A stretch of 64,000 nucleotides of DNA, taken from assembly GCA_004431415.1 (NCBI GenBank), contig QPMI01000457.1, forward strand, positions 248,001 to 312,000, given 5' to 3'. Source of the DNA: Cyanophora paradoxa CCMP329. Its lineage: Eukaryota > Plantae > Glaucophyta. The first letter of the stretch is position 1. Each line of letters starts with the position of its first letter. A program made the translations under genes and the position numbers. This document shows, in pieces, positions 1 to 64,000 of this stretch. Under the pieces are notes generated by a model. The model was given only the letters and a program-made list of their open reading frames with translations, was not told where the DNA came from and searched no databases.

Positions 1-2
1 AG

Positions 3-770
3 GAATTCAATGCTGGTGAAATGATAGAACCCCCTTTTCGACTACTCATACTCGGAAAAAGTGGATGCGGAAAAACAGAAGCTGTAAAATATTATTTGAA
101 ACAGCTGCATGATGCCAAAAAGATTGATACAACACTTATTATATCCGCTACCTCATTTTCACATTTTTGGGACAAAGCTGCTACTGTTCAACTGGGTGCA
201 TGGGATCCCCAATACATGTCGAAAATTATAAAAGAAAGAGAGGCAAAAAGGGAGAAAGGAGAAGAACTTAACCATATGCTGGTGATTTTAGAGGATATGA
301 TAGAAAATGACCAGCTGGATCTCAGTCGAGATAAAACAGTGGGAATGCTTTATGTTCGTGGCAGACATGTCAATATATCAATTATAACTATTTCCCAAAA
401 ATTAAGAAAGGTCGCAAGTGTTATTCGCTGCAATAGTGATATAGTAATTATGGTTTGTGCAAGCAATCAAAAAGAGCTGGAAGCATTTGCAGAGGAGTTT
501 TCGACTTTTCCTCGCAAAGAAGATTTCTATCAACTGTTTGAAGAGTATGTCCACTCATATCAATTCCTTGTTTATACATCTTTCAAGTATAATGTGGGCT
601 ACTATGTTGATAAAGCCGATTTAGTTGGAGATTTCGATTTTCCTCGCTTCCACAGGAAGCCCAAGAAGAAAGAAGATGAACTGAAACCACCAGAGAAAGA
701 GGAAGCCCCTAAAGAAGTGAAAAGCCAAGTCCATAGCAATAAATTGATGCGATATAAACGCGGTTTATAA
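3..770 (+). CDS. A32/FtsK-like DNA packaging ATPase (element A); 5' end probably upstream of window
   Basis: Walker A GKSGCGKT, Walker B LVILED, RGRHVNISIITISQ and IRCNSD motifs. The frame is open from base 3 (EFNAGEM), matching the N-termini of the B and C ATPases. Confidence 0.9.
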   Translation, partial: EFNAGEMIEPPFRLLILGKSGCGKTEAVKYYLKQLHDAKKIDTTLIISATSFSHFWDKAATVQLGAWDPQYMSKIIKEREAKREKGEELNHMLVILEDMIENDQLDLSRDKTVGMLYVRGRHVNISIITISQKLRKVASVIRCNSDIVIMVCASNQKELEAFAEEFSTFPRKEDFYQLFEEYVHSYQFLVYTSFKYNVGYYVDKADLVGDFDFPRFHRKPKKKEDELKPPEKEEAPKEVKSQVHSNKLMRYKRGL

Positions 771-798
771 AATTATCTCTCATTCTAATAAAGATACA

Positions 799-1533
799 AT
801 GCCTCCCAAACGAAAGATAGGGATTCCAGCTGGGGCTGTTGGCTATTCAGGTGGTGGAAACAATGGATCCATTAATACTGAACCAATGAAATTCAATGGT
901 ATGAATGAGGTGAAGCCCTCACAGCAAGAAGAAGACCCCCTCAATGCTGCCTATGAGGAATCAGTTGATGACAAAGCCCCACAGGCTTCAACCAGTGACC
1001 AACTCAACATCTCACCAGAAGCCTCAAAAATGAAAGCTGTTGCTGAGGGTGCCAGGCGAATTATTGGGGCTGCTGATGACAAAGGTTTAGGCTTGCAAGA
1101 TCTTTCACTGGCTCGCAAAGGTGAGGGTCTTAGTAAGGAATCAGACAAGGTAATTCAGTCTATGGCTGGTGAAGTCACATACAAGACTGCTCCCACTCAA
1201 AATATTCATCGAATTCCCAAGGCTCAATGGGATGAGATGACTGCTAAACTCAAAGATCTGGAAGCCAAATCCAGTGCCTTGGAGCAGTATGTGACTGAGA
1301 AGAAAGAGAGAGCCAAGCTAAAGGAGATGCTTCGAAAGGAAGTCTATAAAATGGGTATTACTGGTGTCCCAGATAAACAGTTTATTGCTAAGAAAGAGAA
1401 CCAAATCGATGAACAGGCAGTAGATGAAATGAAAACAAAGACCCAGAAGGGAACCATTGAACCTGGTGCTACCAAAGCTGAAGTAGAAAAGGGAGTAGCC
1501 CCAACAGTATATAAAAGACGAGTTTGGCTTTAA
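799..1533 (+). CDS. Conserved hypothetical protein following the ATPase (coiled coil)
   Basis: KLKDLEAKSS...ERAKLKEMLRKE...VPD is shared with 14284..14955 and 38493..39125 at the same position. Confidence 0.8.
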   Translation: MPPKRKIGIPAGAVGYSGGGNNGSINTEPMKFNGMNEVKPSQQEEDPLNAAYEESVDDKAPQASTSDQLNISPEASKMKAVAEGARRIIGAADDKGLGLQDLSLARKGEGLSKESDKVIQSMAGEVTYKTAPTQNIHRIPKAQWDEMTAKLKDLEAKSSALEQYVTEKKERAKLKEMLRKEVYKMGITGVPDKQFIAKKENQIDEQAVDEMKTKTQKGTIEPGATKAEVEKGVAPTVYKRRVWL

Positions 1534-1555
1534 TTATCTCTGTTTTATTAGAGAC

Positions 1556-1828
1556 ATGGATATAATACGAAAGTTTTTCGAGATGTTCAGTCTGCATGTG
1601 GTGAGCAATTGCCACAGTGGATGCTGTGAGACAAGAGTGGAGTTTGAGATGTCAGATAATGAGGATAATGCTTCTGAAGCAAGAGAGAGAAGGAGATCAA
1701 CAGTTTCTGTGGAGTCAATGCCAGCAGACCCCACAGAGTATACATATGAGCAACAGGAGTATCCAAGGAGAAGTTCTCTGCCAGCAGAAAACGTTTTCTC
1801 TGGGAATATAAATGGAGGACACTATTAG
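1556..1828 (+). CDS. Small Cys-motif protein (CxSGCC)
   Basis: N-terminus EMFSLHVVSNCHSGCCETRVE is homologous to 15156..15503. Confidence 0.75.
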   Translation: MDIIRKFFEMFSLHVVSNCHSGCCETRVEFEMSDNEDNASEARERRRSTVSVESMPADPTEYTYEQQEYPRRSSLPAENVFSGNINGGHY

Positions 1829-2057
1829 TTTAATCGAGTTTACCAGTGATGAACCTGTTACTGAGGGTTCTATTAGACACATTCTAGCAATGCAGAAACG
1901 ATATAGAGAGGACCCAGCATATAGAGAGTATAAAAAGCAGCAAGCCCTGGCATCCTATTATCGCAGAAAAGCCCAAAAAGAGGAGCAGAGACCAAGAGGG
2001 AGACCGATTAAATATTATTTGCCTACTGAAAGTAGCAATGGACCCCCAGGTCTATAA
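1812..2057 (+). CDS. Small basic AT-hook-like protein
   Basis: RYREDPAYREYKKQQALASYYRRK...RPRGRP; paralogues at 2822, 15722 and 40007. Confidence 0.75.
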   Translation: MEDTISLIEFTSDEPVTEGSIRHILAMQKRYREDPAYREYKKQQALASYYRRKAQKEEQRPRGRPIKYYLPTESSNGPPGL

Positions 2058-2148
2058 GATAATTGAGAAAAAGCGGTCTCAGTATGCTACTGAGGCAGCT
2101 ATAAAAATATATACAAAGGAATTGGCTTTATTGTTTAAGATGAAGTAG
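2038..2148 (+). CDS. Conserved 36-aa microprotein (not in ORF track)
   Basis: Manual translation MDPQVYKIIEKKRSQYATEAAIKIYTKELALLFKMK is homologous to 15531..15671. Confidence 0.65.
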   Translation: MDPQVYKIIEKKRSQYATEAAIKIYTKELALLFKMK

Positions 2149-2434
2149 AACGACTCATTAATTTGTTAAAGAGTCGTTTTCTTGTGGCAGTGTTTGAATG
2201 ATTTTTTTTGTTAATTGAAGAGAGGTAGTTTGGGTCTATTATCATGCCCAATACATCTCTCTCTACTTTCTGTCGAAATTCCTTGTTTCGCTTATTATCA
2301 GCCTGACCAATATTTATTCCTGTTGAGTGGAGACTACTCTCTACAATAGCATCAACTAATCCTTTATGATCTTTCCAGAGGGTATCTTTTTCAATCTTTT
2401 CGGCAAGAATTCCTTTGGCAATTTGAGCAGCCAT
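2135..2434 (-). CDS. Hypothetical protein
   Basis: 99-aa ATG-initiated ORF filling the gap; no recognised motif. Confidence 0.5.
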   Translation of the reverse strand: MAAQIAKGILAEKIEKDTLWKDHKGLVDAIVESSLHSTGINIGQADNKRNKEFRQKVERDVLGMIIDPNYLSSINKKNHSNTATRKRLFNKLMSRSTSS

Positions 2435-2506
2435 TGTTGTTTTCTTATTAATATATCTGATAAATCTTTAAGTCAGTTTACACAATCATTTTTTGTTGAT
2501 GAAAGG

Positions 2507-2705
2507 TTGTCAGGCAGCAAGAAGTTTGTCAGGCAGGAAACACATTGATTTTCACAAACGTTTCCAATTCTCAATGTCATTGTTTGAATCAACAATGAAA
2601 TTTTCATTATAGAAAAGTTTTCTAAAAAGGTGCCTGACAATGCCTGACATACTATATTAGTGCCTGACAACTATTTGAAAGTGCCTGACAAACCATTTAT
2701 GGTAA
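2507..2705 (-). repeat. Iteron-like TGTCAGGCA module, copy 1 (inverted relative to copies 2 and 3)
   Basis: Two TGTCAGGCA, an AT-rich spacer, then four TGCCTGACA. 2576..2705 is a near-exact reverse complement of 11056..11185. Confidence 0.85.
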
Positions 2706-2821
2706 CAGTATAGGAATTATCTCTGTTACCAAAAAATGACGAATCATAAACTACTTAAGGAAATCAAGCATATTGCAAAATGACAAAACATTTTTCTCGG
2801 TTATAGTTAAGAGACACCCAA

Positions 2822-3052
2822 ATGGATACTGATCAAACTGTAACTGAGAGCAAAAGTTTTGAGAAGATCTCTTCTGCAATGAAGAAAAAGATCTCAAACC
2901 AAATTTATTATAATAAAAGATATGAAGAGGATGAGGAATATCGTGAAATTCGCCGCAAAAGGGCATTAGCCTATTACTACTATAAAAAGCAACTCACAAT
3001 TGACCCAAATTTCCCAGAAGGTCGACCTGTAGGTCGTCCTCGGAAATACTGA
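2822..3052 (+). CDS. Small basic AT-hook-like protein
   Basis: KRYEEDEEYREIRRKRALAYYY...GRPVGRPRKY. Confidence 0.75.
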   Translation: MDTDQTVTESKSFEKISSAMKKKISNQIYYNKRYEEDEEYREIRRKRALAYYYYKKQLTIDPNFPEGRPVGRPRKY

Positions 3053-3226
3053 AATGCCGGTTCATTATTTTTGTATGGGGAATTCATAAAAAAACTGATA
3101 CACTACTACCAATAATCGATATAATTCGAAGCCAACCCAAAAGGACTTAAAGGTTTGGCAACAAAAAATGACAAGGATTTTCAGATAAAATATTTTATCT
3201 GCTTAATATAGAAACGTTCAAGAAAG

Positions 3227-5618
3227 ATGTTTAGCTCAAAGAAACCCAACAATCTCGATATCACTCTTATTGAAAAAGTATCTCGCCCTACTCTTAAGTA
3301 TTTAATCGATAATTTCGAGGGTTTGAGTTATAGACCAGATGTGGATTCTACTGCTACTTTGACTCTCCTGAAGAAATACATGAAAGACTTGCATTCAAAT
3401 GGAACCATTCAAGTTAAATACTATCAATGCAAACACCATACTGGGAGATATTTCACTACTCTCTCACACATCAAAAACAAAAAAGCAAGCATGCAGAGTA
3501 TGCCTCGGGAATTTAGACACACCTTAGCAAGGGATTTGTATTATGATATTGATATGAAAAATGCTCATCCATCGATACTCGTCCAGTATTGCCAAAAAAT
3601 GACATAAACTGTGATTTCCTTGCTGAGTTTGTTGCCAATCGAGATAAAATCGTTAGTGATTTAAGCAAAAAGTGTGATCTTACTCGTGAAGAAATTAAGT
3701 GCGCCTTCTTATCTGTGATTAACGGAGGAGGAGGCATTGAGTGTCCCGATTTACACAAAGAAATGGCTTTTAAAAAGGTTAAACAAGAAATTGGTGGTAT
3801 TCATGCTTCTATTGCTGAATTAAAAGAAAATACCAACTTCCTTGCTATTTGCAAGCGAAAGAAGGGCTACAATGTGTTAGGTTCCACTGTTAACATGGTT
3901 CTTTGTCAGATCGAGAATATTGCTCTTATGGCTCTGTGTGAGTATCTAACCTCCATCAAACTCACTGTTGGTGTTCTTGTATTTGATGGCTGCATGATTG
4001 AAAAGTCACCTAATCTATCACTGGAAAAACTTACTGATATTCTCAAAGATGCAGAGAACTATATCCAGCAGTCCACAGGATACAAATTAGGCTTAGTTGT
4101 TAAGCCTATGGATCAGGGTTTCGAGCTTCCAGATGAAGCTTCTCTGAAAGCAAACGATTTTCGAATTTGCTCTACAGACTATGAGGCTGCTACTCTGTTT
4201 GCTGAAGATATCAAAAATGATGTCAAGCAATCCAATGGTCGTATATTTGTCAAAACAGATGAGAACCTTTGGACTGAGGAAACCAATCAAGTGGAAAATA
4301 TGCTTTTAAAGAAGTGCCTTCAAGCAAAGATCTATCATGAGGGTCTGACAGGTCTAACAGAGTATACCGCAAATATAACAGGCGCTCAAAAAGTAATCAA
4401 AGCTACAAAAGCTCTTCTGCCAAATGATAGTGAGTTTGTGAATAATGTCCTTTGGTCTTCATCTCTTGGAAAATTGTGTTATAAAAATGGTGTGTATGAT
4501 TTCGAAACCAAAAAGCTTACTCCTTGGGCAGAGTGTCAAAACGTCTATTCCACTACTAGAATTGAAAGAGATTTACTTGTAGATGATCGAGGATATGTAG
4601 TCAAGCCGTCAGAAGAGCATATAAAAATCCTCTACGAAAACATACTTGAACCTGTGTTTGGAGCAGATGCAATTAATACTGCTCTCGAATTTACAGCAAG
4701 AGCAATGGCAGGCAAAGTAGAGGATAAACAATGGGGACTATCATCAGGTGAGCGCAATTGTGGAAAAGGAGTTTATGTCAATCTTAATGAGAACACTTGG
4801 GGGAGTGGTTATGTAAACACTATTGGAGGAGAATCTTTCCTGATGGACAAACATTCAGATTCTGATGAGGCTAAAAAGCTAAAATGGATGAAACCATGTG
4901 AATTTCGCCGTTTAACATTTACCCAAGAGATGAAGTTTGATGTTTCGAATCCAAGTATCAAGATAAATGGCAATATGATTAAAAAGAAAGAATCTGGTGG
5001 TGATATTCAATGCATTCGAATCCTATATGGAAATGAGCAAAATATAAGACTCCAAAGTAGGCTCTGGATGATCATGAATGATATGCCCCTGTTTCTCCAT
5101 CTGATACACTTGAGACTCTTGTTTTCTTTCAGCATCCCCACAAGTTTGTGGATCAGAAAACAATGGATGAAATGAAGCTCCCATGCTATAGATTGGCTTC
5201 TGAAGATATTAAAAGTGATCTGCTTAAACGCCCTGAAATCATTCATGCTTTCCAATGGTCAGTATTCCAAGCATACAAATCCCACAAAGTCCAGATATGT
5301 GGCAAGGTGGCAAATGATACTGCTGCTTTCAGAGAGGATGCAGGTGATGAAATTCAAATACTAAAAAGCAGATTTGAATTTACAGGAAATCCTTCTGATT
5401 CTCTGTCAAGCAAAACTGTAGATGAGGAGTTAAAAGCTTTGAAACTCAATATGTCTGCAAGCAGGGTTAAGAGAGTAATGGAGATGTTGGGAGCCAAATA
5501 TGACAAATATGCAGTGAGAAAGGCAACTTCAAAAGTATATGATAGAGGTTACAAGTGTGTAAAACTGATTTCGGAAAATACAACAGAGTTTATTGATGAG
5601 GATGATGATGATTGTTAA
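3227..5618 (+). pseudogene. TVpol (family-A polymerase-like primase) fused to SF3/D5 helicase; two apparent -1 frameshifts
   Basis: PolA-like motifs DIDMKNAHPSIL, INGG, QIEN and LVFDG; helicase Walker A GERNCGKG. Three ORFs join if one base is added to the A6 run (3594-3599) and one to the C4 run near 5087, so this may be a sequencing error rather than decay. Confidence 0.8.
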
Positions 5619-5622
5619 AAAG

Positions 5623-5768
5623 CTGTCAGGCACTGTCAGGCACCTTTCTATTTAACTTTTATAAGTTTATGGTTTCATTAGTTTTCTCAAACACTGACTT
5701 GAAAAAGTGACAGAGTTTCTTAATGTTGGCTGAATCAGCTGCCTGACAATCGAAGTCTGCCTGACGAT
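5623..5768 (+). repeat. Iteron-like TGTCAGGCA module, copy 2, immediately after the primase-helicase stop
   Basis: Two TGTCAGGCAC, about 100 bp of AT-rich spacer, then two TGCCTGAC. Confidence 0.8.
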
Positions 5769-5820
5769 TTAAAACAAATACATTATAATATTCTTATAAT
5801 AAAAAGTAGTAGTACCAACA

Positions 5821-6138
5821 ATGACAAGCTGGACTACCAGAATGAGTTCAATGATTGAGAACAAACATTTCGATAAAGATGATTTGAAGGATATACCAGC
5901 TCTTATAGACAAAATCATCAAATGCCAAAGCAAATGTGATGGGTATCAAATGTCACAACTTTCCTCCAAAGATATTGATTGTTTGCGATTACAAACAGAG
6001 AAAAACTTAATTAACGCCCTTAAACAGTATCACAAAAACCCAAATGTATGGACAAAAAATGGATCACATAATCCAATGCATTACAAAGCCAAATTGCGAA
6101 AGAAACTAGAAAATCGCGTTCAGAACATCTCAGAATAA
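5821..6138 (+). CDS. Hypothetical protein
   Basis: 105-aa ORF between helicase and PolB; no recognised motif. Confidence 0.5.
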   Translation: MTSWTTRMSSMIENKHFDKDDLKDIPALIDKIIKCQSKCDGYQMSQLSSKDIDCLRLQTEKNLINALKQYHKNPNVWTKNGSHNPMHYKAKLRKKLENRVQNISE

Positions 6139-6172
6139 AATATTTGTTGAGAGTAGGAACAAGTTAGGAACT

Positions 6173-9100
6173 ATGCCCCGAATCAGCAACAGACTCATAA
6201 GAGAGAAGAAATGGGAACTCATGGGATTACTGGGAACACTGTATGCAGCCCATGAAATCACAGAGGCTGAATATGACCGGGAAATCGGATTTATTTCAAG
6301 GGGCAGACCCACTTTAGCAAAATTAACCAGAAAAGCCAATAACCTCTATGACAAAGTTGAGACTCTTGATGAACTCGATCGCCTGAGGCAAATAGAACCA
6401 GAGGCAGAAGATGGCACAGCCATGAATGAATTATATCGCTGGCTCACATACAGAGCCAGAAGGGAAGTTGTTGTAGATGTGATTGAATATTTAGATAGAA
6501 TTGCAACCTCTCTTCCAAAACGTTTAAGAGACAGTCTAGATCAATTCAGGGCAATCAAAGTTCGCTTATCTTTTATCTGCAAGTTCGTTAAAGTCAGCAA
6601 TCCACAGGTTTGGATATCGAAATACATTTACAGTGATTATTTTGTATTAACCAAATCGAGAAATATTCGAACTGAGCTGAATAAAGCAGCCCAAATGTGT
6701 CAGGAACAGATGAATGTTGTTGATAGCTATCGACTTGAGAGAATCAAAATGCTAAGAGTTGCTATTATGAGTTATGCTCCAACTGGTGGCTGCTATGTTA
6801 AAACACCAGAATCAATTGCAGCCAAGAGAGCCACAGTGAATATTCGAAATATTGATGATTCTTGCTTTGAAAATGCCATTTTGGCATGGATCCATAGGAA
6901 AGATGTAAATTCCCACAAGAGAAGTGAGCTTACACAATATCGCAAATGGAAATACTCACCAACCACATACAATCCTTTGGCTCTCAATTTCGACAATATC
7001 CCATTCCCTGTTGCCTGTGATGCTGAAATAATTGATAAATTCGAGGCTCAAAATGCAGGCATTAGCATTAATATATTTGGAATCGATGGAGAGGTTATTT
7101 ATCCCCTGCATCAATCCAGCAACCCAGGCAGAAAGCAAAAGATTAATCTCATGCTCATTCATGATGATGAAGGGAATGGTCACTATATTACTATTATGTC
7201 ACTCTCAAGACTTCTCAGAGTTGCCCTTGATAAAACCAAGGATCAAAAGTTACACTACTGTGACACATGCTTATCTCGATTCAGGTCTGAGGCTAAACTC
7301 ACTGCTCATGTGGACTCAAATAGATGCATTGATTGGAGACTCTCAAAGGGAATCACACCAAAACCTGAGACCACCATAGAGTTTGGACTGAAAAACCTCA
7401 GGAAAACTGTTTGGCTTCCTGTTGTGGTTTACTGCAAGATTGAACATAGAAGCATCCCCATTGATGCATCAAAATCTAAGAGGGAAGTCTCAGCAGTCAA
7501 CCTGAGAGTAGTCACTGGGGCAGATGTTCAGGAGTTTCGATTTGAGGGTCAGGATCCAATGGGAGGTCTGTTTGAATGCTTGGAGTCCAAAGCAAGAGAG
7601 CTAATCGATTTCCTGTTCACCAATATTCCCATGAATGAACTCACAGATGAGCAAAAGGCTATTTACAGAGCTACCAAACACTGTTACCTTTGCAGTGAGA
7701 GGTTCACCAAGGAAAACTTCAAATGCAGGGATCATGATCACCACACAGGTAATTACATTGCACCTGCATGCAGAAACTGCAATCTCCATAGGAGAATCTC
7801 AAAGCAAACAAAAGTAGCAGTGGTTGTTGACCAAATGGATGACTGTGGGACATTCATTTTCAGAAAAATAGCAGGCATGGGTGATAAAAAGCGAATCGAA
7901 ATCCTTTCGAAAAACTTTGATCAATACCTTTCATTGCAATGGGGTCTTTACAAGTTCATTGATGCAAGTAATTTTATGGACTTTGGGGCTGCTGATGTAG
8001 ATGAGTTAATGAGCAAATTCCAGGCTTTCAGAAGGCTTTCACACTCAGTATATGGATTGGACCCAGTTCATTATGTATCTGCACCTGGGTTATCTTGGGA
8101 TGCTATGCTTAGGACCACCAAGGCAAAAATAGAGCTTATAAGTGATGTAGAGCAATACGAATTTGTTGAGAGGGGAATCAGGGGTGGCTTTGCAACAATG
8201 CCTTGTAGGTATGCTGAGGCTGATGGTGAAAACTCCCATATAATGCTGTTTGATGCTAACAACTTGTATGGCTACTGTTTGAGTCAGCCAATCCCAGTTG
8301 GTGATTTTAGATGGGAGACCGAATTCAACCCACAAGATAACAGATCCAGTTTCCTAGAAGTTGATCTGGATTACCCAATTAGGCTGTTTCTAGATCACAG
8401 TGATTTTCCCCTAATTATTAACAAGAAAATAGTAGAATATGCAGAATTATCACAATATCAAAAGAGCCTATTAGATCTCTCAGGAGAAGAGCTTGATAAG
8501 ACCCCTAAGCTAACTGCAACCTTTGGTTCTGTGACCAACTATGTGATTTCTGAGCCTCTTCTACAGTATCTGTTGGACAAAGGGGTGAAACTAAAGAAGG
8601 TTCACAGGGTCCTATCATTTACTGTGGCTCCTGTAATGAAACCCTACATTGAGCTGAATACTGAGATGAGAAGGAAAGCAGTGAATAAATTCGAGGCTGA
8701 TTTCTATAAACTCATGAATAACTCAATCTATGGGAAATGCATTGAATCTTGCAGAGGTAGATCTGTGGTTAAGATTGCAAACAGTGAGAAACTGTTTATG
8801 AAATATGCAGCTTCCCCATTGGTGAAATCAACAAGTCCCATAAACGAAAAAGCAGTTGCCTTTGAGTTTTACACAAAGCATGTGAAGCTAGATAAGCCAG
8901 TTGCTATTGGGGCTTATGTTCTGGATGCAGCCAAACTGCATAACTACAAGTTCTTCTATGATACTGTAAGGTCCCAATGGACAAAAGCAAAGTTACTATT
9001 CCATGATACTGACTCCTTTTGTCTATATATCGAATCTAAGACCCTCCAAGAGGACCTGGGGAATATCTCTTATGCATTGGACCTAGGGGGGTCTAACAGA

Positions 9101-9418
9101 ATGACCCCAGGTAAATACAAAAATGAAATGCCTGGCTCTGCTATATTGGAGTATGTGGGTCTGAGAGCAAAAGTTTACAGTTTCAGAACTGCTGAGATTG
9201 AGAGGAGTAAGCTCTCTGGGACTTCCACTGAGGAACTCCAATTTAATGATTTTAAGCAGTGTTTATTTGCAGGTATCAGCAAGACTGTGACTGCAAAGCA
9301 GAAAAGAAGGGCAGATCACACAATAATAGACACTGTGAGTAGAAGGGTTGCCCTAAACTGCTTTGATGCAAAGAGATACATCTTACCAGATGGTATTAAT
9401 TCTGTTCCTTTTAATTAA
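6173..9418 (+). CDS. polB: Protein-primed family B DNA polymerase (Polinton type) with degenerate 3'-5' exonuclease
   Basis: DANNLYG, YKLMNNSIYGK, FHDTDS and GLRAKVY motifs; EndoVII-like Zn insert CRDHDHHTG...CRNCN; N-terminal NIDDSCF...GHY region. Confidence 0.93.
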   Translation: MPRISNRLIREKKWELMGLLGTLYAAHEITEAEYDREIGFISRGRPTLAKLTRKANNLYDKVETLDELDRLRQIEPEAEDGTAMNELYRWLTYRARREVVVDVIEYLDRIATSLPKRLRDSLDQFRAIKVRLSFICKFVKVSNPQVWISKYIYSDYFVLTKSRNIRTELNKAAQMCQEQMNVVDSYRLERIKMLRVAIMSYAPTGGCYVKTPESIAAKRATVNIRNIDDSCFENAILAWIHRKDVNSHKRSELTQYRKWKYSPTTYNPLALNFDNIPFPVACDAEIIDKFEAQNAGISINIFGIDGEVIYPLHQSSNPGRKQKINLMLIHDDEGNGHYITIMSLSRLLRVALDKTKDQKLHYCDTCLSRFRSEAKLTAHVDSNRCIDWRLSKGITPKPETTIEFGLKNLRKTVWLPVVVYCKIEHRSIPIDASKSKREVSAVNLRVVTGADVQEFRFEGQDPMGGLFECLESKARELIDFLFTNIPMNELTDEQKAIYRATKHCYLCSERFTKENFKCRDHDHHTGNYIAPACRNCNLHRRISKQTKVAVVVDQMDDCGTFIFRKIAGMGDKKRIEILSKNFDQYLSLQWGLYKFIDASNFMDFGAADVDELMSKFQAFRRLSHSVYGLDPVHYVSAPGLSWDAMLRTTKAKIELISDVEQYEFVERGIRGGFATMPCRYAEADGENSHIMLFDANNLYGYCLSQPIPVGDFRWETEFNPQDNRSSFLEVDLDYPIRLFLDHSDFPLIINKKIVEYAELSQYQKSLLDLSGEELDKTPKLTATFGSVTNYVISEPLLQYLLDKGVKLKKVHRVLSFTVAPVMKPYIELNTEMRRKAVNKFEADFYKLMNNSIYGKCIESCRGRSVVKIANSEKLFMKYAASPLVKSTSPINEKAVAFEFYTKHVKLDKPVAIGAYVLDAAKLHNYKFFYDTVRSQWTKAKLLFHDTDSFCLYIESKTLQEDLGNISYALDLGGSNRMTPGKYKNEMPGSAILEYVGLRAKVYSFRTAEIERSKLSGTSTEELQFNDFKQCLFAGISKTVTAKQKRRADHTIIDTVSRRVALNCFDAKRYILPDGINSVPFN

Positions 9419-9421
9419 GAG

Positions 9422-10807
9422 ATGCCAGCAACTGGAAGAATAGTTAGGAGAACCACTGAGCAACTGCAAGGAAACCTACTGCCCATCACAGTTCCAAAGG
9501 AGGAAAAGGGGGAATCTCGAATTGTAAAAAAGTCTGAAATGAAAGAGCTTGTCCCAGTAGAGATTCCAGTTGCTATTGCAGTGAAAGAAACAAGCAAGAT
9601 TGCCAAGAGATTCTATGATGTGAGAACTGGTTACAAAGGGCTTCAAGCTATGAGGGCTGAGTTACCTGATGAATCCTATAAGCAGTTGCAAGAGTTCTAT
9701 AAAAAACAAGAAGTTGTTCAGATCAATGCACCTGCTATATCTAGGAAGAGAGATCCCATGGTCCCAATTAGGCAACCCCTTGATACCTATGTGATTGATT
9801 TGCTCTTTTTCCCAGCTTATAAGAAACAAAACAATGGCTATGATACCTTTATGACTGCAATGGAATCTACACTGAGAACTGGGTATATCATACCTATAAG
9901 GGATAAATCAGCTCTCACTACATTAGCTGCATTTAAACAGCTTGAAATGAGAGTGGCAAGACCCATAGTAAAGGTTCAATCAGATGCTGGGAGTGAGTTC
10001 CAAAATCGAATATTCCAGGAGTATTTATCTAGTAAATACATAGAACACCAAGTGAGTGGAACTGCAGACCACAGAAGCCAAGGTCGAATTGAAGCCTTTA
10101 ACAAGCAGATTAAGAGACTGATCACAAACTACTGCATAGCTAATAACACAGCTAGATTCTTTGATGTGTTGGGTGATATTGAGTTTAATTACAATAATAC
10201 AGTTCACTCAGCTACTAAGATGAAGCCAGGTGAAACTACAGAGGAGCATTATAGGTATATAGTGGGATTAGAAGATGAAAGATTCAAGAAATCAATAGCT
10301 TATCTTGATACCATGCAGCCTGGCATGTTTGTTAGAGTGAAAGTTGAGAAGAACCCCTTTGCTAAACAGGGTAACAATTGGTCTAGGATGGTTTACACTG
10401 TTGATAGTAGAGAAGGCTTTAAGTTTAAGCTAAAGAGTCCCACTGGAGAGATCATAGATAACAGGTTTGCTTTCCATGAGCTGTTGCCTGTGAATGCAGT
10501 TGAGTATCTGGAAGCCCCTACAGTGGATGCCTTAGAGCAAGCTAAAGAGGAAGCCAGGGCTGATGCTGCTATAAGGAGAGAAGGCATAGAAGCTGCTAAT
10601 GAAGTCCCAGATAAGCCTTTGATAGAGGCTAGAAAGGAGAAGGCTGGCAAAGTTAACAGGGAACTCAAAAAGCTCACTATAGCAGGCACACAGAAACTTT
10701 CAGAAGTGAATAGCCAGAGATGGTATAATGACTTTCAGACTACTAAGGAGTCATATACAGCCCCTAAACCTCAAAGAACACTAAGAGAAAGGACCAAAAC
10801 TAGCTAA
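9422..10807 (+). CDS. Retroviral-like (rve) DDE integrase
   Basis: YVIDLLF (D), QSDAGSEF (D), GRIEAFNK (E) and YNNTVHSAT. Confidence 0.92.
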   Translation: MPATGRIVRRTTEQLQGNLLPITVPKEEKGESRIVKKSEMKELVPVEIPVAIAVKETSKIAKRFYDVRTGYKGLQAMRAELPDESYKQLQEFYKKQEVVQINAPAISRKRDPMVPIRQPLDTYVIDLLFFPAYKKQNNGYDTFMTAMESTLRTGYIIPIRDKSALTTLAAFKQLEMRVARPIVKVQSDAGSEFQNRIFQEYLSSKYIEHQVSGTADHRSQGRIEAFNKQIKRLITNYCIANNTARFFDVLGDIEFNYNNTVHSATKMKPGETTEEHYRYIVGLEDERFKKSIAYLDTMQPGMFVRVKVEKNPFAKQGNNWSRMVYTVDSREGFKFKLKSPTGEIIDNRFAFHELLPVNAVEYLEAPTVDALEQAKEEARADAAIRREGIEAANEVPDKPLIEARKEKAGKVNRELKKLTIAGTQKLSEVNSQRWYNDFQTTKESYTAPKPQRTLRERTKTS

Positions 10808-11055
10808 TTAATAGCATCTAATAAGCATCTCCCCAAGATTCCCCCTATTATTAAAGTGGACTCAAGGTTGACTCATATTAATCGTAAAAGTAGTAATAGT
10901 ATATGGATTTTGTTACGAATTCAATGCAAGGGTTGACTAAGTGGGTTGAGTTGACTCAAATTTCACAGGAAATAACAATGAATCAGAGTATAAAATGCAT
11001 TATTTGAATCAACTACACCAACTAACACTGAGAAAGTAGGTTATAACATATAGTA

Positions 11056-11252
11056 TTACCATATATGGTTTGTCAGGCACTATAATATAGTTGTCAGGCA
11101 CTAATATAGTATGTCAGGCATTGTCAGGCACCTTTTTAGAAAACTTTTATAAAATTGAAATTTCATTGTTAATCCAAACAATGACTTAGCCAAAATAAAA
11201 TACTTTATGAAAATCGATAGATTTAATGCCTGACAAATAAATGCTGCCTGAA
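11056..11252 (+). repeat. Iteron-like TGTCAGGCA module, copy 3 (terminal region of A)
   Basis: TGTCAGGCA at 11071, 11092, 11112 and 11122; inverted copies at 11227 and 11245. Confidence 0.85.
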
Positions 11253-11316
11253 AGATTTAACACCAACTAACACTGAGATTTTCACAATATATGAGGTCCT
11301 TACTGAATATGGTTTG

Positions 11317-11425
11317 TGTGACAGGTGTGACAGGTTTATCCCGTGGATTTTAAAAATCAATTTCTCACTAGGACTTTCCTTGGGATTGACCTGTCACACC
11401 TGTCACACCTGTCACACCTGTCACA
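11317..11425 (+). repeat. Second iteron-like module, TGTGACAGG x2 / CCTGTCACA x4
   Basis: Direct copies at 11317..11334; four tandem inverted copies at 11390..11425. Confidence 0.85.
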
Positions 11426-11668
11426 CCCAATTTTATAAGGGTCCCCCCTTAGACTCAACAAAACAATGATAAAATCATATAAGTTTCATGTATAATTACG
11501 ATTGAATTCAATAAGAGATCGATTTGTTAATATAAACAAATGAATCTTTTATGGATCTTAATCGAGTTTAGCGATATATTTCCGATTAAATGAATTAAAT
11601 TTAATTAAATTTAATCGAGAAAGTACATGAATATAATATCGATTAAATCAATTAACTTTTAGACCAAT

Positions 11669-11954
11669 CACACATAGTAAAATGCGGAGTTTTAACCAGA
11701 GGCAAGATCTAATTGAGATTCAGTTATATTATTCGGAAATATATACAGATTATCGATTAACTCAGTAAGACTAATCGGAAAATAAGAGAAATTTACGATA
11801 AAATATCGAAAAGAATACAAAATAATCGAAATAATTGAATATTCGATAAGATATACACAGATTATCGATTGATTGAAATAGAATATACGAGATATATCAA
11901 CAAAATCAATTAAGATTAAGCCGAGGGTTAAAACTCCGCATTTTACTATGTGTG
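11669..11954. repeat. Terminal inverted repeat pair (29 bp perfect) at the right end of A
   Basis: CACACATAGTAAAATGCGGAGTTTTAACC (11669..11697) and its reverse complement (11926..11954). Confidence 0.9.
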
Positions 11955-12493
11955 CCATCCCCTACACTGATATTCAGTTTGCGGATTATACCGGTCAAGC
12001 TCTCGGCTCCGGTCTCCGCCTGTCACTATCTCAAATTTCGGGACTTGTTTACGCACTCGTTGTCAAGGTTCGCGACGAAAATGCACTCGGCAACAATTTC
12101 GGAGGGCACTCTACTGTCCGCACCCTTGCCTTTGATGATAATGTCGTGATGCAAGTCCTAAACAACAACAATTATCTATATTCCAACACTGGTGTCCCGC
12201 TGCAATCCGCTGCTATGGAGCTCGCCGATAAATTCAAGATGACCAACTGGATCGATAGCAACAAGCGCCCCATTTACACTGGCTTCTGCTTTGCTCTCGA
12301 TGGTAAAGCGGCACTCAAAGGTGAGAAGGCGACTGGCTACGTCGATCTAACTCAATCAGCTTCAAGTTTCCTGCTGCTCACACCAAATGGCACGCCCCTC
12401 GCCACCTGGACAAAGGTCGGTGTTCAGATCTCGGCTTACTGCCACAATATTCTTGTGATGAATGCCAATGGATTGTCAAAAATTAGCGCATGA
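11954..12493 (+). pseudogene. 3' part of the double jelly-roll major capsid protein of B, cut by element A
   Basis: AIPYTDIQFAD...LSQISGLVY...LYSN.GVPL...TGYVDLT aligns to the C-terminal part of the MCP at 36319..37707 (AIPATEVGWVD...LSQISGLCY...TGFVDLT). Similarity starts exactly at the A terminus. Confidence 0.85.
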
Positions 12494-12567
12494 GGATTGT
12501 CGCGGGCAAAATTTGATGTCATTTTTAATCCTTTGTCTATTTAAGGACAAGACGATAATAAGGTTTA

Positions 12568-13302
12568 ATGGCATATCTCGAACGGATGGAAGGGATCAGA
12601 CGAATTGCTTTGTGTGGAAAGCATGGTGAGGGAAAGTATGCACTTGTAGATGAATCCGATTATGAGCATGTCATGAAAATAAGTAAGTGGTATTATCATA
12701 ATCAACGGGGATACTCATTTGGCTGGATTCCAACTGCAATGCAAACAGAGGGGAAGAAAGTAATAGATATGCACAAATGGATTTTCGGACATCAAGAAGG
12801 GCATTTTGTCGATCATATCAGTAGAGACAAACTCGATAATCGCCGCTGTAATCTTAGATTCTTAACACCGCGAGAAAACACAGTAAATTCAAGCATGAGA
12901 AAAACCAACAAATCCGGTTTCAAAGGTGTGTGCAAAGAGAAGAAAACTGATAAGTGGAAAGCTGATATACAAAATAAAGGTATCCGCTATCATCTCGGTT
13001 GCTATAACACAAAGGAAGAGGCGGCGGCTGCTTACAATATCAAAGCCATTGAGCTATTTGGGCACCTTGCGGTTCTTAATGATGTGGATCCTGAAATTAA
13101 ACCCCAACGGCTCTTATACTCAGTAAATACAAGTGGATATCGTGGAGTCAGCCAAACAGTGACTGGAAAGTGGGAAGGGTGCTTTGCATATAAAAAGCAA
13201 AGGTGGCGCAAGGTCTGTGATTCAAAAGAAGAAGCGGCACAGTTTTACAATGCAAAGGCGACTGAGATTCTCGGCGAAAAAGCTGTATTGAATGATATTT
13301 AA
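12568..13302 (+). CDS. HNH endonuclease with two AP2 domains (homing-endonuclease-like)
   Basis: VDHISRDKLDNRRCNLR, NKSGFKGV...EAAAAYN and a second NTSGYRGV...EAAQFYN repeat. Confidence 0.9.
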   Translation: MAYLERMEGIRRIALCGKHGEGKYALVDESDYEHVMKISKWYYHNQRGYSFGWIPTAMQTEGKKVIDMHKWIFGHQEGHFVDHISRDKLDNRRCNLRFLTPRENTVNSSMRKTNKSGFKGVCKEKKTDKWKADIQNKGIRYHLGCYNTKEEAAAAYNIKAIELFGHLAVLNDVDPEIKPQRLLYSVNTSGYRGVSQTVTGKWEGCFAYKKQRWRKVCDSKEEAAQFYNAKATEILGEKAVLNDI

Positions 13303-13348
13303 TCAGGCTGTCGCGTTTCGTAATTTTTATATGTTTCTTATAAGGGAA

Positions 13349-14260
13349 ATGGATATACAAGATCTGAGTGAGTTTGACCCGGCAAGTCTTTCATTCCCTT
13401 GCCGTTTACTCGCTGTCGGAAAAACGGGAGTAGGTAAGTCAGTATTCCTCAAATACCTGCTTTACCACAACGAGGACAAGATAGATTCGGTGATGATATT
13501 CGCTTCCACGATCTGGAACCATCAATATGACAATGTCACATCGTATTTGTATGAGGATTTCGATCATAAGCTGATCGACAATATAATACAGAAACGCAAG
13601 GAGCGAATCAAGAAAAAGGAGAAAGTCGGTAACCTGTTAATCATACTCGATGATTTCATTGACAATCCAAGTCTTTCGATGTCAGGAAGAGGTGAACCTA
13701 TATTAAATCAGCTATTCACGTCGGGGCGCCATTTATTCATATCTGTGTGGATTCTGTCACAAAAACTCACTAAGATTTCGCCGACACTTAGGGTTAACTC
13801 CGAATATATCTTTCTATTCTCGCTGCCCAACAGAAAAGAGATGGAGAGTGCTGAGGACGAGTTTAATCCATACGAAAAGCATTGGTTTGAGAAGGTAATG
13901 AACGAATACAGTCACAGCTATCAGGTTATCTGCATTGACAACTCGAAATATAGCCTGGAATTCTCTGTGGGCAAGGCTGATCCGGTGCCTGACGAATATA
14001 AATTCAAGCGGTTCTTTAAAAAAGCGGTGGAAGAGATAAAGCCCGCTGGTAAACAGCCGGTAAAACAGAGCTCCACAGAGGTAAATGGCGACCAACCCCA
14101 AACCACCGATATTACGAAACCTGTGAGTGGAAACGTCGCCACCTTAAAGCGATCCACCAAACGAATAATCGAAGCCGACCTACTTAAAGACCCCAATCTA
14201 TTGCTGGCATACCAAGAAAAGCGCCGCCCAAAATTTGCAAAGAAATTGGGTAAATTTTGA
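13349..14260 (+). CDS. A32-like packaging ATPase (element B)
   Basis: GKTGVGKS, LIILDD, SGRHLFISVWILSQ; likely start MDIQD at 13349. Confidence 0.92.
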   Translation: MDIQDLSEFDPASLSFPCRLLAVGKTGVGKSVFLKYLLYHNEDKIDSVMIFASTIWNHQYDNVTSYLYEDFDHKLIDNIIQKRKERIKKKEKVGNLLIILDDFIDNPSLSMSGRGEPILNQLFTSGRHLFISVWILSQKLTKISPTLRVNSEYIFLFSLPNRKEMESAEDEFNPYEKHWFEKVMNEYSHSYQVICIDNSKYSLEFSVGKADPVPDEYKFKRFFKKAVEEIKPAGKQPVKQSSTEVNGDQPQTTDITKPVSGNVATLKRSTKRIIEADLLKDPNLLLAYQEKRRPKFAKKLGKF

Positions 14261-14283
14261 ATAAATTTCTCGCATAATGATAA

Positions 14284-14955
14284 ATGCCACCCAAGAACTC
14301 GCGGAAAGCTATCCAAATGGAAGATCAAAGCGCTGTTGTCGCTGGCAAGATTAATCCTGCGGAGGATGCCGGTCGCACTGGTGGTGCTGCGGCTTCTGAC
14401 CAAATAGATTTCGACCTAATTGATCCGAATACAAAGGTTTCAGAGCGTGCTCAAAAGGTGGATGCTAAGCGGGAGCCGGGCGATTCCACTGATAGAAAGC
14501 TGGCGGATCAATCCCTCGCTGAATCACAGCTCACAGGCGAAAAGCTTACTGATAACAAGGTGGTAAAAGCCGAAGCAACAGCCGCTTTACCTGCATCGAT
14601 GGAAGCCCCTAAAAAGCGGACATCTGTCTATGTGACCAAGGGCGAGAAAGTCGGTCAGGAATTAGAGGAGAAGTTTAGGGCGCTCGAAGCGCGACTGGCT
14701 ACATACGACACTACTGTGCGAGCCTTTGATGATTTCACTAAGGAATACAAACAGCGCAAGCTGATTAAACAGGCTGTTCGCGTGGAAATGGAAAAGAAGC
14801 GGGCGACTGTTCCCGATGTTCAGACAGTCGAAAGAAAAGAGACAGTCATAGCTGAAAATGCACCAAAGCCGGGCGGTTTCGTTAACCCATCGGGTGTGCA
14901 TGCACAGCCGGGTGCCAATCTGTCATCTATGTTTGGTGGACGTCGTCGCTTCTAA
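14284..14955 (+). CDS. Conserved hypothetical protein following the ATPase
   Basis: ELEEKFRALEAR...VPD...GGRRRF; syntenic homologue of 799..1533 and 38493..39125. Confidence 0.78.
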   Translation: MPPKNSRKAIQMEDQSAVVAGKINPAEDAGRTGGAAASDQIDFDLIDPNTKVSERAQKVDAKREPGDSTDRKLADQSLAESQLTGEKLTDNKVVKAEATAALPASMEAPKKRTSVYVTKGEKVGQELEEKFRALEARLATYDTTVRAFDDFTKEYKQRKLIKQAVRVEMEKKRATVPDVQTVERKETVIAENAPKPGGFVNPSGVHAQPGANLSSMFGGRRRF

Positions 14956-15155
14956 TGTGTAGGTCGTTCAAACATAAATGAATCCGCCCGTATTTAGAGC
15001 GGGTCTTAATATGAATTCCCTTGCAATAGGGACAGGTCGGCTCCACAAACACCATTATAAGGTCGACTAATTCGTATGGGAACACACGAGCAAGTAACAC
15101 CCTCATTTCCTTTTATTTTCTCCAATATTTAATACGTTGTGCAATATTAGGGTCG

Positions 15156-15503
15156 ATGAATTTCATCACGCAATGCATTGAGATGTTTCACCTACATTTT
15201 ATATCTCACTGTAAGTCCGGATGCTGCGACACAACCGTAGAGGTTGACATTTCGGACGAGGATAATGGAGGTAGGCGCCTTTCTGTATATTCCAACCACA
15301 GCGATAATCACGATCGCCCCCGATCTCGGTCACCCTCGCCTGTGCCCGCTGACTCCAATATAATCCCACAGACAGCAATAGAAGACGTGCAAGTATCCTA
15401 TATAAGACGCCGGTCGTGCCCTAATTTCGTAGAAGGTCATATTCGCGTTGATTCCCCTTATCCGCCAATTAATCCGCTTTATTTAGGCGGATACGATCGC
15501 TGA
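15156..15503 (+). CDS. Small Cys-motif protein (CxSGCC)
   Basis: EMFHLHFISHCKSGCCDTTVE; homologue of 1556..1828. Confidence 0.75.
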   Translation: MNFITQCIEMFHLHFISHCKSGCCDTTVEVDISDEDNGGRRLSVYSNHSDNHDRPRSRSPSPVPADSNIIPQTAIEDVQVSYIRRRSCPNFVEGHIRVDSPYPPINPLYLGGYDR

Positions 15504-15530
15504 AACAATTTTCGCGGTAAATAGTATCGA

Positions 15531-15671
15531 ATGCCCGACCCTGATCTCTACGCGATCCTATACAGGAAACGCGCGCAATATGCACTGGAAGCCGCTATTA
15601 AAAAACGTAGAGAAGAGCTCGCTTCGATCACAAAAAATGACAGCTCAGAAAATGATTTAAAGAAGAAATAG
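15531..15671 (+). CDS. Conserved 46-aa microprotein (not in ORF track)
   Basis: MPDPDLYAILYRKRAQYALEAAIKKRREELAS...; homologue of 2038..2148. Confidence 0.65.
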   Translation: MPDPDLYAILYRKRAQYALEAAIKKRREELASITKNDSSENDLKKK

Positions 15672-15721
15672 AAAATACGACTGATAAAATATTTTCTCCG
15701 CTAATAGTAAGGAACGCGAAA

Positions 15722-15952
15722 ATGACCGCCATCGCTGCTGTAAATATTGAGGCAAAGCTTGTCACTGAGGACATGAAGAAAGGCGACGGACTTAATTATC
15801 GGATCCGTGAAATCATCAAAATGCGGAATCGGTATAACGAGGATCCCGAATATCGCGAATTCAAGAAGAAGATGGCTTTGGAATCGTATTATCGTCGCAA
15901 AGCCGAGGAGGGAAGCCATATGGGAAAGCGGGGGCGCCCCCGCAAGTATTAG
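15722..15952 (+). CDS. Small basic AT-hook-like protein
   Basis: RYNEDPEYREFKKKMALESYYRRK...KRGRPRKY. Confidence 0.78.
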   Translation: MTAIAAVNIEAKLVTEDMKKGDGLNYRIREIIKMRNRYNEDPEYREFKKKMALESYYRRKAEEGSHMGKRGRPRKY

Positions 15953-16160
15953 AAAACGCAAACTCTCGATTGCCGCTGAGCTCATTCCTTATTTTTCGTG
16001 CGGCTTTCCGATGTAAATCGGGAAGCTCCTTACCATACTATCGGTTGCCCGATCGCAATCGATTTTATCACCGGGAAAAAACCGTAAAGGGATTTAAGGA
16101 TAATGCGCAAAAAATGAACAACCTGAAAATATTTTCTCCGCTTAGAGTAAAACAGAGAAG

Positions 16161-18782
16161 ATGGACGCTATCACGAAATTCGCATTCTCTAATGTCAAGG
16201 GCACCTTTCTGAAATGTCTGCAAGGTGCACGCAATAAGTCCAATTTGATTGAGTTAACCGATGATGAAATTATTGAGCGCATCAATAACTCAAAGAAACG
16301 GGACAATATGACCTTCCCTACCTGGGCGGAATGCATACAACCTGATCAAGTGACTCGTGTTTATCTGGATCTGGACAAGTTCGTAGATCTGAAACCTGAT
16401 GTTGCCGACAATTACAAGGAAGCCGAAGAGATCATCAGGGAAATGCGCAAGAAATTGCAAGACCTATCAGGATCTACTATTGCGGTTGCTGTTCGCCATC
16501 GGCGGGTTCATCTAATCCAAGAGAATGTCACTAAGTTCAAGATTTCCGGGCATTTCGTATTTACCGATCTTGTCTGCCGCCACGAAGACATTCCAAAGCT
16601 TTTTAAAGCGATGGGTCTCATCAAAAATGTTGAATTCGATAGTGGCGTTTATGGAACTACTCAAAACCTGATCTGCCTCCGTTGCTGCAAAGGCGAAGCT
16701 TTGGACGCTCAAAGCAAATCAAAGCACGATGTCGATAAGAATGTGGTGTTCACTAAGTTCATTGATTGCGAAAAAGAGGGCATGCACGATGGCTTTTTCC
16801 TGGTGCAATGTTTCGATCGCCCCACCAAGTGGGTGGAAGTAGACACCATGTCAGCCTTCGCGGTCGATAAACCAAAGGAAGCTACAAAGCCTGAGGAACC
16901 CAAGCAAACGGTGGCGCCCAAGTCTGTTAAGGACAAGCCCTGTAAAGAACCTGTGAAGAAGAAGGAGGAGGTGTTGGAGGATCTCAAAGAAAATAAGGTT
17001 TCGTTTGAACTGTTGCAAGAAGTCATTATGAGCCTCAGTGGAGAGAGAGCCAATGAGTATAAGACGTGGATCGATGTAGGCATTGCCATAATCAATACCT
17101 GCGAAGATAACAACATTTCTCGCAAGCAACAGGTAGAGCTTTTCCACAAGTTCTCGGAGAAAAGCGAAAAATATGATTATGATGACTGTCATGAGAAGTT
17201 CATGAGCCTTTGCAAAGGCAAGAAAATGGTGGAAGGAAAGCGGGTTACATTCGGTTCAATTGTTTACTGGCTGAAAAAGGATAACAGCGACAGTTATAAT
17301 AAGCTATTCCCCAAGAAATATTCGTTTCAGCCGGAGGATTCCGACGATATTGACTACAAGACTGCCCCCATTCCACCTATGGTCGATAGCTTTGAAGTCC
17401 ATCTGCGATATTTAAATGCTCGACTGCACCACATCGAGAGCATCGGCACTGTCATGTATTGGGATGAACAGCTGTTATCCTGGCGACCGAAAGATATTAC
17501 GAAATTGGCGACCAAACATTTTCCCCATCTGTTTCACAAGGTGATTCTCAATGAGGGGACTGAGAACCAAACCGAAAAGTGGGTAAAAACGCTTCCTGAA
17601 TGGATTACTGACCCAAGGGCGACACGATCCACTTATATGGATTTCCTGCCGCCTCCTGCAAAGCTGAGCGCGAAATGCAAGTCTGTATTCAATCTCTACC
17701 CTGGATTCAAGATTGATCATGAAGAATTCGAGGAGCCACCACCCGAGGATGTCACAGAGGAGATGATACAGCCTTTCCTGACACATCTATATTTAATGTC
17801 AGGCGAAGATGATAAGACATTCGATTATCTTAAAAAGTGGTTTGCCCACATGATGCAAAAGCCGGGGGAACTAAATAACGTGTCCCTCATCTTTCTAGGT
17901 CGCCAAGGCGCTGGAAAGAATATGCTCATTGATACCTTTGAGAAGAAGATACTCGGTGATGCATTGGCGTGCTCGACAGCCAAGCCAAAGGATGATCTAT
18001 TCGGGCGATTTGCTCACAATCGGGAGGATAAGATTATGATTGTGGTAAATGAAGCTTCTGGAAAGGATACCTTTGAACATAGCGACCTTCTCAAAGATAT
18101 AGTCACAGCCCCGAAGATTGTAATCGAGCACAAAGGAATAGACTCCTATGATAAAAAGAATTTCGCTCGAATCGTTTTCACAAGCAACAATACTGTCCCT
18201 GTGAAAATCGAGGCTGATGATCGTCGCTTTGTCGTTATTGAGGTGAGTGACAAACAGCGCTGTAATAAGGATTATTTCGCTCCGCTTGTTGAGTGGCTGA
18301 ATGATATGAGAAATATTCGCAATATCGTTCAGTATCTCAGGACGAAAGTAAATTGTGAGAAGGTCAATTGGAGTCAAGACAGACCGCTAACAAATCGATA
18401 CTACTTAGTTCAGCAAGCGGCTGCACCGATTATCCTTATGTTCGCGAAGTGGCTTGTCGATAGTGAGCGAGTTACAGAGCTGAAAACCAAGCTGGGCGGT
18501 CTTGCATCGACATGGGAATTGTTCAAAGACTTCATCTCTGAAAACAAATACAAAAACGATTATAATAGCAAGCGGTTCTATACTGAGATGCGCACGACTA
18601 CATATATTCAAGTGAAAACGACCAATGGAAAATCTAACTATCACTTCCTGTGGAATGAGATGATGGCTGAATTCCGAAAGTTGAAGCTAATCGATGATGA
18701 TTCGATTAAAGAAGATGATTCTCCTCAGCCGCAACCAAAGAAAAGGGGCACCAAATTCGAGGATTCCGATGTGGAAGCCTGA
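16161..18782 (+). CDS. AEP primase-polymerase + PriCT-2 + SF3 (D5-like) helicase
   Basis: AEP motifs YLDLD, SGH and FDSGVY; PriCT-2-like YKTWIDVGIAI...FSEKSEKY; helicase GRQGAGKN, VNE, FTSN and DDRRF. Confidence 0.9.
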   Translation: MDAITKFAFSNVKGTFLKCLQGARNKSNLIELTDDEIIERINNSKKRDNMTFPTWAECIQPDQVTRVYLDLDKFVDLKPDVADNYKEAEEIIREMRKKLQDLSGSTIAVAVRHRRVHLIQENVTKFKISGHFVFTDLVCRHEDIPKLFKAMGLIKNVEFDSGVYGTTQNLICLRCCKGEALDAQSKSKHDVDKNVVFTKFIDCEKEGMHDGFFLVQCFDRPTKWVEVDTMSAFAVDKPKEATKPEEPKQTVAPKSVKDKPCKEPVKKKEEVLEDLKENKVSFELLQEVIMSLSGERANEYKTWIDVGIAIINTCEDNNISRKQQVELFHKFSEKSEKYDYDDCHEKFMSLCKGKKMVEGKRVTFGSIVYWLKKDNSDSYNKLFPKKYSFQPEDSDDIDYKTAPIPPMVDSFEVHLRYLNARLHHIESIGTVMYWDEQLLSWRPKDITKLATKHFPHLFHKVILNEGTENQTEKWVKTLPEWITDPRATRSTYMDFLPPPAKLSAKCKSVFNLYPGFKIDHEEFEEPPPEDVTEEMIQPFLTHLYLMSGEDDKTFDYLKKWFAHMMQKPGELNNVSLIFLGRQGAGKNMLIDTFEKKILGDALACSTAKPKDDLFGRFAHNREDKIMIVVNEASGKDTFEHSDLLKDIVTAPKIVIEHKGIDSYDKKNFARIVFTSNNTVPVKIEADDRRFVVIEVSDKQRCNKDYFAPLVEWLNDMRNIRNIVQYLRTKVNCEKVNWSQDRPLTNRYYLVQQAAAPIILMFAKWLVDSERVTELKTKLGGLASTWELFKDFISENKYKNDYNSKRFYTEMRTTTYIQVKTTNGKSNYHFLWNEMMAEFRKLKLIDDDSIKEDDSPQPQPKKRGTKFEDSDVEA

Positions 18783-19000
18783 CCCCACCCTACACCCCAC
18801 CTGGTTTCATTCTAACATTGATATATCTTATTTTTATAACTTAAAACACATTTAATTCAGTGTTAAGTATGGTAATTAATACAGGGTGGGGAGGGTGGGG
18901 TTGGGTGGGGTCTTTTTTGCCCAAAATTTTTGGGTGGGAGAATTTTTTATTGGAACTCAAAAAATGCCCCACCTCACCCCACCCTCCCCACCCTATCGAA
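18783..19000 (+). repeat. Iteron-like CCCCACC/GGTGGGG module, copy 1, immediately after the primase-helicase stop
   Basis: Two CCCCACC, an AT-rich spacer, three GGGTGGGG, a spacer, then three CCCCACC. Recurs at 25956 and 26431. Confidence 0.88.
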
Positions 19001-19039
19001 AAATAAAAACGTCAGCTATTTACCACGTATACAATCGGC

Positions 19040-19894
19040 TTACGTTTCTACGGTTATGTTTATATAATCCATTATGAAGTGTTTTTTGAGTAGTTCAATG
19101 GTTTGCTCGACAGTTGACGTTTCCCATGTGAAAACCCTAACCCTATTGCAATTGAGGGATTTTGGTATATCCTTCCTGTTCAATGGGACTCGAAAACCTA
19201 TGGTAACCTGAACCCCATCGAGCGAACTGCACTCTGCTAACCGATTTATGAATTGCTTTCTGTCAGCTCTGAACTTCTCAATATCGTCCTCACGGCTTTC
19301 TTCCATTGATTCAATGAAGTCCGTTGCCCACATCGCGAACGCTCTTAAATTCATTTCTTTCTGAAAGCGTTCAAGCCATTTTTCGTCCCTGAGGCGCCTT
19401 TGGTGTTCCTCAAACATCCTCTGGTGTTCCTCGAATAATCTAATGCGTTCTGCTCTTTGCTCTCTCTCCGCTTCTTCTTCTTTCAGTCTTTCATGCTGCT
19501 CCTCGATCCACCTCTGACGTGCAATGAGTGGGCGACACTTCTTACAGTAGTTGTCTTTGCGGTTCCTGTGACGATCCCCACAGTGCTTACAAACATCACA
19601 GCGGAACTCTTTGGGAATAAAGCGTTTTATACAGCAATTTCCAACAACAACAGGGATCTTTTTGGCGACATGCAATATATAACACTGCTCCACTATTTCA
19701 TGCGTGCATGCACATGTAGGGGAATCCCGAGGGAGATGATGTAGGTCTAAATCGTATTTTTTCAGTTTGGTCGAGAGCAACCCAAGGTTTTTGTTACTTC
19801 CTAAGCTTACATAGTCATGGAAATCATCAGAGCCACACAGGTCGCGCAAGGCTTCCTTTAAGCGCTCCAAATAGGACATCGGTTTCGCCGCCAT
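19040..19894 (-). CDS. Cys/His-rich Zn-binding protein with coiled coil
   Basis: CACTHEI...VGNCCIKRF...CKHC...CKKC, a pattern seen in large DNA virus proteins; function unknown. Confidence 0.65.
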   Translation of the reverse strand: MAAKPMSYLERLKEALRDLCGSDDFHDYVSLGSNKNLGLLSTKLKKYDLDLHHLPRDSPTCACTHEIVEQCYILHVAKKIPVVVGNCCIKRFIPKEFRCDVCKHCGDRHRNRKDNYCKKCRPLIARQRWIEEQHERLKEEEAEREQRAERIRLFEEHQRMFEEHQRRLRDEKWLERFQKEMNLRAFAMWATDFIESMEESREDDIEKFRADRKQFINRLAECSSLDGVQVTIGFRVPLNRKDIPKSLNCNRVRVFTWETSTVEQTIELLKKHFIMDYINITVET

Positions 19895-20024
19895 GCTCTT
19901 TACAATTACAGACGGAAAACGTTTTTCATGTCATTTTTTGCATTCTCTTTAAATGATTTCCGACATTCTACATCGGGTAAACGCGTCCTTTCTCGAAAAT
20001 TAAAATGTTCCCTTAGAGTAAAAG

Positions 20025-23000
20025 ATGCCCCGCCAAACCAACCGCCTTATAAAAGAGAAAAAAGACGAAATATTAGGCTTGTTAGGTAGTCTTTTAGTCA
20101 CTGGGGAGATCACCGAAGCCGAATACGATCGGAGGGCGGCGATCTTAGATCGAAAACCCCGCTTAGCTAACCTTGCGAATATTGCCGACGAGCTCTACAA
20201 TCGCCTGGAAAATGTGGAGCGCTTCTATACCGAAGGGAGGCGCTTAGCCGTCATAGAACCCGATGAGGACGACGGTTTCGCAATGAATAAAGCATACGCC
20301 TGGTATAGCTATAAGGCGGATGAACAGATAATCTTAGATCCGGTGGAATTTCTCACTACAATCGCTGCAAATCTGCCTGGGCGGCTGAAAGAGAGGCTGG
20401 ACGAGCTTAAAGCTATTAAGGTGCGCCTTACTTTCATCTGCCGATACGTAAAAGTGAGTGATCCTAACGTTTTTATCACCAAACACATTTACAGCGATTA
20501 TTTCGTAATCACAAGGTCGCGCAATATTCTCACTGAGTTAGTGGGTGTAGCTCAGCAAATGAATGAACAGATGATACAGGTCGACAGCTATCGGCTCAGT
20601 AAATTAGATAAGCTACATGTCGTCGTTTTGTCATATGCGCCGGTGGGCGGGTGCTACATTGAGACCCCCGAATGGATTGGATTAAAGCGAGCCACAGTAA
20701 ATATTAAGAATATCGATGGTCACGACTGTTTTAATTACGCTATCCTCGCATGGCTGCACAGAAACGACATAAACAGACACAAACGTAATGATCCGTTCCA
20801 ATATAGGCAGTGGATGACTGAACTCGACTTCTCAGGCATTAATTTCCCGGTGGCTTGCGATGCTGCATTAATAGATCGTTTCGAGGACAATAATCCCGAG
20901 CTGTCAATTAATATATATGGCGCCGATAATGCGACCCAAACCTTTTATCCACTGCACATGTCAAGTAATCCGCGTCGTAAATCAAAGGTAAACCTGCTGC
21001 TGACCGAGGACGCAAACGGACAGGGTCACTATATTACGATTATGTCACTGAGCCGCCTCTTAAAGACCACCTTTGATAAAGCAAACGACGGGCGCATTTT
21101 CTACTGCGAAACCTGTTTGTCCCGATTCAGATCACAGGACAAACTCGATAAACACACCGAATCTAATCGCTGTATCGATTGGAGAATGAGTAAAGGTAAA
21201 TGCCCGGAACCCGGAAGCTTTATTACTTTCGGACTGCAACACCTAAGGAAAATGGTGTGGCTGCCCACTGTCTGTTACTGCAAAGTAGAGATGGAGTCGG
21301 TGCCGGTTCCTAATGAACCAAACCGAAGCAAGCGAGAGGTAAAGTCGGTGGCACTTAATGTTGTTATGGGCTCGCATGTTGAAAATCACGAATTCGAGGG
21401 GGTGGATCCGCTGGGTCAGATGTTTACCACGTTAGGGGATCTGTGCCGCGAGATGCTTAATACCCTATTTACCAACACACCTATGATCCCGCTCACAGAG
21501 GCGCAAAAGCAAGCCTATAAGCTCACCAAGCACTGCTACATATGCAATCAGCGGTTTACCCACGAAAACTTCCCTGTCCGCGATCACTGTCACCAAAGCG
21601 GCGATTATATAGGGAAAGCTTGCCGAAAGTGCAATTTACATAGGAGGATCTCAAAGCAAACGAAAGTAGCCGTGGTTATTGATCGGATGGACGAGTGCGG
21701 GCATGCTATATTCCGGAAAATCGCACAGCAAGACGATAAGCTGCGGGTCGAGATCCTAAGTAAGAATTTCGACGAGTATCTATCTTTACAGTGGGGACTT
21801 TACAAGTTTATAGACGCCTCGAATTTCATGGATTTTCAGGCGTCCGATGTTAATGATCTCATGGTAAAATTCGGTAAATTCAGTATGCTCGCCCATGAGC
21901 AATACGGACTGGATCCCACGCATTATGTGAGCGCACCGGGACTATCGTGGGACGCGATGTTAAAGCATACGAGGGTCGCGATAGAACAGATCAGTGATGC
22001 GGATCAATACGAATTTATTGAGCGGGCAATTAGGGGCGGCTTTGCGACCATGCCCACACGATATGCCGAGGCTAATAGCGAGGATAAACATATAGTCCTA
22101 TTGGATGCGAATAATCTATATGGCTATGGGCTCAGTCAGCCTTTACCGGTCGGGGACTATCGCTGGGACGACACAAGCACAGCTTTTACCGAGGTTGTAG
22201 GGCGGAGTGCATTTATAGAGGTCGACCTTGCGTATCCGGACTATTTAAAGGCTGACCATCGCGATTTCCCGCTGATCGTGAGTAAAGAGGTAATTACTGC
22301 GGACATGCTGAGCGCATATCAGCGTGGGCTTTTGGAGATTAGCGGCGAGAAGCTAAGTAAAGATCCGAAGCTGATCGCCTCATTTACTCCGAAATATAAT
22401 TACGTGGTCTCTCAGCCGATGCTGCTCTATATGGTAAAAAAGGGGATCGTAGTTACTTAGATCCACCGGGTGCTCTCGTTTGCAACCGCTGCATTTATGA
22501 AGCCCTATATAGATCTAAACACGAAACTGCGAAAGGAAGCCCGGAATAAATTCGAGAGCGACTTCTTTAAATTAATGAATAATGCTATTTACGGTAAATG
22601 CCTGGAATCGTGTCGCGGGCGCTCCGTGGTAAAGATCGCGAATAGCACGAAGCTGTTTAAGAAATACGCCGCGAGCCCACTGGTAAAAGCGACGAATGTA
22701 TTAAACGAAAACGCTGTTGCATTCGAAATGTATAGTAAACACGTAAAACTCGATAAACCGGTGGCTATTGGCGCTTATGTGCTGGATGCCGCGAAGCTGC
22801 ATAATTATAGCTTCTTTTACGACGTGATCCGACCCACCTGGTCGCAAGCTCAGCTGCTGTTCCACGATACCGACTCGTTCTGTCTGTATATAGAGACCGC
22901 GGATCTGGAAGCGGGTATGCGAGCGATCAGCCCCTATTTAGATTGCCCTTATAGTCCCGAGAACCGGATGGTTCCCGGTAAATATAAAAATGAGATGCCC

Positions 23001-23288
23001 GATGTAAAGATAGTGGAGTATGTGGGGCTGCGACCGAAGCTATATGCTTTCCGCACCGAGAGCTACGACAAGGTAAAAATGAGCGGGACAGCCTCGAAAG
23101 AGGTGCATTTCGACGACTTTAAGCGCTGCCTATTTGACGGGATCACAAAAACAGTAACAGTAGTAAACAAGCAACGGCGATGCCACCACTTATATGATTT
23201 GGAGAGCAAGCGGATAGCGCTGACCCAATTCGATAGCAAGCGCTGCATATCAGGCGACGGCATACATAGCCTTCCATTCGGCTGTTAG
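20025..23288 (+). pseudogene. polB: Protein-primed PolB of B with an in-frame TAG at 22458-22460
   Basis: Colinear with A PolB across the stop (GIVVT*IHRVLSF versus GVKLKKVHRVLSF); DANNLYG, KLMNNAIYGK and FHDTDS are present. Confidence 0.9.
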
Positions 23289-23449
23289 TCGTCTATCTTA
23301 TCGTGCGTTCTTTTTCTTGGTTTGCGCTCTAATTGAAGGAGCTGTCGCCTTAGGATATGGAGAAGCCATATGCACCGTAAAAAGGGGTCGTCCGGGTCGA
23401 TTAGGAAGTAATTAGGGATCGGGTGCGCGTCCCATACCGGGGCGTCCAT
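23285..23449 (-). CDS. Possible 54-aa small protein
   Basis: Manual translation MDAPVWDAHPIPNYFLIDPDDPFLRCIWLLHILRRQ...; converges on the PolB stop; no homologue in the window. Confidence 0.3.
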   Translation of the reverse strand: MDAPVWDAHPIPNYFLIDPDDPFLRCIWLLHILRRQLLQLERKPRKRTHDKIDD

Positions 23450-23682
23450 TCTACTGTTTACTGCACGTTTTTATTGCGCATTTTACAGTGTTTACTTGTA
23501 AAGTTTACAAGTAAAACGCTCAGGTAGCCTGATTTTATTGACAGTAAACGTGAGAGTCTCACCGCGGATCGCTGTAAAAAATGAAAGCCCCGTGGGCAAC
23601 ACAAAATGATTTAAGGAGAACGCGCTACATTTAGGCAACAGGAAAATATTTTCTCAGCTTAAAGTAAAAGGCGACGGCGAAA

Positions 23683-24291
23683 ATGGCGTATCTGTTCAAA
23701 GGACAACCTATTTTCGTTTATCCTCTTTCGGATCTATCATTTAGCACCGTGGAACTATTTGATATCCTCTTTTCATTTGATACTGATCGAATGCCATTTA
23801 CCTTTGTAAATACAATCTTTCGTAGAGCCGATATTCAATCTATTGGTTTCTTTATTGAAGAACCGCACAAGATAGTCATTCGATCAGTAAATAATGTGTT
23901 TGCGTATGTAAGAGCATCCAACGATGAGATATCCTATAAGTATACCATCAAGAAAGTAAATGATGAAGACGAGGGAGGATATCAACCTGTTCTGGATTTC
24001 TGGCGTCTCGTAAGATGCACACAATATAAGATGACTGATGTAATCAAAGCCATAAAGCGTGAGCACGAACCACAGTCGATACAGCTTATCTATTTCAATG
24101 TTAAACGCAATCTGTCCACATATCATAAGAAGTTTGAAGAGCATGGACTGCAAATTACCCGCCGCACCACCTTGCGTAAATTCTTAAAAGACAATGGAGC
24201 GAAATGGAGTCGCGTTAGCCGAATGTGGTATACTGACGTTAGTAATCCTAATAGAATCGTTGCCAATATATTCTGTCCCAATTTACCGTAA
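23683..24291 (+). CDS. Hypothetical protein between PolB and integrase
   Basis: 202-aa ORF preceded by the conserved promoter-like motif; absent from A. Confidence 0.65.
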   Translation: MAYLFKGQPIFVYPLSDLSFSTVELFDILFSFDTDRMPFTFVNTIFRRADIQSIGFFIEEPHKIVIRSVNNVFAYVRASNDEISYKYTIKKVNDEDEGGYQPVLDFWRLVRCTQYKMTDVIKAIKREHEPQSIQLIYFNVKRNLSTYHKKFEEHGLQITRRTTLRKFLKDNGAKWSRVSRMWYTDVSNPNRIVANIFCPNLP

Positions 24292-24354
24292 ATAAACAAT
24301 ACCTTCTATTGTTTGGTGCGAGTAAAATGTTACATTGATCTTTTTTATTGTCTG

Positions 24355-25797
24355 ATGACAAGGATGTCAAGACCGCCAATAGTAAGACGATCGCAAGATT
24401 TAGAGGGGAACACATTGCCGATCCCCGTGCCGAAAGAGAATAAAGAGAGCCGCATAGTAAAGCGGTCTGATTTAAAGGCTTTGGTGCCCCGCGACGTGCC
24501 CGTAGCCCTTGCTGTCCCGGAGGAATCGAAAATCGCGAGGAAGTTTTATAGTCCGCAAACCGGTTTCAAAGGGATCACTAAGCTACGGCAAGAGCTGCCC
24601 GACGAGAATTATAAGAAATTGCAAGAGTGGTATAGCCGGCAAGAGGTCGTTCAGATTAATGCGCCGCACCTATCCCGCAAACGAGACCCCGCAATCCCGA
24701 TCCGACAGCCTCTCGATACCTACGTAATTGATCTGCTATTCTTTCCGGCGTATGCTAAGTATAACGATAATTACAGTGCTTTTCTCACGGCTATGGAGAA
24801 CACTTTGCGGGTCGGGTTCATTATCCCAATGCGGGATAAGTCCGCGGCGTCGACCTTAGCCGCCTTTATACAGCTGCAAAATAAGGCGCCGAGACCTGTG
24901 GCAAAGCTCAGTAGCGACCGCGGTTCAGAATTCACTAATAACCTGTTCAAAGAATACTTAGAGAGTCAATTCATAGAGCATCAGGTCGCGGACACAGCCG
25001 ACCATCGTGCGCAAGGGCGCATAGAAGCATTTAACAAGCAAATGCGGCGGCTGATCACGAGCTACTGCATCGCGAATAATACGGCTCGATTTATAGATGT
25101 CCTTTCGTCTCTGGAATATAACTATAATAATACGGTGCACTCTGCGACCGGCTATATGCCTGCGGAGACCAACGAGAGTCACTATAAGCTTATAGTGCAA
25201 AAAGAAGATGCGAAATTCAAGAAATCGATAGCTTATTTGGATCAGATTCAGCCGGGCATGTCAGTAAGGCTACGGATCGAGAAGACGCCGTTCGCTAAGG
25301 GCGGTAACAATTGGAGCCGAATCGTATATACAGTCGCCGGGCGAGAGGGCTATAAGTTTATGCTAACTGATCCGGACGGCAATCGCGTAGAGGGTCGCTT
25401 TGCATTTCACGAGCTATTGCCTGTCCAAGCTGTGGATTACCTAATGGCGCCCACAGTAGACGCATTAGAAGCGGCAAAGGACGAGGCGCGGGTCGATGCG
25501 CAATTGCGTAGAGAGGGCATAGAAGCCGCCGCCACTGTGCCACAAGGCACTCTATTAGAGGATCGCGTGCAAAAAGAGAAACGAGTAAATAAAGAATTAC
25601 AGCGGCTAGTAACCGCCGCGGAGCCTAAGCTATCCGGCGGCGTGAATAGCCAACGATGGTATAAGTCGTTCTCTAATCAAACTGAGAGCTACAAAGCGCC
25701 GGAAACCAAAGCTACATTAAGAAGTAGTAGAAAAGTAGCAACGGTAGCGCCGGTAGTTAATGGCGATCGAAAAGCGACTCTGAGACCACGAAAGTAG
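24355..25797 (+). CDS. Retroviral-like (rve) DDE integrase (element B)
   Basis: YVIDLLF, SSDRGSEF, GRIEAFNK; colinear with the A integrase. Start is 24355 or 24364. Confidence 0.92.
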   Translation: MTRMSRPPIVRRSQDLEGNTLPIPVPKENKESRIVKRSDLKALVPRDVPVALAVPEESKIARKFYSPQTGFKGITKLRQELPDENYKKLQEWYSRQEVVQINAPHLSRKRDPAIPIRQPLDTYVIDLLFFPAYAKYNDNYSAFLTAMENTLRVGFIIPMRDKSAASTLAAFIQLQNKAPRPVAKLSSDRGSEFTNNLFKEYLESQFIEHQVADTADHRAQGRIEAFNKQMRRLITSYCIANNTARFIDVLSSLEYNYNNTVHSATGYMPAETNESHYKLIVQKEDAKFKKSIAYLDQIQPGMSVRLRIEKTPFAKGGNNWSRIVYTVAGREGYKFMLTDPDGNRVEGRFAFHELLPVQAVDYLMAPTVDALEAAKDEARVDAQLRREGIEAAATVPQGTLLEDRVQKEKRVNKELQRLVTAAEPKLSGGVNSQRWYKSFSNQTESYKAPETKATLRSSRKVATVAPVVNGDRKATLRPRK

Positions 25798-25955
25798 TAG
25801 GCGCCGCGGTGCTTTCGTAGCCGCCAAATCGCGCCCTTTGCGAATCAGACCGCGCCGCTTTGTAGTAGCGTAGAACTACTCTATGCGCACTTATCCCTTT
25901 CGTATCCAATTCGTGTTCACTAAATTATATCGCACTGATTCAGTTTGCATTTTGC

Positions 25956-26649
25956 CCCCACCCTACACCCCACCCTATACTACAATCACGTTATTTCTAT
26001 ACATATTTTCTATCTAATTTCATAGAGTTTATACATTGAATAAGTGAGGTGTATCGATAAGTAATACAGGGTGGGGAGGGTGGGGTTGGGTGGGGTCTTT
26101 TTTGCCCAAAAATATTTGACCCCCCAAAAATTTAAGGGATTCAAAAAAATGCCCCACCTCACCCCACTTACCCCACCCTATCGAAGTCTGCACGATATCG
26201 TAGTAGGCTTCATCGGGATTGCGATCATATCACAGTGTATACAGTGAGGGTGGTGCCCCACTTTCTCACCCCACCCTATTGATATAGCGATCGCGAAATA
26301 TACAGCACATGATACTTGTTTTTCTTAGTGATCGCGCCGTTCTAATACGATCTGAATATATCATATCTCGTCGGTATCACGTCGGTTCAATATCGTAATT
26401 ATTAAATGGTTGGCTGATACCACCTTCACACCCCACCCTCACACCCCACCCGGTATTAATTTAACATACATAATCTCTATACTTTATACATTAATCACAT
26501 TGAAATCAATCATAAATATAATAAAAGATACAGGGTGGGGTAAGTGGGGTTGGGTGGGGTCTTTTTTGACCAAAAATATTTGAGGGGGAATTATTTTAGG
26601 GAATTCAAAAAAATGCCCCACCTCACCCCACCCGCCCCACCCTATCGAA
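25956..26649 (+). repeat. Two further CCCCACC/GGTGGGG modules in the terminal region of B
   Basis: 25956..26185 and 26431..26649 repeat 18783..19000, including the ATACAGGGTGGGG...TCTTTTTTG...AAAAAATGCCCCACCTCACCCCAC...CCCTATCGAA frame. Confidence 0.88.
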
Positions 26650-26905
26650 GCTACGTAGGTGATACACATGACTATATGAGGCGCGTCCCAAGCAGCACAT
26701 TGTAGTTGTTTTAGATACACATCGCGCATCGTAAACACATATCGGATATATCGCGATTACATAATTTATATACATATTTTACAAAGATTCCACGATACTT
26801 ATATTATTTTTATTGATTCATTTACGAATGACCAATAAAATACATATCAAATATCGATATACACTATGATAAAAATGCTAATATCTTTATATAACTTATA
26901 GTAAC

Positions 26906-26976
26906 ACACATATAAAAACAAATATTATTATCCTGAGCGGAACGCGAGGGATAATAATATTTGTTTTTATATGTGT
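26906..26976. repeat. Terminal hairpin (28-bp perfect stem, 15-nt loop) at the right end of B
   Basis: ACACATATAAAAACAAATATTATTATCC (26906..26933) and its reverse complement (26949..26976). Confidence 0.9.
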
Positions 26977-27244
26977 CACTATATGAATCAACCCCCCCTG
27001 TTATGGGCTGTGAGAAATTGGCATTTGTAACTAGTAATCGAGTCGTTTTGACAACTCCAGAGTTTTTATCTGCACGCAATTCTTTACACCGAATAACTGA
27101 TCGCTGATCAAATGCATTAGTTGAGTTTGGACGCTCAGTGGACTCCAATCCAGCAACGGCATCGCTTACTTCGTGCTGCCTCATATGGATGGCTGGGGAG
27201 CCCAGCGAGTAGATTGGTAGCTGGACCCGATTGTACTCGGTCAT
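26977..27244 (-). pseudogene. 5' part of an element C gene truncated by the B terminus
   Basis: The ORF reads ...GGVDSYS then runs into ACACATAT of the B hairpin, so the C-terminal TYKNKYY... is B-derived. Confidence 0.6.
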
Positions 27245-27282
27245 TTAATAGAAACGCAAGAAAAAAAAGATTGCAGCCAACA

Positions 27283-27591
27283 TTAGGACGGAGTAATCAT
27301 ATTCGATCCCAGGGCTTGATAGGAAGCTGACAGGTTTTGAAGTATCGACATCATATTTTTCAGGCTGGAGTCAAGCTCATTATACTTGCTGACAGGATCA
27401 CCATAAGCCGATTGCGCAAGGACATTAACCAAGAGGTTTTTATATTCGTGAACAACTGGAGACAGTTTGCTGGTTTGCTGGATTGTTTTTTCGACGGTTT
27501 GTAGTGCGGCTACAAGCTTGATAGTATCAAATGCAAGAGCGACAGGTTCAGAAGTAGTAGAAGGAGATCCACCAAGTGGATATGTCGCCAT
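27283..27591 (-). CDS. Hypothetical protein
   Basis: 102-aa ATG ORF co-oriented with the fibre gene. Confidence 0.55.
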   Translation of the reverse strand: MATYPLGGSPSTTSEPVALAFDTIKLVAALQTVEKTIQQTSKLSPVVHEYKNLLVNVLAQSAYGDPVSKYNELDSSLKNMMSILQNLSASYQALGSNMITPS

Positions 27592-27654
27592 TTATTATAC
27601 TGTGACATTTTTATTACGGCAGTTAAGCAGCCTGACCGCAGGCGAGCAGTTTGT

Positions 27655-30600
27655 CTAGCGACTGCGCCATTGGTCTATTTGATCTTGTAGACTCTTGCAT
27701 TTCTGGGATAATTCTTTAACGGCTTCAATGAGAACTGGAATTAAACCTGTGTATGCAAGGGTTAAATAGTTTTCGTGATTTTTACCTACTACTTCTGGTA
27801 TGACTTTTTGGACATCTTGCGCAATCAAACCTAAGTTAACTTTCTGTTTTTCATCACCAATCTTTTTATAACTCACACCCTGTAATTTCTCGATTGCTGA
27901 AAGGGCACCGGTTATATTTTTAATGTCGGTTTTGTATCTTCTATCACTTCCTTGTGTAAGCCATCCCCAAAAGTAAACGTCACCATCATTATAAAAAGCT
28001 TGCATTGTTATATCGTTTCCATTTCTAAAATGGATCATTTCGTAACCATAACCTTTAATGTATGTAGTTGATGATGAACCAAAATAAACTCTCCCATAAT
28101 TATCATCTGATGTTATCCAAGTTCCGGTTGCCCAAGTTGTGCGAGCATCTTTACTATAAACATTATCCCAACTGATCATACCATTTGCTGGTGAGGTTCT
28201 CCCTTTTTCTTTCGTCCATCCAACCATTCCAATATAACATCGCCCTTTCCTTGCAACAAATCTAACATGTGTGAAATAATCACAAGCAAAAGAAGCCCAC
28301 GCCAATCCATCGTGATAATCTGCGGATGCATAATTTGAGATAGCCTGGTAAGTATTTACACGCATAATGTGGAACCATCTACCCGATCGATAACCTCCAA
28401 TATCAAAATATCTACAATTCGTCCAACACAAATATTGAACGTGACATGTTTGCATATTTGCGGGGACTTCAATTTGCGCCCAATCTCCACTTGTTGAATC
28501 ACCTTCAACAATACTATAAAATCCATCCACAGGATTAGAAACAGAAGCTGTCCAACCTGTTCCCCAAGAACCACTGAATGATAGACCACCACTACCTGTT
28601 CCACTCCAAGTATCAAAACCTATAATGTTTCCCACTAAACTTGGAGTTAGTAGATTTGGTTTACTATAAATGTTATCCCAAGAAACATAACCTGTGTGAC
28701 CACCATAACTACTTCCTGTCCACGTGCGAGTAAATCCAATGCCCATAATGTGAACTCTTCCTACCTTTGGAATAATACGAAGGCGAGTAAAGCGATTTCC
28801 CAACATAATAGGGACATTTTGTAAACCATTGTGGTTTCCATCTGGTGCGCTTTCATATTGATGATAACTATTCACTCTTGCAATGAAAACCGCATTACCT
28901 TGTCTATTGATTCCCCAAATCTCAAAGTAACGACAATTTACCCAAGGGAGATATGTTAAGTGGGCTGTTCCCGTATATAAATCAGTGGGTATTGTGTAAT
29001 CAATCCATGAGCCGTTAACAACAGTGTCGCCACTCTCATTATTGGAAGCATACCCACCGTAATTATAGTAGGGTTCCCATGCTGTTCCACCTTCAAAACC
29101 CCAACCTCCTGCATAACCATGTGGCGAATTTTCTGCAACAATTGCGTCATATTCTACACATCGGGGCATTGTTTTGTCGCCAAATTTATAATTTGTAGTC
29201 GCATTAATTGAACCCCCATTAATAATCGTTCCACTTATGGTTGGAGCTGACACAGTATTAGTAATCGCAAGGTTGCCGTTTTCATATGATTGTAAAATTG
29301 TAGCATCTGCTGAGTTTCTGAATACAACACACGCATTATCTCCATTTGTTCTCCCTCGTATATATGTGCAATCATTATTACCAAACCAAAATCTTTCTAT
29401 ATTGTCTGTTGATTTTAACCATGTGTTAGTTGTCCATTTTGCTGTTGCTGGAAGGTCTGCGGCTGAGTAAAATGATGGTTTACTAAATATATTATCCCAA
29501 GAGATCATCCCAATCTCATTATCTGTTGCCCTCTGTCTACTCCACCCAAAAACACCTGTAAGATGGATTCTACCTTTTCGACCTTGAACATATATTTTTG
29601 TGTAAAACTCACAATTTATAGAGATGAAAAGTATACTGGATTGTGTTCCATCATGTACTGATGCTTGAATACCTTGATAAACATTTAAACGCCGAAGGAA
29701 ATGTTGATTACCATTGGCTGTTTGACCATAGATGTCAAAATATCTACAATTAGACCAACACATGGTTTGAATATAAAACGTTTTCATTCCTGTGGGGACA
29801 TTCCACCTCATCCAACAAGCACTGCAATCTTCATCATTTTGTGGTGTTGTGTAACATCCTGCTTGACCTGTTCTTGGTGTCCACCCTAAATTCCAATTAT
29901 TCGCGCTTCTATCTGTCGAAACCACATCTAATTGGTCGAAATCGTAACCTTTTGGTATTGTGGTTCCACCAATTTGTAAAGTGGTAGCATTCACAGTTCC
30001 TGTAACAGTTCCACCTGTGAGAGGTAGATAATTCGCAAGAGCTGATGTTAATTCGGTATCTGTAACAAAATCTGTAACAGCTAACTGTAATTCTGTATTT
30101 GTAACATAATCTTTGTTTTCTAAGTAATCATCTGTAACCACTCCTGAAAGGGTTGTATTGTGTAAGTTTTTCGCCGCCATTCTCTGATTGACTTCTAAGG
30201 CGCCACCTGATGTCGTTTTAATCCACGCCATCTCACATTTTCCGTGATCATCTGTGGGTTGTCCCGCAACGGGAAGATAGTTAACAACTTTCTCCCTTGT
30301 GAAAACTATTTTAGGTCTTGCTCCATCATATGCGCTTTGATCCGTTACATTTACTTGAATAGCTGCTGAAAAATCCGCTACTTGTCCTGTTTCCCCTGGG
30401 TGATAATTCGTAACATAAATACTGGGGAAAGTATCATTTACTCCTACATTGAAATCCCCACTATACACTCCATTTACAATTGGATCCCTGGGTAATCTTA
30501 CTGCAAGAGTTCCTACCATCGGTGTGCCTGTTTCACCTGTGAATGAACCATTAAGACTAACATAATGATCATTCAAAAATAGCCTTTCAGGTATATTAAT

Positions 30601-32892
30601 CGATTGGTAAAGTGTGACTCCATTAAAAACGTTTCCGATTGCATTCAATTGTGCAAAAACTGGCTGTTGATCTATTTCGTCCCAATTGTGCCTATGGGCG
30701 AAATCTGTAATATCGGCTTTGACGTGTTCATGTGCAAAATCCGTAATATCTGCTTTGACATGTTTGTGTGCGAAATCTGTTATTTGGTCTTTTGTGTGAG
30801 TATGGGCAAAATCTGTAATATCGGCTTTGACGTGTTCATGTGCAAAATCCGTAATATCTGCTTTGACATGTTTGTGTGCGAAATCTGTTATTTGGTCTTT
30901 TGTGTGAGTATGGGCAAAATCTGTAATATCTGCTTTTACATGTTCATGATCTGAGGGTGGGAATTTTTCAGGTGCGTCAGGGATATTATCCCATCTAAAA
31001 TAATCTTCTGTTACGACTCTTGAAATATTTTCGTTATGAATGTTTTTCGCTGAGGCTCTCTGATTGATTTCTAAAAGACCCTCAGGAACTCCACCATTAT
31101 AATTTGTTTTAATCCATGCTACCTCACATTGTTTATAATCGTCACGATCTCCTAAAAGGGTTTCTGCTGCGAGTTGTTCACGACTGAATATAAGTTTTGG
31201 TCTTGATCCGTCCAAATCGCTAACATTTGTTACATTAATTTGTATAGTGGCGTTATGGTTTGCATAATTGACTGGATCAGAAGGGAGAGATATTAAACCT
31301 CCTGTCATCGGGACATCATCCACGTAGTAATTGGTTAAGTAGATTCCTGGTTTAGTGTCTTTGATTTCTATGCCACCACCAAGTGGTAATATTACATTTC
31401 TTGTAGGTGGTCTAATATAAAGTTCACCCTCCATAGTGGTGCCTGCATCTATTCCTTTGCGACTTACGTAGTAGTCATTTAATTGTAATCTTTCTGGTAT
31501 CTCAATGTTCTGATAGAGACTTACACCATGTGGAAAGTCTGTTAATATATTACCTGCGGATGCGAAGGTAGGCTGTAAATCGATTTCGTCCCAATTATGC
31601 CTATGGTCTTCTGGTGGAAACTGCTCTGGTATTCCATCGATATCGCCCCAATCATGCCTATGGTCTGTGGGTGGAAATCTATCTGGTTTATTATCAATCT
31701 CGTCCCAATCATGTCTGTGTTCCCCCGGCGGAAAAGTCTCAGGTTTGTTGTTAATAGATTCCCAGTCCACTGTGAACTCCAAGGGGAAGAAAATAGGATC
31801 AAAGCCATCTGGAAGCAGCTGCTCATGCGGAATCACAGGCTGCTCGTACTCGAGTTCTTGAACGTCTAATCCGTCGGGAATTAATTGCTCCTCCGGCTCT
31901 GTGTACATTTCTAGCGGGAAAACTTCGATATCAGGCGGCAGGTATTCCTCATGTGGATGCTTATAGGGTTCTATCACTGGACGATTTCTGACAGCCTCCC
32001 ATGATATAATATTTTGCCCGAAAGGAACTGTTTCATCAGCAACTCGCTCTCGACCTGGTCCATCCGGCGTTGGCGGCTTTGGTAGCCCTGGAAGAGGTGG
32101 TATAGGTGGTATAGGGACAATAGGTCCAAAGTAGTAGTTGAAAATGTTTATTATCTCCGGTTCAGTGATTACTTTTTTGCCGTCTTGGTAAATACTTGTT
32201 CCATGAATATTTCGCCACTGCCTGGTTCGAAGCCCTAGGTCATATCTATCATGCAATGCCGGGAGCAGGTGCCTGTCAGCCTCAATCAGGATAGAGCCAA
32301 AGGTGCATCCAGGAATATCTAACCTGGTGGCTGGCTCGGTATCGATTTGATTAACATCGAAACCGTACAAAATATTTGTCTCTCTTGCAGCAGTATATAG
32401 TAAATCCCAGGGAAACGGCTGAATTTGTGATGCTAGCACAGATATTCCTGCATCTTCACCAAGGAGAATTCTCCCTGTAATTTGGGCCGCAGTTTTGTTT
32501 GTGATGGCATTGGATTCATCAATTAGACGTAGAGCTGATATGTGAATCCCTCGATCGTTTTGAAGCCTAAATATTAATCTACCAGAATCATACCTGGAAA
32601 CTCTGCCTGAGGAGGCGATGCGCAGGTGCCGCGGCAACGCCCTGGATCCAATTATTTCAGCAACATAGTTTTCAGCTGGACCCAGACAAAATCTCTGTGC
32701 AATGTTCGGGGCGCCAACATGTGAGTTGCGCAGAATTAACGCAGCTGGGCGATTATACGCGGTCTGGTGTATATCTTTGTCAGCATTGTAGTCAGCCAAG
32801 ATGCTTCCGAAAACGCGAATATTTATATGTCGATCATCCACGAGATCTGGAGCTTTACGAAGTGGCACTGGCTTCTTCAAGATGTAGGACAT
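27655..32892 (-). CDS. Large fibre/spike protein with HxH repeats and C-terminal peptidase S74-like intramolecular chaperone
   Basis: SDRRYKTDI...LGLIAQDV...LIEAVKEL chaperone motif, YLPLTGGT fibre motif, HxHxKxxITDF repeats and three WxNCRYF[DE]I domains. Confidence 0.85.
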   Translation of the reverse strand: MSYILKKPVPLRKAPDLVDDRHINIRVFGSILADYNADKDIHQTAYNRPAALILRNSHVGAPNIAQRFCLGPAENYVAEIIGSRALPRHLRIASSGRVSRYDSGRLIFRLQNDRGIHISALRLIDESNAITNKTAAQITGRILLGEDAGISVLASQIQPFPWDLLYTAARETNILYGFDVNQIDTEPATRLDIPGCTFGSILIEADRHLLPALHDRYDLGLRTRQWRNIHGTSIYQDGKKVITEPEIINIFNYYFGPIVPIPPIPPLPGLPKPPTPDGPGRERVADETVPFGQNIISWEAVRNRPVIEPYKHPHEEYLPPDIEVFPLEMYTEPEEQLIPDGLDVQELEYEQPVIPHEQLLPDGFDPIFFPLEFTVDWESINNKPETFPPGEHRHDWDEIDNKPDRFPPTDHRHDWGDIDGIPEQFPPEDHRHNWDEIDLQPTFASAGNILTDFPHGVSLYQNIEIPERLQLNDYYVSRKGIDAGTTMEGELYIRPPTRNVILPLGGGIEIKDTKPGIYLTNYYVDDVPMTGGLISLPSDPVNYANHNATIQINVTNVSDLDGSRPKLIFSREQLAAETLLGDRDDYKQCEVAWIKTNYNGGVPEGLLEINQRASAKNIHNENISRVVTEDYFRWDNIPDAPEKFPPSDHEHVKADITDFAHTHTKDQITDFAHKHVKADITDFAHEHVKADITDFAHTHTKDQITDFAHKHVKADITDFAHEHVKADITDFAHRHNWDEIDQQPVFAQLNAIGNVFNGVTLYQSINIPERLFLNDHYVSLNGSFTGETGTPMVGTLAVRLPRDPIVNGVYSGDFNVGVNDTFPSIYVTNYHPGETGQVADFSAAIQVNVTDQSAYDGARPKIVFTREKVVNYLPVAGQPTDDHGKCEMAWIKTTSGGALEVNQRMAAKNLHNTTLSGVVTDDYLENKDYVTNTELQLAVTDFVTDTELTSALANYLPLTGGTVTGTVNATTLQIGGTTIPKGYDFDQLDVVSTDRSANNWNLGWTPRTGQAGCYTTPQNDEDCSACWMRWNVPTGMKTFYIQTMCWSNCRYFDIYGQTANGNQHFLRRLNVYQGIQASVHDGTQSSILFISINCEFYTKIYVQGRKGRIHLTGVFGWSRQRATDNEIGMISWDNIFSKPSFYSAADLPATAKWTTNTWLKSTDNIERFWFGNNDCTYIRGRTNGDNACVVFRNSADATILQSYENGNLAITNTVSAPTISGTIINGGSINATTNYKFGDKTMPRCVEYDAIVAENSPHGYAGGWGFEGGTAWEPYYNYGGYASNNESGDTVVNGSWIDYTIPTDLYTGTAHLTYLPWVNCRYFEIWGINRQGNAVFIARVNSYHQYESAPDGNHNGLQNVPIMLGNRFTRLRIIPKVGRVHIMGIGFTRTWTGSSYGGHTGYVSWDNIYSKPNLLTPSLVGNIIGFDTWSGTGSGGLSFSGSWGTGWTASVSNPVDGFYSIVEGDSTSGDWAQIEVPANMQTCHVQYLCWTNCRYFDIGGYRSGRWFHIMRVNTYQAISNYASADYHDGLAWASFACDYFTHVRFVARKGRCYIGMVGWTKEKGRTSPANGMISWDNVYSKDARTTWATGTWITSDDNYGRVYFGSSSTTYIKGYGYEMIHFRNGNDITMQAFYNDGDVYFWGWLTQGSDRRYKTDIKNITGALSAIEKLQGVSYKKIGDEKQKVNLGLIAQDVQKVIPEVVGKNHENYLTLAYTGLIPVLIEAVKELSQKCKSLQDQIDQWRSR
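30693..30948 (-). repeat. 36-bp coding tandem repeat (about 7 units) with a 108-bp higher-order duplication
   Basis: Encodes (AHxHxKxxITDF)n; the block recurs at 30693, 30801 and 30909. Confidence 0.85.
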
Positions 32893-32916
32893 TTTTATAT
32901 AAGCCCCCTTTTAAAA

Positions 32917-34401
32917 ATGAAGGTGATTCTCTCGTTATCAGGTGGAGGTGCTCGTGGAATAATTATTGCCAGAATTCTGCAACGGATCGAGGCGATTACT
33001 GGGAAAGCAATTCCACAGCTGTTTGATTTCTTTGCAGGCACCTCGACAGGGGCAATAATAGCGGCCGGTTTGGCTATCCCATCAACTCCAGGCTCTGTTC
33101 TCGCTTACCGATATTCTGCAGGTGATATCTTGAGTCTTTATCAAACGAACCTGCCAACAATATTTGCAAATCCAAGATCACTGACAAGCTTGCTCTCAGG
33201 AAGCCGCTATGATGCAAACCCTCTGGAGTCAGTGCTACTAGACGTTGCCCTAGACTACACAATTGCAGAATCGACCAAAGACATATTAATTACAGCGTTT
33301 GATACAGTTCGGATGCAGCCCGTAGTTTTCACCAAAGATGGGCCATACTCGAGCACGCTGATTCGTGATGCAGTTAGAGCATCTTCTGCAGCGCCTACAT
33401 TCTTTCCACCGAAGGTTCTAGGGGACAAAAACCTTGTTGACGGGGCAATTGCCTGTTTGAATAATCCCTCAGTTGCAGCGCTAAGCCACGCCAGCAAAAT
33501 TTATGATGCAGAGGATCCAATTGTTCTTGTGAGCATCGGCTGTGGTGAGGTCCAAGCTAGTGAGCAACTGACTGCAGGCTTTTCGAATGCGGAGACGTCA
33601 GGCTGGGGCGCTCTGGGCTGGATCCTATCCCTCTCAGGCAGCCCAATCATTTCTATGCTAATGGCTGGTAGCGAGCTGGAATCGCACTTTCAAATGCAGG
33701 AACTGCTTCCAGTTGATGCAGATAGGAATCTAACTAGATACTGGCGTTTAAGTGTTCCGCTGCCAGCTGCAGTCATGAGCAAACTTGATGATGCCTCCCC
33801 ATCGAATATTTCTTATTTGATTTCCACAACAGATTTATGGCTGAAACAAATCGAAATAAATGCTAAAATAAACGCACTCTGCAGCTTTCTATTGGCGAAC
33901 TACGACCAACTGAACGATGAGAGACTAATCATATCGTCTACTTTAACAGTTGAGCCGCCATTTTATGTCAACTGGTTTATAATTCCAGATGCAAACATCA
34001 CAAGCAACGACTTTGAGGAATTGCACCCACCTTCTCACGTTCGACCTAACTCAACAGGATTCCAAGGGGGCACTTTACCTAATCCCTGGATCAAAGTCGA
34101 GTTTCCTAAGCCTTTTGAGCTACATCAAATAATTATGTATGGGCCAGCCTTTGCCGCCGGAGTCCTATTTAATTTCAGCATTCTAACCAATTTAGGATAT
34201 TTACGAGACGGGTCACTATTTGAAAATACGGTCCTAGCAAATGTGCTTGCTGCAAACCCATCTATGACAGGCTTCGATCTAATGCATAGTGACTCGCACT
34301 TGATCACCCCACAGGTGTATAACTATGTGCAAATTATAACAAACGAATTTATAAATGTAAATGCGTTCCGGCTTGATTTCCGGGGACGTTACCTAAACTA
34401 A
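32917..34401 (+). CDS. Patatin-like phospholipase with C-terminal extension
   Basis: LSLSGGGARG, GTSTG nucleophile motif, ASSAAPTFF and VDGA; likely start MKVIL at 32917. Confidence 0.92.
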   Translation: MKVILSLSGGGARGIIIARILQRIEAITGKAIPQLFDFFAGTSTGAIIAAGLAIPSTPGSVLAYRYSAGDILSLYQTNLPTIFANPRSLTSLLSGSRYDANPLESVLLDVALDYTIAESTKDILITAFDTVRMQPVVFTKDGPYSSTLIRDAVRASSAAPTFFPPKVLGDKNLVDGAIACLNNPSVAALSHASKIYDAEDPIVLVSIGCGEVQASEQLTAGFSNAETSGWGALGWILSLSGSPIISMLMAGSELESHFQMQELLPVDADRNLTRYWRLSVPLPAAVMSKLDDASPSNISYLISTTDLWLKQIEINAKINALCSFLLANYDQLNDERLIISSTLTVEPPFYVNWFIIPDANITSNDFEELHPPSHVRPNSTGFQGGTLPNPWIKVEFPKPFELHQIIMYGPAFAAGVLFNFSILTNLGYLRDGSLFENTVLANVLAANPSMTGFDLMHSDSHLITPQVYNYVQIITNEFINVNAFRLDFRGRYLN

Positions 34402-35283
34402 AAATTGCAGTTCACCAGACCAAGGCAGGCCATTCAGAGAGACGTCATCACCATCTCTGTCGACAATGCGCAGCCGCAGCGAGGTCAGCACCAGGCGCTC
34501 TTTGATGGGGATCCACTCGCCGTCATTTTCCTGATTTATATAAACGAACTTGCCAACATCCTGGCTCATCTGGATTCGAGCGAGCCCGTAATTACACATT
34601 GATTTAGCCCCACGGCGAAGCTTTGAAGCAAAGGGTCGTAGCTCTTCGCAGACAAGGAAGAGGTACTGGTCGCTGTTCATGTCGATTATCTTTGGAAATT
34701 CGACAGTATAACCAAGTGGCTCACTCCGCATTCTTGCAGTGAAATCGACGCCGTACTCAGGGTGTGCAGGTGTTACTGGAATGCCAGCAACCTCGAGGTA
34801 CCGCTCAGCTGCAGTTACTGGTCTTTGCGGCCCTTCAAGCACAATAGGAGACAGCTGGAGGGGCTCATTTCGGTTCAGCCCGAGCAGATTCGATAGAGCT
34901 TTAAACTGGCAGGTCAGTGTGCAGGAACGGCTGCAATATGCAGACATTTTCAACGTCTCTGGGTCTCGAAACAATTTGAAATATGCGATTGAGATCCCTT
35001 CTAGCCTAATATTAAACGAGAGACCAAAGTTGTAAAGATCTGTCTCTCCATAATTTGCAGTAGTAATTATGCCTGGCTCAAAAACCTCCAGATTTTCTGT
35101 TCCAAGGTAGGGAAAGGTGATAGAAAGATACTCATCTTTAATGCTGGTGTAAAGGCTGTTTGCAAATTCGCACTGGGTAAGTCGTACAGCAACGGGGTTG
35201 ATTATAGGTTCGTTTATCTCGAGCACAAAGTTTGCCTCTAAATCCATTGGCCTTCTGTCTCTGCTGTCGAAGCTGAGCCGCAT
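34393..35283 (-). CDS. Minor capsid (penton)-like protein 1
   Basis: DSRDR...NFVLEINEPI...VRL at the N-terminus; YLFL..EEL, LARIQM and LRLRIVDRDG..VSLNG.PWS.EL at the C-terminus. Confidence 0.7.
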   Translation of the reverse strand: MRLSFDSRDRRPMDLEANFVLEINEPIINPVAVRLTQCEFANSLYTSIKDEYLSITFPYLGTENLEVFEPGIITTANYGETDLYNFGLSFNIRLEGISIAYFKLFRDPETLKMSAYCSRSCTLTCQFKALSNLLGLNRNEPLQLSPIVLEGPQRPVTAAERYLEVAGIPVTPAHPEYGVDFTARMRSEPLGYTVEFPKIIDMNSDQYLFLVCEELRPFASKLRRGAKSMCNYGLARIQMSQDVGKFVYINQENDGEWIPIKERLVLTSLRLRIVDRDGDDVSLNGLPWSGELQFLV

Positions 35284-35311
35284 TTTTATTCTCTAACTGA
35301 TATTAAAAAAG

Positions 35312-36268
35312 ATGCCTACGGACTACGTCTGCGTTGCAAGCCACCTGGCGGATGAGCTTACATCCACTTCAAAGTTTAAAGTAACGTTGCCAAAGATATA
35401 TCAGGATGTAAAGGCAGTGCGCCTGGTTTCGGCTGAGATCCCCAACACAATGAAAACAGTGGACAAGCTTGACCCTACCGAGGACCTTGTGTTTCGAACA
35501 TATATTTACTGGTGCAAGTATGATCCTCAAAATGAAGGCCCTGATCCGCCTGAAGCTGGCTTTGGACCTTGGCAAAACGTAGTTATCCCACCGGGGAACT
35601 ATACTGCTGGCGAGATTGCCGCTAATATCAATGTCTTATTGAGTGGCTCTGGGCTCAGCTGCACATATGATTCAGTGGCCAAATTAATAACGTTCACAGC
35701 AGAATCTCAATTTTACATTGCGCTCATTGTGCCGCAAAAAATTGGAGGAAAGGAAAAACGAGATTATCAAGCAGTAGCCAGAGCACAGCGCACTGCAAAG
35801 CTTCTCGGGCTTCCATCAATCCTGCCGATTCCTTCCGAAACAATGACGTTGACTACACAGTTTATTAAGGGTACATATGAGCCTGATACAACTCCTGATG
35901 ATCATGTGCTTCTTCGGGTGCCTGAGATAGGGGACCTAATTAGTATGCCAAACACATCAATCCCTGGATTCTTTGCAAAACTGTCAGTTCCAAGCACGGT
36001 ACGCCCTGGAGAGACAGTTTATTATGATTCTACAGAGTCGCACTCGCTCTATAAGTATTACTATTCAAAACGTGACCTTTCATCGCTTACTGTTGAAATT
36101 TATGATTATATGCAGCGAATCGCTGATTTAAGTGGAGCTCCTGTCTCAATGATTTTCGAGATTCGCTACGGCACAGATGAACCTAATGGTGATCCACTTT
36201 ACGAGCTTGCCAAGCTTCAGCTGCGAAAGCGATCCAAGACGTACCCATGGGTCAGCTCTTCAAATTGA
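35312..36268 (+). CDS. Minor capsid (penton)-like protein 2
   Basis: FKVTLPKIYQDVKAVRLVSAEIPN, IPPGNYT and LTVEIYD...DLSG..VSMIFEI; lies directly upstream of the MCP. Confidence 0.78.
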   Translation: MPTDYVCVASHLADELTSTSKFKVTLPKIYQDVKAVRLVSAEIPNTMKTVDKLDPTEDLVFRTYIYWCKYDPQNEGPDPPEAGFGPWQNVVIPPGNYTAGEIAANINVLLSGSGLSCTYDSVAKLITFTAESQFYIALIVPQKIGGKEKRDYQAVARAQRTAKLLGLPSILPIPSETMTLTTQFIKGTYEPDTTPDDHVLLRVPEIGDLISMPNTSIPGFFAKLSVPSTVRPGETVYYDSTESHSLYKYYYSKRDLSSLTVEIYDYMQRIADLSGAPVSMIFEIRYGTDEPNGDPLYELAKLQLRKRSKTYPWVSSSN

Positions 36269-36318
36269 GCTGACGCATTGATGCAAATTATTTTCTTTCA
36301 TAGCAGTTATACAAATCC

Positions 36319-37707
36319 ATGGACGTTACGCAGAATTTGCAGCGACTCGGTCTTAAAGAGCTCCTCACGACGCCCCAGGAGGCAAAGGATTTCTTTATGA
36401 ATAACGAGCTCATGCTGGGGATGACAAGCCAAACCAAACCGGTAAGGGTCGTCGTAAACCCGAGCAATGACTATGGCGACTGTTTCGGAAAGCGAGTCAC
36501 ATACTTCCTGCCTCGGTACAATTTTCTGCAAGGGCTCGAACTGCAGTTCACCCTTCCAGAGCTGACTGCATTTACTGGTGACACTGACCTTGTTCGCTCC
36601 GGCTATTTGCGTTCAGTCGGTGCACTTGTAAAGCGAATTGAGATCAAGTACGCTTCCTACAGCTACATTGTTCCGGAGGACTGGCTTGTGCATAGCGCCC
36701 TCCTGTTCAACGACGAGGCCCAGCTCAAAAAGAAGTATCGATCAGGCGGCTGGCTCCACGGAACGCCTCCTGCTGGAAGCAACCGCACTGGAGGCGTGTT
36801 TACTGTGAAAATTCCGTGCCCTTGGGAAGGCTCAGTGCTGCCAATTGGCGCCCTTTCTGGCGAAATTGCAGTTGAGGTCTGGTTCCGTGATCGTGCCCAG
36901 GGATTCGTCGAGACCAGCTTTGGCGCTCGCTTTGCAAAGACATACGATGCCGGTGCAGATGCCTCTGCTGATGATGGCCTTGGGGCTGTCGGAGCTGCAC
37001 CCGCCATTGTCGCCCACCTCGGCGAAAACCTCACTCCAAATCTTCTCTCGGTTACCCCCGCGGAACCACAGCTGAGCAACCCGAAGATTATTGCGTACTG
37101 CATCAACGTGGATGAGGCTACTTTTGCACAGGTTATTGAAAAGGTCAAATCGTCTGGAATTGCGATTCCCGCTACAGAGGTCGGCTGGGTTGATGCTGAT
37201 TCAATTACCTATGCGGGTGCTGGTGCGCCCACCCGGATTAATCTATCGCAGATTAGCGGGCTATGCTATGGCCTATTTGTCAGCATTCGCAAGCAAGCAA
37301 ACATGAATGAAAACAAAGGCAAACACAGCGTCCTGAAAACGGAGGCCAATGCTCGTGATATAACTATTTCCTGCGAATTGAATGGCCAGCGTCTTTATTC
37401 TAATGAGCCTGTGCCACTCCTTCAAGGTGCAGAACTCATTGCTGATGTGTTCAAATGCTCAAATCTCGATGCACCTCTTAACAGATATGTGCTGAGTGGA
37501 TTGCCATTTTGTATTAGTGGAGATCAATCGATCCGAAATGCAGCTCAAACTGGTTTCGTGGATCTCACCAACAGTAGCAGTTGCTTCTTGAATATAATGA
37601 ACCCTGCCGCTTATGATGCAGCCAACAAGATTTACGTTCAAGTCCGCGCTCTCCTGCACACTGTCCTGATTGTAGATGCTGCGGGCCTCCGCAAAGTGAA
37701 CCTCTAA
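36319..37707 (+). CDS. Double jelly-roll major capsid protein
   Basis: 462 aa; FGKRVTYFLPR...LELQFTLPEL, VKRIEI and LPIGAL patterns resemble NCLDV/PLV MCPs; sits between penton and ATPase. Confidence 0.8.
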   Translation: MDVTQNLQRLGLKELLTTPQEAKDFFMNNELMLGMTSQTKPVRVVVNPSNDYGDCFGKRVTYFLPRYNFLQGLELQFTLPELTAFTGDTDLVRSGYLRSVGALVKRIEIKYASYSYIVPEDWLVHSALLFNDEAQLKKKYRSGGWLHGTPPAGSNRTGGVFTVKIPCPWEGSVLPIGALSGEIAVEVWFRDRAQGFVETSFGARFAKTYDAGADASADDGLGAVGAAPAIVAHLGENLTPNLLSVTPAEPQLSNPKIIAYCINVDEATFAQVIEKVKSSGIAIPATEVGWVDADSITYAGAGAPTRINLSQISGLCYGLFVSIRKQANMNENKGKHSVLKTEANARDITISCELNGQRLYSNEPVPLLQGAELIADVFKCSNLDAPLNRYVLSGLPFCISGDQSIRNAAQTGFVDLTNSSSCFLNIMNPAAYDAANKIYVQVRALLHTVLIVDAAGLRKVNL

Positions 37708-37724
37708 TTTCACGGACTATCTTT

Positions 37725-38480
37725 TTGATGGATGGGCCAGACGAGCTCGCACAGTTCCAGCCTAGCGATATGAGGGTCCCATTTAAGGCCCTGTTTATAT
37801 CGAAATCTAATAGTGGCAAGTCATTTTACTGCACCAAGCATCTGCTGCGGCTGCTGTATCCAAAGATTAATCGAGTCGTCGTGTTTACCGCCACAAAATT
37901 CAATGGCGAATATTCGGCAATAACTAAAGAGCTTTACGACGATTTTCAGCCCTCTATCGTTGCAGAGATAATTGACTCACAGCGCAAGCTGATCGAAAAC
38001 AAAAAGAAAGCGCCACAGATATTGCTCGTCTTGGATGATCTCGTTGCCGCCTCTGAAACCGTGGACCTGCGAAACAGCAAGGCTGTAAATCGACTTTTTA
38101 CTCAGGGTCGTCATTTTAATATCAGTACGATTCTTATGACCCAAAAGCTAACAGCTCTTAGTCAATCTATAAGATCGAACTCCGACTATTGTTTTTTCTT
38201 CAGTTACTCTAATCACACGGAGCTGGAGGCCATCTACAGAGAGTTTAGCCATCTTCCAAAAGACGAATTTATAACCTTGTTTGAAACCTGGGCGCACGAT
38301 TATCAGTGCCTAGTCTTAGATGGAACTAAGTACGATACGGCCTGGTACGTTGACAAGGCTGCTGAAGATAAGAGCTTTCGTTTCTCTAAATGGCTAAGAC
38401 AAAAAGAAGAAGAAGGCCCTAAGACGGAAGAGTCTCTTGTGAGCTCTAAGAAGAAACGCCGATTTAAAATATCAGTATAA
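37725..38480 (+). CDS. A32-like packaging ATPase (element C)
   Basis: SKSNSGKS, LVLDD, QGRHFNISTILMTQ and IRSNSD. Confidence 0.9.
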   Translation: MMDGPDELAQFQPSDMRVPFKALFISKSNSGKSFYCTKHLLRLLYPKINRVVVFTATKFNGEYSAITKELYDDFQPSIVAEIIDSQRKLIENKKKAPQILLVLDDLVAASETVDLRNSKAVNRLFTQGRHFNISTILMTQKLTALSQSIRSNSDYCFFFSYSNHTELEAIYREFSHLPKDEFITLFETWAHDYQCLVLDGTKYDTAWYVDKAAEDKSFRFSKWLRQKEEEGPKTEESLVSSKKKRRFKISV

Positions 38481-38492
38481 GAACATTAAGAG

Positions 38493-39125
38493 ATGCCACG
38501 CGGAAAACCTATAAAGGGCTATCGGGAACGCAGGGTGCTCGCTGAGCCGAATGCTCCACTAATTGAGAGTGGTGCCACAGAGGGCGCAGCTGTCGCTGAT
38601 CCCAGCGGGGAGCTCGCAAGTGACCCCCAATTAAATGCCCCTGTAGCGAAAACAATTGCGTCCGCAGCTGCTGGTGCCAGTGCAACCGACGATCGTCACG
38701 CCCAGGCTAAAACTGTAAATGAAATGCAGTCTGATATCGATGATGATGCTGCTAGAATTATCCAAGCCATGGCCTCTGAACCACGCTATTCAGGGCCGAA
38801 AATAAGAACACCAGCTATAAGCAAAAGCCAGTTTGACGAGTTAGCTGCTAAATTACGCGATCTAGAAGCGAGGTCATCGAATATCGAATCGTATGTAAAA
38901 GAGAAGCAAGAGAGAGCAAAGATCCGCGATATGTTGCGAAGCGAGATGTTTAAGCACAGACCTATGGATGTACCAGATTTACGCTATTTGAAAAATGAAA
39001 AAATAAAGGCAGAGCAATCGCTTGATTCTGCCGAAGTAAAGCCAGCAACTCCAAATGTTTTTGAACCCAATTCTACGAGCTTGCAGATGAAGAATGCGAT
39101 AGGTGGGAGAAGGATTAGGTTGTAA
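38493..39125 (+). CDS. Conserved hypothetical protein following the ATPase
   Basis: KLRDLEARSS...ERAKIRDMLRSE...VPD...GGRRIRL. Confidence 0.78.
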   Translation: MPRGKPIKGYRERRVLAEPNAPLIESGATEGAAVADPSGELASDPQLNAPVAKTIASAAAGASATDDRHAQAKTVNEMQSDIDDDAARIIQAMASEPRYSGPKIRTPAISKSQFDELAAKLRDLEARSSNIESYVKEKQERAKIRDMLRSEMFKHRPMDVPDLRYLKNEKIKAEQSLDSAEVKPATPNVFEPNSTSLQMKNAIGGRRIRL

Positions 39126-39645
39126 AATTCAACTGCAAGAATGAACGGTCCTCAGCTGAAGAATGCTGAAGGGCATAGGTGTCTCTGGCTTTAGCAGCGG
39201 CTTCAGCAGTAGTATAGTAGCCGATGTGCTTATTGCGGCCATTTATCTTATAGTATGCTTTCCATTTACAATATCTCTGATCGAATGAAACACCAATAAA
39301 TCCTGATGTGTTATTTCGCTGTTGGCCACGATTCAAACTCTGCTGACGCTTTGTTGCCAGTCGAAGATTTTCGCGGCTGTTATCAAGCTTGTTCAGATTT
39401 ATATGATCGACAGTTAAACCATTCTCCAAGTCGCCGCTGATGAAGTTATGCAACAACACGGGCTTCCCATTGATCTTGGTTTGAGCATATCCAGAATTAT
39501 GTAAACACCAACGAAATTCGAGCACACGTTGCGCATCATCCTGACTAACAAGTGCATAGGCGACAATGACTTTACGTCGATTGCGGATACCACCAAGCGG
39601 AATCAAAGCAACACCTTCAGGAACATTTGGAATTGTGACCTCCAT
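39115..39645 (-). CDS. HNH-AP2 endonuclease
   Basis: VDHINLNKLDNSRENLR, NTSGFIGV and IGYY..AEAAAKARD. Confidence 0.88.
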   Translation of the reverse strand: MEVTIPNVPEGVALIPLGGIRNRRKVIVAYALVSQDDAQRVLEFRWCLHNSGYAQTKINGKPVLLHNFISGDLENGLTVDHINLNKLDNSRENLRLATKRQQSLNRGQQRNNTSGFIGVSFDQRYCKWKAYYKINGRNKHIGYYTTAEAAAKARDTYALQHSSAEDRSFLQLNFTT

Positions 39646-39675
39646 CTTCTTTTACAATCTGAGATTGCGATCTCT

Positions 39676-39903
39676 TTAAGGTAAATCAAAATCGGGCAGA
39701 TCCTCTCCTTCTACAGTTGGTCTCCTTTGCTGTTTTGCCAGATCATTCGATTGACAAATTTCAAAGGCCCGCTGCAATTCCCTTTTATCGTATTCACGGA
39801 GATGTTCCCAAGACATTAACCATTCAGCATATTTCGGATCGGTTAAAACTACCTTAAGGTGAGTCTCTCCTTGGTACTTTCCAAATCGAATTGTTCCTGG
39901 CAT
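39676..39903 (-). CDS. Small FGKY-motif protein
   Basis: IRFGKYQG...DPKYAEWL (DUF3820/ExoX C-terminal-like pattern). Confidence 0.6.
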   Translation of the reverse strand: MPGTIRFGKYQGETHLKVVLTDPKYAEWLMSWEHLREYDKRELQRAFEICQSNDLAKQQRRPTVEGEDLPDFDLP

Positions 39904-40006
39904 TTTGCTTTATATAAACCGCTGCGATTTAATTTTTCGATTTGAACGCGCCATAAACGTTTCTCGAATTTCTTTCCTATATAACAATCACAGCACCACT
40001 CATCAA

Positions 40007-40324
40007 ATGGACAGTGCTGAATTCACGACTGCTTCCCGTCCACGAGGCAGGCCTCGCAAGAATATTGAGAAGCCCGTGCACATACGTACTGAGGTTACGC
40101 CAGAGATACTTGCAGAGAGACGCAAAAGACGTGCAGAGCTGCAGCGAAAGCGATACCATGAAAATCCAGAATACCGGCAGCGCCAGATTGCTGTCTCCCG
40201 TCAATATAACCTTGCACACCCTGAACGAAAACTGGACAACGACCGAAAATACCGAGAGCGAAGGCGCACTGAAATTAGGTCGCTAATTGCGGCGGGCATA
40301 GTTTCCAGCGACCTTACTGCCTAA
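40007..40324 (+). CDS. Small basic AT-hook protein
   Basis: RPRGRPRK and RYHENPEYRQRQ; likely start MDSAE at 40007. Confidence 0.7.
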   Translation: MDSAEFTTASRPRGRPRKNIEKPVHIRTEVTPEILAERRKRRAELQRKRYHENPEYRQRQIAVSRQYNLAHPERKLDNDRKYRERRRTEIRSLIAAGIVSSDLTA

Positions 40325-41212
40325 TCGCAGTGAAGGCTCCCCTGCAACCTCTAGTTTCTTGAGCTCACGAGCTTGCCGACTCTGTCCGCTATACTTTTTC
40401 GTTTCAATGAGACCCTCGCGCCGTAGCTGTTGCTCTTGCTTTGCTTTGGCCGCAGCTCGTTCTATTTTTGACTGATTCGGAAGCTGTCTCGGGGCTCGAA
40501 TTTCTGAAGGCTTGATTCTACGGCTTAATATCTGTCCCTCTTTGGTTGCGACCCTTATTCGGTTCCTGTCCTGCCCCACGACTGTGTACGTCTCCTTGCT
40601 CGGTTTCGTAGCTCCCTTTGCAAAGATGCTGCTCTTAGGCTCCAGTATCTGCACCTCAGTCCCTGGCTTTGGTAGATTCAACGCGTCTCTCTCAATGTCG
40701 TTCTGTCGTTGACGCACCTGGTGCAGCTGGGCAGCGATCTGCGGGTGATCTCGCATCCAGGCTGGTGAATACTCTCTGCCAAAAGAGCTGTGTTTTGTTT
40801 GATTGTATGCCTTGATCAAAGCAGGCAGCCGGGAGAGAAAATTCGGCGACCCTCGTTCCTCTGTGTCTGCCTGAATCAGGGCTCGCAATGTCCGTGCGAA
40901 TCGATCGATGATTGCTAGCTTGTCGCCTTTCGATATGTGATCATCCTTAGCGACGTCAGTGTGCATCGAAAATGAATTCTCTTCGGCCATTGCCCGCACA
41001 GCAGCCGTATTAAAGCCATTGTCGCCCGAAAAACCCCAGATCCCCGGCAGCTGAGCGATGAATTTCGGAATCTGTTTAGCATCTTCAAGCTTTCTGACAA
41101 CGGCGAATCGAGTTGCAATCTCAATCGCTGCAAATAGTCGAAAACGTCCTATGAAAAGTATATCAACCTGCCAAGCGCCTGGCGGTGCAGTGATTTTGAA
41201 TGAGGGTGCCAT
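40283..41212 (-). CDS. rve-type integrase (element C); Asp at the third catalytic position
   Basis: WQVDILF, SGDNGF, IIDRFARTLR and YNQTKHSS; C-terminal LRREG...RELKKL is shared with the A and B integrases. Confidence 0.85.
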   Translation of the reverse strand: MAPSFKITAPPGAWQVDILFIGRFRLFAAIEIATRFAVVRKLEDAKQIPKFIAQLPGIWGFSGDNGFNTAAVRAMAEENSFSMHTDVAKDDHISKGDKLAIIDRFARTLRALIQADTEERGSPNFLSRLPALIKAYNQTKHSSFGREYSPAWMRDHPQIAAQLHQVRQRQNDIERDALNLPKPGTEVQILEPKSSIFAKGATKPSKETYTVVGQDRNRIRVATKEGQILSRRIKPSEIRAPRQLPNQSKIERAAAKAKQEQQLRREGLIETKKYSGQSRQARELKKLEVAGEPSLRLGSKVAGNYARRN

Positions 41213-44200
41213 TAGTTATTCGAAAGATTTTTATAGTGACCTATCGCCCTGGTGTTCACACCATCCTCGCACAGGAATCGCTTGGTATCAAGCGGGTGTA
41301 GGGCTTGCTTTGATGTCCGCTGTAGCCAGATCCGGTGCTGTTTCGATCTGAAGCCGAGAATTCCATCTACGTTGCATGATATGCCCCCAAAGATGCAGTC
41401 GTAGTATCGCTCTCGTGTCAGCGAGCTGCTGAACGTCTTGTTAACGCCCTTGCACTTGTGCACTTCTGATTCCTCTGTGCTCATGAAGTAAGATTTAGGC
41501 CGGTTCGCGATCCACTCAAGCATTTGTCTGCCGCCACACTCATCCTTGAACAGCCCGGGAACCTTGCCCATCGATCGTAGTCGCTGCACTTCGTCTTCTG
41601 ACATCCCTTCAAAGAACGGGTGACTCATAGGGTATTCACTAACATCTAGCTCGTTTTTGATTTTGCGAAGGTCTTCGTATAAATTTTCGGTCTCAATCTG
41701 AATGATAAGACTGTCTGTATCTGTACCAAGTAGCTTGAGTCGATCACCCCAAAGCGCTTTCAGCACCTTGTAGTAAAACCGATACATATGTAGCTTTGAT
41801 AGATCAAGGATTGCGAACCCACAGTAGATCGGTTTGTTGAGTTTGTATTCGCTCTTTCGCTTATTTACATACACCAAGTTTTCGTCATAGATAGCGACCT
41901 GTCTCAAGCGGTTCGGCTCTGTGTTGATTTTCGCTAGTCGTTCTCCTGTTGTCACAAGCTCTGAATTGCAGTGATTGCGTACGTTTTCCATCGTTTTCCC
42001 AAACACCGCATTATTTAGCAGCTTATAAAGATCTTTTTCATACGGGAATTCTGCCTGTTTTCGCTTCAGAGTGTTCAAATCGATATAGCTCTCTAGCCAT
42101 GCACTTTGCGCGAACGAAAGCACTCTGTGTATTTTAGAAACAACCATCCCCATCGACACATAAAACTGCAGCACTCGTGCATCTACTACGTAATTCTTCT
42201 TCGGCAGCAAGTTTGGGACTAGCTTTGGCGTTCTCTCGATCCCGCTTAGTTTTTCACGCTCAATAGTTTCTCGCTGCGCCTCTGATAGGTGCTCTTTTGA
42301 TACGCACATACGCTCAGGAGCTAGTGGATAATCGCTAAAATAATCATGCAGCTCTTCTGGACAATACATGTCAACCTCCAGAGAAAAACCCCTTGAACCA
42401 TTAACATCTAGGTCTGTGATATACAGTTTAGGATTAGTAATACCACTGACGTTCTCCCATTTGAAGTCCCCTGTCGGTAATTTTTGTTTCATAGAAAGTC
42501 CATAAAGATTGTTCGCATCCAGATACAGTAGCCAGCCCTGCTTTTTCCTGTGACCCACGATGTACTTATCAATCCAGGCATTATTGGCTCTAGCATAGCG
42601 TGTTGATATCATAGAGATTCCTCCCCGAATCCCTTTCTCAATAAAGCGGTGCATATCCTCTTGTCCTTCGTAAAATAGCTCCAGTTGCTGACCAGTGTGC
42701 TTCAAAGCCGCCTGCCACGAGAAACCTGGAATGCTCATAAAATAGCTTGGGTCCAGCTTATACGTCTCCATACACGTGTCACGGTAGTTTTCAAATATGT
42801 CTCCTAGTAAAGCTATGTCTGTCTTCATATACTCCATTGTATAATCAGCCATTGTCCTGCAACCAAGCTCACGCCAGACCGACTGAGCGTGGGCATAATC
42901 ATCCCGAGAGCACTTCGACTGTTTTAGCTCATTGTAAAATTGGCGGCGTCCTGGTAGTGATGTCTCTGCAAGACGATCCCAGCCCGTAATGTACTTGTAT
43001 GGATAGACACCCTTGCGCGTCATTAGTTTGAACCGTGTCTCGCTCTCATGTAATGCACGCGTGATATTCTTTTTCTCATCAGGTACTGCAGCCGCAAGGC
43101 TATCGAGAGTGCCCTGTAGGTGCTGAGCAGAATCACGGAAAACGTAAATGCCGTACGTGAACTGTGACATGCGCTCGCTGTTCTGAAACACCTGGTCAAA
43201 CTTCGTTGACAATAACTCACGAGGACGTAGTTCACGCTCAAGCCGCTTCTTTGCATTTATTGCATGATCTGTACTCAGCTCACGCCCTGCGTATTTTGCT
43301 TGAAACTTGCGCTCGACCTCGGCTCGGAATGCATTTTCTGCGACTTTCCGCCGGTTATAGCCTGCAGCCAAAGCCCTAACTAATAGGTGAAAGTCAAATC
43401 CTCGTCCATTGTGAAAGAATATTGGCACGGCGGCAGCTTTTGCTCGTCGCCTGTTGCAGGCATTGCAGGCCGCTCCAAGATACTGCCCGGAGTCGTGGCA
43501 GTGATCTCGATTTTTATCTTTGACTTCTTTGAACTCGCTTCCACACATATAGCACGTTTCTGCTGCTTGAAAGGAGCGCTCTTGTTCCTGTGTAATCTGC
43601 ATCGTCGCTTTCTCCTCCAAGATTCCCTTAAACTGCGGCTCTTTTTCATCTAGCCAAGTAACAAATGCCTCTGCAGACTCCTCAGTTTGCGAGCCCATAT
43701 GCGAGAACCAAAACTGCTCCTGTTGCCTCGTCTCTGAATTTTCAACGCTTTCTACAGTTTCATTCGTTCCTTGATTTTGTCCCTTGTTTAGGATAACTAA
43801 GCACCCGATCGAAGATATCGCGTGAACACCTAGCTGCTTCGTCTTTGATACACTCTCGGTCTGCAAAACAGGTACAGTCATAGTTTCCGAGTCAGCATAT
43901 CCAACGAGTCTTTGCCGAATCGTCTTTTCGAAACTGTTGAATTTTATAATGTGCTCGCCCTTTTTTGGAAGCACATCCCTTGCGTGCTCATCTCGATCAA
44001 GACACCGGTCGTATTTAAGATGATTCTTAAAAGCCTCGTCTGAGCTAAAGCCACACTGGCAGGCCAAGCAATAATGCTTCGCATTCGACCCATGCTTTCC
44101 AAACAGGCGCGATATGTTCTTTATCCACAAATAATGCCCCACATCATTCCCGTCACCTGCCGGCACGTACAGTATGGGTATAGCATCCGTTGCTGCGCTT

Positions 44201-45258
44201 ATGTGGATTGGAATGATGTCTTGTTTGTCTAGCGCAGTCGTGTAGACGCAGAGCTTAACATTATTCGCACACTCAAATTTGCTGAACATTTTCGAATCGA
44301 GTGGTGTCGGATACGTAAGCATTGTACAATCTAGCGATGCCTCGTGCTGCCTATAGCTTCCTGCATGCCTCGAATCCACCCCTGGCGCCAGCGGATTGCG
44401 CGCTGCGAGGACAGCATATTTAAAGCACTCGTTGTTTGGTGCATTGATATTGATCAAGGCCTGCTTGAGTGCAAGCCAGCTCGGAAGTACAAACCCACGT
44501 CCACGGCCGCCCATACGTCTGAAATATCTAATCACTGTAAAGCGTAGCTTAATCCATGTCTCGAAAGCGGAAGAATCACGGCTCTTTTCCTGCGCAATAG
44601 TATCTAGCTCCTCCAGCTGTGAGCGGATCGCCTCAACAACGTCTGACCCTGGGAGTATGCGGTAAAATTTCCTGTGCTCAATCACTACTGCAAGCGCTGA
44701 GTCCTCGTTAGGCTTGCGAAAGAGTCCGACTCCTGAGACCTGCAAAGCTATGCCCATTCGATCCTGACTGGCTAATTCTTGCTGCACGCTCGCAAATGCC
44801 ACTGCGCCTGCTCTGAACCTCGCATTATTTTCTAACTGCGCCTGCATCGATGTGACTCGGCCTGTTCCACGTGAGGGCCGGTACTCCCAGTCAGCGTATG
44901 TCCCGTTCAGCGCTGTCGTCACTGTGCCATCCTCCTCTGCAATTTGAGTTTCGCTGAATTCGTTTGCGCTCGGATCCGGCAGCTCTGAGAACCCGGCCAC
45001 GATTTCAGCCTGACCCTCGGCAATAGCAAGCTCTAGCCGGGCAGCTGCCACTGGTCTCGACGGCCTCGGTACCGCTGATAGCTCATTCAAAAGTGATGCG
45101 TATTTTTGTAGTGTCGGCAGTCGCGTGCGTGAGCCACTCGCACTGATGCGCTGCAGTTTGTTTCTAAATTGCCCATGAATAAACCTGCGATTGTACAAAA
45201 CCTCGGCCTGGCCTGCTATCTGCTCTTTGAGCCGCGCGATCTCAAACCGGCGCTCCAT
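41212..45258 (-). CDS. polB: Protein-primed family B DNA polymerase with intact exonuclease motifs
   Basis: ExoI YADSE, ExoII HNGRGFD, ExoIII YMKTD; polymerase DANNLYG, KLLNNAVFGK and TDTDS. Confidence 0.94.
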   Translation of the reverse strand: MERRFEIARLKEQIAGQAEVLYNRRFIHGQFRNKLQRISASGSRTRLPTLQKYASLLNELSAVPRPSRPVAAARLELAIAEGQAEIVAGFSELPDPSANEFSETQIAEEDGTVTTALNGTYADWEYRPSRGTGRVTSMQAQLENNARFRAGAVAFASVQQELASQDRMGIALQVSGVGLFRKPNEDSALAVVIEHRKFYRILPGSDVVEAIRSQLEELDTIAQEKSRDSSAFETWIKLRFTVIRYFRRMGGRGRGFVLPSWLALKQALININAPNNECFKYAVLAARNPLAPGVDSRHAGSYRQHEASLDCTMLTYPTPLDSKMFSKFECANNVKLCVYTTALDKQDIIPIHISAATDAIPILYVPAGDGNDVGHYLWIKNISRLFGKHGSNAKHYCLACQCGFSSDEAFKNHLKYDRCLDRDEHARDVLPKKGEHIIKFNSFEKTIRQRLVGYADSETMTVPVLQTESVSKTKQLGVHAISSIGCLVILNKGQNQGTNETVESVENSETRQQEQFWFSHMGSQTEESAEAFVTWLDEKEPQFKGILEEKATMQITQEQERSFQAAETCYMCGSEFKEVKDKNRDHCHDSGQYLGAACNACNRRRAKAAAVPIFFHNGRGFDFHLLVRALAAGYNRRKVAENAFRAEVERKFQAKYAGRELSTDHAINAKKRLERELRPRELLSTKFDQVFQNSERMSQFTYGIYVFRDSAQHLQGTLDSLAAAVPDEKKNITRALHESETRFKLMTRKGVYPYKYITGWDRLAETSLPGRRQFYNELKQSKCSRDDYAHAQSVWRELGCRTMADYTMEYMKTDIALLGDIFENYRDTCMETYKLDPSYFMSIPGFSWQAALKHTGQQLELFYEGQEDMHRFIEKGIRGGISMISTRYARANNAWIDKYIVGHRKKQGWLLYLDANNLYGLSMKQKLPTGDFKWENVSGITNPKLYITDLDVNGSRGFSLEVDMYCPEELHDYFSDYPLAPERMCVSKEHLSEAQRETIEREKLSGIERTPKLVPNLLPKKNYVVDARVLQFYVSMGMVVSKIHRVLSFAQSAWLESYIDLNTLKRKQAEFPYEKDLYKLLNNAVFGKTMENVRNHCNSELVTTGERLAKINTEPNRLRQVAIYDENLVYVNKRKSEYKLNKPIYCGFAILDLSKLHMYRFYYKVLKALWGDRLKLLGTDTDSLIIQIETENLYEDLRKIKNELDVSEYPMSHPFFEGMSEDEVQRLRSMGKVPGLFKDECGGRQMLEWIANRPKSYFMSTEESEVHKCKGVNKTFSSSLTRERYYDCIFGGISCNVDGILGFRSKQHRIWLQRTSKQALHPLDTKRFLCEDGVNTRAIGHYKNLSNN

Positions 45259-45516
45259 TTAACAATAGCGCTCCAAAAGATTTTCAGAGAAAGCGCGCAA
45301 CCAACCGCTCGTCCCTATAGGGCGGTGCGATTCCTTTATAACATGTCACTGAGGCACATTGTGTGGTAGATCGCGATCGCAGCTGGTGCTGCTTGGAAAA
45401 CTGATAGCTGAGTTGGCGCTCTTGCGGCGGCGATGTAAAAGCATACGCAAATGCATTTAAATTCGAATTCTAGTAGCGCTTATAACACTACAGTAAGCAG
45501 TCTTAGAAGGCATGAC

Positions 45517-45925
45517 GTTCGTGACTTTGGACAAAAGTTCACGTCCAAAATCCTCAAGCATGCAGGCGCACCACCACGCATGTCTCGCTCAATCTAGCCG
45601 CTAATATAGCCTCAATTACACTATAAGAGACGACTAGGCTAGTTGCTAGCCAATTCGGGCGGCGTTCTGAAGTTCGTGACTTTGGACAAAAGTTCACGTC
45701 CAAAATCCCCAAGCATGCAGGCGCATCCCCACGCATGCGTGTCATGATCAAAGCGCTAGTATAGCCTCAATTACACCACAGGAGACTACTAGACTACTTG
45801 CTAGCCGATTCGGGCGCCGTTCTGAAGTTCGTGACTTTGGACAAAAGTTCATGTCCAAGGTCGCCTAGTGACTTTGGACACAAATTCACGTCCAAGTTCG
45901 CATAGTGACTTTGGACAAAAGTTCA
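45517..45925 (+). repeat. Subterminal repeats of C: 155-bp period then 37-bp period, core GTGACTTTGGACAAAAGTTCA(CGTCCAA)
   Basis: Core at 45521, 45676, 45831, 45868 and 45905; contains the TTGGAC-N10-GTCCAA dyad. Confidence 0.85.
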
Positions 45926-46076
45926 AGAGCAATCTCTAGGCCTTATTGATCTGGCTATCCTTATCACTGTCAGGCACGTCATCATTAGTAATCAATTGAG
46001 AAATCTTTAAGTGCTTTTAAATGCTGAGCCATTTTCGGAACCAGCCATGTCCAGAAGTATCAATATATATTAATTA

Positions 46077-46223
46077 ACTTCTAGGCAATGCCCAAAGGTA
46101 ATATCTATTCTTTTAATACTTCTAGGCAATGCCCATAGGTAATATCTATTCTTTTAATACTTCTAGGCAATGCCCAAAGGTAATATCTATTCTTTTAATA
46201 CTTCTAGGCAATGCTCATAGGTA
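46077..46223 (+). repeat. 41-bp tandem repeat, about 3.5 copies
   Basis: ACTTCTAGGCAATGCCCA(A/T)AGGTAATATCTATTCTTTTAAT at 46077, 46118, 46159 and 46200 (partial). Confidence 0.9.
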
Positions 46224-46700
46224 TCTTTATCTTTACAGCACCCAATTCAGTCCAGCAAGCTAGGGATTACAGTGAAGGTAAAAAGAATGAAGTTATTCTC
46301 TCCTGAGGCCGCAGCAGACCGCGCGCAAGGGGGGGCCGCGCTCCTCTACGTCTCTTCTAGTTGTCAGCTCTGTCTTGAATAGTCGCAAGCTATTGCTAGG
46401 CTTTGACCTAGGGAAAAGGCCGGCAGACGTAGCTGGATCGGCGGGGTAGACGTAACGACAGAGCGTGGTCGGAGGGAGAATGGGGTGGACGCTAGGGCTG
46501 GTGCAGCGAGGGAGGTGGTGAGGAGATGGGGTGGCGGAGAGGGGTGGGCCATCTGGGTGGGCTCTCTCTCATTTTTTTTATAAAGCTGCGCGGGGGTCGA
46601 TTCGGCCTCGAACAGCTCGGGGCTGATGGTAACGGAAAACGCATTATTTCGGGACCGCATTATTTCGGGACCGCATTACTTAAGTGTCTTTAGGCCCCCT

Positions 46701-47879
46701 GGGCAGCCCCCGCAGTGCTGGTGTCTAGAGACTGTGGCCGGTAATTCACCAAAAAAAAATACTTAAGTGCCCGCATTACTTAAGTGTTTTACGGTACTCG
46801 TAAGAGTCTGCTAGACCCCTAAAAAAACGATTAGGACCCCCGGTACAGTATTTCCCGGACCGGGTCCGATTTAGGAGCTCGGTCGGCGTGCGTGCCGGGG
46901 GGCGCCCTGCAAGCGCGACCAACGCTCTCAGCTAGTTCGATAATGCCCGGATCGCAACTCGCCGCGTCCCCGGGCGAGCGGTGTGAGCTTCAGGCGGTCG
47001 GCAAGCGACTGGCACCTTCGGAGAGCCTCCGGAGCGGCGTGCCGGTCAGCAGGCGGCAGCAACGCCTTCAGAAGTGATAGTATAGCATACAAGATCGTTC
47101 TGGAATGCCGCGTACGTGGCTCTGATGCATACTGAGATGGTTGAGATGCTTCTGGAGCGGCTGGGGCGCCCGCCGGCCCCGCTCCCTCGACATCTGCTTT
47201 TTTTTTTTTTTGAGTTTTCCGTAGTTGCGAATCGTGTCACAACCACACGGCGGCCCGTCGGCTTGTCTATGAGGAATCGTGTATTCGTAGTACGAACCAA
47301 CTGTTATGCTTGTCGTGGGGCCGGGCCCCTGTGTCAATCTCTCCGCCAAGTGTGGATACCGACGCGCGACCAAGGCCAAGCCGCGCGCGCTGGCCTCGGG
47401 CTTCACCAGCTTCTCCTTGCGCTTCCCGGTCGCCTTGCCCATCGTGGCAGGCCTAGCTGCACGGTAGCTACGTGCTCGGCGGTGCGCGTCCGGCTTCCCT
47501 GTACCCGGGTTTTGGACTTGGCTAATCGTTTTTTTAGGGGTCTAGCAGACTCTTACGACTAGTAATGGCGGGGAGTCGACGTCGGGCCTCATGATCAGCT
47601 GGCCCGGCGGGGACTCACCGGGGAGTCGGCGGGGACTCGCCGAGTCGGCTCCGACCCTCCGATTCGGCCCAGGCTCTGAGACTCTCCACTGAGTCCCCAG
47701 TGTCCCCACGGCCAGAGTCGGCGGGGACTCGAGTGCGAGGCACAGCGAGCTCGCAAATTCGAGTCGCAAATTACTCGCAATCACCCCCTAGAGACTCCTT
47801 TTGTCCCTGAGCCAGGCCCCCTGGGAGGCTGGGCAGCCCCTGCAGTGCTGGTGTCTAGAGACTGTGGCCGGTAATTCAC
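46701..47879 (+). repeat. 49-bp dispersed direct repeat (46701..46749 and 47831..47879)
   Basis: GGGCAGCCCCYGCAGTGCTGGTGTCTAGAGACTGTGGCCGGTAATTCAC; the first copy is followed by an A-run. Confidence 0.75.
46797..47559. mobile_element. MITE-like element with 37-bp perfect TIRs and possible TA target duplication
   Basis: TCGTAAGAGTCTGCTAGACCCCTAAAAAAACGATTAG (46798..46834) is inverted at 47522..47558; TA lies one base outside each arm; no transposase inside. Confidence 0.7.
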
Positions 47880-48194
47880 AAACAAATGGCTGAGGTCGAA
47901 CTTGACGAATTAATATTCGAATCCTCGACGCGCGCACGCGCTTCTCCGCTCGAGCTCGCTGATCCGTCGATTGCTGTTTTTCGAAGTCGGTGTTTCCTGT
48001 CACCCTCGACCTGGTCCCGTGCACGTGTACCCCCCGGGACCTGCCATGCCCCTGCACCCCGCCTTCTGGGAAAGCGCCGTAGGGGGGAAGGTCTATGAGG
48101 CCGGGAAGGATAGAGCTCGTGGAGAGTCACAGAGGGGGGCGGGGACGGGCGGGCGGCGGGGCTCTCCTAGCAGGCTGCAGCTGCCAGACTGGAG

Positions 48195-50725
48195 CTATGT
48201 CGCGGCGAACTTGTAGCGGAGGAACTCCGTGGCGATCGTGATGAAGACCTCGACCTGCGGGGCGCGGGGCGCGGGGCGCGCCGGCGTTGAGGCCGGAAGG
48301 AAGAAGGGGCCCGAGCGCGGGGCGGGCGGGGCCGTGGGGCGGGGGGCACCAGGATGAGGCCGATGACGATCCACTCAAGGGAGGAGCTGTGCCGCTGGTT
48401 CAGCTGCGCGCCGCGCCCCGTCAGCCCGCGGCGGTGCCGGAGAGGAGAGGAGAGGGGCGCCAGGACGCGCCTCGTTGTTTAGCATCTCGAGCATCTCGCG
48501 GCAGACGTCCAGGCGCTTGTTCAGCACCTGGGGTAGGGGGAGGGGGAGGGGGTACAATGTCAGGGGACGAGGGGGGGAATTCGAAAGGAGAGGGAGCGGG
48601 GCGCCCGCGCGCCTCGACGCGGGTACGGATGTTGAGGTACGTCGCCGTCGTCAGGTAGATCGGCTCCAGCTCCGCGAACCTGCCCGGCGGGGTACCGTCG
48701 CACCGGATCGGGGGGCGAAGAAGACGGGAGGGGGGTAGGGCGCACTCCCAGAAGAACTCCGGGGTGTCGAGGATCTCGGAGTGGAGGTTGACGGAGGAGC
48801 GGTGGAGGAAGAGGCGCCCGATCAGCCGCGACATGTCGAGCTGCGGAGGGGGTACGGCGATGAGTGAGAGGGCGGGTAGGGGTACGCCGACAGATAGGCG
48901 GGTAGGTCGGGGCGGACGCGGGACATGCGGATCTTGCCGTGGCGGGCCATCTCGGCGGGGAGGGGCTTCGTAGCGGCGATCAGCTGCCGCGTCCCCTCCT
49001 CGAAGTGGTCCAGCTTCGCCGAGGCCGCCGCCGCCGGCCGATCAGGGGGGCGGTGTGGAGGGGCGGGCGGGGCCCCTTTTTGACCTTCACGGAGGTGGCG
49101 AGCGCGTACGAGAAGGAGATCTTGTAGAGCAGGTCCTGCGTCCGGTTGCCCCAGCGCCCCGGGCCCATGATGATCCCCGCTGCGCCGCCGGCCTCAGCGG
49201 GGAGGGACAAGGGCGGACAAGGGCGGGCCGGGCACCCTCGTCGGTGCGGCAGTCCGGGAGGATGATCTCGTCGCTCACGATGCGCGCCCACTGCCGCCGG
49301 CGTCAGCCGCCCCCGCGAGGCCGCGCCGAGGCCCGGCCCCGCCCGCACCTCGGTCAGGTGCTCCGTGCTCTTCGAGGGCGCCCGCGACCAGCTGCGGGCG
49401 AGGGCGACCCGAGCTCAGCGCGGGGCGGCCCGGGGCGGCCCGGGCTCGGGCTCGCGCAAGAGGGGCGGCGTACTCCTCCAGAGGCCGCGAGAAATCCTTG
49501 TGGTACGAGTACCGGAAATCGTCGTCCTGGAGGGGAGCAAGCGGGGTCGGCGGGGGTACGCAGTGCTCGAAGGGGAGGGGGTACCGCGATGTCGTCGGGG
49601 CCGAGGGACTCCTCCTCGATCTTGTAGCTCTTCAGCTCCGCCAGGATCCTGCCGGGGGGTACGGGGATCAGCCGGGGGTACGGGGATCGCGGCGGGGGTG
49701 GCGCGCCTCCGCTCCTCGGTGCGGCGCAGGCCCCACATGACGACGACGCCGTACGAGAAGTAGAAGATGTCGCCGCCTGCGGCGCCCGCCGTTGCCGGCG
49801 GGGTACGCGGTCGTTCGGCCGGGAAGGGGGGTACCGTTGTCGTAGAGGGCGACGTGGATGACCTCGCGGATGAACTGGGCCCGCTTCGTCATCATGAGCG
49901 CCTGGAAGAGCTCTGCCGTGGAGGGCGTGAGCGGAGGAGCGGGCGGCGCCGGCGTGGGAGCGGGGAGGCGGAGCGCCGAGCGGGGTCGGGGACGGGGGGC
50001 ACCCTCCATACGGTACGAGGTGGCCGTGCTGTAGCACCCGACGCTGCGCGGGGACGCGGCTCGGGGGCCGCGGACCGCGGGCGGGGCGGGCGCGGCCGCA
50101 CCGCCCCCTCCTCTCCTCCTGCTCGTCGCCCTTCCGCGTCTGCCGGAGGTCGTTCCTTCGTTTGAAGTCGTCCCGCGTGCGCTTCTTCCATTCCGCTCTC
50201 CTGTGGCGAAGTCGAGGGCATGGCATGCTGTGTATGCGTTCGACAAGGGCGTGCGCACGATTGCGCGTAAGCGCGGCTCTTCAAGAAGCGGTCGTCGATG
50301 GTCTCCCCCGGCATCGATCTGCACGTACGTGCATCAGCAGTGCTCCCGCGCGGCGAATGGGCCGGACGCGGCCGGCGGGGGGCACCGTGCTTCGCCGTCA
50401 AAGCGCCGAGACGGGGACCCATCGCGCGTGTTCCGCGGCGGGCTGGGATCGTCACGAAACCTCGCCTTGCTGCCAGACATCACGCTCGCGTCGGATGCGC
50501 GCTGCCGGGGCGGTCTCTGTGGCGAGACAGCGTCGTCTTCCCTGTCTGCACGCTCGCGTCAGGAACGTGACACATATGCAAAGCAGAACCCTCAGATCTC
50601 GCGCAGGCATCTCCCCGACGCGTGCGCCCGCCAGGCGCCGTCACACCTTGCATGAGCGGGCGGTCTTCGTCCTCGTCGTCCAAATCCTGTGGCATCGCCC
50701 TCCTCCCTCCGTGAGAGGAGCTCAT
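48195..50725 (-). CDS. Host RMD1/DUF155-family protein, multi-exon (start approximate)
   Basis: Exon pieces DIFYFSYGVVVMWGL, ISFSYALATSVKL, IGRLFLHRSSVNLHSEILDTPEFFWE, YLNIRTRVEVLNKRLD and LEWIVIGLI. Confidence 0.8.
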
Positions 50726-50804
50726 GGCTCGTGAGGCTGTCTGGAGCTGTCTCGAATTTACGGGTACAGGGCAAATTGCGATCGGTCCGGGTACACGTGC
50801 AACA

Positions 50805-51588
50805 ATGTTCGCAGCACTGCCGCAGCCGGCGCCGCTGGCTCCCTTCGCGCCCCGGCAGCAGAAGGCTGTAGGCCTGCGTAACATCGTCTTCAAGGCCGAC
50901 GACCAGGGCAACTGGCAAGGTCGCCGCGCCCGCCTGGCGCCTCGCCGCGCCGCCGCTGACCCTCCTTGCAGGCGGCTGGAACCAGCTGTAAGCCCTGGCC
51001 GCGCCACCTGCGCTGCCGCTGCCGCTGCCGAGCCGACCGCGCGCGCCTCTCGCTCACACCGCCGGCGCAGGCTGAACGATGACACCGCAAAGCAGTGGCG
51101 CAAGGAGCAGGATGCGGTGCGTTTGGCACCCTCGCGCCGGCTGCGTGCCCCGGCGAACCCGCCGGACCCGCACGTGTAGATTACTTTCGCATCATAGCGA
51201 CGCGGCTCGGGGGCGCGGTCATCTAGATTCGAGCATAGCTTGCAGTGCTAGTCTAGATACCACCAGCCTGGCAGTTCGCTATGAGGCCCGCCTGTCACGG
51301 GCGCCCGCTGCCGTCCAGCCCGGCCGCGCGCGCTCGGGGAGCGACCCCGACGCTGCGTGACCCGGCGCGCGCGCAGGCGATGAAGACGAAGCAGGAGAAG
51401 GGCAACTGCCCGAAGTGCGGCGGCACGGGCCGCGTGAGCTGGTTCTTCAACCTCGGCTTTGCCAAGGCGCGCGCGCCGGCGCCCTTCCCCCGCTTCCTCT
51501 GGGCCTCGCTGACCGTGCCGGGCAGGCGTTCAAGCCGTGCGTGGCCTGCAACGGAACGGGCGACAAGGACTGGATGGACAAGGAGTAG
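50805..51588 (+). CDS. Host small DnaJ-type zinc-finger protein, multi-exon, possible plastid transit peptide
   Basis: CPKCGGTG and CVACNGTG are joined by the GC-AG intron 51467..51525; N-terminus MFAALPQPAPLAPF. Confidence 0.6.
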
Positions 51589-51795
51589 GGCCGGCCGCGG
51601 GCGCCCCCACCCCTCCCCGGCCCCGGGCCCGGAGCCGGAGCCGACCCGCCCGAGCCGGGCCCTATCCCTGCTTGGCCGAGCGGCCGCCCTCCCTCCGGCT
51701 TGTACATGTACGAGTCGAATAGTACGAGGCACATACTGCAGGCTGCAGCTTTCGGCGCGTGCCCGCGGCTGCCTGCGGAGGGGCGGGCGGGCGGC

Positions 51796-53064
51796 CTAGC
51801 TCATGAAGCCCGAGCAGCGGGCGGCGCCGCAGAAGCAGGGGGCCCGCTCCTCCTCGGGCGGGAACTTGTAGTCGTACGTCAGCTCGCCCCCTGCCGGCGC
51901 AGGCGTGAGGCGCACGCCCGCGCCGCGCGCGCCGGGCTCCAGAGGGGGAAGGAAGGCGGACCCTTGGGGATGCGGCGGCCCGAGAAGATGACGACCTTCT
52001 TGCGCCCCTTGTACGTCACCAGCTGCGTGTAGCAGTTCGGCTGCCAGCTCGCCGCGTCAGCGTTTAGAAGAGGAGAGGGGGGGGAAAAGGGGGGTACACG
52101 CGCCTCGCAGGAGTGGTTGATGAAGCGCGCCATGTTCCCCTTCCGCGTCGCGTCGATCTGCGAACGAAGTTCAGGGACGGGGGGGGGTAGGGGGGAGGTA
52201 GCCCGGGTTGGCAGACCACGCGGTTCTCGTCCAGGCGGAACAGGTACGACGAGCGTATCCCCCTGAAGAGGACGACGGGAGGGGGTCAGGACGGGGTACG
52301 TGTTTTTGGTGAAAACAAAAAGACGGGCGGCGGCACCGACGGATGTAGAACTGCTCCATTGGGTCCTCCATCTGCAGGCTGGTTGTCGGGGGTACGCCCG
52401 CGGGGGGGGGGAAGAACTCGCCTCGTTGGGGATGAGTACCCCGACGTACTCGACGAGGGGCTCCTGGGAGGGTAGGTCCCCCTCGGCCTTGACGCCGGCG
52501 CCGTGCATCGGGCTCTTGAAGACCTTCAGGCGGCTCTTGTGCGTCGCCAGCTGCCCGGGCCCGGTCGTCGGGGGGTACAGGAAACGGGGCGGGGGGCGCG
52601 CGCGCCTTCTCCCACTCGTCGTCAGTGAGGTCCTGCATGCGCCTGTAGCGCTCCTGCATGGGCGGGGGCGGCCGCAGCGCCCGCGCCGCCTCCCGCCGCT
52701 CCCGCGCCTGCTCCGAGGCGACGCGGAGCAGCTCGGCGCGCATCTCCTGCACCGAGCGCGCCCGCGCGCATCGCCCGACCTCCAGCTCCGCCTCGGGGGC
52801 CGCCGCCGCCGGCGCCCCGCTCGCCAGCGCCGCCCCCCGAGAGTGCTCCCTCGCCTCCCTGCGGCCGCGGCGCGCTCGGCCCGCTCCGAAGAAATCGCTG
52901 GAAGGAGGGGGGTACGCCGCACTGGACGAGGGCCTCCTCCTTCTTCTTGGCCGCGGCGGAGGCCGCCGCCGGGGCCCTCCGCGCCGCCTGCGGGAGGATT
53001 CAAGAGAAGGCAGGGAGGAAAGGCGGCAGGACGGGGACGCACGGCGCGCGGGGCCGGGCGCCAT
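51796..53064 (-). CDS. Host SET1-like histone lysine methyltransferase (SET + post-SET), multi-exon
   Basis: [46 protein letters not shown] and CFCGAARC. Confidence 0.88.
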
Positions 53065-53114
53065 CGCGCTGCTTTCTGCAGTTTCGAAATCAGCGTCGAG
53101 AGGAGCCGGGTAGC

Positions 53115-55463
53115 CTAGTAGGATGGCGGGCCAGGCACCTCCTCCGGGGGGCGGGACCACGTGACGGCCAGCGGCCAGCGCTGCTTGCGGTACACTGCAG
53201 GGGCGCCTCGGCGAGAGGGATGAGAAGCAGGGCGGGGCGGGCGCCCGCACCGCCGCGGAAGAACCAGTGCGAGCGCATCGCGCGGCGCAGCTCCTCGAAG
53301 AAGTCCGGCGACAGCTGCGCCGAGAATCGGGGCGTGCCTGGGCGGGAGCGCTCGGGGAGGGCGCGCCCTGAAGCAGGGGCCGAGGCGCTCCTCGGCGGCG
53401 CTGAGGATGCCGGCGCGCAGGTTCGCGGCCACCGCCTCGAAGACCGCCTGGTCCACTGCGCAGAGCGGCTGCTCCTCCCCCGCCGCCGCCCGCTCCAGAA
53501 CCGTGCGGGCCCCCGGGCCGGGCGCAGGCGGGCGCGGCGCCGCGGCCGCCCGTGCGTAGAAGGCGGGGGAGGTGGCCGGCGAGCGGGCGGCGCCCCGAAG
53601 CAGCCGGACCTGCCTGACGGGCGTCGGGTGAAGCTCGGGGAGGGGAAGGAAAAGAGACAGAGAGGGGGTTACTGGGCGAAGGCCACGAGAAGCTTTCGGC
53701 GCAGGCGCGTCACGGCTGCGCGGGGTACTGTGGACCGGAGGTGATGGGGCAGGTTGGGGGGGTACGCGAACCTGCAGTCGTGGCCGGGGGTACGGCCGCA
53801 GGCGGGGGCGGGGGCCGGGGCGAGGGGGCCGGGGCCTGGAACGGCACGAGCGCGAAGGGATGCACGGGGGGCGCTGCAAAGGGGGTACGCGTGAGCATCT
53901 ACGGCGAAGACCGGCGCACGGGAGGCGGGGCGGGGCGGCGCACGCGGCTGCATCGGCTCCGGGAGGGGCGCCAGGATCGCGGGGTCCTCCCACCAGCGTC
54001 CCCCGGGCGCGGCGGCCCGCGCCCCGCGGCGGCCCCGCGCCGCGCGCGCCGCGCCGCGTCCGGCGGGGCGGCGGGGCGCATGCCGTCGAACCGCTCGTCT
54101 ACGGAGCGGAGGGGCGTGAGGCGGGGAGAGGGCTGCGGGGGGGCGGGATCGCAGTCGACCGTCGCGGGCGTCGAGGGCGGCGCGGGCGTCCCTGCCCGCC
54201 AGCTCCAGCGCGTCGCTAAATGCCGAGATCGTCTGCAGCTGCGCCGCCCGCTCCGCCGGGTCCGCTGCCGCCCGCAGGGTCAGAGTAGAAAGCAAGAGGG
54301 GGGCGGGACAGGGCGGGCGAGCGCCTTGGGCGGTCGGGTCGATGCGGACGGCGGCGACGGCCTCCTCCAGCTCGACCAGCAGCGCCGCCGTCGCCTCCGC
54401 GCCCCCCGCCGGCAGCCGCGCCAGCGCCCGCGGCGCCGGCGTCGCCGCCGGCTTGCCCTTGCGGGCCGGCGGCGGCGGGGGCATCCCGGCCGCCCCGGAG
54501 CGGAACGGGGCCGGCGGGGGCAGGCCCGGCACTGTGGCGGCCCTCAGAAGAAGAATCCGCCTCGGAGCGCGCGAGGAGGGGCGGGCCCTGGGCGGCGAGG
54601 TCGTAGAAGGCGGCCTCGCAGTCGAGGGGCGTCGCCTCCCGCCCGACGTGCCGCGCCGTCGCCTCCCAGTCGAACAGGTGCAGGCAAACCCCGTCTGCGC
54701 GCCGAGCTCGTCGCCGAGAGGAGCGGGGAGCTCGAGGCGCGGGGCTGGGCGCGCCGAGGAGCGCGAGGAGGTCGTAGGGGTCCCAGACGAAGCGGCCGTC
54801 CGCGAGCCGCGTCGAGCGGTCCACCTGCGGCCGGCCGAGTCGCAGACGATCCCATCGGGAGGGCGGCGAGGCGCGCGACCGCGCACCGCCTCCTCCGCGT
54901 CGCCGGAGCTCAGCACGGGCGCGCGGACGACGGGGTGCGCGCGCGTGTGCCCGCCGCCCTCGTGCCCCGCCTCGTAGCAGTCTCCGCACAGGTCGTAGTC
55001 CACGCACGCGAGGCTGCGGGCGCGCCGCGGCGGTCGCGGGCGCGCTCAGCACCTGCTCCCGGCAGCGGCAGAGAGAAGCGCGTCACGGCGAGACGCGAGC
55101 ATGCGCAGACCACTTGAAGCGAACGGCAAAGATGGGCCTCGAGCATCCTGCGGGTTTACAGCGCGCGATCAGCGGCGCTCGAGCGCCTTGGGCGTCGGTT
55201 CTCGCGCCATCGCAGTGGAAGTCGGGCTGCAGGCCCGAGCGCGCGATGGGGACCTCCAGGTACGGCTGACCCTTCTCGTCGATGCCGTACACGCCTGCGA
55301 ACGCGCAAAGTAGTCGGCGCGGCGGCCCGGGAGCGCGTTCGGCCGGTGCACCTTCCTCCTCATCGTACGCGTCGCTTTCGGAGTACGCCTCGCTCTCCTC
55401 TTCGCTGCTCGAACTGGAGCTCTCCGGCGGCGGCGAGGGCGGGCGCTTGCGGGCGCGGGGCAT
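53115..55463 (-). CDS. Host ZZ zinc-finger protein, multi-exon
   Basis: Spliced HCDGCSRPI...RFKCLACVDYDLCGDCY...HTRAH; acidic N-terminus. Confidence 0.65.
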
Positions 55464-55616
55464 TGCGATCTCTACCGCTGCGGCGAAATCGGGAGAAGCC
55501 AAAGCGACCCAGCGGGAATTCGAAGGCGCCGCTAAGTATACGAATCTGCAGCTGCAGCTAAGCTTCCGAGGCCAGACGATAGCGCGCGTCCATTGAGCGT
55601 CGCTTGAACGTTGACC

Positions 55617-56518
55617 ATGCCGCTTTTCGTGGCGCCGGCCGGCGCGCTGGCAACGGTGAGCGCGCTTGGGCCATCCCGCTTTGGACCGGTTCGTTAGCTA
55701 TAAGCGATGTAACTGCCGTGCCGAATGCCGCCGGCGATCTGCGAGGGCCGCGCGGCGGCGGCGGGAAGTGCACGTGCCCCGCATGCACGCGACCGCCAGA
55801 TGTCGACCCACAGCTGACGCGCGCTCGTTCGACGCAGGACTGCACACGGGTCCAGTTCTTCGGGAAGCCGCCGCCGAATTCGAACTCCTGCGGACACGAG
55901 CGGCGCCCAGCGTCGAGCAGGCGCGCGGGGCGAGCTGGTGTGGCGGCCTCGGCACCTTTGGCATCGGCCGAGCGGAAGCCCGCAGAAGAGGATACGGCCT
56001 CGAGCCCGAAGGGATCGAGCCCCGGCGCTCCGGCCGCGGCCGCCGCCTCCGGTTCCACGTCGACCGTGCCCTTCGCCCTCCCGAGCCTCTCCGAGTCTCA
56101 GAAGGGCATCCTCAAGGTGCTTCAGCGCGCGCGCTCGCCTCCCTGGGCCCTCTCTGAGCGGCGGCCCTGACCTCCGGCAGTGCCCGCACTGCTACGGCGC
56201 CGGCAAGTGCCCCTGCGCCACATGCCAGGGCAACGGCAAGGCGCGCGGCCCGCCCCCCGGCCTTGAACCCCGGGCCCCTCATTGCGAGCGCCTTCCGTCA
56301 GGTCTTCCGGACGGTGGAGGGGATGCGCCAGGGCTACTTGTGCCAGGCCTGCGAGGGAGAGAAGATCGTGCGCCCCGACGGGCCGAGCCCGCTCGAGATC
56401 GAAGCCCCCGAGATCTGACCTGAGCTCACCCCCCGCGCAGATCCGCTGCCCGATCTGCCACGGGACGGGCATAGACCTGGGGTGGGAGCACCACCTCTAC
56501 AACACCGGCTGGAAGTGA
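55617..56518 (+). CDS. Host DnaJ-type zinc-finger protein (four CxxCxGxG-like repeats), multi-exon
   Basis: CPHCYGAG, CATCQGNG, CQACEGE and CPICHGTG across GT-AG and GC-AG introns. Confidence 0.7.
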
Positions 56519-56595
56519 CCGCGGCGGCCCCTCGAGCTCCAGGATGCCGGCATTAAGATCTTTTACATGAACGCTTTGTCTACAATGCACATCTA

Positions 56596-58279
56596 TCAAT
56601 CGGTCCTGCAGAAGCGGATGGCCTCGCGGCCGACGGCGAGCCAGCCGGCCCGCGGCGCCCGCGCGAAGAGCTCCACGCAGGCCGGCCCGGGCCCCGGGCC
56701 CCCGCCCCCGCCCAGGACCGAGCGCGCCAGGTCCCGCAGGAGGTCTGCAGAGGCGGCTCAGGGCGGGCGCGGTAGGGGTCTCAGAACGGAGGGGGTACCG
56801 TGGATCGGGGGCTTGCGGGAGTGGCCCTGGGGAAGGGGCTCAGGCGCGGGTGGGCGGAGGGGAGGGGGTACACGGACCGTGGGGACACTGCAGATGACCA
56901 GGTCCGTGGGAAGGTCCGGGCCCGGGGCGGGGGGTAGGGCGGAATCGGGGGCCGGCGGGTCGGAGGGGGGTACGACGGCGAGGAAGAGGGGCTCGTAGGG
57001 TCGCCGGTGGGCGCCGTCGACGGGGTACACCGGCGCGCCATCCGCCCCGACCTGCGAACGCCTCAGCTGGGCCTGTCTTGGGGCGGGTCGGGGGCACGCG
57101 CACCTTGAGCCAGTGCCAGAGGCCCCAGGGGCGGGCGCCCCAGCGGGGGAAGAGCTCTTCGAGGAGGAATTTGTGGTACAGGGGCCGGTTCGTGACCCAC
57201 ACCGCCGCCAGGCACCCCCGCGGCCCCGCGAGGCGCGGGAGAGGTACCGAGAGCAGCTGCCGGTGGTCCACCGTCCCGTACCTGTACCCCCTGAGCGGGA
57301 CGAAGCAAAAGGGAGAGGGGTACTGGACAACGCACTGTCGACCGCGGGCGACGCTCTTGTTCTCCCACGGAGGATCCATCAACACAATGGAGGCGCCGCC
57401 CGGCGGCCGTGCTGCGAGGGCGGGGTCGGGATCGGGGCCTGCGGGGCGCGCGCGCGCGCGGGGGCCGGCCCCTGCAGCGCACCGCAGCGCAGGAGCAGCT
57501 CGGGGTCGAAAGCGTCGCCCTGCATGTGGGCCGCTGGGATCAATTTCAAATCAGAGAGCGGCGGCGGCGGGGCGCACGAGGAGGAAGGCGGAGCGCGGGG
57601 GCAGCGCGAAGCGGCCCCCGAAGGCCCCGAACCGCGCGTCACCATCCCCCGCGTTCTCCACGAGCCGGTCCGCCGGATCCGGCACCAATGCTTCCGCGTC
57701 GTTCTCGCCCCCAGCTGCTGCGAGGCGCGCTCGAGATGGAATGGGCGGCGTGTGCGGCGCAGACGGCGCACTTGGCTGGAGGGCGATGGGCGGGAGCGGC
57801 GAGTCGCCGCTTCGCGCCTGCCGCGCAGCAGAGGCTGCAAAGACGAGGTCGATCTCCGCGCGCTCCCGCGCCTCGCCGCCGCGCTCCCGCTCGCCCTCGA
57901 GCTCCTCGCCTCGCTTGCTCCCCTCTCGCAGCAGGCGGGACCACTCCGGCCAATGCGAAGCGAGCGCCTTCTCGCAGAAGCGCACAACCGGCTCGGGCGG
58001 GGCCGCGTACGGCACCATCGGCGCCGTCGCCTCGCTGCCAGCTGCAGCCTTCTTCCGCCGCTTCTTCGGGCGCTTGCGAGGCTCTGCGCCGGCATCGAAG
58101 CCGCCACCGTGCCCCTCGGATTCCGCTGCTGGGCTCGCGGAGGCGCTCGCTTTGCCAGGCGGGCCACGGGAGTACTCGATCGGCGGCCGCCAGGTCATAA
58201 AGCCACAACAATCGTCCGAGCTCCTCACAAACACCGCGCTGCAATCGTCCGTGAAGCTGTAGAGCCCCGGCGGACCCAT
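56596..58279 (-). CDS. METTL4: Host MT-A70 family adenine methyltransferase (METTL4-like), multi-exon
   Basis: MDPPWENKS, VWVTN, WHWLKV, RPYEPL, HSRKP and ELFAR. Confidence 0.85.
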
Positions 58280-58371
58280 GAGCTCCGGCTGGCTTTCTGG
58301 ACCCGGTGGGAGTCGAACAGCGATCTCGGAGGCGGCTGCGAACGCGGCCGGCGAAAAAGAGTGCCGCAGCG

Positions 58372-60222
58372 ATGTTCTCCATGCTGCGCTCGTCGCCGTC
58401 GGAGCGACCAGCTCCACCGGGAGGCACCGGAGATGTGAGCCCGCCCGCCGGCCGTCGCGCGGCTTCCCCGCTGACCCTGGCGCCCTTCTCGCGGCAGGCC
58501 TTCACGGCGTACGTGCGGGAGGAGCTCATGACCATCGGCCAGGTGCCCGGCGGCGGCCTGCGGTTTGATCCGTTTCGCTGATCCCACCATGCCGTCGCGC
58601 CTCTGCAGGAGGTCGCGGAGCTCCAGCGGGCGCTACAGGAGGCACAGAAGCTCAGCGAATCGAAGGACATGCTCATAGCAGAGCTGCGGGGCGAGCTTCG
58701 GACGCTCCTCGCCGAGGCGGAGAGGTTGAAGGAGGCAGTGGAGGACGCGAAGAGCGGGAAAAACCCGGAGGGCTTCCAGTACAACCCAGCGTCGTACAAC
58801 TCCGCGAACATCCAGCGGCTCCTCACCACGCCCGCGGCCGCGCCCCCGCCCCCTCCTCCTCCACAGACGCGGCAAGCCCCCGCGCCGCAGCCCGGCGGCT
58901 TCATGTCCTGTGCGTGCATGCTCCTTAGCTACGAGCCGCGCGCCGCTCACCCGCCGCGGCGGCAGTCTTCAGCAGCGAGGCGCCCGAGACCGAGCGGAGG
59001 GTGCTCTCGGATCGATCCTTGCACAATGCAGCCGGCGGGCAGTCCGTGCACGGCCCCCGCGTGGCCAACCTGCGCGTCATGGGCTACCCGCAGCGCAAGT
59101 GCGCGCCGCCGCCCCCGCCCCCGCGGCGCCGCCGCGCCCGGCCTGACCGCCCTCCGAACGACAGCGAGCCGCTGCGGGCGGCTGCGGACGTTTCGGGGAC
59201 GGCCATTTGGACGTGGTTCAGGAAGCGGGAAGGCAGGCAAGACTACGAAGTCATCCAGGGTCCGCGCGCCGCCCCGCCCCCGGCGAGGCGTCGTAAGAGC
59301 GCTCACGGGGAGCCCTCGGCAGGCGCGAACGCGTCGGAGTACATCCCCTCGCTGGACGACCTCGGCTGCTCGCTGCAGGTGCGTCGCGCTTCCTTTCCCT
59401 CCTTCCCCCGGCCGACGCGCTCCTTTTCCTCCGCGGGGCAGGTGGGAGTCCAGGCGGTGGGGGCGGACGGCTCGCGCAGCGACATGATGCGCGTCGACGC
59501 CGGCTCGCTCCCCTCGGACTCCTCCTTCGAGACCGCCGCCCAGGAGTACTGGAACAAGGGCCGCGTCGACTTCTCCACGGTGGCCCCCTCCCGCCGGGCC
59601 CCCCCGGCCCCGCTCTCGCGGCAGCAGCTCACGCCGCGCCTCCCCCCATCAGCTGCGGGCGAAGGAGGCGGGCCAGCTCGTGCAGAAGACGCTCACGCTG
59701 AAGCGGGACCAGGTGCCGCCGAAGCGGCCCCGCCCTCGGCCAGGCCCCCGAACTCCGGCCCACACGCTCGCGCGCTCGCGCGCCGCCAGATCTCGATCAA
59801 GAAGACGAAGGCCGCGAAGCTGGGCCGCACCGACAAGCTCGTCTTCCCCTACAACAAGTGCCAGGCGCGCGGGGCGCCCTCCGCCCCGCGGACGCCGTGT
59901 GCCCCCCACCCACCCCTGACCCGGAACCACCCCCCCCCCCCCCCCCCCCCCGGGAGCAGTGCCAGGCGAACGCGGCGAACGCGGCGGAGTTCGGCATCGC
60001 GACAACGGACGGCAAGCGCTTCGAGTTCCTCGCCGGCAACCCGCAGGCGAGCCCGCGAGCCCCCCGCGCGCCCGGCAGCTCGAGACGGGGTCGCATGCTG
60101 CGAAGCCGCGCCCCACCTGCTTTGCCTGACCCTGGCCGGCCCGCCCGGCCCCGCAGGAGCGGGACTTCGTCATCTTCTGCTTCCGCCGCTTCCAGCAGAT
60201 GGCCATGGGCGGCCGCCGGTGA
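58372..60222 (+). CDS. Host coiled-coil + Ig-like + PH-like protein (SCAB/AIR9-repeat-like), multi-exon
   Basis: Coiled coil, WTWFR...IQGANASEYIPSLDDLGCSL and C-terminal ERDFVIFCFRRF. Confidence 0.55.
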
Positions 60223-60698
60223 CCCGGGCCCGCCCCGAGCTCCCCCGCGCCGGGCCCCGCCGCCCGTGCCTGTACGTATAGTTGTATTCACGGCCGTCCC
60301 CCTCATCCTCCTCTCCCCAATATACATCGGATCCTTATTCGAGGCACTTCGTTCACGAGGGGGCGTCGACCGCGGACGCGCGGGCGTCTTCCGTGGGGCC
60401 GGGGGACGTGGGGCCGACGTCGGGGTTGGGGTGGGGGTCCGAGTGGAATCCCGTACCCCAGAAGAAGAAGCGGGGGAGGAGGATCCGGAGAAGGGTGGAG
60501 CTCGGAGGGGGGAAGGGGTTTGTCGGGGGGGGGGGGGGGGGGGTGGAGCTCGGAGGGGAGGGGGGAGGGGGACGGGGAATGATGTCAACATTCAGTTATA
60601 ATTATACATAATTATGTCGGTGAATGTCGTATGAAGGGTGGCGCCAAAGCTGCACTCGCATGTTACATCGGCTGCAAGCGGGGTACACAATCGGAATG

Positions 60699-61677
60699 TT
60701 ATGCACCTGCAGGGCGGCCCATGCGTCTGTCGCGGCGTACAGTTTCTGCGCATGCGCGGAGATTCAGAATGCAGACGACTGAGTCGAAGGACCGACGACG
60801 CCGGACCTGCTCATGGGTGAGCTCTGGTATCCCCCAGTAACGGTGCAGCATGTAGTCCGGCTCGGGGGAACGCATGAGGGTCCGCAGATCCGCGACCCCG
60901 AATCCTTTTGAGGGGTTAGCTAGATGTAGAGTTCTTGAAAAGTGCGAGTTCCGGGACGCACCCAGCAGGCTCTGGCAGGCCGCCGACAGCCCCATGGGTT
61001 TGCCATTGGAGCCGTTTTTCAACTGAATCTAATCGCGATGCCCCGCGGAAAATGTGAGGCACGCGTACGGTGGGGGGATGAACAGCAGACGCACCTGCTT
61101 GAAATTCTGGGGAGTAATGTGGTAGTGCGTTGCCAGTTTCGCGGCATCCTGCCGGCAGTGGGAGGCGGCTCAGCTGCAGGTGGCGGCAGAGGTCTCGCTC
61201 GCCATTGCTGATTGCACTCACCGCCTGAGAGTTGAAGCCGATCTTCCTCACTTGGCCGTCCATTAAAATATCGCTGTGCTATAAATTAGAAGCGAAAGCA
61301 TGAGAGAACCGCAAGCTGAAAGCTTAAGGGAGCTTACCGAAGCGCGTGCGGCAGCTCGTACCTCGTCATACACACGCGCCAAAGAACACAAAAGCGTTGT
61401 GTGGCGGTTTGAATAAGGGCCGGCGGGTTGTCATCGCCTTTGTTCTGTTTTACATATGGCATAAGTACTAGTACTGTACATGTACATGTACATGTTCGAG
61501 GCTTGCAATGAGTACCTGATCGGCAACCCACTCGAGGTCCAAACCAATTTCGAATGCGTTGTCCTGGCTCATCTCGTCGTATAGCCAGTCCCTGGCGTTG
61601 AACGCTTGAGCCCCGACGCGATCCACGACGAAGATCTCCCCGTCAAAGGTGCGCGTCAAGTAGTTCATCTTCTTCAA
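60699..61677 (-). CDS. Host WRN/EXD2-like 3'-5' exonuclease, multi-exon, boundaries uncertain
   Basis: IGLDLEW, PALIQTAT, LPHAL and ILMDGQVRKIG pieces in the expected order. Confidence 0.55.
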
Positions 61678-62439
61678 TTGGGCTTAAGGCTTAGCTGCTG
61701 CGTACTAATCGTGAACCCGCGCGCGGCGCGGCGCGGCGCCGGCCGGCTTACGCGTCGAATCGGCCGTGCGGCGTTGAACGGTTTACCGATCGCTCGAATC
61801 GTCTGACTCGATATCACACGCGTCGAATGCTCGCGACCAGTGTCGATGCGAGCGCTCGCTTGGGACCGCGGTGAGCAATGGGACCACGCTGGACGATGTC
61901 GACGCTCTAGCTACGACGCACGACAGCCCTTGTGATGCTGTTGCTGACCGGCTATAGCTAGCTGACGGCTAGCGACGGCCCTAGGCCTGCGCGAGGCCTG
62001 CGTATACCTATACCCCTGCCGGCCGACACACGTACCCGTGCCTAGCTCAGCTGAGTCAGCGCCAGCTCCGCGCGCGGGGATCCGATATCGATATCGATGA
62101 TCGATGATGCGCATCCGGATCCGCCTGGCCATGGCGGCCCTTCCGGAAGGGGGGGGCGCGCTGCGGCTGCGCCGGCGCGTACGCGTCTCGCCGCGGGCGC
62201 GGCCAGCCGGCGCCGGCGGCGGGCACTCAATAAGTGAGCGATGTACATCTTCACGCACAATTCGATACCGTGCGATCATGGGCACGTTCAAAACGATCGA
62301 TGAAAGCCTGTATTTCTCGATAAACTGCCTAGAGCGAAACCCTACCGCGAGCTAACAGATAACGTACAGCGAGCAGTGGATGGGAAAAGAGGGGCGCAGG
62401 GGAGAGGAAGGGGGGGAAATGCGGGGAGGATGTGGGGGG

Positions 62440-64000
62440 TCATTCCTTGGAGCAGAGGATGGCGGCGCCGCGGAGGATCCACTTCTGGGGGGCGTCGATG
62501 GTGGGCATGTCGACGGGGAAGACGAGGTTGTTGTCCGTGCGCGTCGGGAGCTTGTAGCACGGCAGCTCGCACGTCGCGGGGGCGTTCGAGCCCGGCGCGC
62601 CCCCGGCCGCCGCCTTCTCCGACGCCACGACGGCCGTCACGAAGAGCACCGGCAGCGCGTAGAAGAGCAGCTGCGCGCGGCGCGGCGCCGTCAGATTTGG
62701 AGGGTCGGGGGAGGCGGAGGCGGTGAGGGCAGGGAGGGCGGGGCGGACCTTGGGCGGGGCGTCGACGAGGGCGGCGAGCTTGCGGTCCCAGGCGGCGCCC
62801 TCGAGGAAGAGGCCGTGGATGTAGACGCCCTCCGCCGGCGCCTCCCGCACGTCGTCCCGCTCCAGCTTCGTCACCTCCGTCGAGAAGACGACGTCGTCCA
62901 GCGCCCAGCCGCTGTGCTTCCGCGTCACCTCCTGCTTGACGGCGGTGAGGAAGCCCTGGGGGTTGAAGAAGCCGGTGAGCCAGTAGCAGTTCGGCCGCCC
63001 GACGTTGACCCAGCTCGTGAGCTGCTCGGTCCGCTGGAGGAGCGCGGCGAACCAGGCGCCGACGGTGGGCGAGGGCCAGGAGAGGCGCGCCCAGGCCGCC
63101 GGGACGCGGGCGTCGTACAGCGCGTTGAGCGCGTCCTGCAGCTCGGCGCTCATGACGATGGTGCCGGCGATGGCGAGCTTGAGCTCGAGGAGCGTGCGGC
63201 GCGCGGCGGCGATGACGGCCTGCAGGCGCTCGACCTCCTGCCCCACGAAGATGGAGAGGGGCTTGGTGGCGCCCTGCCTCGCGAGCCGCTCCTTCGTGGC
63301 GTCCCGGTTGAAGTCGGGCGGCATGCGCGCCAGCAGGTCGTCCGCGATCTTGAGGACGGCCTCCTCGCGCGTCACCCCGCCGGCCCCGCCCCCGCCCTTG
63401 GGCTGCGTCTCCAGCGCCGTGGCGAGCGCCGCCTTGGCCTCCTTGGTGCGGAAGGTGAGGTCGGCGTTGGCGTGGAGGCCGAAGATCTCGGGGTTGTCGA
63501 CGATCGGCAGGGAGTCGATCTCGGAGCGGAACTTGGTGATCTCGGAGCCCTGGGGGACGCGGTAGCCCGTGTAGAAGAGGAAGTCGGGCTCGAAGACGCG
63601 GGGCGCGAGGTACGTGTCGGCGTACGTGTTGAAGAGGCGCCGGTCCATGTCGTCCGTGATGCGCCCGCCGTACTGGATCTCGGCCACCATGTACCGCACC
63701 GTGACCCACGAGATGCCGGCCCCTATCGCCTGCCCGCCGGCGCCGAACCCGAAGCCGCGCTTGCCCGTGGCGGCCGCCGAGCTCTCGAGGCCCGTGAGGT
63801 GGTTCTGCAGGAACTTGACGCACGCCTCGAGGTCCGACTGGTTGAACTCGTAGGGGACGTTCCAGCCGAGGGGGCCGAACTTGCGGCGCTCCTGGACGCA
63901 CGAGTGGAGGAAGCAGAGGGTGTAGAGGAGGGAGCGCCACTCGGGGCGCGAGACGGCGTCCAGCATGTCCTGGTTGATCCACTGGTACGAGCGCTTGAGG
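62440..64000 (-). CDS. Host axonemal dynein heavy chain, 3' end (start outside window; one intron near 62672..62748)
   Basis: QERRKFGPLGWNVPYEFN, YGGRITDD, PEIFGLHANA, FFNPQGFLTA, GLFLEGA and WILRGAAILC. Confidence 0.95.
   Translation of the reverse strand, partial: LKRSYQWINQDMLDAVSRPEWRSLLYTLCFLHSCVQERRKFGPLGWNVPYEFNQSDLEACVKFLQNHLTGLESSAAATGKRGFGFGAGGQAIGAGISWVTVRYMVAEIQYGGRITDDMDRRLFNTYADTYLAPRVFEPDFLFYTGYRVPQGSEITKFRSEIDSLPIVDNPEIFGLHANADLTFRTKEAKAALATALETQPKGGGGAGGVTREEAVLKIADDLLARMPPDFNRDATKERLARQGATKPLSIFVGQEVERLQAVIAAARRTLLELKLAIAGTIVMSAELQDALNALYDARVPAAWARLSWPSPTVGAWFAALLQRTEQLTSWVNVGRPNCYWLTGFFNPQGFLTAVKQEVTRKHSGWALDDVVFSTEVTKLERDDVREAPAEGVYIHGLFLEGAAWDRKLAALVDAPPKVRPALPALTASASPDPPNLTAPRRAQLLFYALPVLFVTAVVASEKAAAGGAPGSNAPATCELPCYKLPTRTDNNLVFPVDMPTIDAPQKWILRGAAILCSKE

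Follow-up and report, generated by a model that had tools for sequence, protein, structure and literature searches.

For Halocafeteria seosinensis, nesting of Polinton-like viruses (PLVs) and of virophages has already been reported, including a triple nest, together with the reading of viral DNA as a tolerated site. According to the available part of that account (10.64898/2026.07.28.741278), 5 PLVs and 9 virophages of 77 lie inside other viral elements, the triple nest consists of a virophage in a virophage in a PLV, terminal palindromes occur, partial elements are found in clusters, and viral DNA is interpreted as a tolerated hotspot. Retrotransposons nested in such viruses are described in the consulted sections of PMC8547959, PMC12220804 and PMC12747079; the first of these also states that the EMALEs of Cafeteria burkhardae themselves show no sequence-specific integration.

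For Cyanophora paradoxa, 366 capsid hits have been reported (3.7 per Mb, an estimated 7.3% of the genome), with two clusters marked as new in the parts of PMC10120064 consulted. The 156 glaucophyte elements tabulated in the available part of PMC12220804 comprise, on our interpretation of its columns, 85 with rve, 40 with HNH, 37 with S74, 89 with lipase and 0 with protease. The parts of PMC10120064 and PMC12220804 consulted contain no report of nesting among glaucophyte PLVs, and none for this lineage was found in the literature, subscription papers and bioRxiv supplements aside; the available parts of 10.64898/2026.10.13.758929, PMC12721341, 10.64898/2026.06.19.733378 and 10.1101/2025.10.09.676808 add nothing on the question.

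Layout of the locus

The window (the whole stretch of DNA that was analysed, 64,000 nucleotides of C. paradoxa CCMP329) contains three distinct, adjoining PLVs, designated A (1-11953), B (11954-26976) and C (26977-46301), and host DNA thereafter. The G+C content of the first 46.3 kb is 38-45%, that of the remainder 70%, and at the boundary between C and the host the value rises from 0.38 to 0.61 at 46301. The AT-rich 46.3 kb carries three parallel gene sets, one per element. The features are listed below, with the evidence for each in brackets.

1-11953, + strand: element A, right-hand portion of a PLV, GC content 38% (gene content; terminus by contig depth)
21-770, + strand: A, A32 ATPase (PF04665 above cutoff)
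3227-5618, + strand: A, primase-helicase in three pieces (weak D5_N)
6173-9418, + strand: A, pPolB (PF03175 above cutoff)
9422-10807, + strand: A, rve integrase (rve below curated cutoff, D-D-E motif)
11670-11697 and 11926-11953: A, terminal inverted arms, 28 bp, perfect, 228-bp spacer
11954-26976, + strand: element B, right-hand portion of a PLV, GC content 45% (gene content)
11954-12493, + strand: B, 3' remnant of the major capsid gene, 179 codons, cut at the A end (homology to the C capsid)
12568-13302, + strand: B, HNH-AP2 (gene content)
13292-14260, + strand: B, A32-type ATPase (PF04665 above cutoff)
16161-18782, + strand: B, PriCT-2/DUF5906 primase-helicase (PF08707 and PF19263)
20025-23288, + strand: B, pPolB with an in-frame stop at 22458 (two pieces, 58-66% identical to the pPolB of A)
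24355-25797, + strand: B, rve integrase (rve below curated cutoff, D-D-E motif)
26906-26976: B, hairpin at the terminus, with perfect arms of 28 bp around a loop of 15 nt, closing with TATGTGT
26977-46301: element C, almost an entire PLV, the left end missing, GC content 45% (gene content)
26977-27244, - strand: C, 5' part of a gene, 89 codons, cut at the B end (open frame, homologues)
27655-32892, - strand: C, S74-chaperone fibre
32827-34401, + strand: C, patatin
34393-36268: C, two genes, possible minor capsids (beside the capsid gene, without Pfam match)
36319-37707, + strand: C, major capsid (atlas clusters, published capsid relative)
37728-38480, + strand: C, A32-type ATPase (PF04665 above cutoff)
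39115-39645, - strand: C, HNH-AP2
40283-41212, - strand: C, integrase-like gene (weak rve, E 0.07; homologous to those of A and B)
41212-45258, - strand: C, pPolB (PF03175 above cutoff)
End at 46301: C, repeat-rich end closing in TCTCT
46302-64000: host DNA, 70% GC (composition)
62440-63966, - strand: part of a dynein heavy chain gene, host side (sequence)

The three elements are different viruses, because their ATPases share only 33-34% identity in all three pairs (A/B, A/C and B/C), and their pPolB proteins share 58-66% identity between A and B but 24-31% between A and C, and 24-37% overall against C. The integrases of A and B are 65% identical, those of A and C 26%; the rve matches of A (E 1e-4) and B (E 1e-5) do not reach the curated cutoff, and the third acidic residue of the C protein is D. 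The capsid/ATPase genes lie on the same strand in all three elements, the capsid gene of A being outside the window.

The PLV hallmarks present are (i) a double jelly-roll capsid (in C, and as the remnant in B), (ii) an A32 ATPase in each of the three elements, (iii) a replication gene and (iv) an integrase. Pfam revealed no maturation protease among the 31 proteins scanned, parts of A and B lying outside the window. The virophage combination of capsid and protease was not found, and the capsid resembles Capsid_N/NCLDV-type clusters: that of C scores 0.98 against the atlas clusters Capsid_N/Capsid_NCLDV, with a low recognition value that makes this match weak when taken alone. The C capsid is 65% identical to P0001, labelled Cyanophora paradoxa, its sole relative in the word-index search, and no relative was found in viral contigs. 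As far as it is displayed, the sequence of P0001 matches a capsid gene in Table S2 of PMC10120064, for which that table gives an HHpred value of 98.5% to an iridovirus capsid. Neither minor capsid candidate beside the C capsid gene has a Pfam match; the one at 35312-36268 has no PDB match either, and its single-sequence model (pLDDT 34) was unusable.

The two junctions between elements

The window holds right-hand ends only; the A terminus is multi-copy, and the paired left terminal inverted repeats would lie upstream. An earlier note on this DNA had stated that TATGTGT closes both junctions, and this heptamer indeed ends at 11953 and at 26976, its sole two occurrences on the + strand of 1-46301. 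Both A and B end in a perfect 28-bp inverted arm with a common terminal 7-mer. The hairpin of B folds with a z of -12.6, and none of 200 shuffles folds as well.

We compared the region 11910-12000 with the contigs of two public runs (X8 and X2), taken from at least 24 matching runs; the comparison covered the best 16 of 116 pieces and 12 of 14 loose ends. Summed contig depth drops at 11953/11954 from ~23,300 to 3,800 in X8 and from 55,500 to 9,200 in X2, and the terminal contig of A is present at ~55-110 times single copy (a rough estimate from depth ratios). These values identify the A end as a real terminus that has many neighbours, and in the contigs of both runs it is joined to many other flanks. 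The assignment of G11954 to the A end was rejected, since G follows only 30% of A ends. The idea that the short units bounded by arms are miniature transposons in their own right was likewise rejected, the A-end depth corresponding roughly to two ends per A-family copy. The terminal 24-mer of A has no exact match in viral contigs.

To the right of this terminus a capsid gene of B resumes in register, as had been claimed: the frame from 11954 aligns to residues 282-460 of the C capsid (462 aa), with 36% identity (E 2e-31), starting at the first codon of the remnant. The 30 codons preceding 11954 are unrelated to the capsid and contain stops. The 5' part of the gene was not found within the window, nor were longer forms of the remnant by word-index search. 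In each of the two runs one contig (at depths of 881 and 2314) agrees with the window from 11954 onward but carries different sequence to the left of that point. Translated by hand, this left part holds 10 open codons in frame, of which 6 are identical within residues 272-281 of the C capsid. Because these contigs continue in frame, the B family has whole capsid genes, and the window copy is cut exactly at the A end. Depth ratios place uninterrupted B-type capsid genes across 11953/11954 at roughly 15-22 times single copy, and the claim that the A end breaks the capsid gene of B is borne out by these whole copies.

Among the matches compared, no contig bridges the A/B junction in either run and the residual depth is 0, rare links being dropped by contigs. 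Where two paths of high depth are connected by a short link of single copy, an assembly graph can be expected to lose that link. The missing bridge therefore neither confirms nor refutes the join. A 20-kb comparison, which covered the best 24 of 437 loose ends and the best 32 of ~9,700 pieces, revealed none at either junction. None of the listed public runs matching the region is an RNA run.

At the other junction, B was said to end in the middle of an ORF of C, and a minus-strand gene starting at 27244 indeed has an uninterrupted frame of 89 codons that reaches 26977 (P ~0.003 from base composition). A full HMMER search revealed seven relatives of this gene. Three of them are repeat proteins that match only over short internal stretches, and these were left out of the alignment; the remaining four (136-301 aa) match from the N-terminus and share a block, extending to approximately residue 115-125, which in all four includes a glycine-rich motif. 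The C gene stops matching these homologues at approximately residue 89, and its read-through lacks the motif. The best tblastn hit passes the junction by a few codons, at low similarity. The gene is thus truncated inside a domain that continues in all four close homologues, in agreement with the claim that the B end breaks it; the break is supported by these homologues, with no uninterrupted C-family copy behind it. Two of the four end in a C1q domain, and the product is probably a fibre or spike-type protein. We also considered a B end placed 7 bp further to the right (the stem is extendable by 6 bp, chance ~0.007). This was rejected: the 7 bp to the right of 26976 are likely part of C, because the codons there match the homologue P0002.

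Neither the remainder of the cut gene nor the left end of C was found within the window. Longer forms of the gene were not recovered by word-index search, the atlas provided no usable match, and the C-side junction 24-mer has no exact match in metagenomes.

Origin of the nest

For A in B as well as for B in C, a gene of the resident is interrupted exactly at the terminus of the inner element. The earlier note proposed that A had integrated into the capsid gene of B, and B into C, and sequential nested insertion is the simplest reading, because the A end breaks the capsid gene of B and the B end breaks a gene of C, both breaks being supported. It is rather probable that C entered host DNA, B a gene of C, and A the capsid gene of B, sequentially and largely without targeting, under a very high virus load. 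C would have integrated first, in host DNA, B would then have entered the fibre-type gene of C, and A, the youngest, the capsid gene of B, each by its own rve integrase; the left halves and target duplications of 5-6 bp would lie upstream of the window. Nests may persist in that an insertion into a resident provirus would be cheap for the host, and one into gene-dense host DNA would more often be purged.

B is likely dead as a virus, because its capsid is lost and its pPolB contains a stop, and C is likely trapped, as its length together with the cargo would probably exceed what can be packaged. One point against this history is that C, presumed to be the oldest element, has the fewest broken genes, contrary to the prediction of a simple order of decay; its core genes are intact frames, whereas genes of A and B have breaks. 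This difference suggests either a young nest or consensus errors. The helicase frameshifts of A and the polymerase stop of B may thus stem from faulty assembly; false consensus and assembly errors are common for such elements, according to section 7 of PMC10120064, the part available. The proposal that each insertion disables the resident is shown for the capsid gene of B only; the core genes of C remain open, although its cargo would probably prevent packaging.

We examined the role of chance in a toy simulation, in which elements of 20 kb were inserted one after another, with uniform probability, into a genome of 100 Mb (600 repeats). The probability of at least one triple nest without selection was 0.29 with 366 elements, 0.10 with 250 and 0.02 with 150, the last value being a point against the favoured reading. 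It rose to 0.72, 0.30 and 0.07, respectively, when half of the host insertions were purged, and to 0.98, 0.73 and 0.25 when three quarters were purged. At the reported load a triple nest therefore needs no targeting, since random insertion, without or with purging, gives values of 0.29-0.98 with 366 elements.

The foremost alternative, which we nevertheless regard as improbable, is that integrases of the A/B type prefer proviral DNA, attracted by its AT-richness, by its state of chromatin or by a virus genome that replicates at the same time, and that nests arise by targeting. Two successive insertions both struck PLV genes, the A and B integrases are 65% identical, and the two elements share their terminal 7-mer. 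Of the 77 Halocafeteria elements, 14 are nested, although viral elements make up 6.2% of the genome (available part of 10.64898/2026.07.28.741278); our binomial test gives P 3e-4 for this excess, which selection would also produce, and Ngaro retrotransposons show that a preference for virophage DNA can evolve (consulted sections of PMC8547959). The same sections, however, describe Mavirus-like elements as lacking sequence-specific integration, and chance suffices in the simulation. Moreover, the four other readable single-contig flanks of A are all GC-rich (57-80% GC by hand count; contigs favour unique flanks) and host-like, and the contigs into which other A ends run have approximately single-copy depth.

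The bases that follow A ends were assessed from the depth of 31-mers running off the A end, a test that mixes the two runs and ignores any base preference of the integrase. G follows 30% of ends (X8), GC 11.5% and GCC 5.2% (X2), nearer to the 35, 13 and 4.1% predicted for host DNA than to the 22, 5.6 and 1.1% predicted for PLV DNA. With 75 ends assumed, the location of all A ends in PLV DNA has a P of 0.04, 0.02 and 0.01 for G, GC and GCC, respectively; the best-fitting PLV share is ~0.2-0.25, and, the test being weak, shares up to ~0.8 are compatible. Of the suggestion that these viruses either target related proviruses or survive best there, the first half is not supported; the second is plausible and, judging from the available part of 10.64898/2026.07.28.741278, already published for Halocafeteria. 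Virus-on-virus parasitism, also put forward, is not supported, nor is it needed for a triple nest at the reported load. A stronger version appears unlikely, namely that A/B integrases with ACACATA...TATGTGT hairpin ends are biased to PLV DNA and build self-growing islands in which newcomers knock out the virion genes of residents, amounting to PLV-on-PLV parasitism in a glaucophyte. If true, integrase targeting would mean a further level of parasitism between PLVs, which the present evidence does not require.

We give similarly little credence to a one-sided rearrangement, in which an integrase-driven adjacent deletion or inversion within a cluster joined an element end into its neighbour, with no intact nest upstream. 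It would fit the visibility of right-hand junctions alone, the common strand of the capsid/ATPase genes and the clustered partial elements known from the available part of the Halocafeteria report (10.64898/2026.07.28.741278). The same orientation has, however, a 1 in 4 chance, nothing within the window demands a deletion, and two independent clean joins of a terminus to a gene, without visible filler, are the ordinary outcome of insertion.

An assembly mosaic, with one or both junctions chimeric or joined from other loci via multi-copy B sequence, is also unlikely: the absence of a bridging A/B contig in both runs, the many B-family copies (up to ~4% different from the window) and the known problem of false consensus in such elements (PMC10120064, the part available) would suit it, but the expected removal of such links could account for the first point, the junctions fall exactly at element termini without shared sequence to drive a misjoin, and the window copy of B has a private HNH gene at approximately single-copy depth, matched over 295 nt without differences.

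We consider the triple nest likely to be real; it is likely that the viruses did not seek each other out and that their very high load produced it. The locus is a clean, base-exact example of PLV-in-PLV-in-PLV nesting, and it gives an order of insertion for three families of viruses whose capsid lineage is poorly described. Nested loci of this kind also show why such cases are missed or merged when "complete" elements are counted automatically. In a genome with hundreds of insertions, a simple tally could separate targeting from tolerance.

Comparison with known systems

The three elements resemble Polintons/Mavericks in having pPolB, an rve integrase, an A32 ATPase, a double jelly-roll capsid and inverted ends, and differ from them in that Pfam revealed no maturation protease in the 31 proteins scanned. 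Polintons end in CT. Of the elements described here, C also ends in CT, whereas A and B end in GT.

Like the EMALEs of C. burkhardae, as described in the consulted sections of PMC8547959, the elements of this locus are AT-rich viruses integrated into the DNA of a GC-rich host; both have an rve integrase and pPolB, and both contain nested mobile elements. EMALEs are, however, virophages, and their nested passengers are Ngaro retrotransposons, which do prefer a particular site (91% of type 1). The gene content of the window elements fits that of the glaucophyte PLVs in the available part of PMC12220804.

The closest likeness is to Halocafeteria (available part of 10.64898/2026.07.28.741278), with viral elements within viral elements, one triple nest and terminal palindromes. 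The two systems differ in three respects: (i) the triple nest of Halocafeteria mixes virophages and a PLV, whereas all three elements described here are of PLV type, (ii) the host of the present locus is a glaucophyte, and (iii) the palindromes there are preferentially associated with elements lacking pPolB, whereas A and B both carry this gene.

Non-coding blocks and helicases of A and B

Each of the two Polinton-like viruses (PLVs) A and B contains its own non-coding block (~200 bp), which is composed of short direct and inverted repeats and is present in three copies.

2510-2712, minus strand: block of A
5624-5778: block of A
11049-11251: block of A
18782-19000: block of B
25968-26186: block of B
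26430-26650: block of B

In both elements one copy immediately follows the helicase gene, while near the element end there are one or two others. A and B encode helicases of different types, between which BLAST detects no similarity. Since these unlike helicases are each accompanied by a separate block, our guess is that the blocks are candidate helicase-matched origins.

Coding regions and the host flank

The primase-helicase gene of A carries two frame breaks (3600-3610 and about 5080-5175), and the pPolB gene of B a single in-frame stop (22458), which may represent either decay or assembly error. Further features were distinguished in B, in the PLV C and in the adjacent host DNA.

12568-13302: HNH-AP2 gene of B
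27655-32892: fibre gene of C (1745 aa)
40283-41212: short integrase-like gene of C (309 aa)
46699-47886: small repeat-like host region, close to the right end of C

The sequencing depth of the HNH-AP2 gene is approximately single-copy, compared with 15-22 fold for B-type capsid genes; it is therefore likely that this gene encodes a mobile endonuclease, carried by few copies of the B family. The fibre of C has an S74 chaperone at its C-terminus, and its gene contains internal repeats of 36 bp and 57 bp. In the integrase-like protein the third catalytic residue is D, where E is usual. Two repeats, one direct (58 bp) and one inverted (40 bp), occur in the host region (46795-47561), and C itself may have inserted next to another mobile element.

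Termini of the elements

A and B end in perfect inverted arms of identical length, whose spacers differ greatly.

11670-11953: terminal arms of A (exactly 28 bp; spacer 228 nt)
26906-26976: terminal arms of B (exactly 28 bp; spacer 15 nt)

The sub-terminal sequence of A also occurs in other elements, in which it is followed, at position 11916, by a different, TCTCT-ended tip (loose contig ends in the public sequencing runs X2 and X7) resembling the end of C. This suggests that the families have swapped termini among themselves.

According to a report on Halocafeteria seosinensis (bioRxiv 10.64898/2026.07.28.741278), elements with terminal palindromes mostly lack pPolB in that host, whereas pPolB is present in both A and B.

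Follow-up and report, generated by a model that had tools for sequence, protein, structure and literature searches.

Where does DNA copying begin in Polinton-like elements that encode a primase-helicase beside a protein-primed B-family DNA polymerase (pPolB), and what determines the sequence that such a helicase reads? The question is raised by a window of 64,000 nucleotides, the whole stretch of DNA that we analysed, whose first 47 kb are AT-richer and whose remainder has 70% GC. This remainder encodes an axonemal dynein heavy chain, which points to a flagellated eukaryotic host, likely a protist. At the border between viral and host DNA we also observe a 767-bp segment with 40-nt inverted ends (46795-47561), possibly a host miniature transposon.

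Three Polinton-like elements lie in the window, with only their right parts within view: A (1..11953, plus strand), B (11954..26976, plus strand, right end inferred) and C (26977..46300, right boundary approximate), a more distant relative used as an internal control. The visible part of A comprises a packaging ATPase, small genes, the helicase cassette, pPolB, an integrase and the terminal region, and that of B starts with a truncated major capsid gene. The right end of A is placed at 11953, where a contig from another run (X15) stops; the capsid-gene fragment resumes in frame at 11954. Both A and B terminate in ATGTGT after a short inverted repeat, which in A has 42-nt arms (11669..11954) and in B lies at 26906-26976. 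The capsid fragment that continues in frame past 11953 and the shared ATGTGT ends suggest that A inserted in B and B in C, A apparently within the capsid gene of B and B apparently within a gene of C.

Assignment to the Polinton-like elements is based on pPolB and a retroviral-like integrase, the matches to the latter being below the Pfam cut-off. In A, pPolB occupies 6173..9418 (plus strand; PF03175, E 2e-13) and the integrase 9422..10807 (plus strand; PF00665, E 1e-4, below cut-off). In B, pPolB occupies 20025..23288 (plus strand; split in the window by an in-frame stop) and the integrase 24355..25797 (plus strand). With pPolB 58-66% and integrase 65% identical, A and B are sisters, C being more distant. 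Pox_A32 matches the A32-like ATPase of all three. The capsid gene was recognized in C by Atlas features (0.98), the fragment in B is 36% identical to that of C, and the capsid gene of A lies outside the window. Element C also encodes a fibre-like protein of 1745 aa that has internal repeats and a chaperone domain of the Peptidase_S74 type (27655-32892), next to a patatin-like gene.

The original prediction held that A and B carry different primase-SF3 helicases at one syntenic slot, of TVpol type in A and of AEP-PriCT-2 type in B; our analysis agrees and finds the two to be non-homologous. The A protein (3227..5618, plus strand) combines a TVpol-like domain, a D5-like SF3 ATPase and a predicted winged-helix tail. 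In the window its gene is split over three frames. Each frame break is crossed, with one gap, by contigs from other runs, so that the breaks are likely copy-specific or assembly errors. Compared by eye with the available part of PMC2579912, the primase domain shows the TVpol features (the hairpin Arg, two palm aspartates and RxxxK), and the motifs GRYF, DIDMKNAHP, REEIK and VFDG were likewise picked out by eye; a library profile search with this domain gave no match. The C-terminal 178 residues are predicted to fold (pLDDT 83) in the strand-helix-helix-hairpin order of a winged helix. Foldseek returned weak PDB matches for this model, including RFX5 (E 0.11, prob 0.97) and ASFV PrimPol, and stronger matches among viral folds, including the Zamilon replication protein (E 1e-5). 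The tail of the A helicase is thus a predicted winged helix.

The B protein (16161..18782, plus strand) consists of an N-terminus which we take to be AEP-type from motifs compared by eye with an AEP consensus, followed by PriCT-2, a DUF5906-type SF3 ATPase and a likely winged-helix tail. A low-confidence model of its helicase part matches the structures of NrS-1, SaPI PriRep and D5. Pox_D5 matched the tails of the B clade weakly in 6 of 12 cases and did not match B's own tail, a region in which the B model is poor, so that the winged helix in B is likely by way of its homologues. Sequence searches of the PDB with the A and B helicase tails gave no match, and comparing A-type with B-type tail profiles revealed no similarity.

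Element-specific modules of short repeats had been predicted within 0-6 bp of the helicase stop codons, and we find them 5 nt away in A and 0 nt away in B. In A, the stop codon ends at 5618 and the first TGTCAGGCA begins at 5624, within a module (5623..5768) of two TGTCAGGCA copies, a 97-nt spacer and two reversed copies. The spacer has 69% AT, which is modest against about 62% for the whole element. In B, the stop codon ends at 18782 and CCCCACC begins at 18783, opening a module with three arms (18783..19000): two CCCCACC, an 82-nt spacer (79% AT), three GGGTGGGG, a 56-nt spacer and three CCCCACC. Both modules are likely origins. A contig carrying a variant of B (X2, 18396-18857) joins the end of the helicase gene to the module.

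Recurrence of each module in the terminal region of its own element is also borne out, at 11056-11252 in A and in two copies in B (25956..26185 and 26431..26649) with a 464-nt period and a partial arm at about 26252-26276. By terminal region we mean the vicinity of the right ends; the left ends lie outside the window, so that these copies are not demonstrably part of a terminal inverted repeat. The further block predicted at 2507 upstream of the A helicase is real as well, but inverted (2507..2712, minus strand). It is a near copy of the terminal module (137 nt, 91%), agreeing with the terminal block in 175 of 215 columns and with the post-helicase block in 105 of 218 (a 57-nt overhang counted). 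Within the cassette we also find a small basic ORF ending in GRPRKY (2822..3052, plus strand), the second such paralogue in A.

The 9-mer TGTCAGGCA occurs 14 times in A, never in B and once in C, and CCCCACCC occurs 19 times in B and in neither A nor C. A module scan found four blocks each in A and B (one of those in B being a coding hit at 24674), compared with means of 0.02 and 0.03 blocks, and a maximum of one, in 200 shuffles. No module was found in the visible part of C, which also shows no primase-helicase despite its pPolB and integrase. Among copies within one element the repeats are conserved and the spacers drift. An Rfam search of 1-28000 gave no match, and the repeat units of A are absent from the GC-rich host part of the window. 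The terminal region of C (45513-46223) contains tandem repeats of 155, 37 and 41 bp and a stray TGTCAGGCA at 45968, which was not scored as a module.

The terminal region of A consists of two tandem slots 245 nt apart. Slot 1 (11015..11259, plus strand) lies between the copies of a perfect 19-bp direct repeat and contains a leader followed by the TGTCAGGCA module. Slot 2 (11260..11430, plus strand) has the same 19-bp repeat and a similar leader, the leader pattern being derived from its own hits, and carries a TGTGACAGG module (11316-11428) whose matching helicase is absent from view. When viral contigs were searched with a TGTGACAGG-type pattern, 66 loci resulted, and a scan of 26 candidate genes placed an SF3 helicase gene beside the pattern in at least 19 of them, which makes slot 2 a likely origin for a helicase outside the view. 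Ahead of slot 1, a weak inverted pair of GTTGA-like units ends in the 19-bp repeat (10940-11023), possibly a third, decayed module.

Some copies of A lack slot 1, as seen from contig joints 11014-11260 (X15) and 11020-11265 (X1), and three DNA runs have about 200 nt of different sequence ahead of 11298. Summed contig depth, which does not equal copy number, is 190-690 over 2236-5811 and mostly 8,000-35,000 over the flanking genes. At single sites in three runs, the depth ratio of terminal module to helicase is 2.5-2.9 and that of one pPolB site to helicase 5.6-6.2; X15 has no contigs over the A helicase and is uninformative here. The contrast between helicase and pPolB is small in B. These depths hint that only a minority of copies has the A cassette, and that the terminal slot occurs in this minority alone. 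Modules thus look to be gained and lost as whole units. Such gain and loss is a better reading than the predicted co-evolution of terminal repeats with the primase, given that the terminus of A also carries a module foreign to its helicase and that the cognate module is missing from some copies. Lying 330-1020 nt from the inferred ends, the terminal modules are not themselves the protein-priming sites.

Alignment searches yielded 36 helicase loci in relatives (L030 and L032 are one contig, and four loci end inside the gene), while single-protein locus searches with the A or B helicase found no relatives. A search with the pPolB of A gave four distant elements (32-34% identity), which served as helicase-free controls. 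In the automatic scan, 19 of the 36 helicase loci had a wholly or mostly non-coding module with a locus-specific unit, and none of the four helicase-free pPolB-integrase loci had one. Ten further loci have degenerate or cut modules by eye, and L011, L013 and L034 have none in view. The locus-specific units include GAGGAC, TGACA, GCAACAG and CTAGGCA with A-type helicases, and ATGACGGGG, TGTAGGG, ACGGAAG, ACGGACAG and TGGAGGG with B-type helicases. The module follows the helicase stop codon in 15 relatives; in 14 the nearest block is 0.4-3.3 kb upstream of the helicase, which we count against the origin reading. One unit occurs at two separate sites in each of L009, L012, L017 and L036. The helicase of L017 lies, like that of A, between an inverted copy upstream and a further copy downstream.

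Some of these loci show further arrangements. In L013, an A-type helicase is followed by a tandemly repeated long hairpin without short repeats (9975-10324). Two GC-rich contigs contain tandem helicase-plus-module units (L036, 3878-10300; L035, 5198-8033), possible free-standing mobile replicases, and one L036 helicase is extended at its C-terminus by a further domain that faintly matches DUF2726. The helicase is the only evident replicase in the relatives whose gene lists were examined. None of the retrieved relatives combines pPolB with such a helicase, and therefore the pairing in pPolB elements is seen in A and B alone.

Which part of the helicase the repeat follows can be considered from these loci. 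The TVpol-like domain is found fused to helicases of either clade and accompanies many repeat types, so primase type does not predict the repeat, contrary to the prediction that terminal repeats co-evolve with the acquired primase. Helicase tails were then compared over 26 loci, with repeat intervals chosen by hand, post hoc. Of 17 pairs whose tails have 70% identity or more, all drawn from three kin groups, 13 had the repeat in common; of 15 pairs with tail identity of 50-70%, none did, though the ATPases of the latter are 77-85% identical. L028 and L031, for instance, are close relatives with ATPases 85% identical and with different repeats. The predicted co-segregation of repeat type with helicase clade thus holds only at the higher tail identities and is lost at 50-70%. 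Overall, the correlation of repeat and tail is weak (Mantel rho 0.22) and no better than that with the ATPase (0.24). An automatic motif-versus-tail test over 20 loci was null (rho 0.05), the automatic choice having taken coding or second repeats in several loci. The trees leave out L007, L010, L019 and L032 (near-duplicates or cut), L034 and L037-L040; one tree omits 11 further rows in which the Walker A pattern was missed, and another omits L044 and L072. On this evidence, the repeat appears to follow the helicase tail among close relatives only, and not the primase. The pattern fits fast turnover of specificity and is no proof of co-evolution. Of the initiator-origin pair predicted for each element, the exchangeable slot, the origin-like blocks and the possession of its own block by each element stand, and the tying of repeats to the primase falls.

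The same heptamers are also found beside phage helicases of other types, a further point against the origin reading. The heptamer of A adjoins AEP-D5 proteins in one phage family, where it occurs twice per contig in five contigs, and DUF5906-type helicases in another. A search with the repeat pattern of A gave 57 loci, one of which matched the A-type profile, 1.35 kb away, and nine of which have a DUF5906-type phage helicase about 100 nt upstream. The repeat pattern of B gave 37 loci; none matched the SF3 profiles, and in five other primase or helicase genes adjoin the motif. As far as sequence goes, these heptamers beside unrelated phage helicases show convergence. In the phages L044/L082, L048/L049 and L072/L076, a TGTCAGGG module occurs twice per contig, once just upstream of the AEP-D5 gene and once by the packaging genes.

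The closest known layout is that of the pri-rep-ori region of SaPIs. According to the available parts of PMC9371898 and 10.64898/2026.10.17.759575, SaPI Reps bind iterons through a C-terminal winged helix, and directly 3' of rep these iterons flank an AT region in opposite orientations, with two or more on either side. A and B resemble this system, especially the fused PriRep5 of SaPI5 as described there, in having a primase-SF3 helicase with a C-terminal winged helix, predicted in A and likely in B, and element-specific iteron-like repeats directly 3' of the gene, facing around an AT-rich region. In contrast to SaPIs, A and B reside in a eukaryotic host, belong to elements with double jelly-roll capsid genes, also encode pPolB and integrase, have TVpol-like or AEP primases, carry extra blocks near the element end, and are known here from sequence alone. 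We considered and rejected membership of the SaPI/PICI class, given a eukaryotic host flank with axonemal dynein, which is not that of a bacterial phage satellite.

In satellite phage P4, a circular replicon, the alpha protein unites primase, helicase and origin-binding domains, its primase is of Toprim type, and ori1 and crr carry the same repeat. Like P4, A and B have primase and helicase domains in one protein with a putative origin-binding tail, and one repeat recurring at separate sites, without the Toprim primase, and the phage loci L044/L082 and L048/L049 show this two-site layout with an AEP-D5 protein. Features of the TV-Pol described for Sputnik and Zamilon are present in the A protein, and the fold of its tail matches that of Zamilon; in the available parts of PMC2579912 and PMC3671162, TV-Pol and prim-pol domains are reported to displace each other on D5-like helicases and no origin is described, whereas A carries candidate origin blocks. 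The combination of pPolB with a primase-helicase is called uncommon in the available part of PMC3671162.

In polisuviruses, PolA and AEP replicases alternate in syntenic tandem genomes and some elements have two replicases; repeats bracket the replicases, and terminal repeats were proposed as the primase-helicase origin (PMC11296320; 10.64898/2026.10.13.758929, available parts). The literature thus already covers the swapping of replicases, elements with two of them, and terminal repeats in the role of origins. The same parts of these papers resolve no iterons, pair no repeat unit with a helicase tail and describe no terminal array of origin slots: the word 'iteron' does not occur in the available text of PMC11296320, and that of 10.64898/2026.10.13.758929 uses 'origin' once, in another sense, and mentions a 'small repeat array' in the legend of its Fig. 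6. We found no paper that resolves iterons in virophages or Polinton-like viruses, in a search outside of which lay most subscription papers, figures and preprint supplements. New here are the swapped pair of helicases, each with its candidate origin, in elements that have pPolB and integrase, and an array of candidate origin slots that varies between copies.

Because the blocks have the same layout as SaPI iterons, we take them to be, probably, iteron-type origins read by the C-terminal winged helix of the adjoining SF3 helicase, helicase and origin together likely forming an exchangeable cassette within this family of Polinton-like viruses. By analogy with SaPIs, Rep-like hexamers would load on the facing repeats and melt the AT-rich spacer, and the fused primase would start synthesis. 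The outcome could be internal RNA-primed initiation alongside protein priming, or the opening of subterminal DNA for pPolB. Specificity would sit in the helicase tail rather than in the primase, and recombination between short direct repeats would insert or remove terminal modules as complete slots, as a consequence of which old or foreign origins may persist in terminal slots.

The cassette might instead be a selfish, mobile passenger, a helicase unit invading the virus and seeding its ends while the virus itself is copied by protein priming alone. This would account for its apparent restriction to a minority of A-family copies, for the presence of pPolB and integrase without a cassette in C, for the inverted and direct blocks that bracket the helicase in A and L017, and for the tandem units of L035 and L036; mobile helicases invading terminal repeats (PMC11296320) and repeats bracketing replicases (10.64898/2026.10.13.758929) were proposed earlier in the available parts of these papers. 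Nevertheless, the slot is identical in A and B, beside the same small basic gene, variant copies retain the B gene with its block, and the helicase is the sole evident replicase wherever gene lists of relatives were examined. We consider the passenger unlikely; the blocks would even then retain their origin function, and only the beneficiary would differ.

We think it improbable that the blocks are unrelated to the helicase, being either non-autonomous miniature transposons or sites for another factor such as the small basic proteins, the integrase, or a host or giant-virus transcription factor. Slot 1 does look like an insertion, with its perfect 19-bp direct repeat and its absence from some copies, a non-cognate block is present, and small basic ORFs lie nearby. 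However, in A and B the distance from helicase stop to block is 0-5 nt, 15 relatives likewise have the block downstream of the helicase, a search by pattern only led to adjoining SF3 helicase genes in at least 19 of 66 loci, the units of A were not found in the GC-rich host part, and 1-28000 gave no Rfam match. C, moreover, has a similar small ORF and an integrase, yet no block. As for chance or faulty assembly, suggested by the frameshifts and nested repeats of the window, the shuffle controls refute it, independent contigs with variant letters span the blocks, and the same layout recurs in unrelated contigs, leaving it a negligible probability.

More speculatively, the terminal region may be an expandable array of origin slots of differing specificity, served in trans by several helicases from co-resident endogenous viruses, a possibility that we regard as doubtful. 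Equally tentatively, a newly arriving helicase cassette would bring a slot of its own and in this way take control of the element. If such an array exists, it would imply plasmid-like incompatibility and a helper network among integrated eukaryotic viruses. The terminus of A, in which slot 1 is present or absent by copy, suggests a concrete way in which the replicase turnover inferred from phylogeny could come about, and the sister elements, each with its own helicase and a candidate origin to match, are ready for a reciprocal binding test. The start of replication in Polinton-like viruses with primase-helicases, proposed earlier, is here narrowed to candidate sequences, which, if they are origins, would give these viruses an exchangeable second way to start DNA copying.
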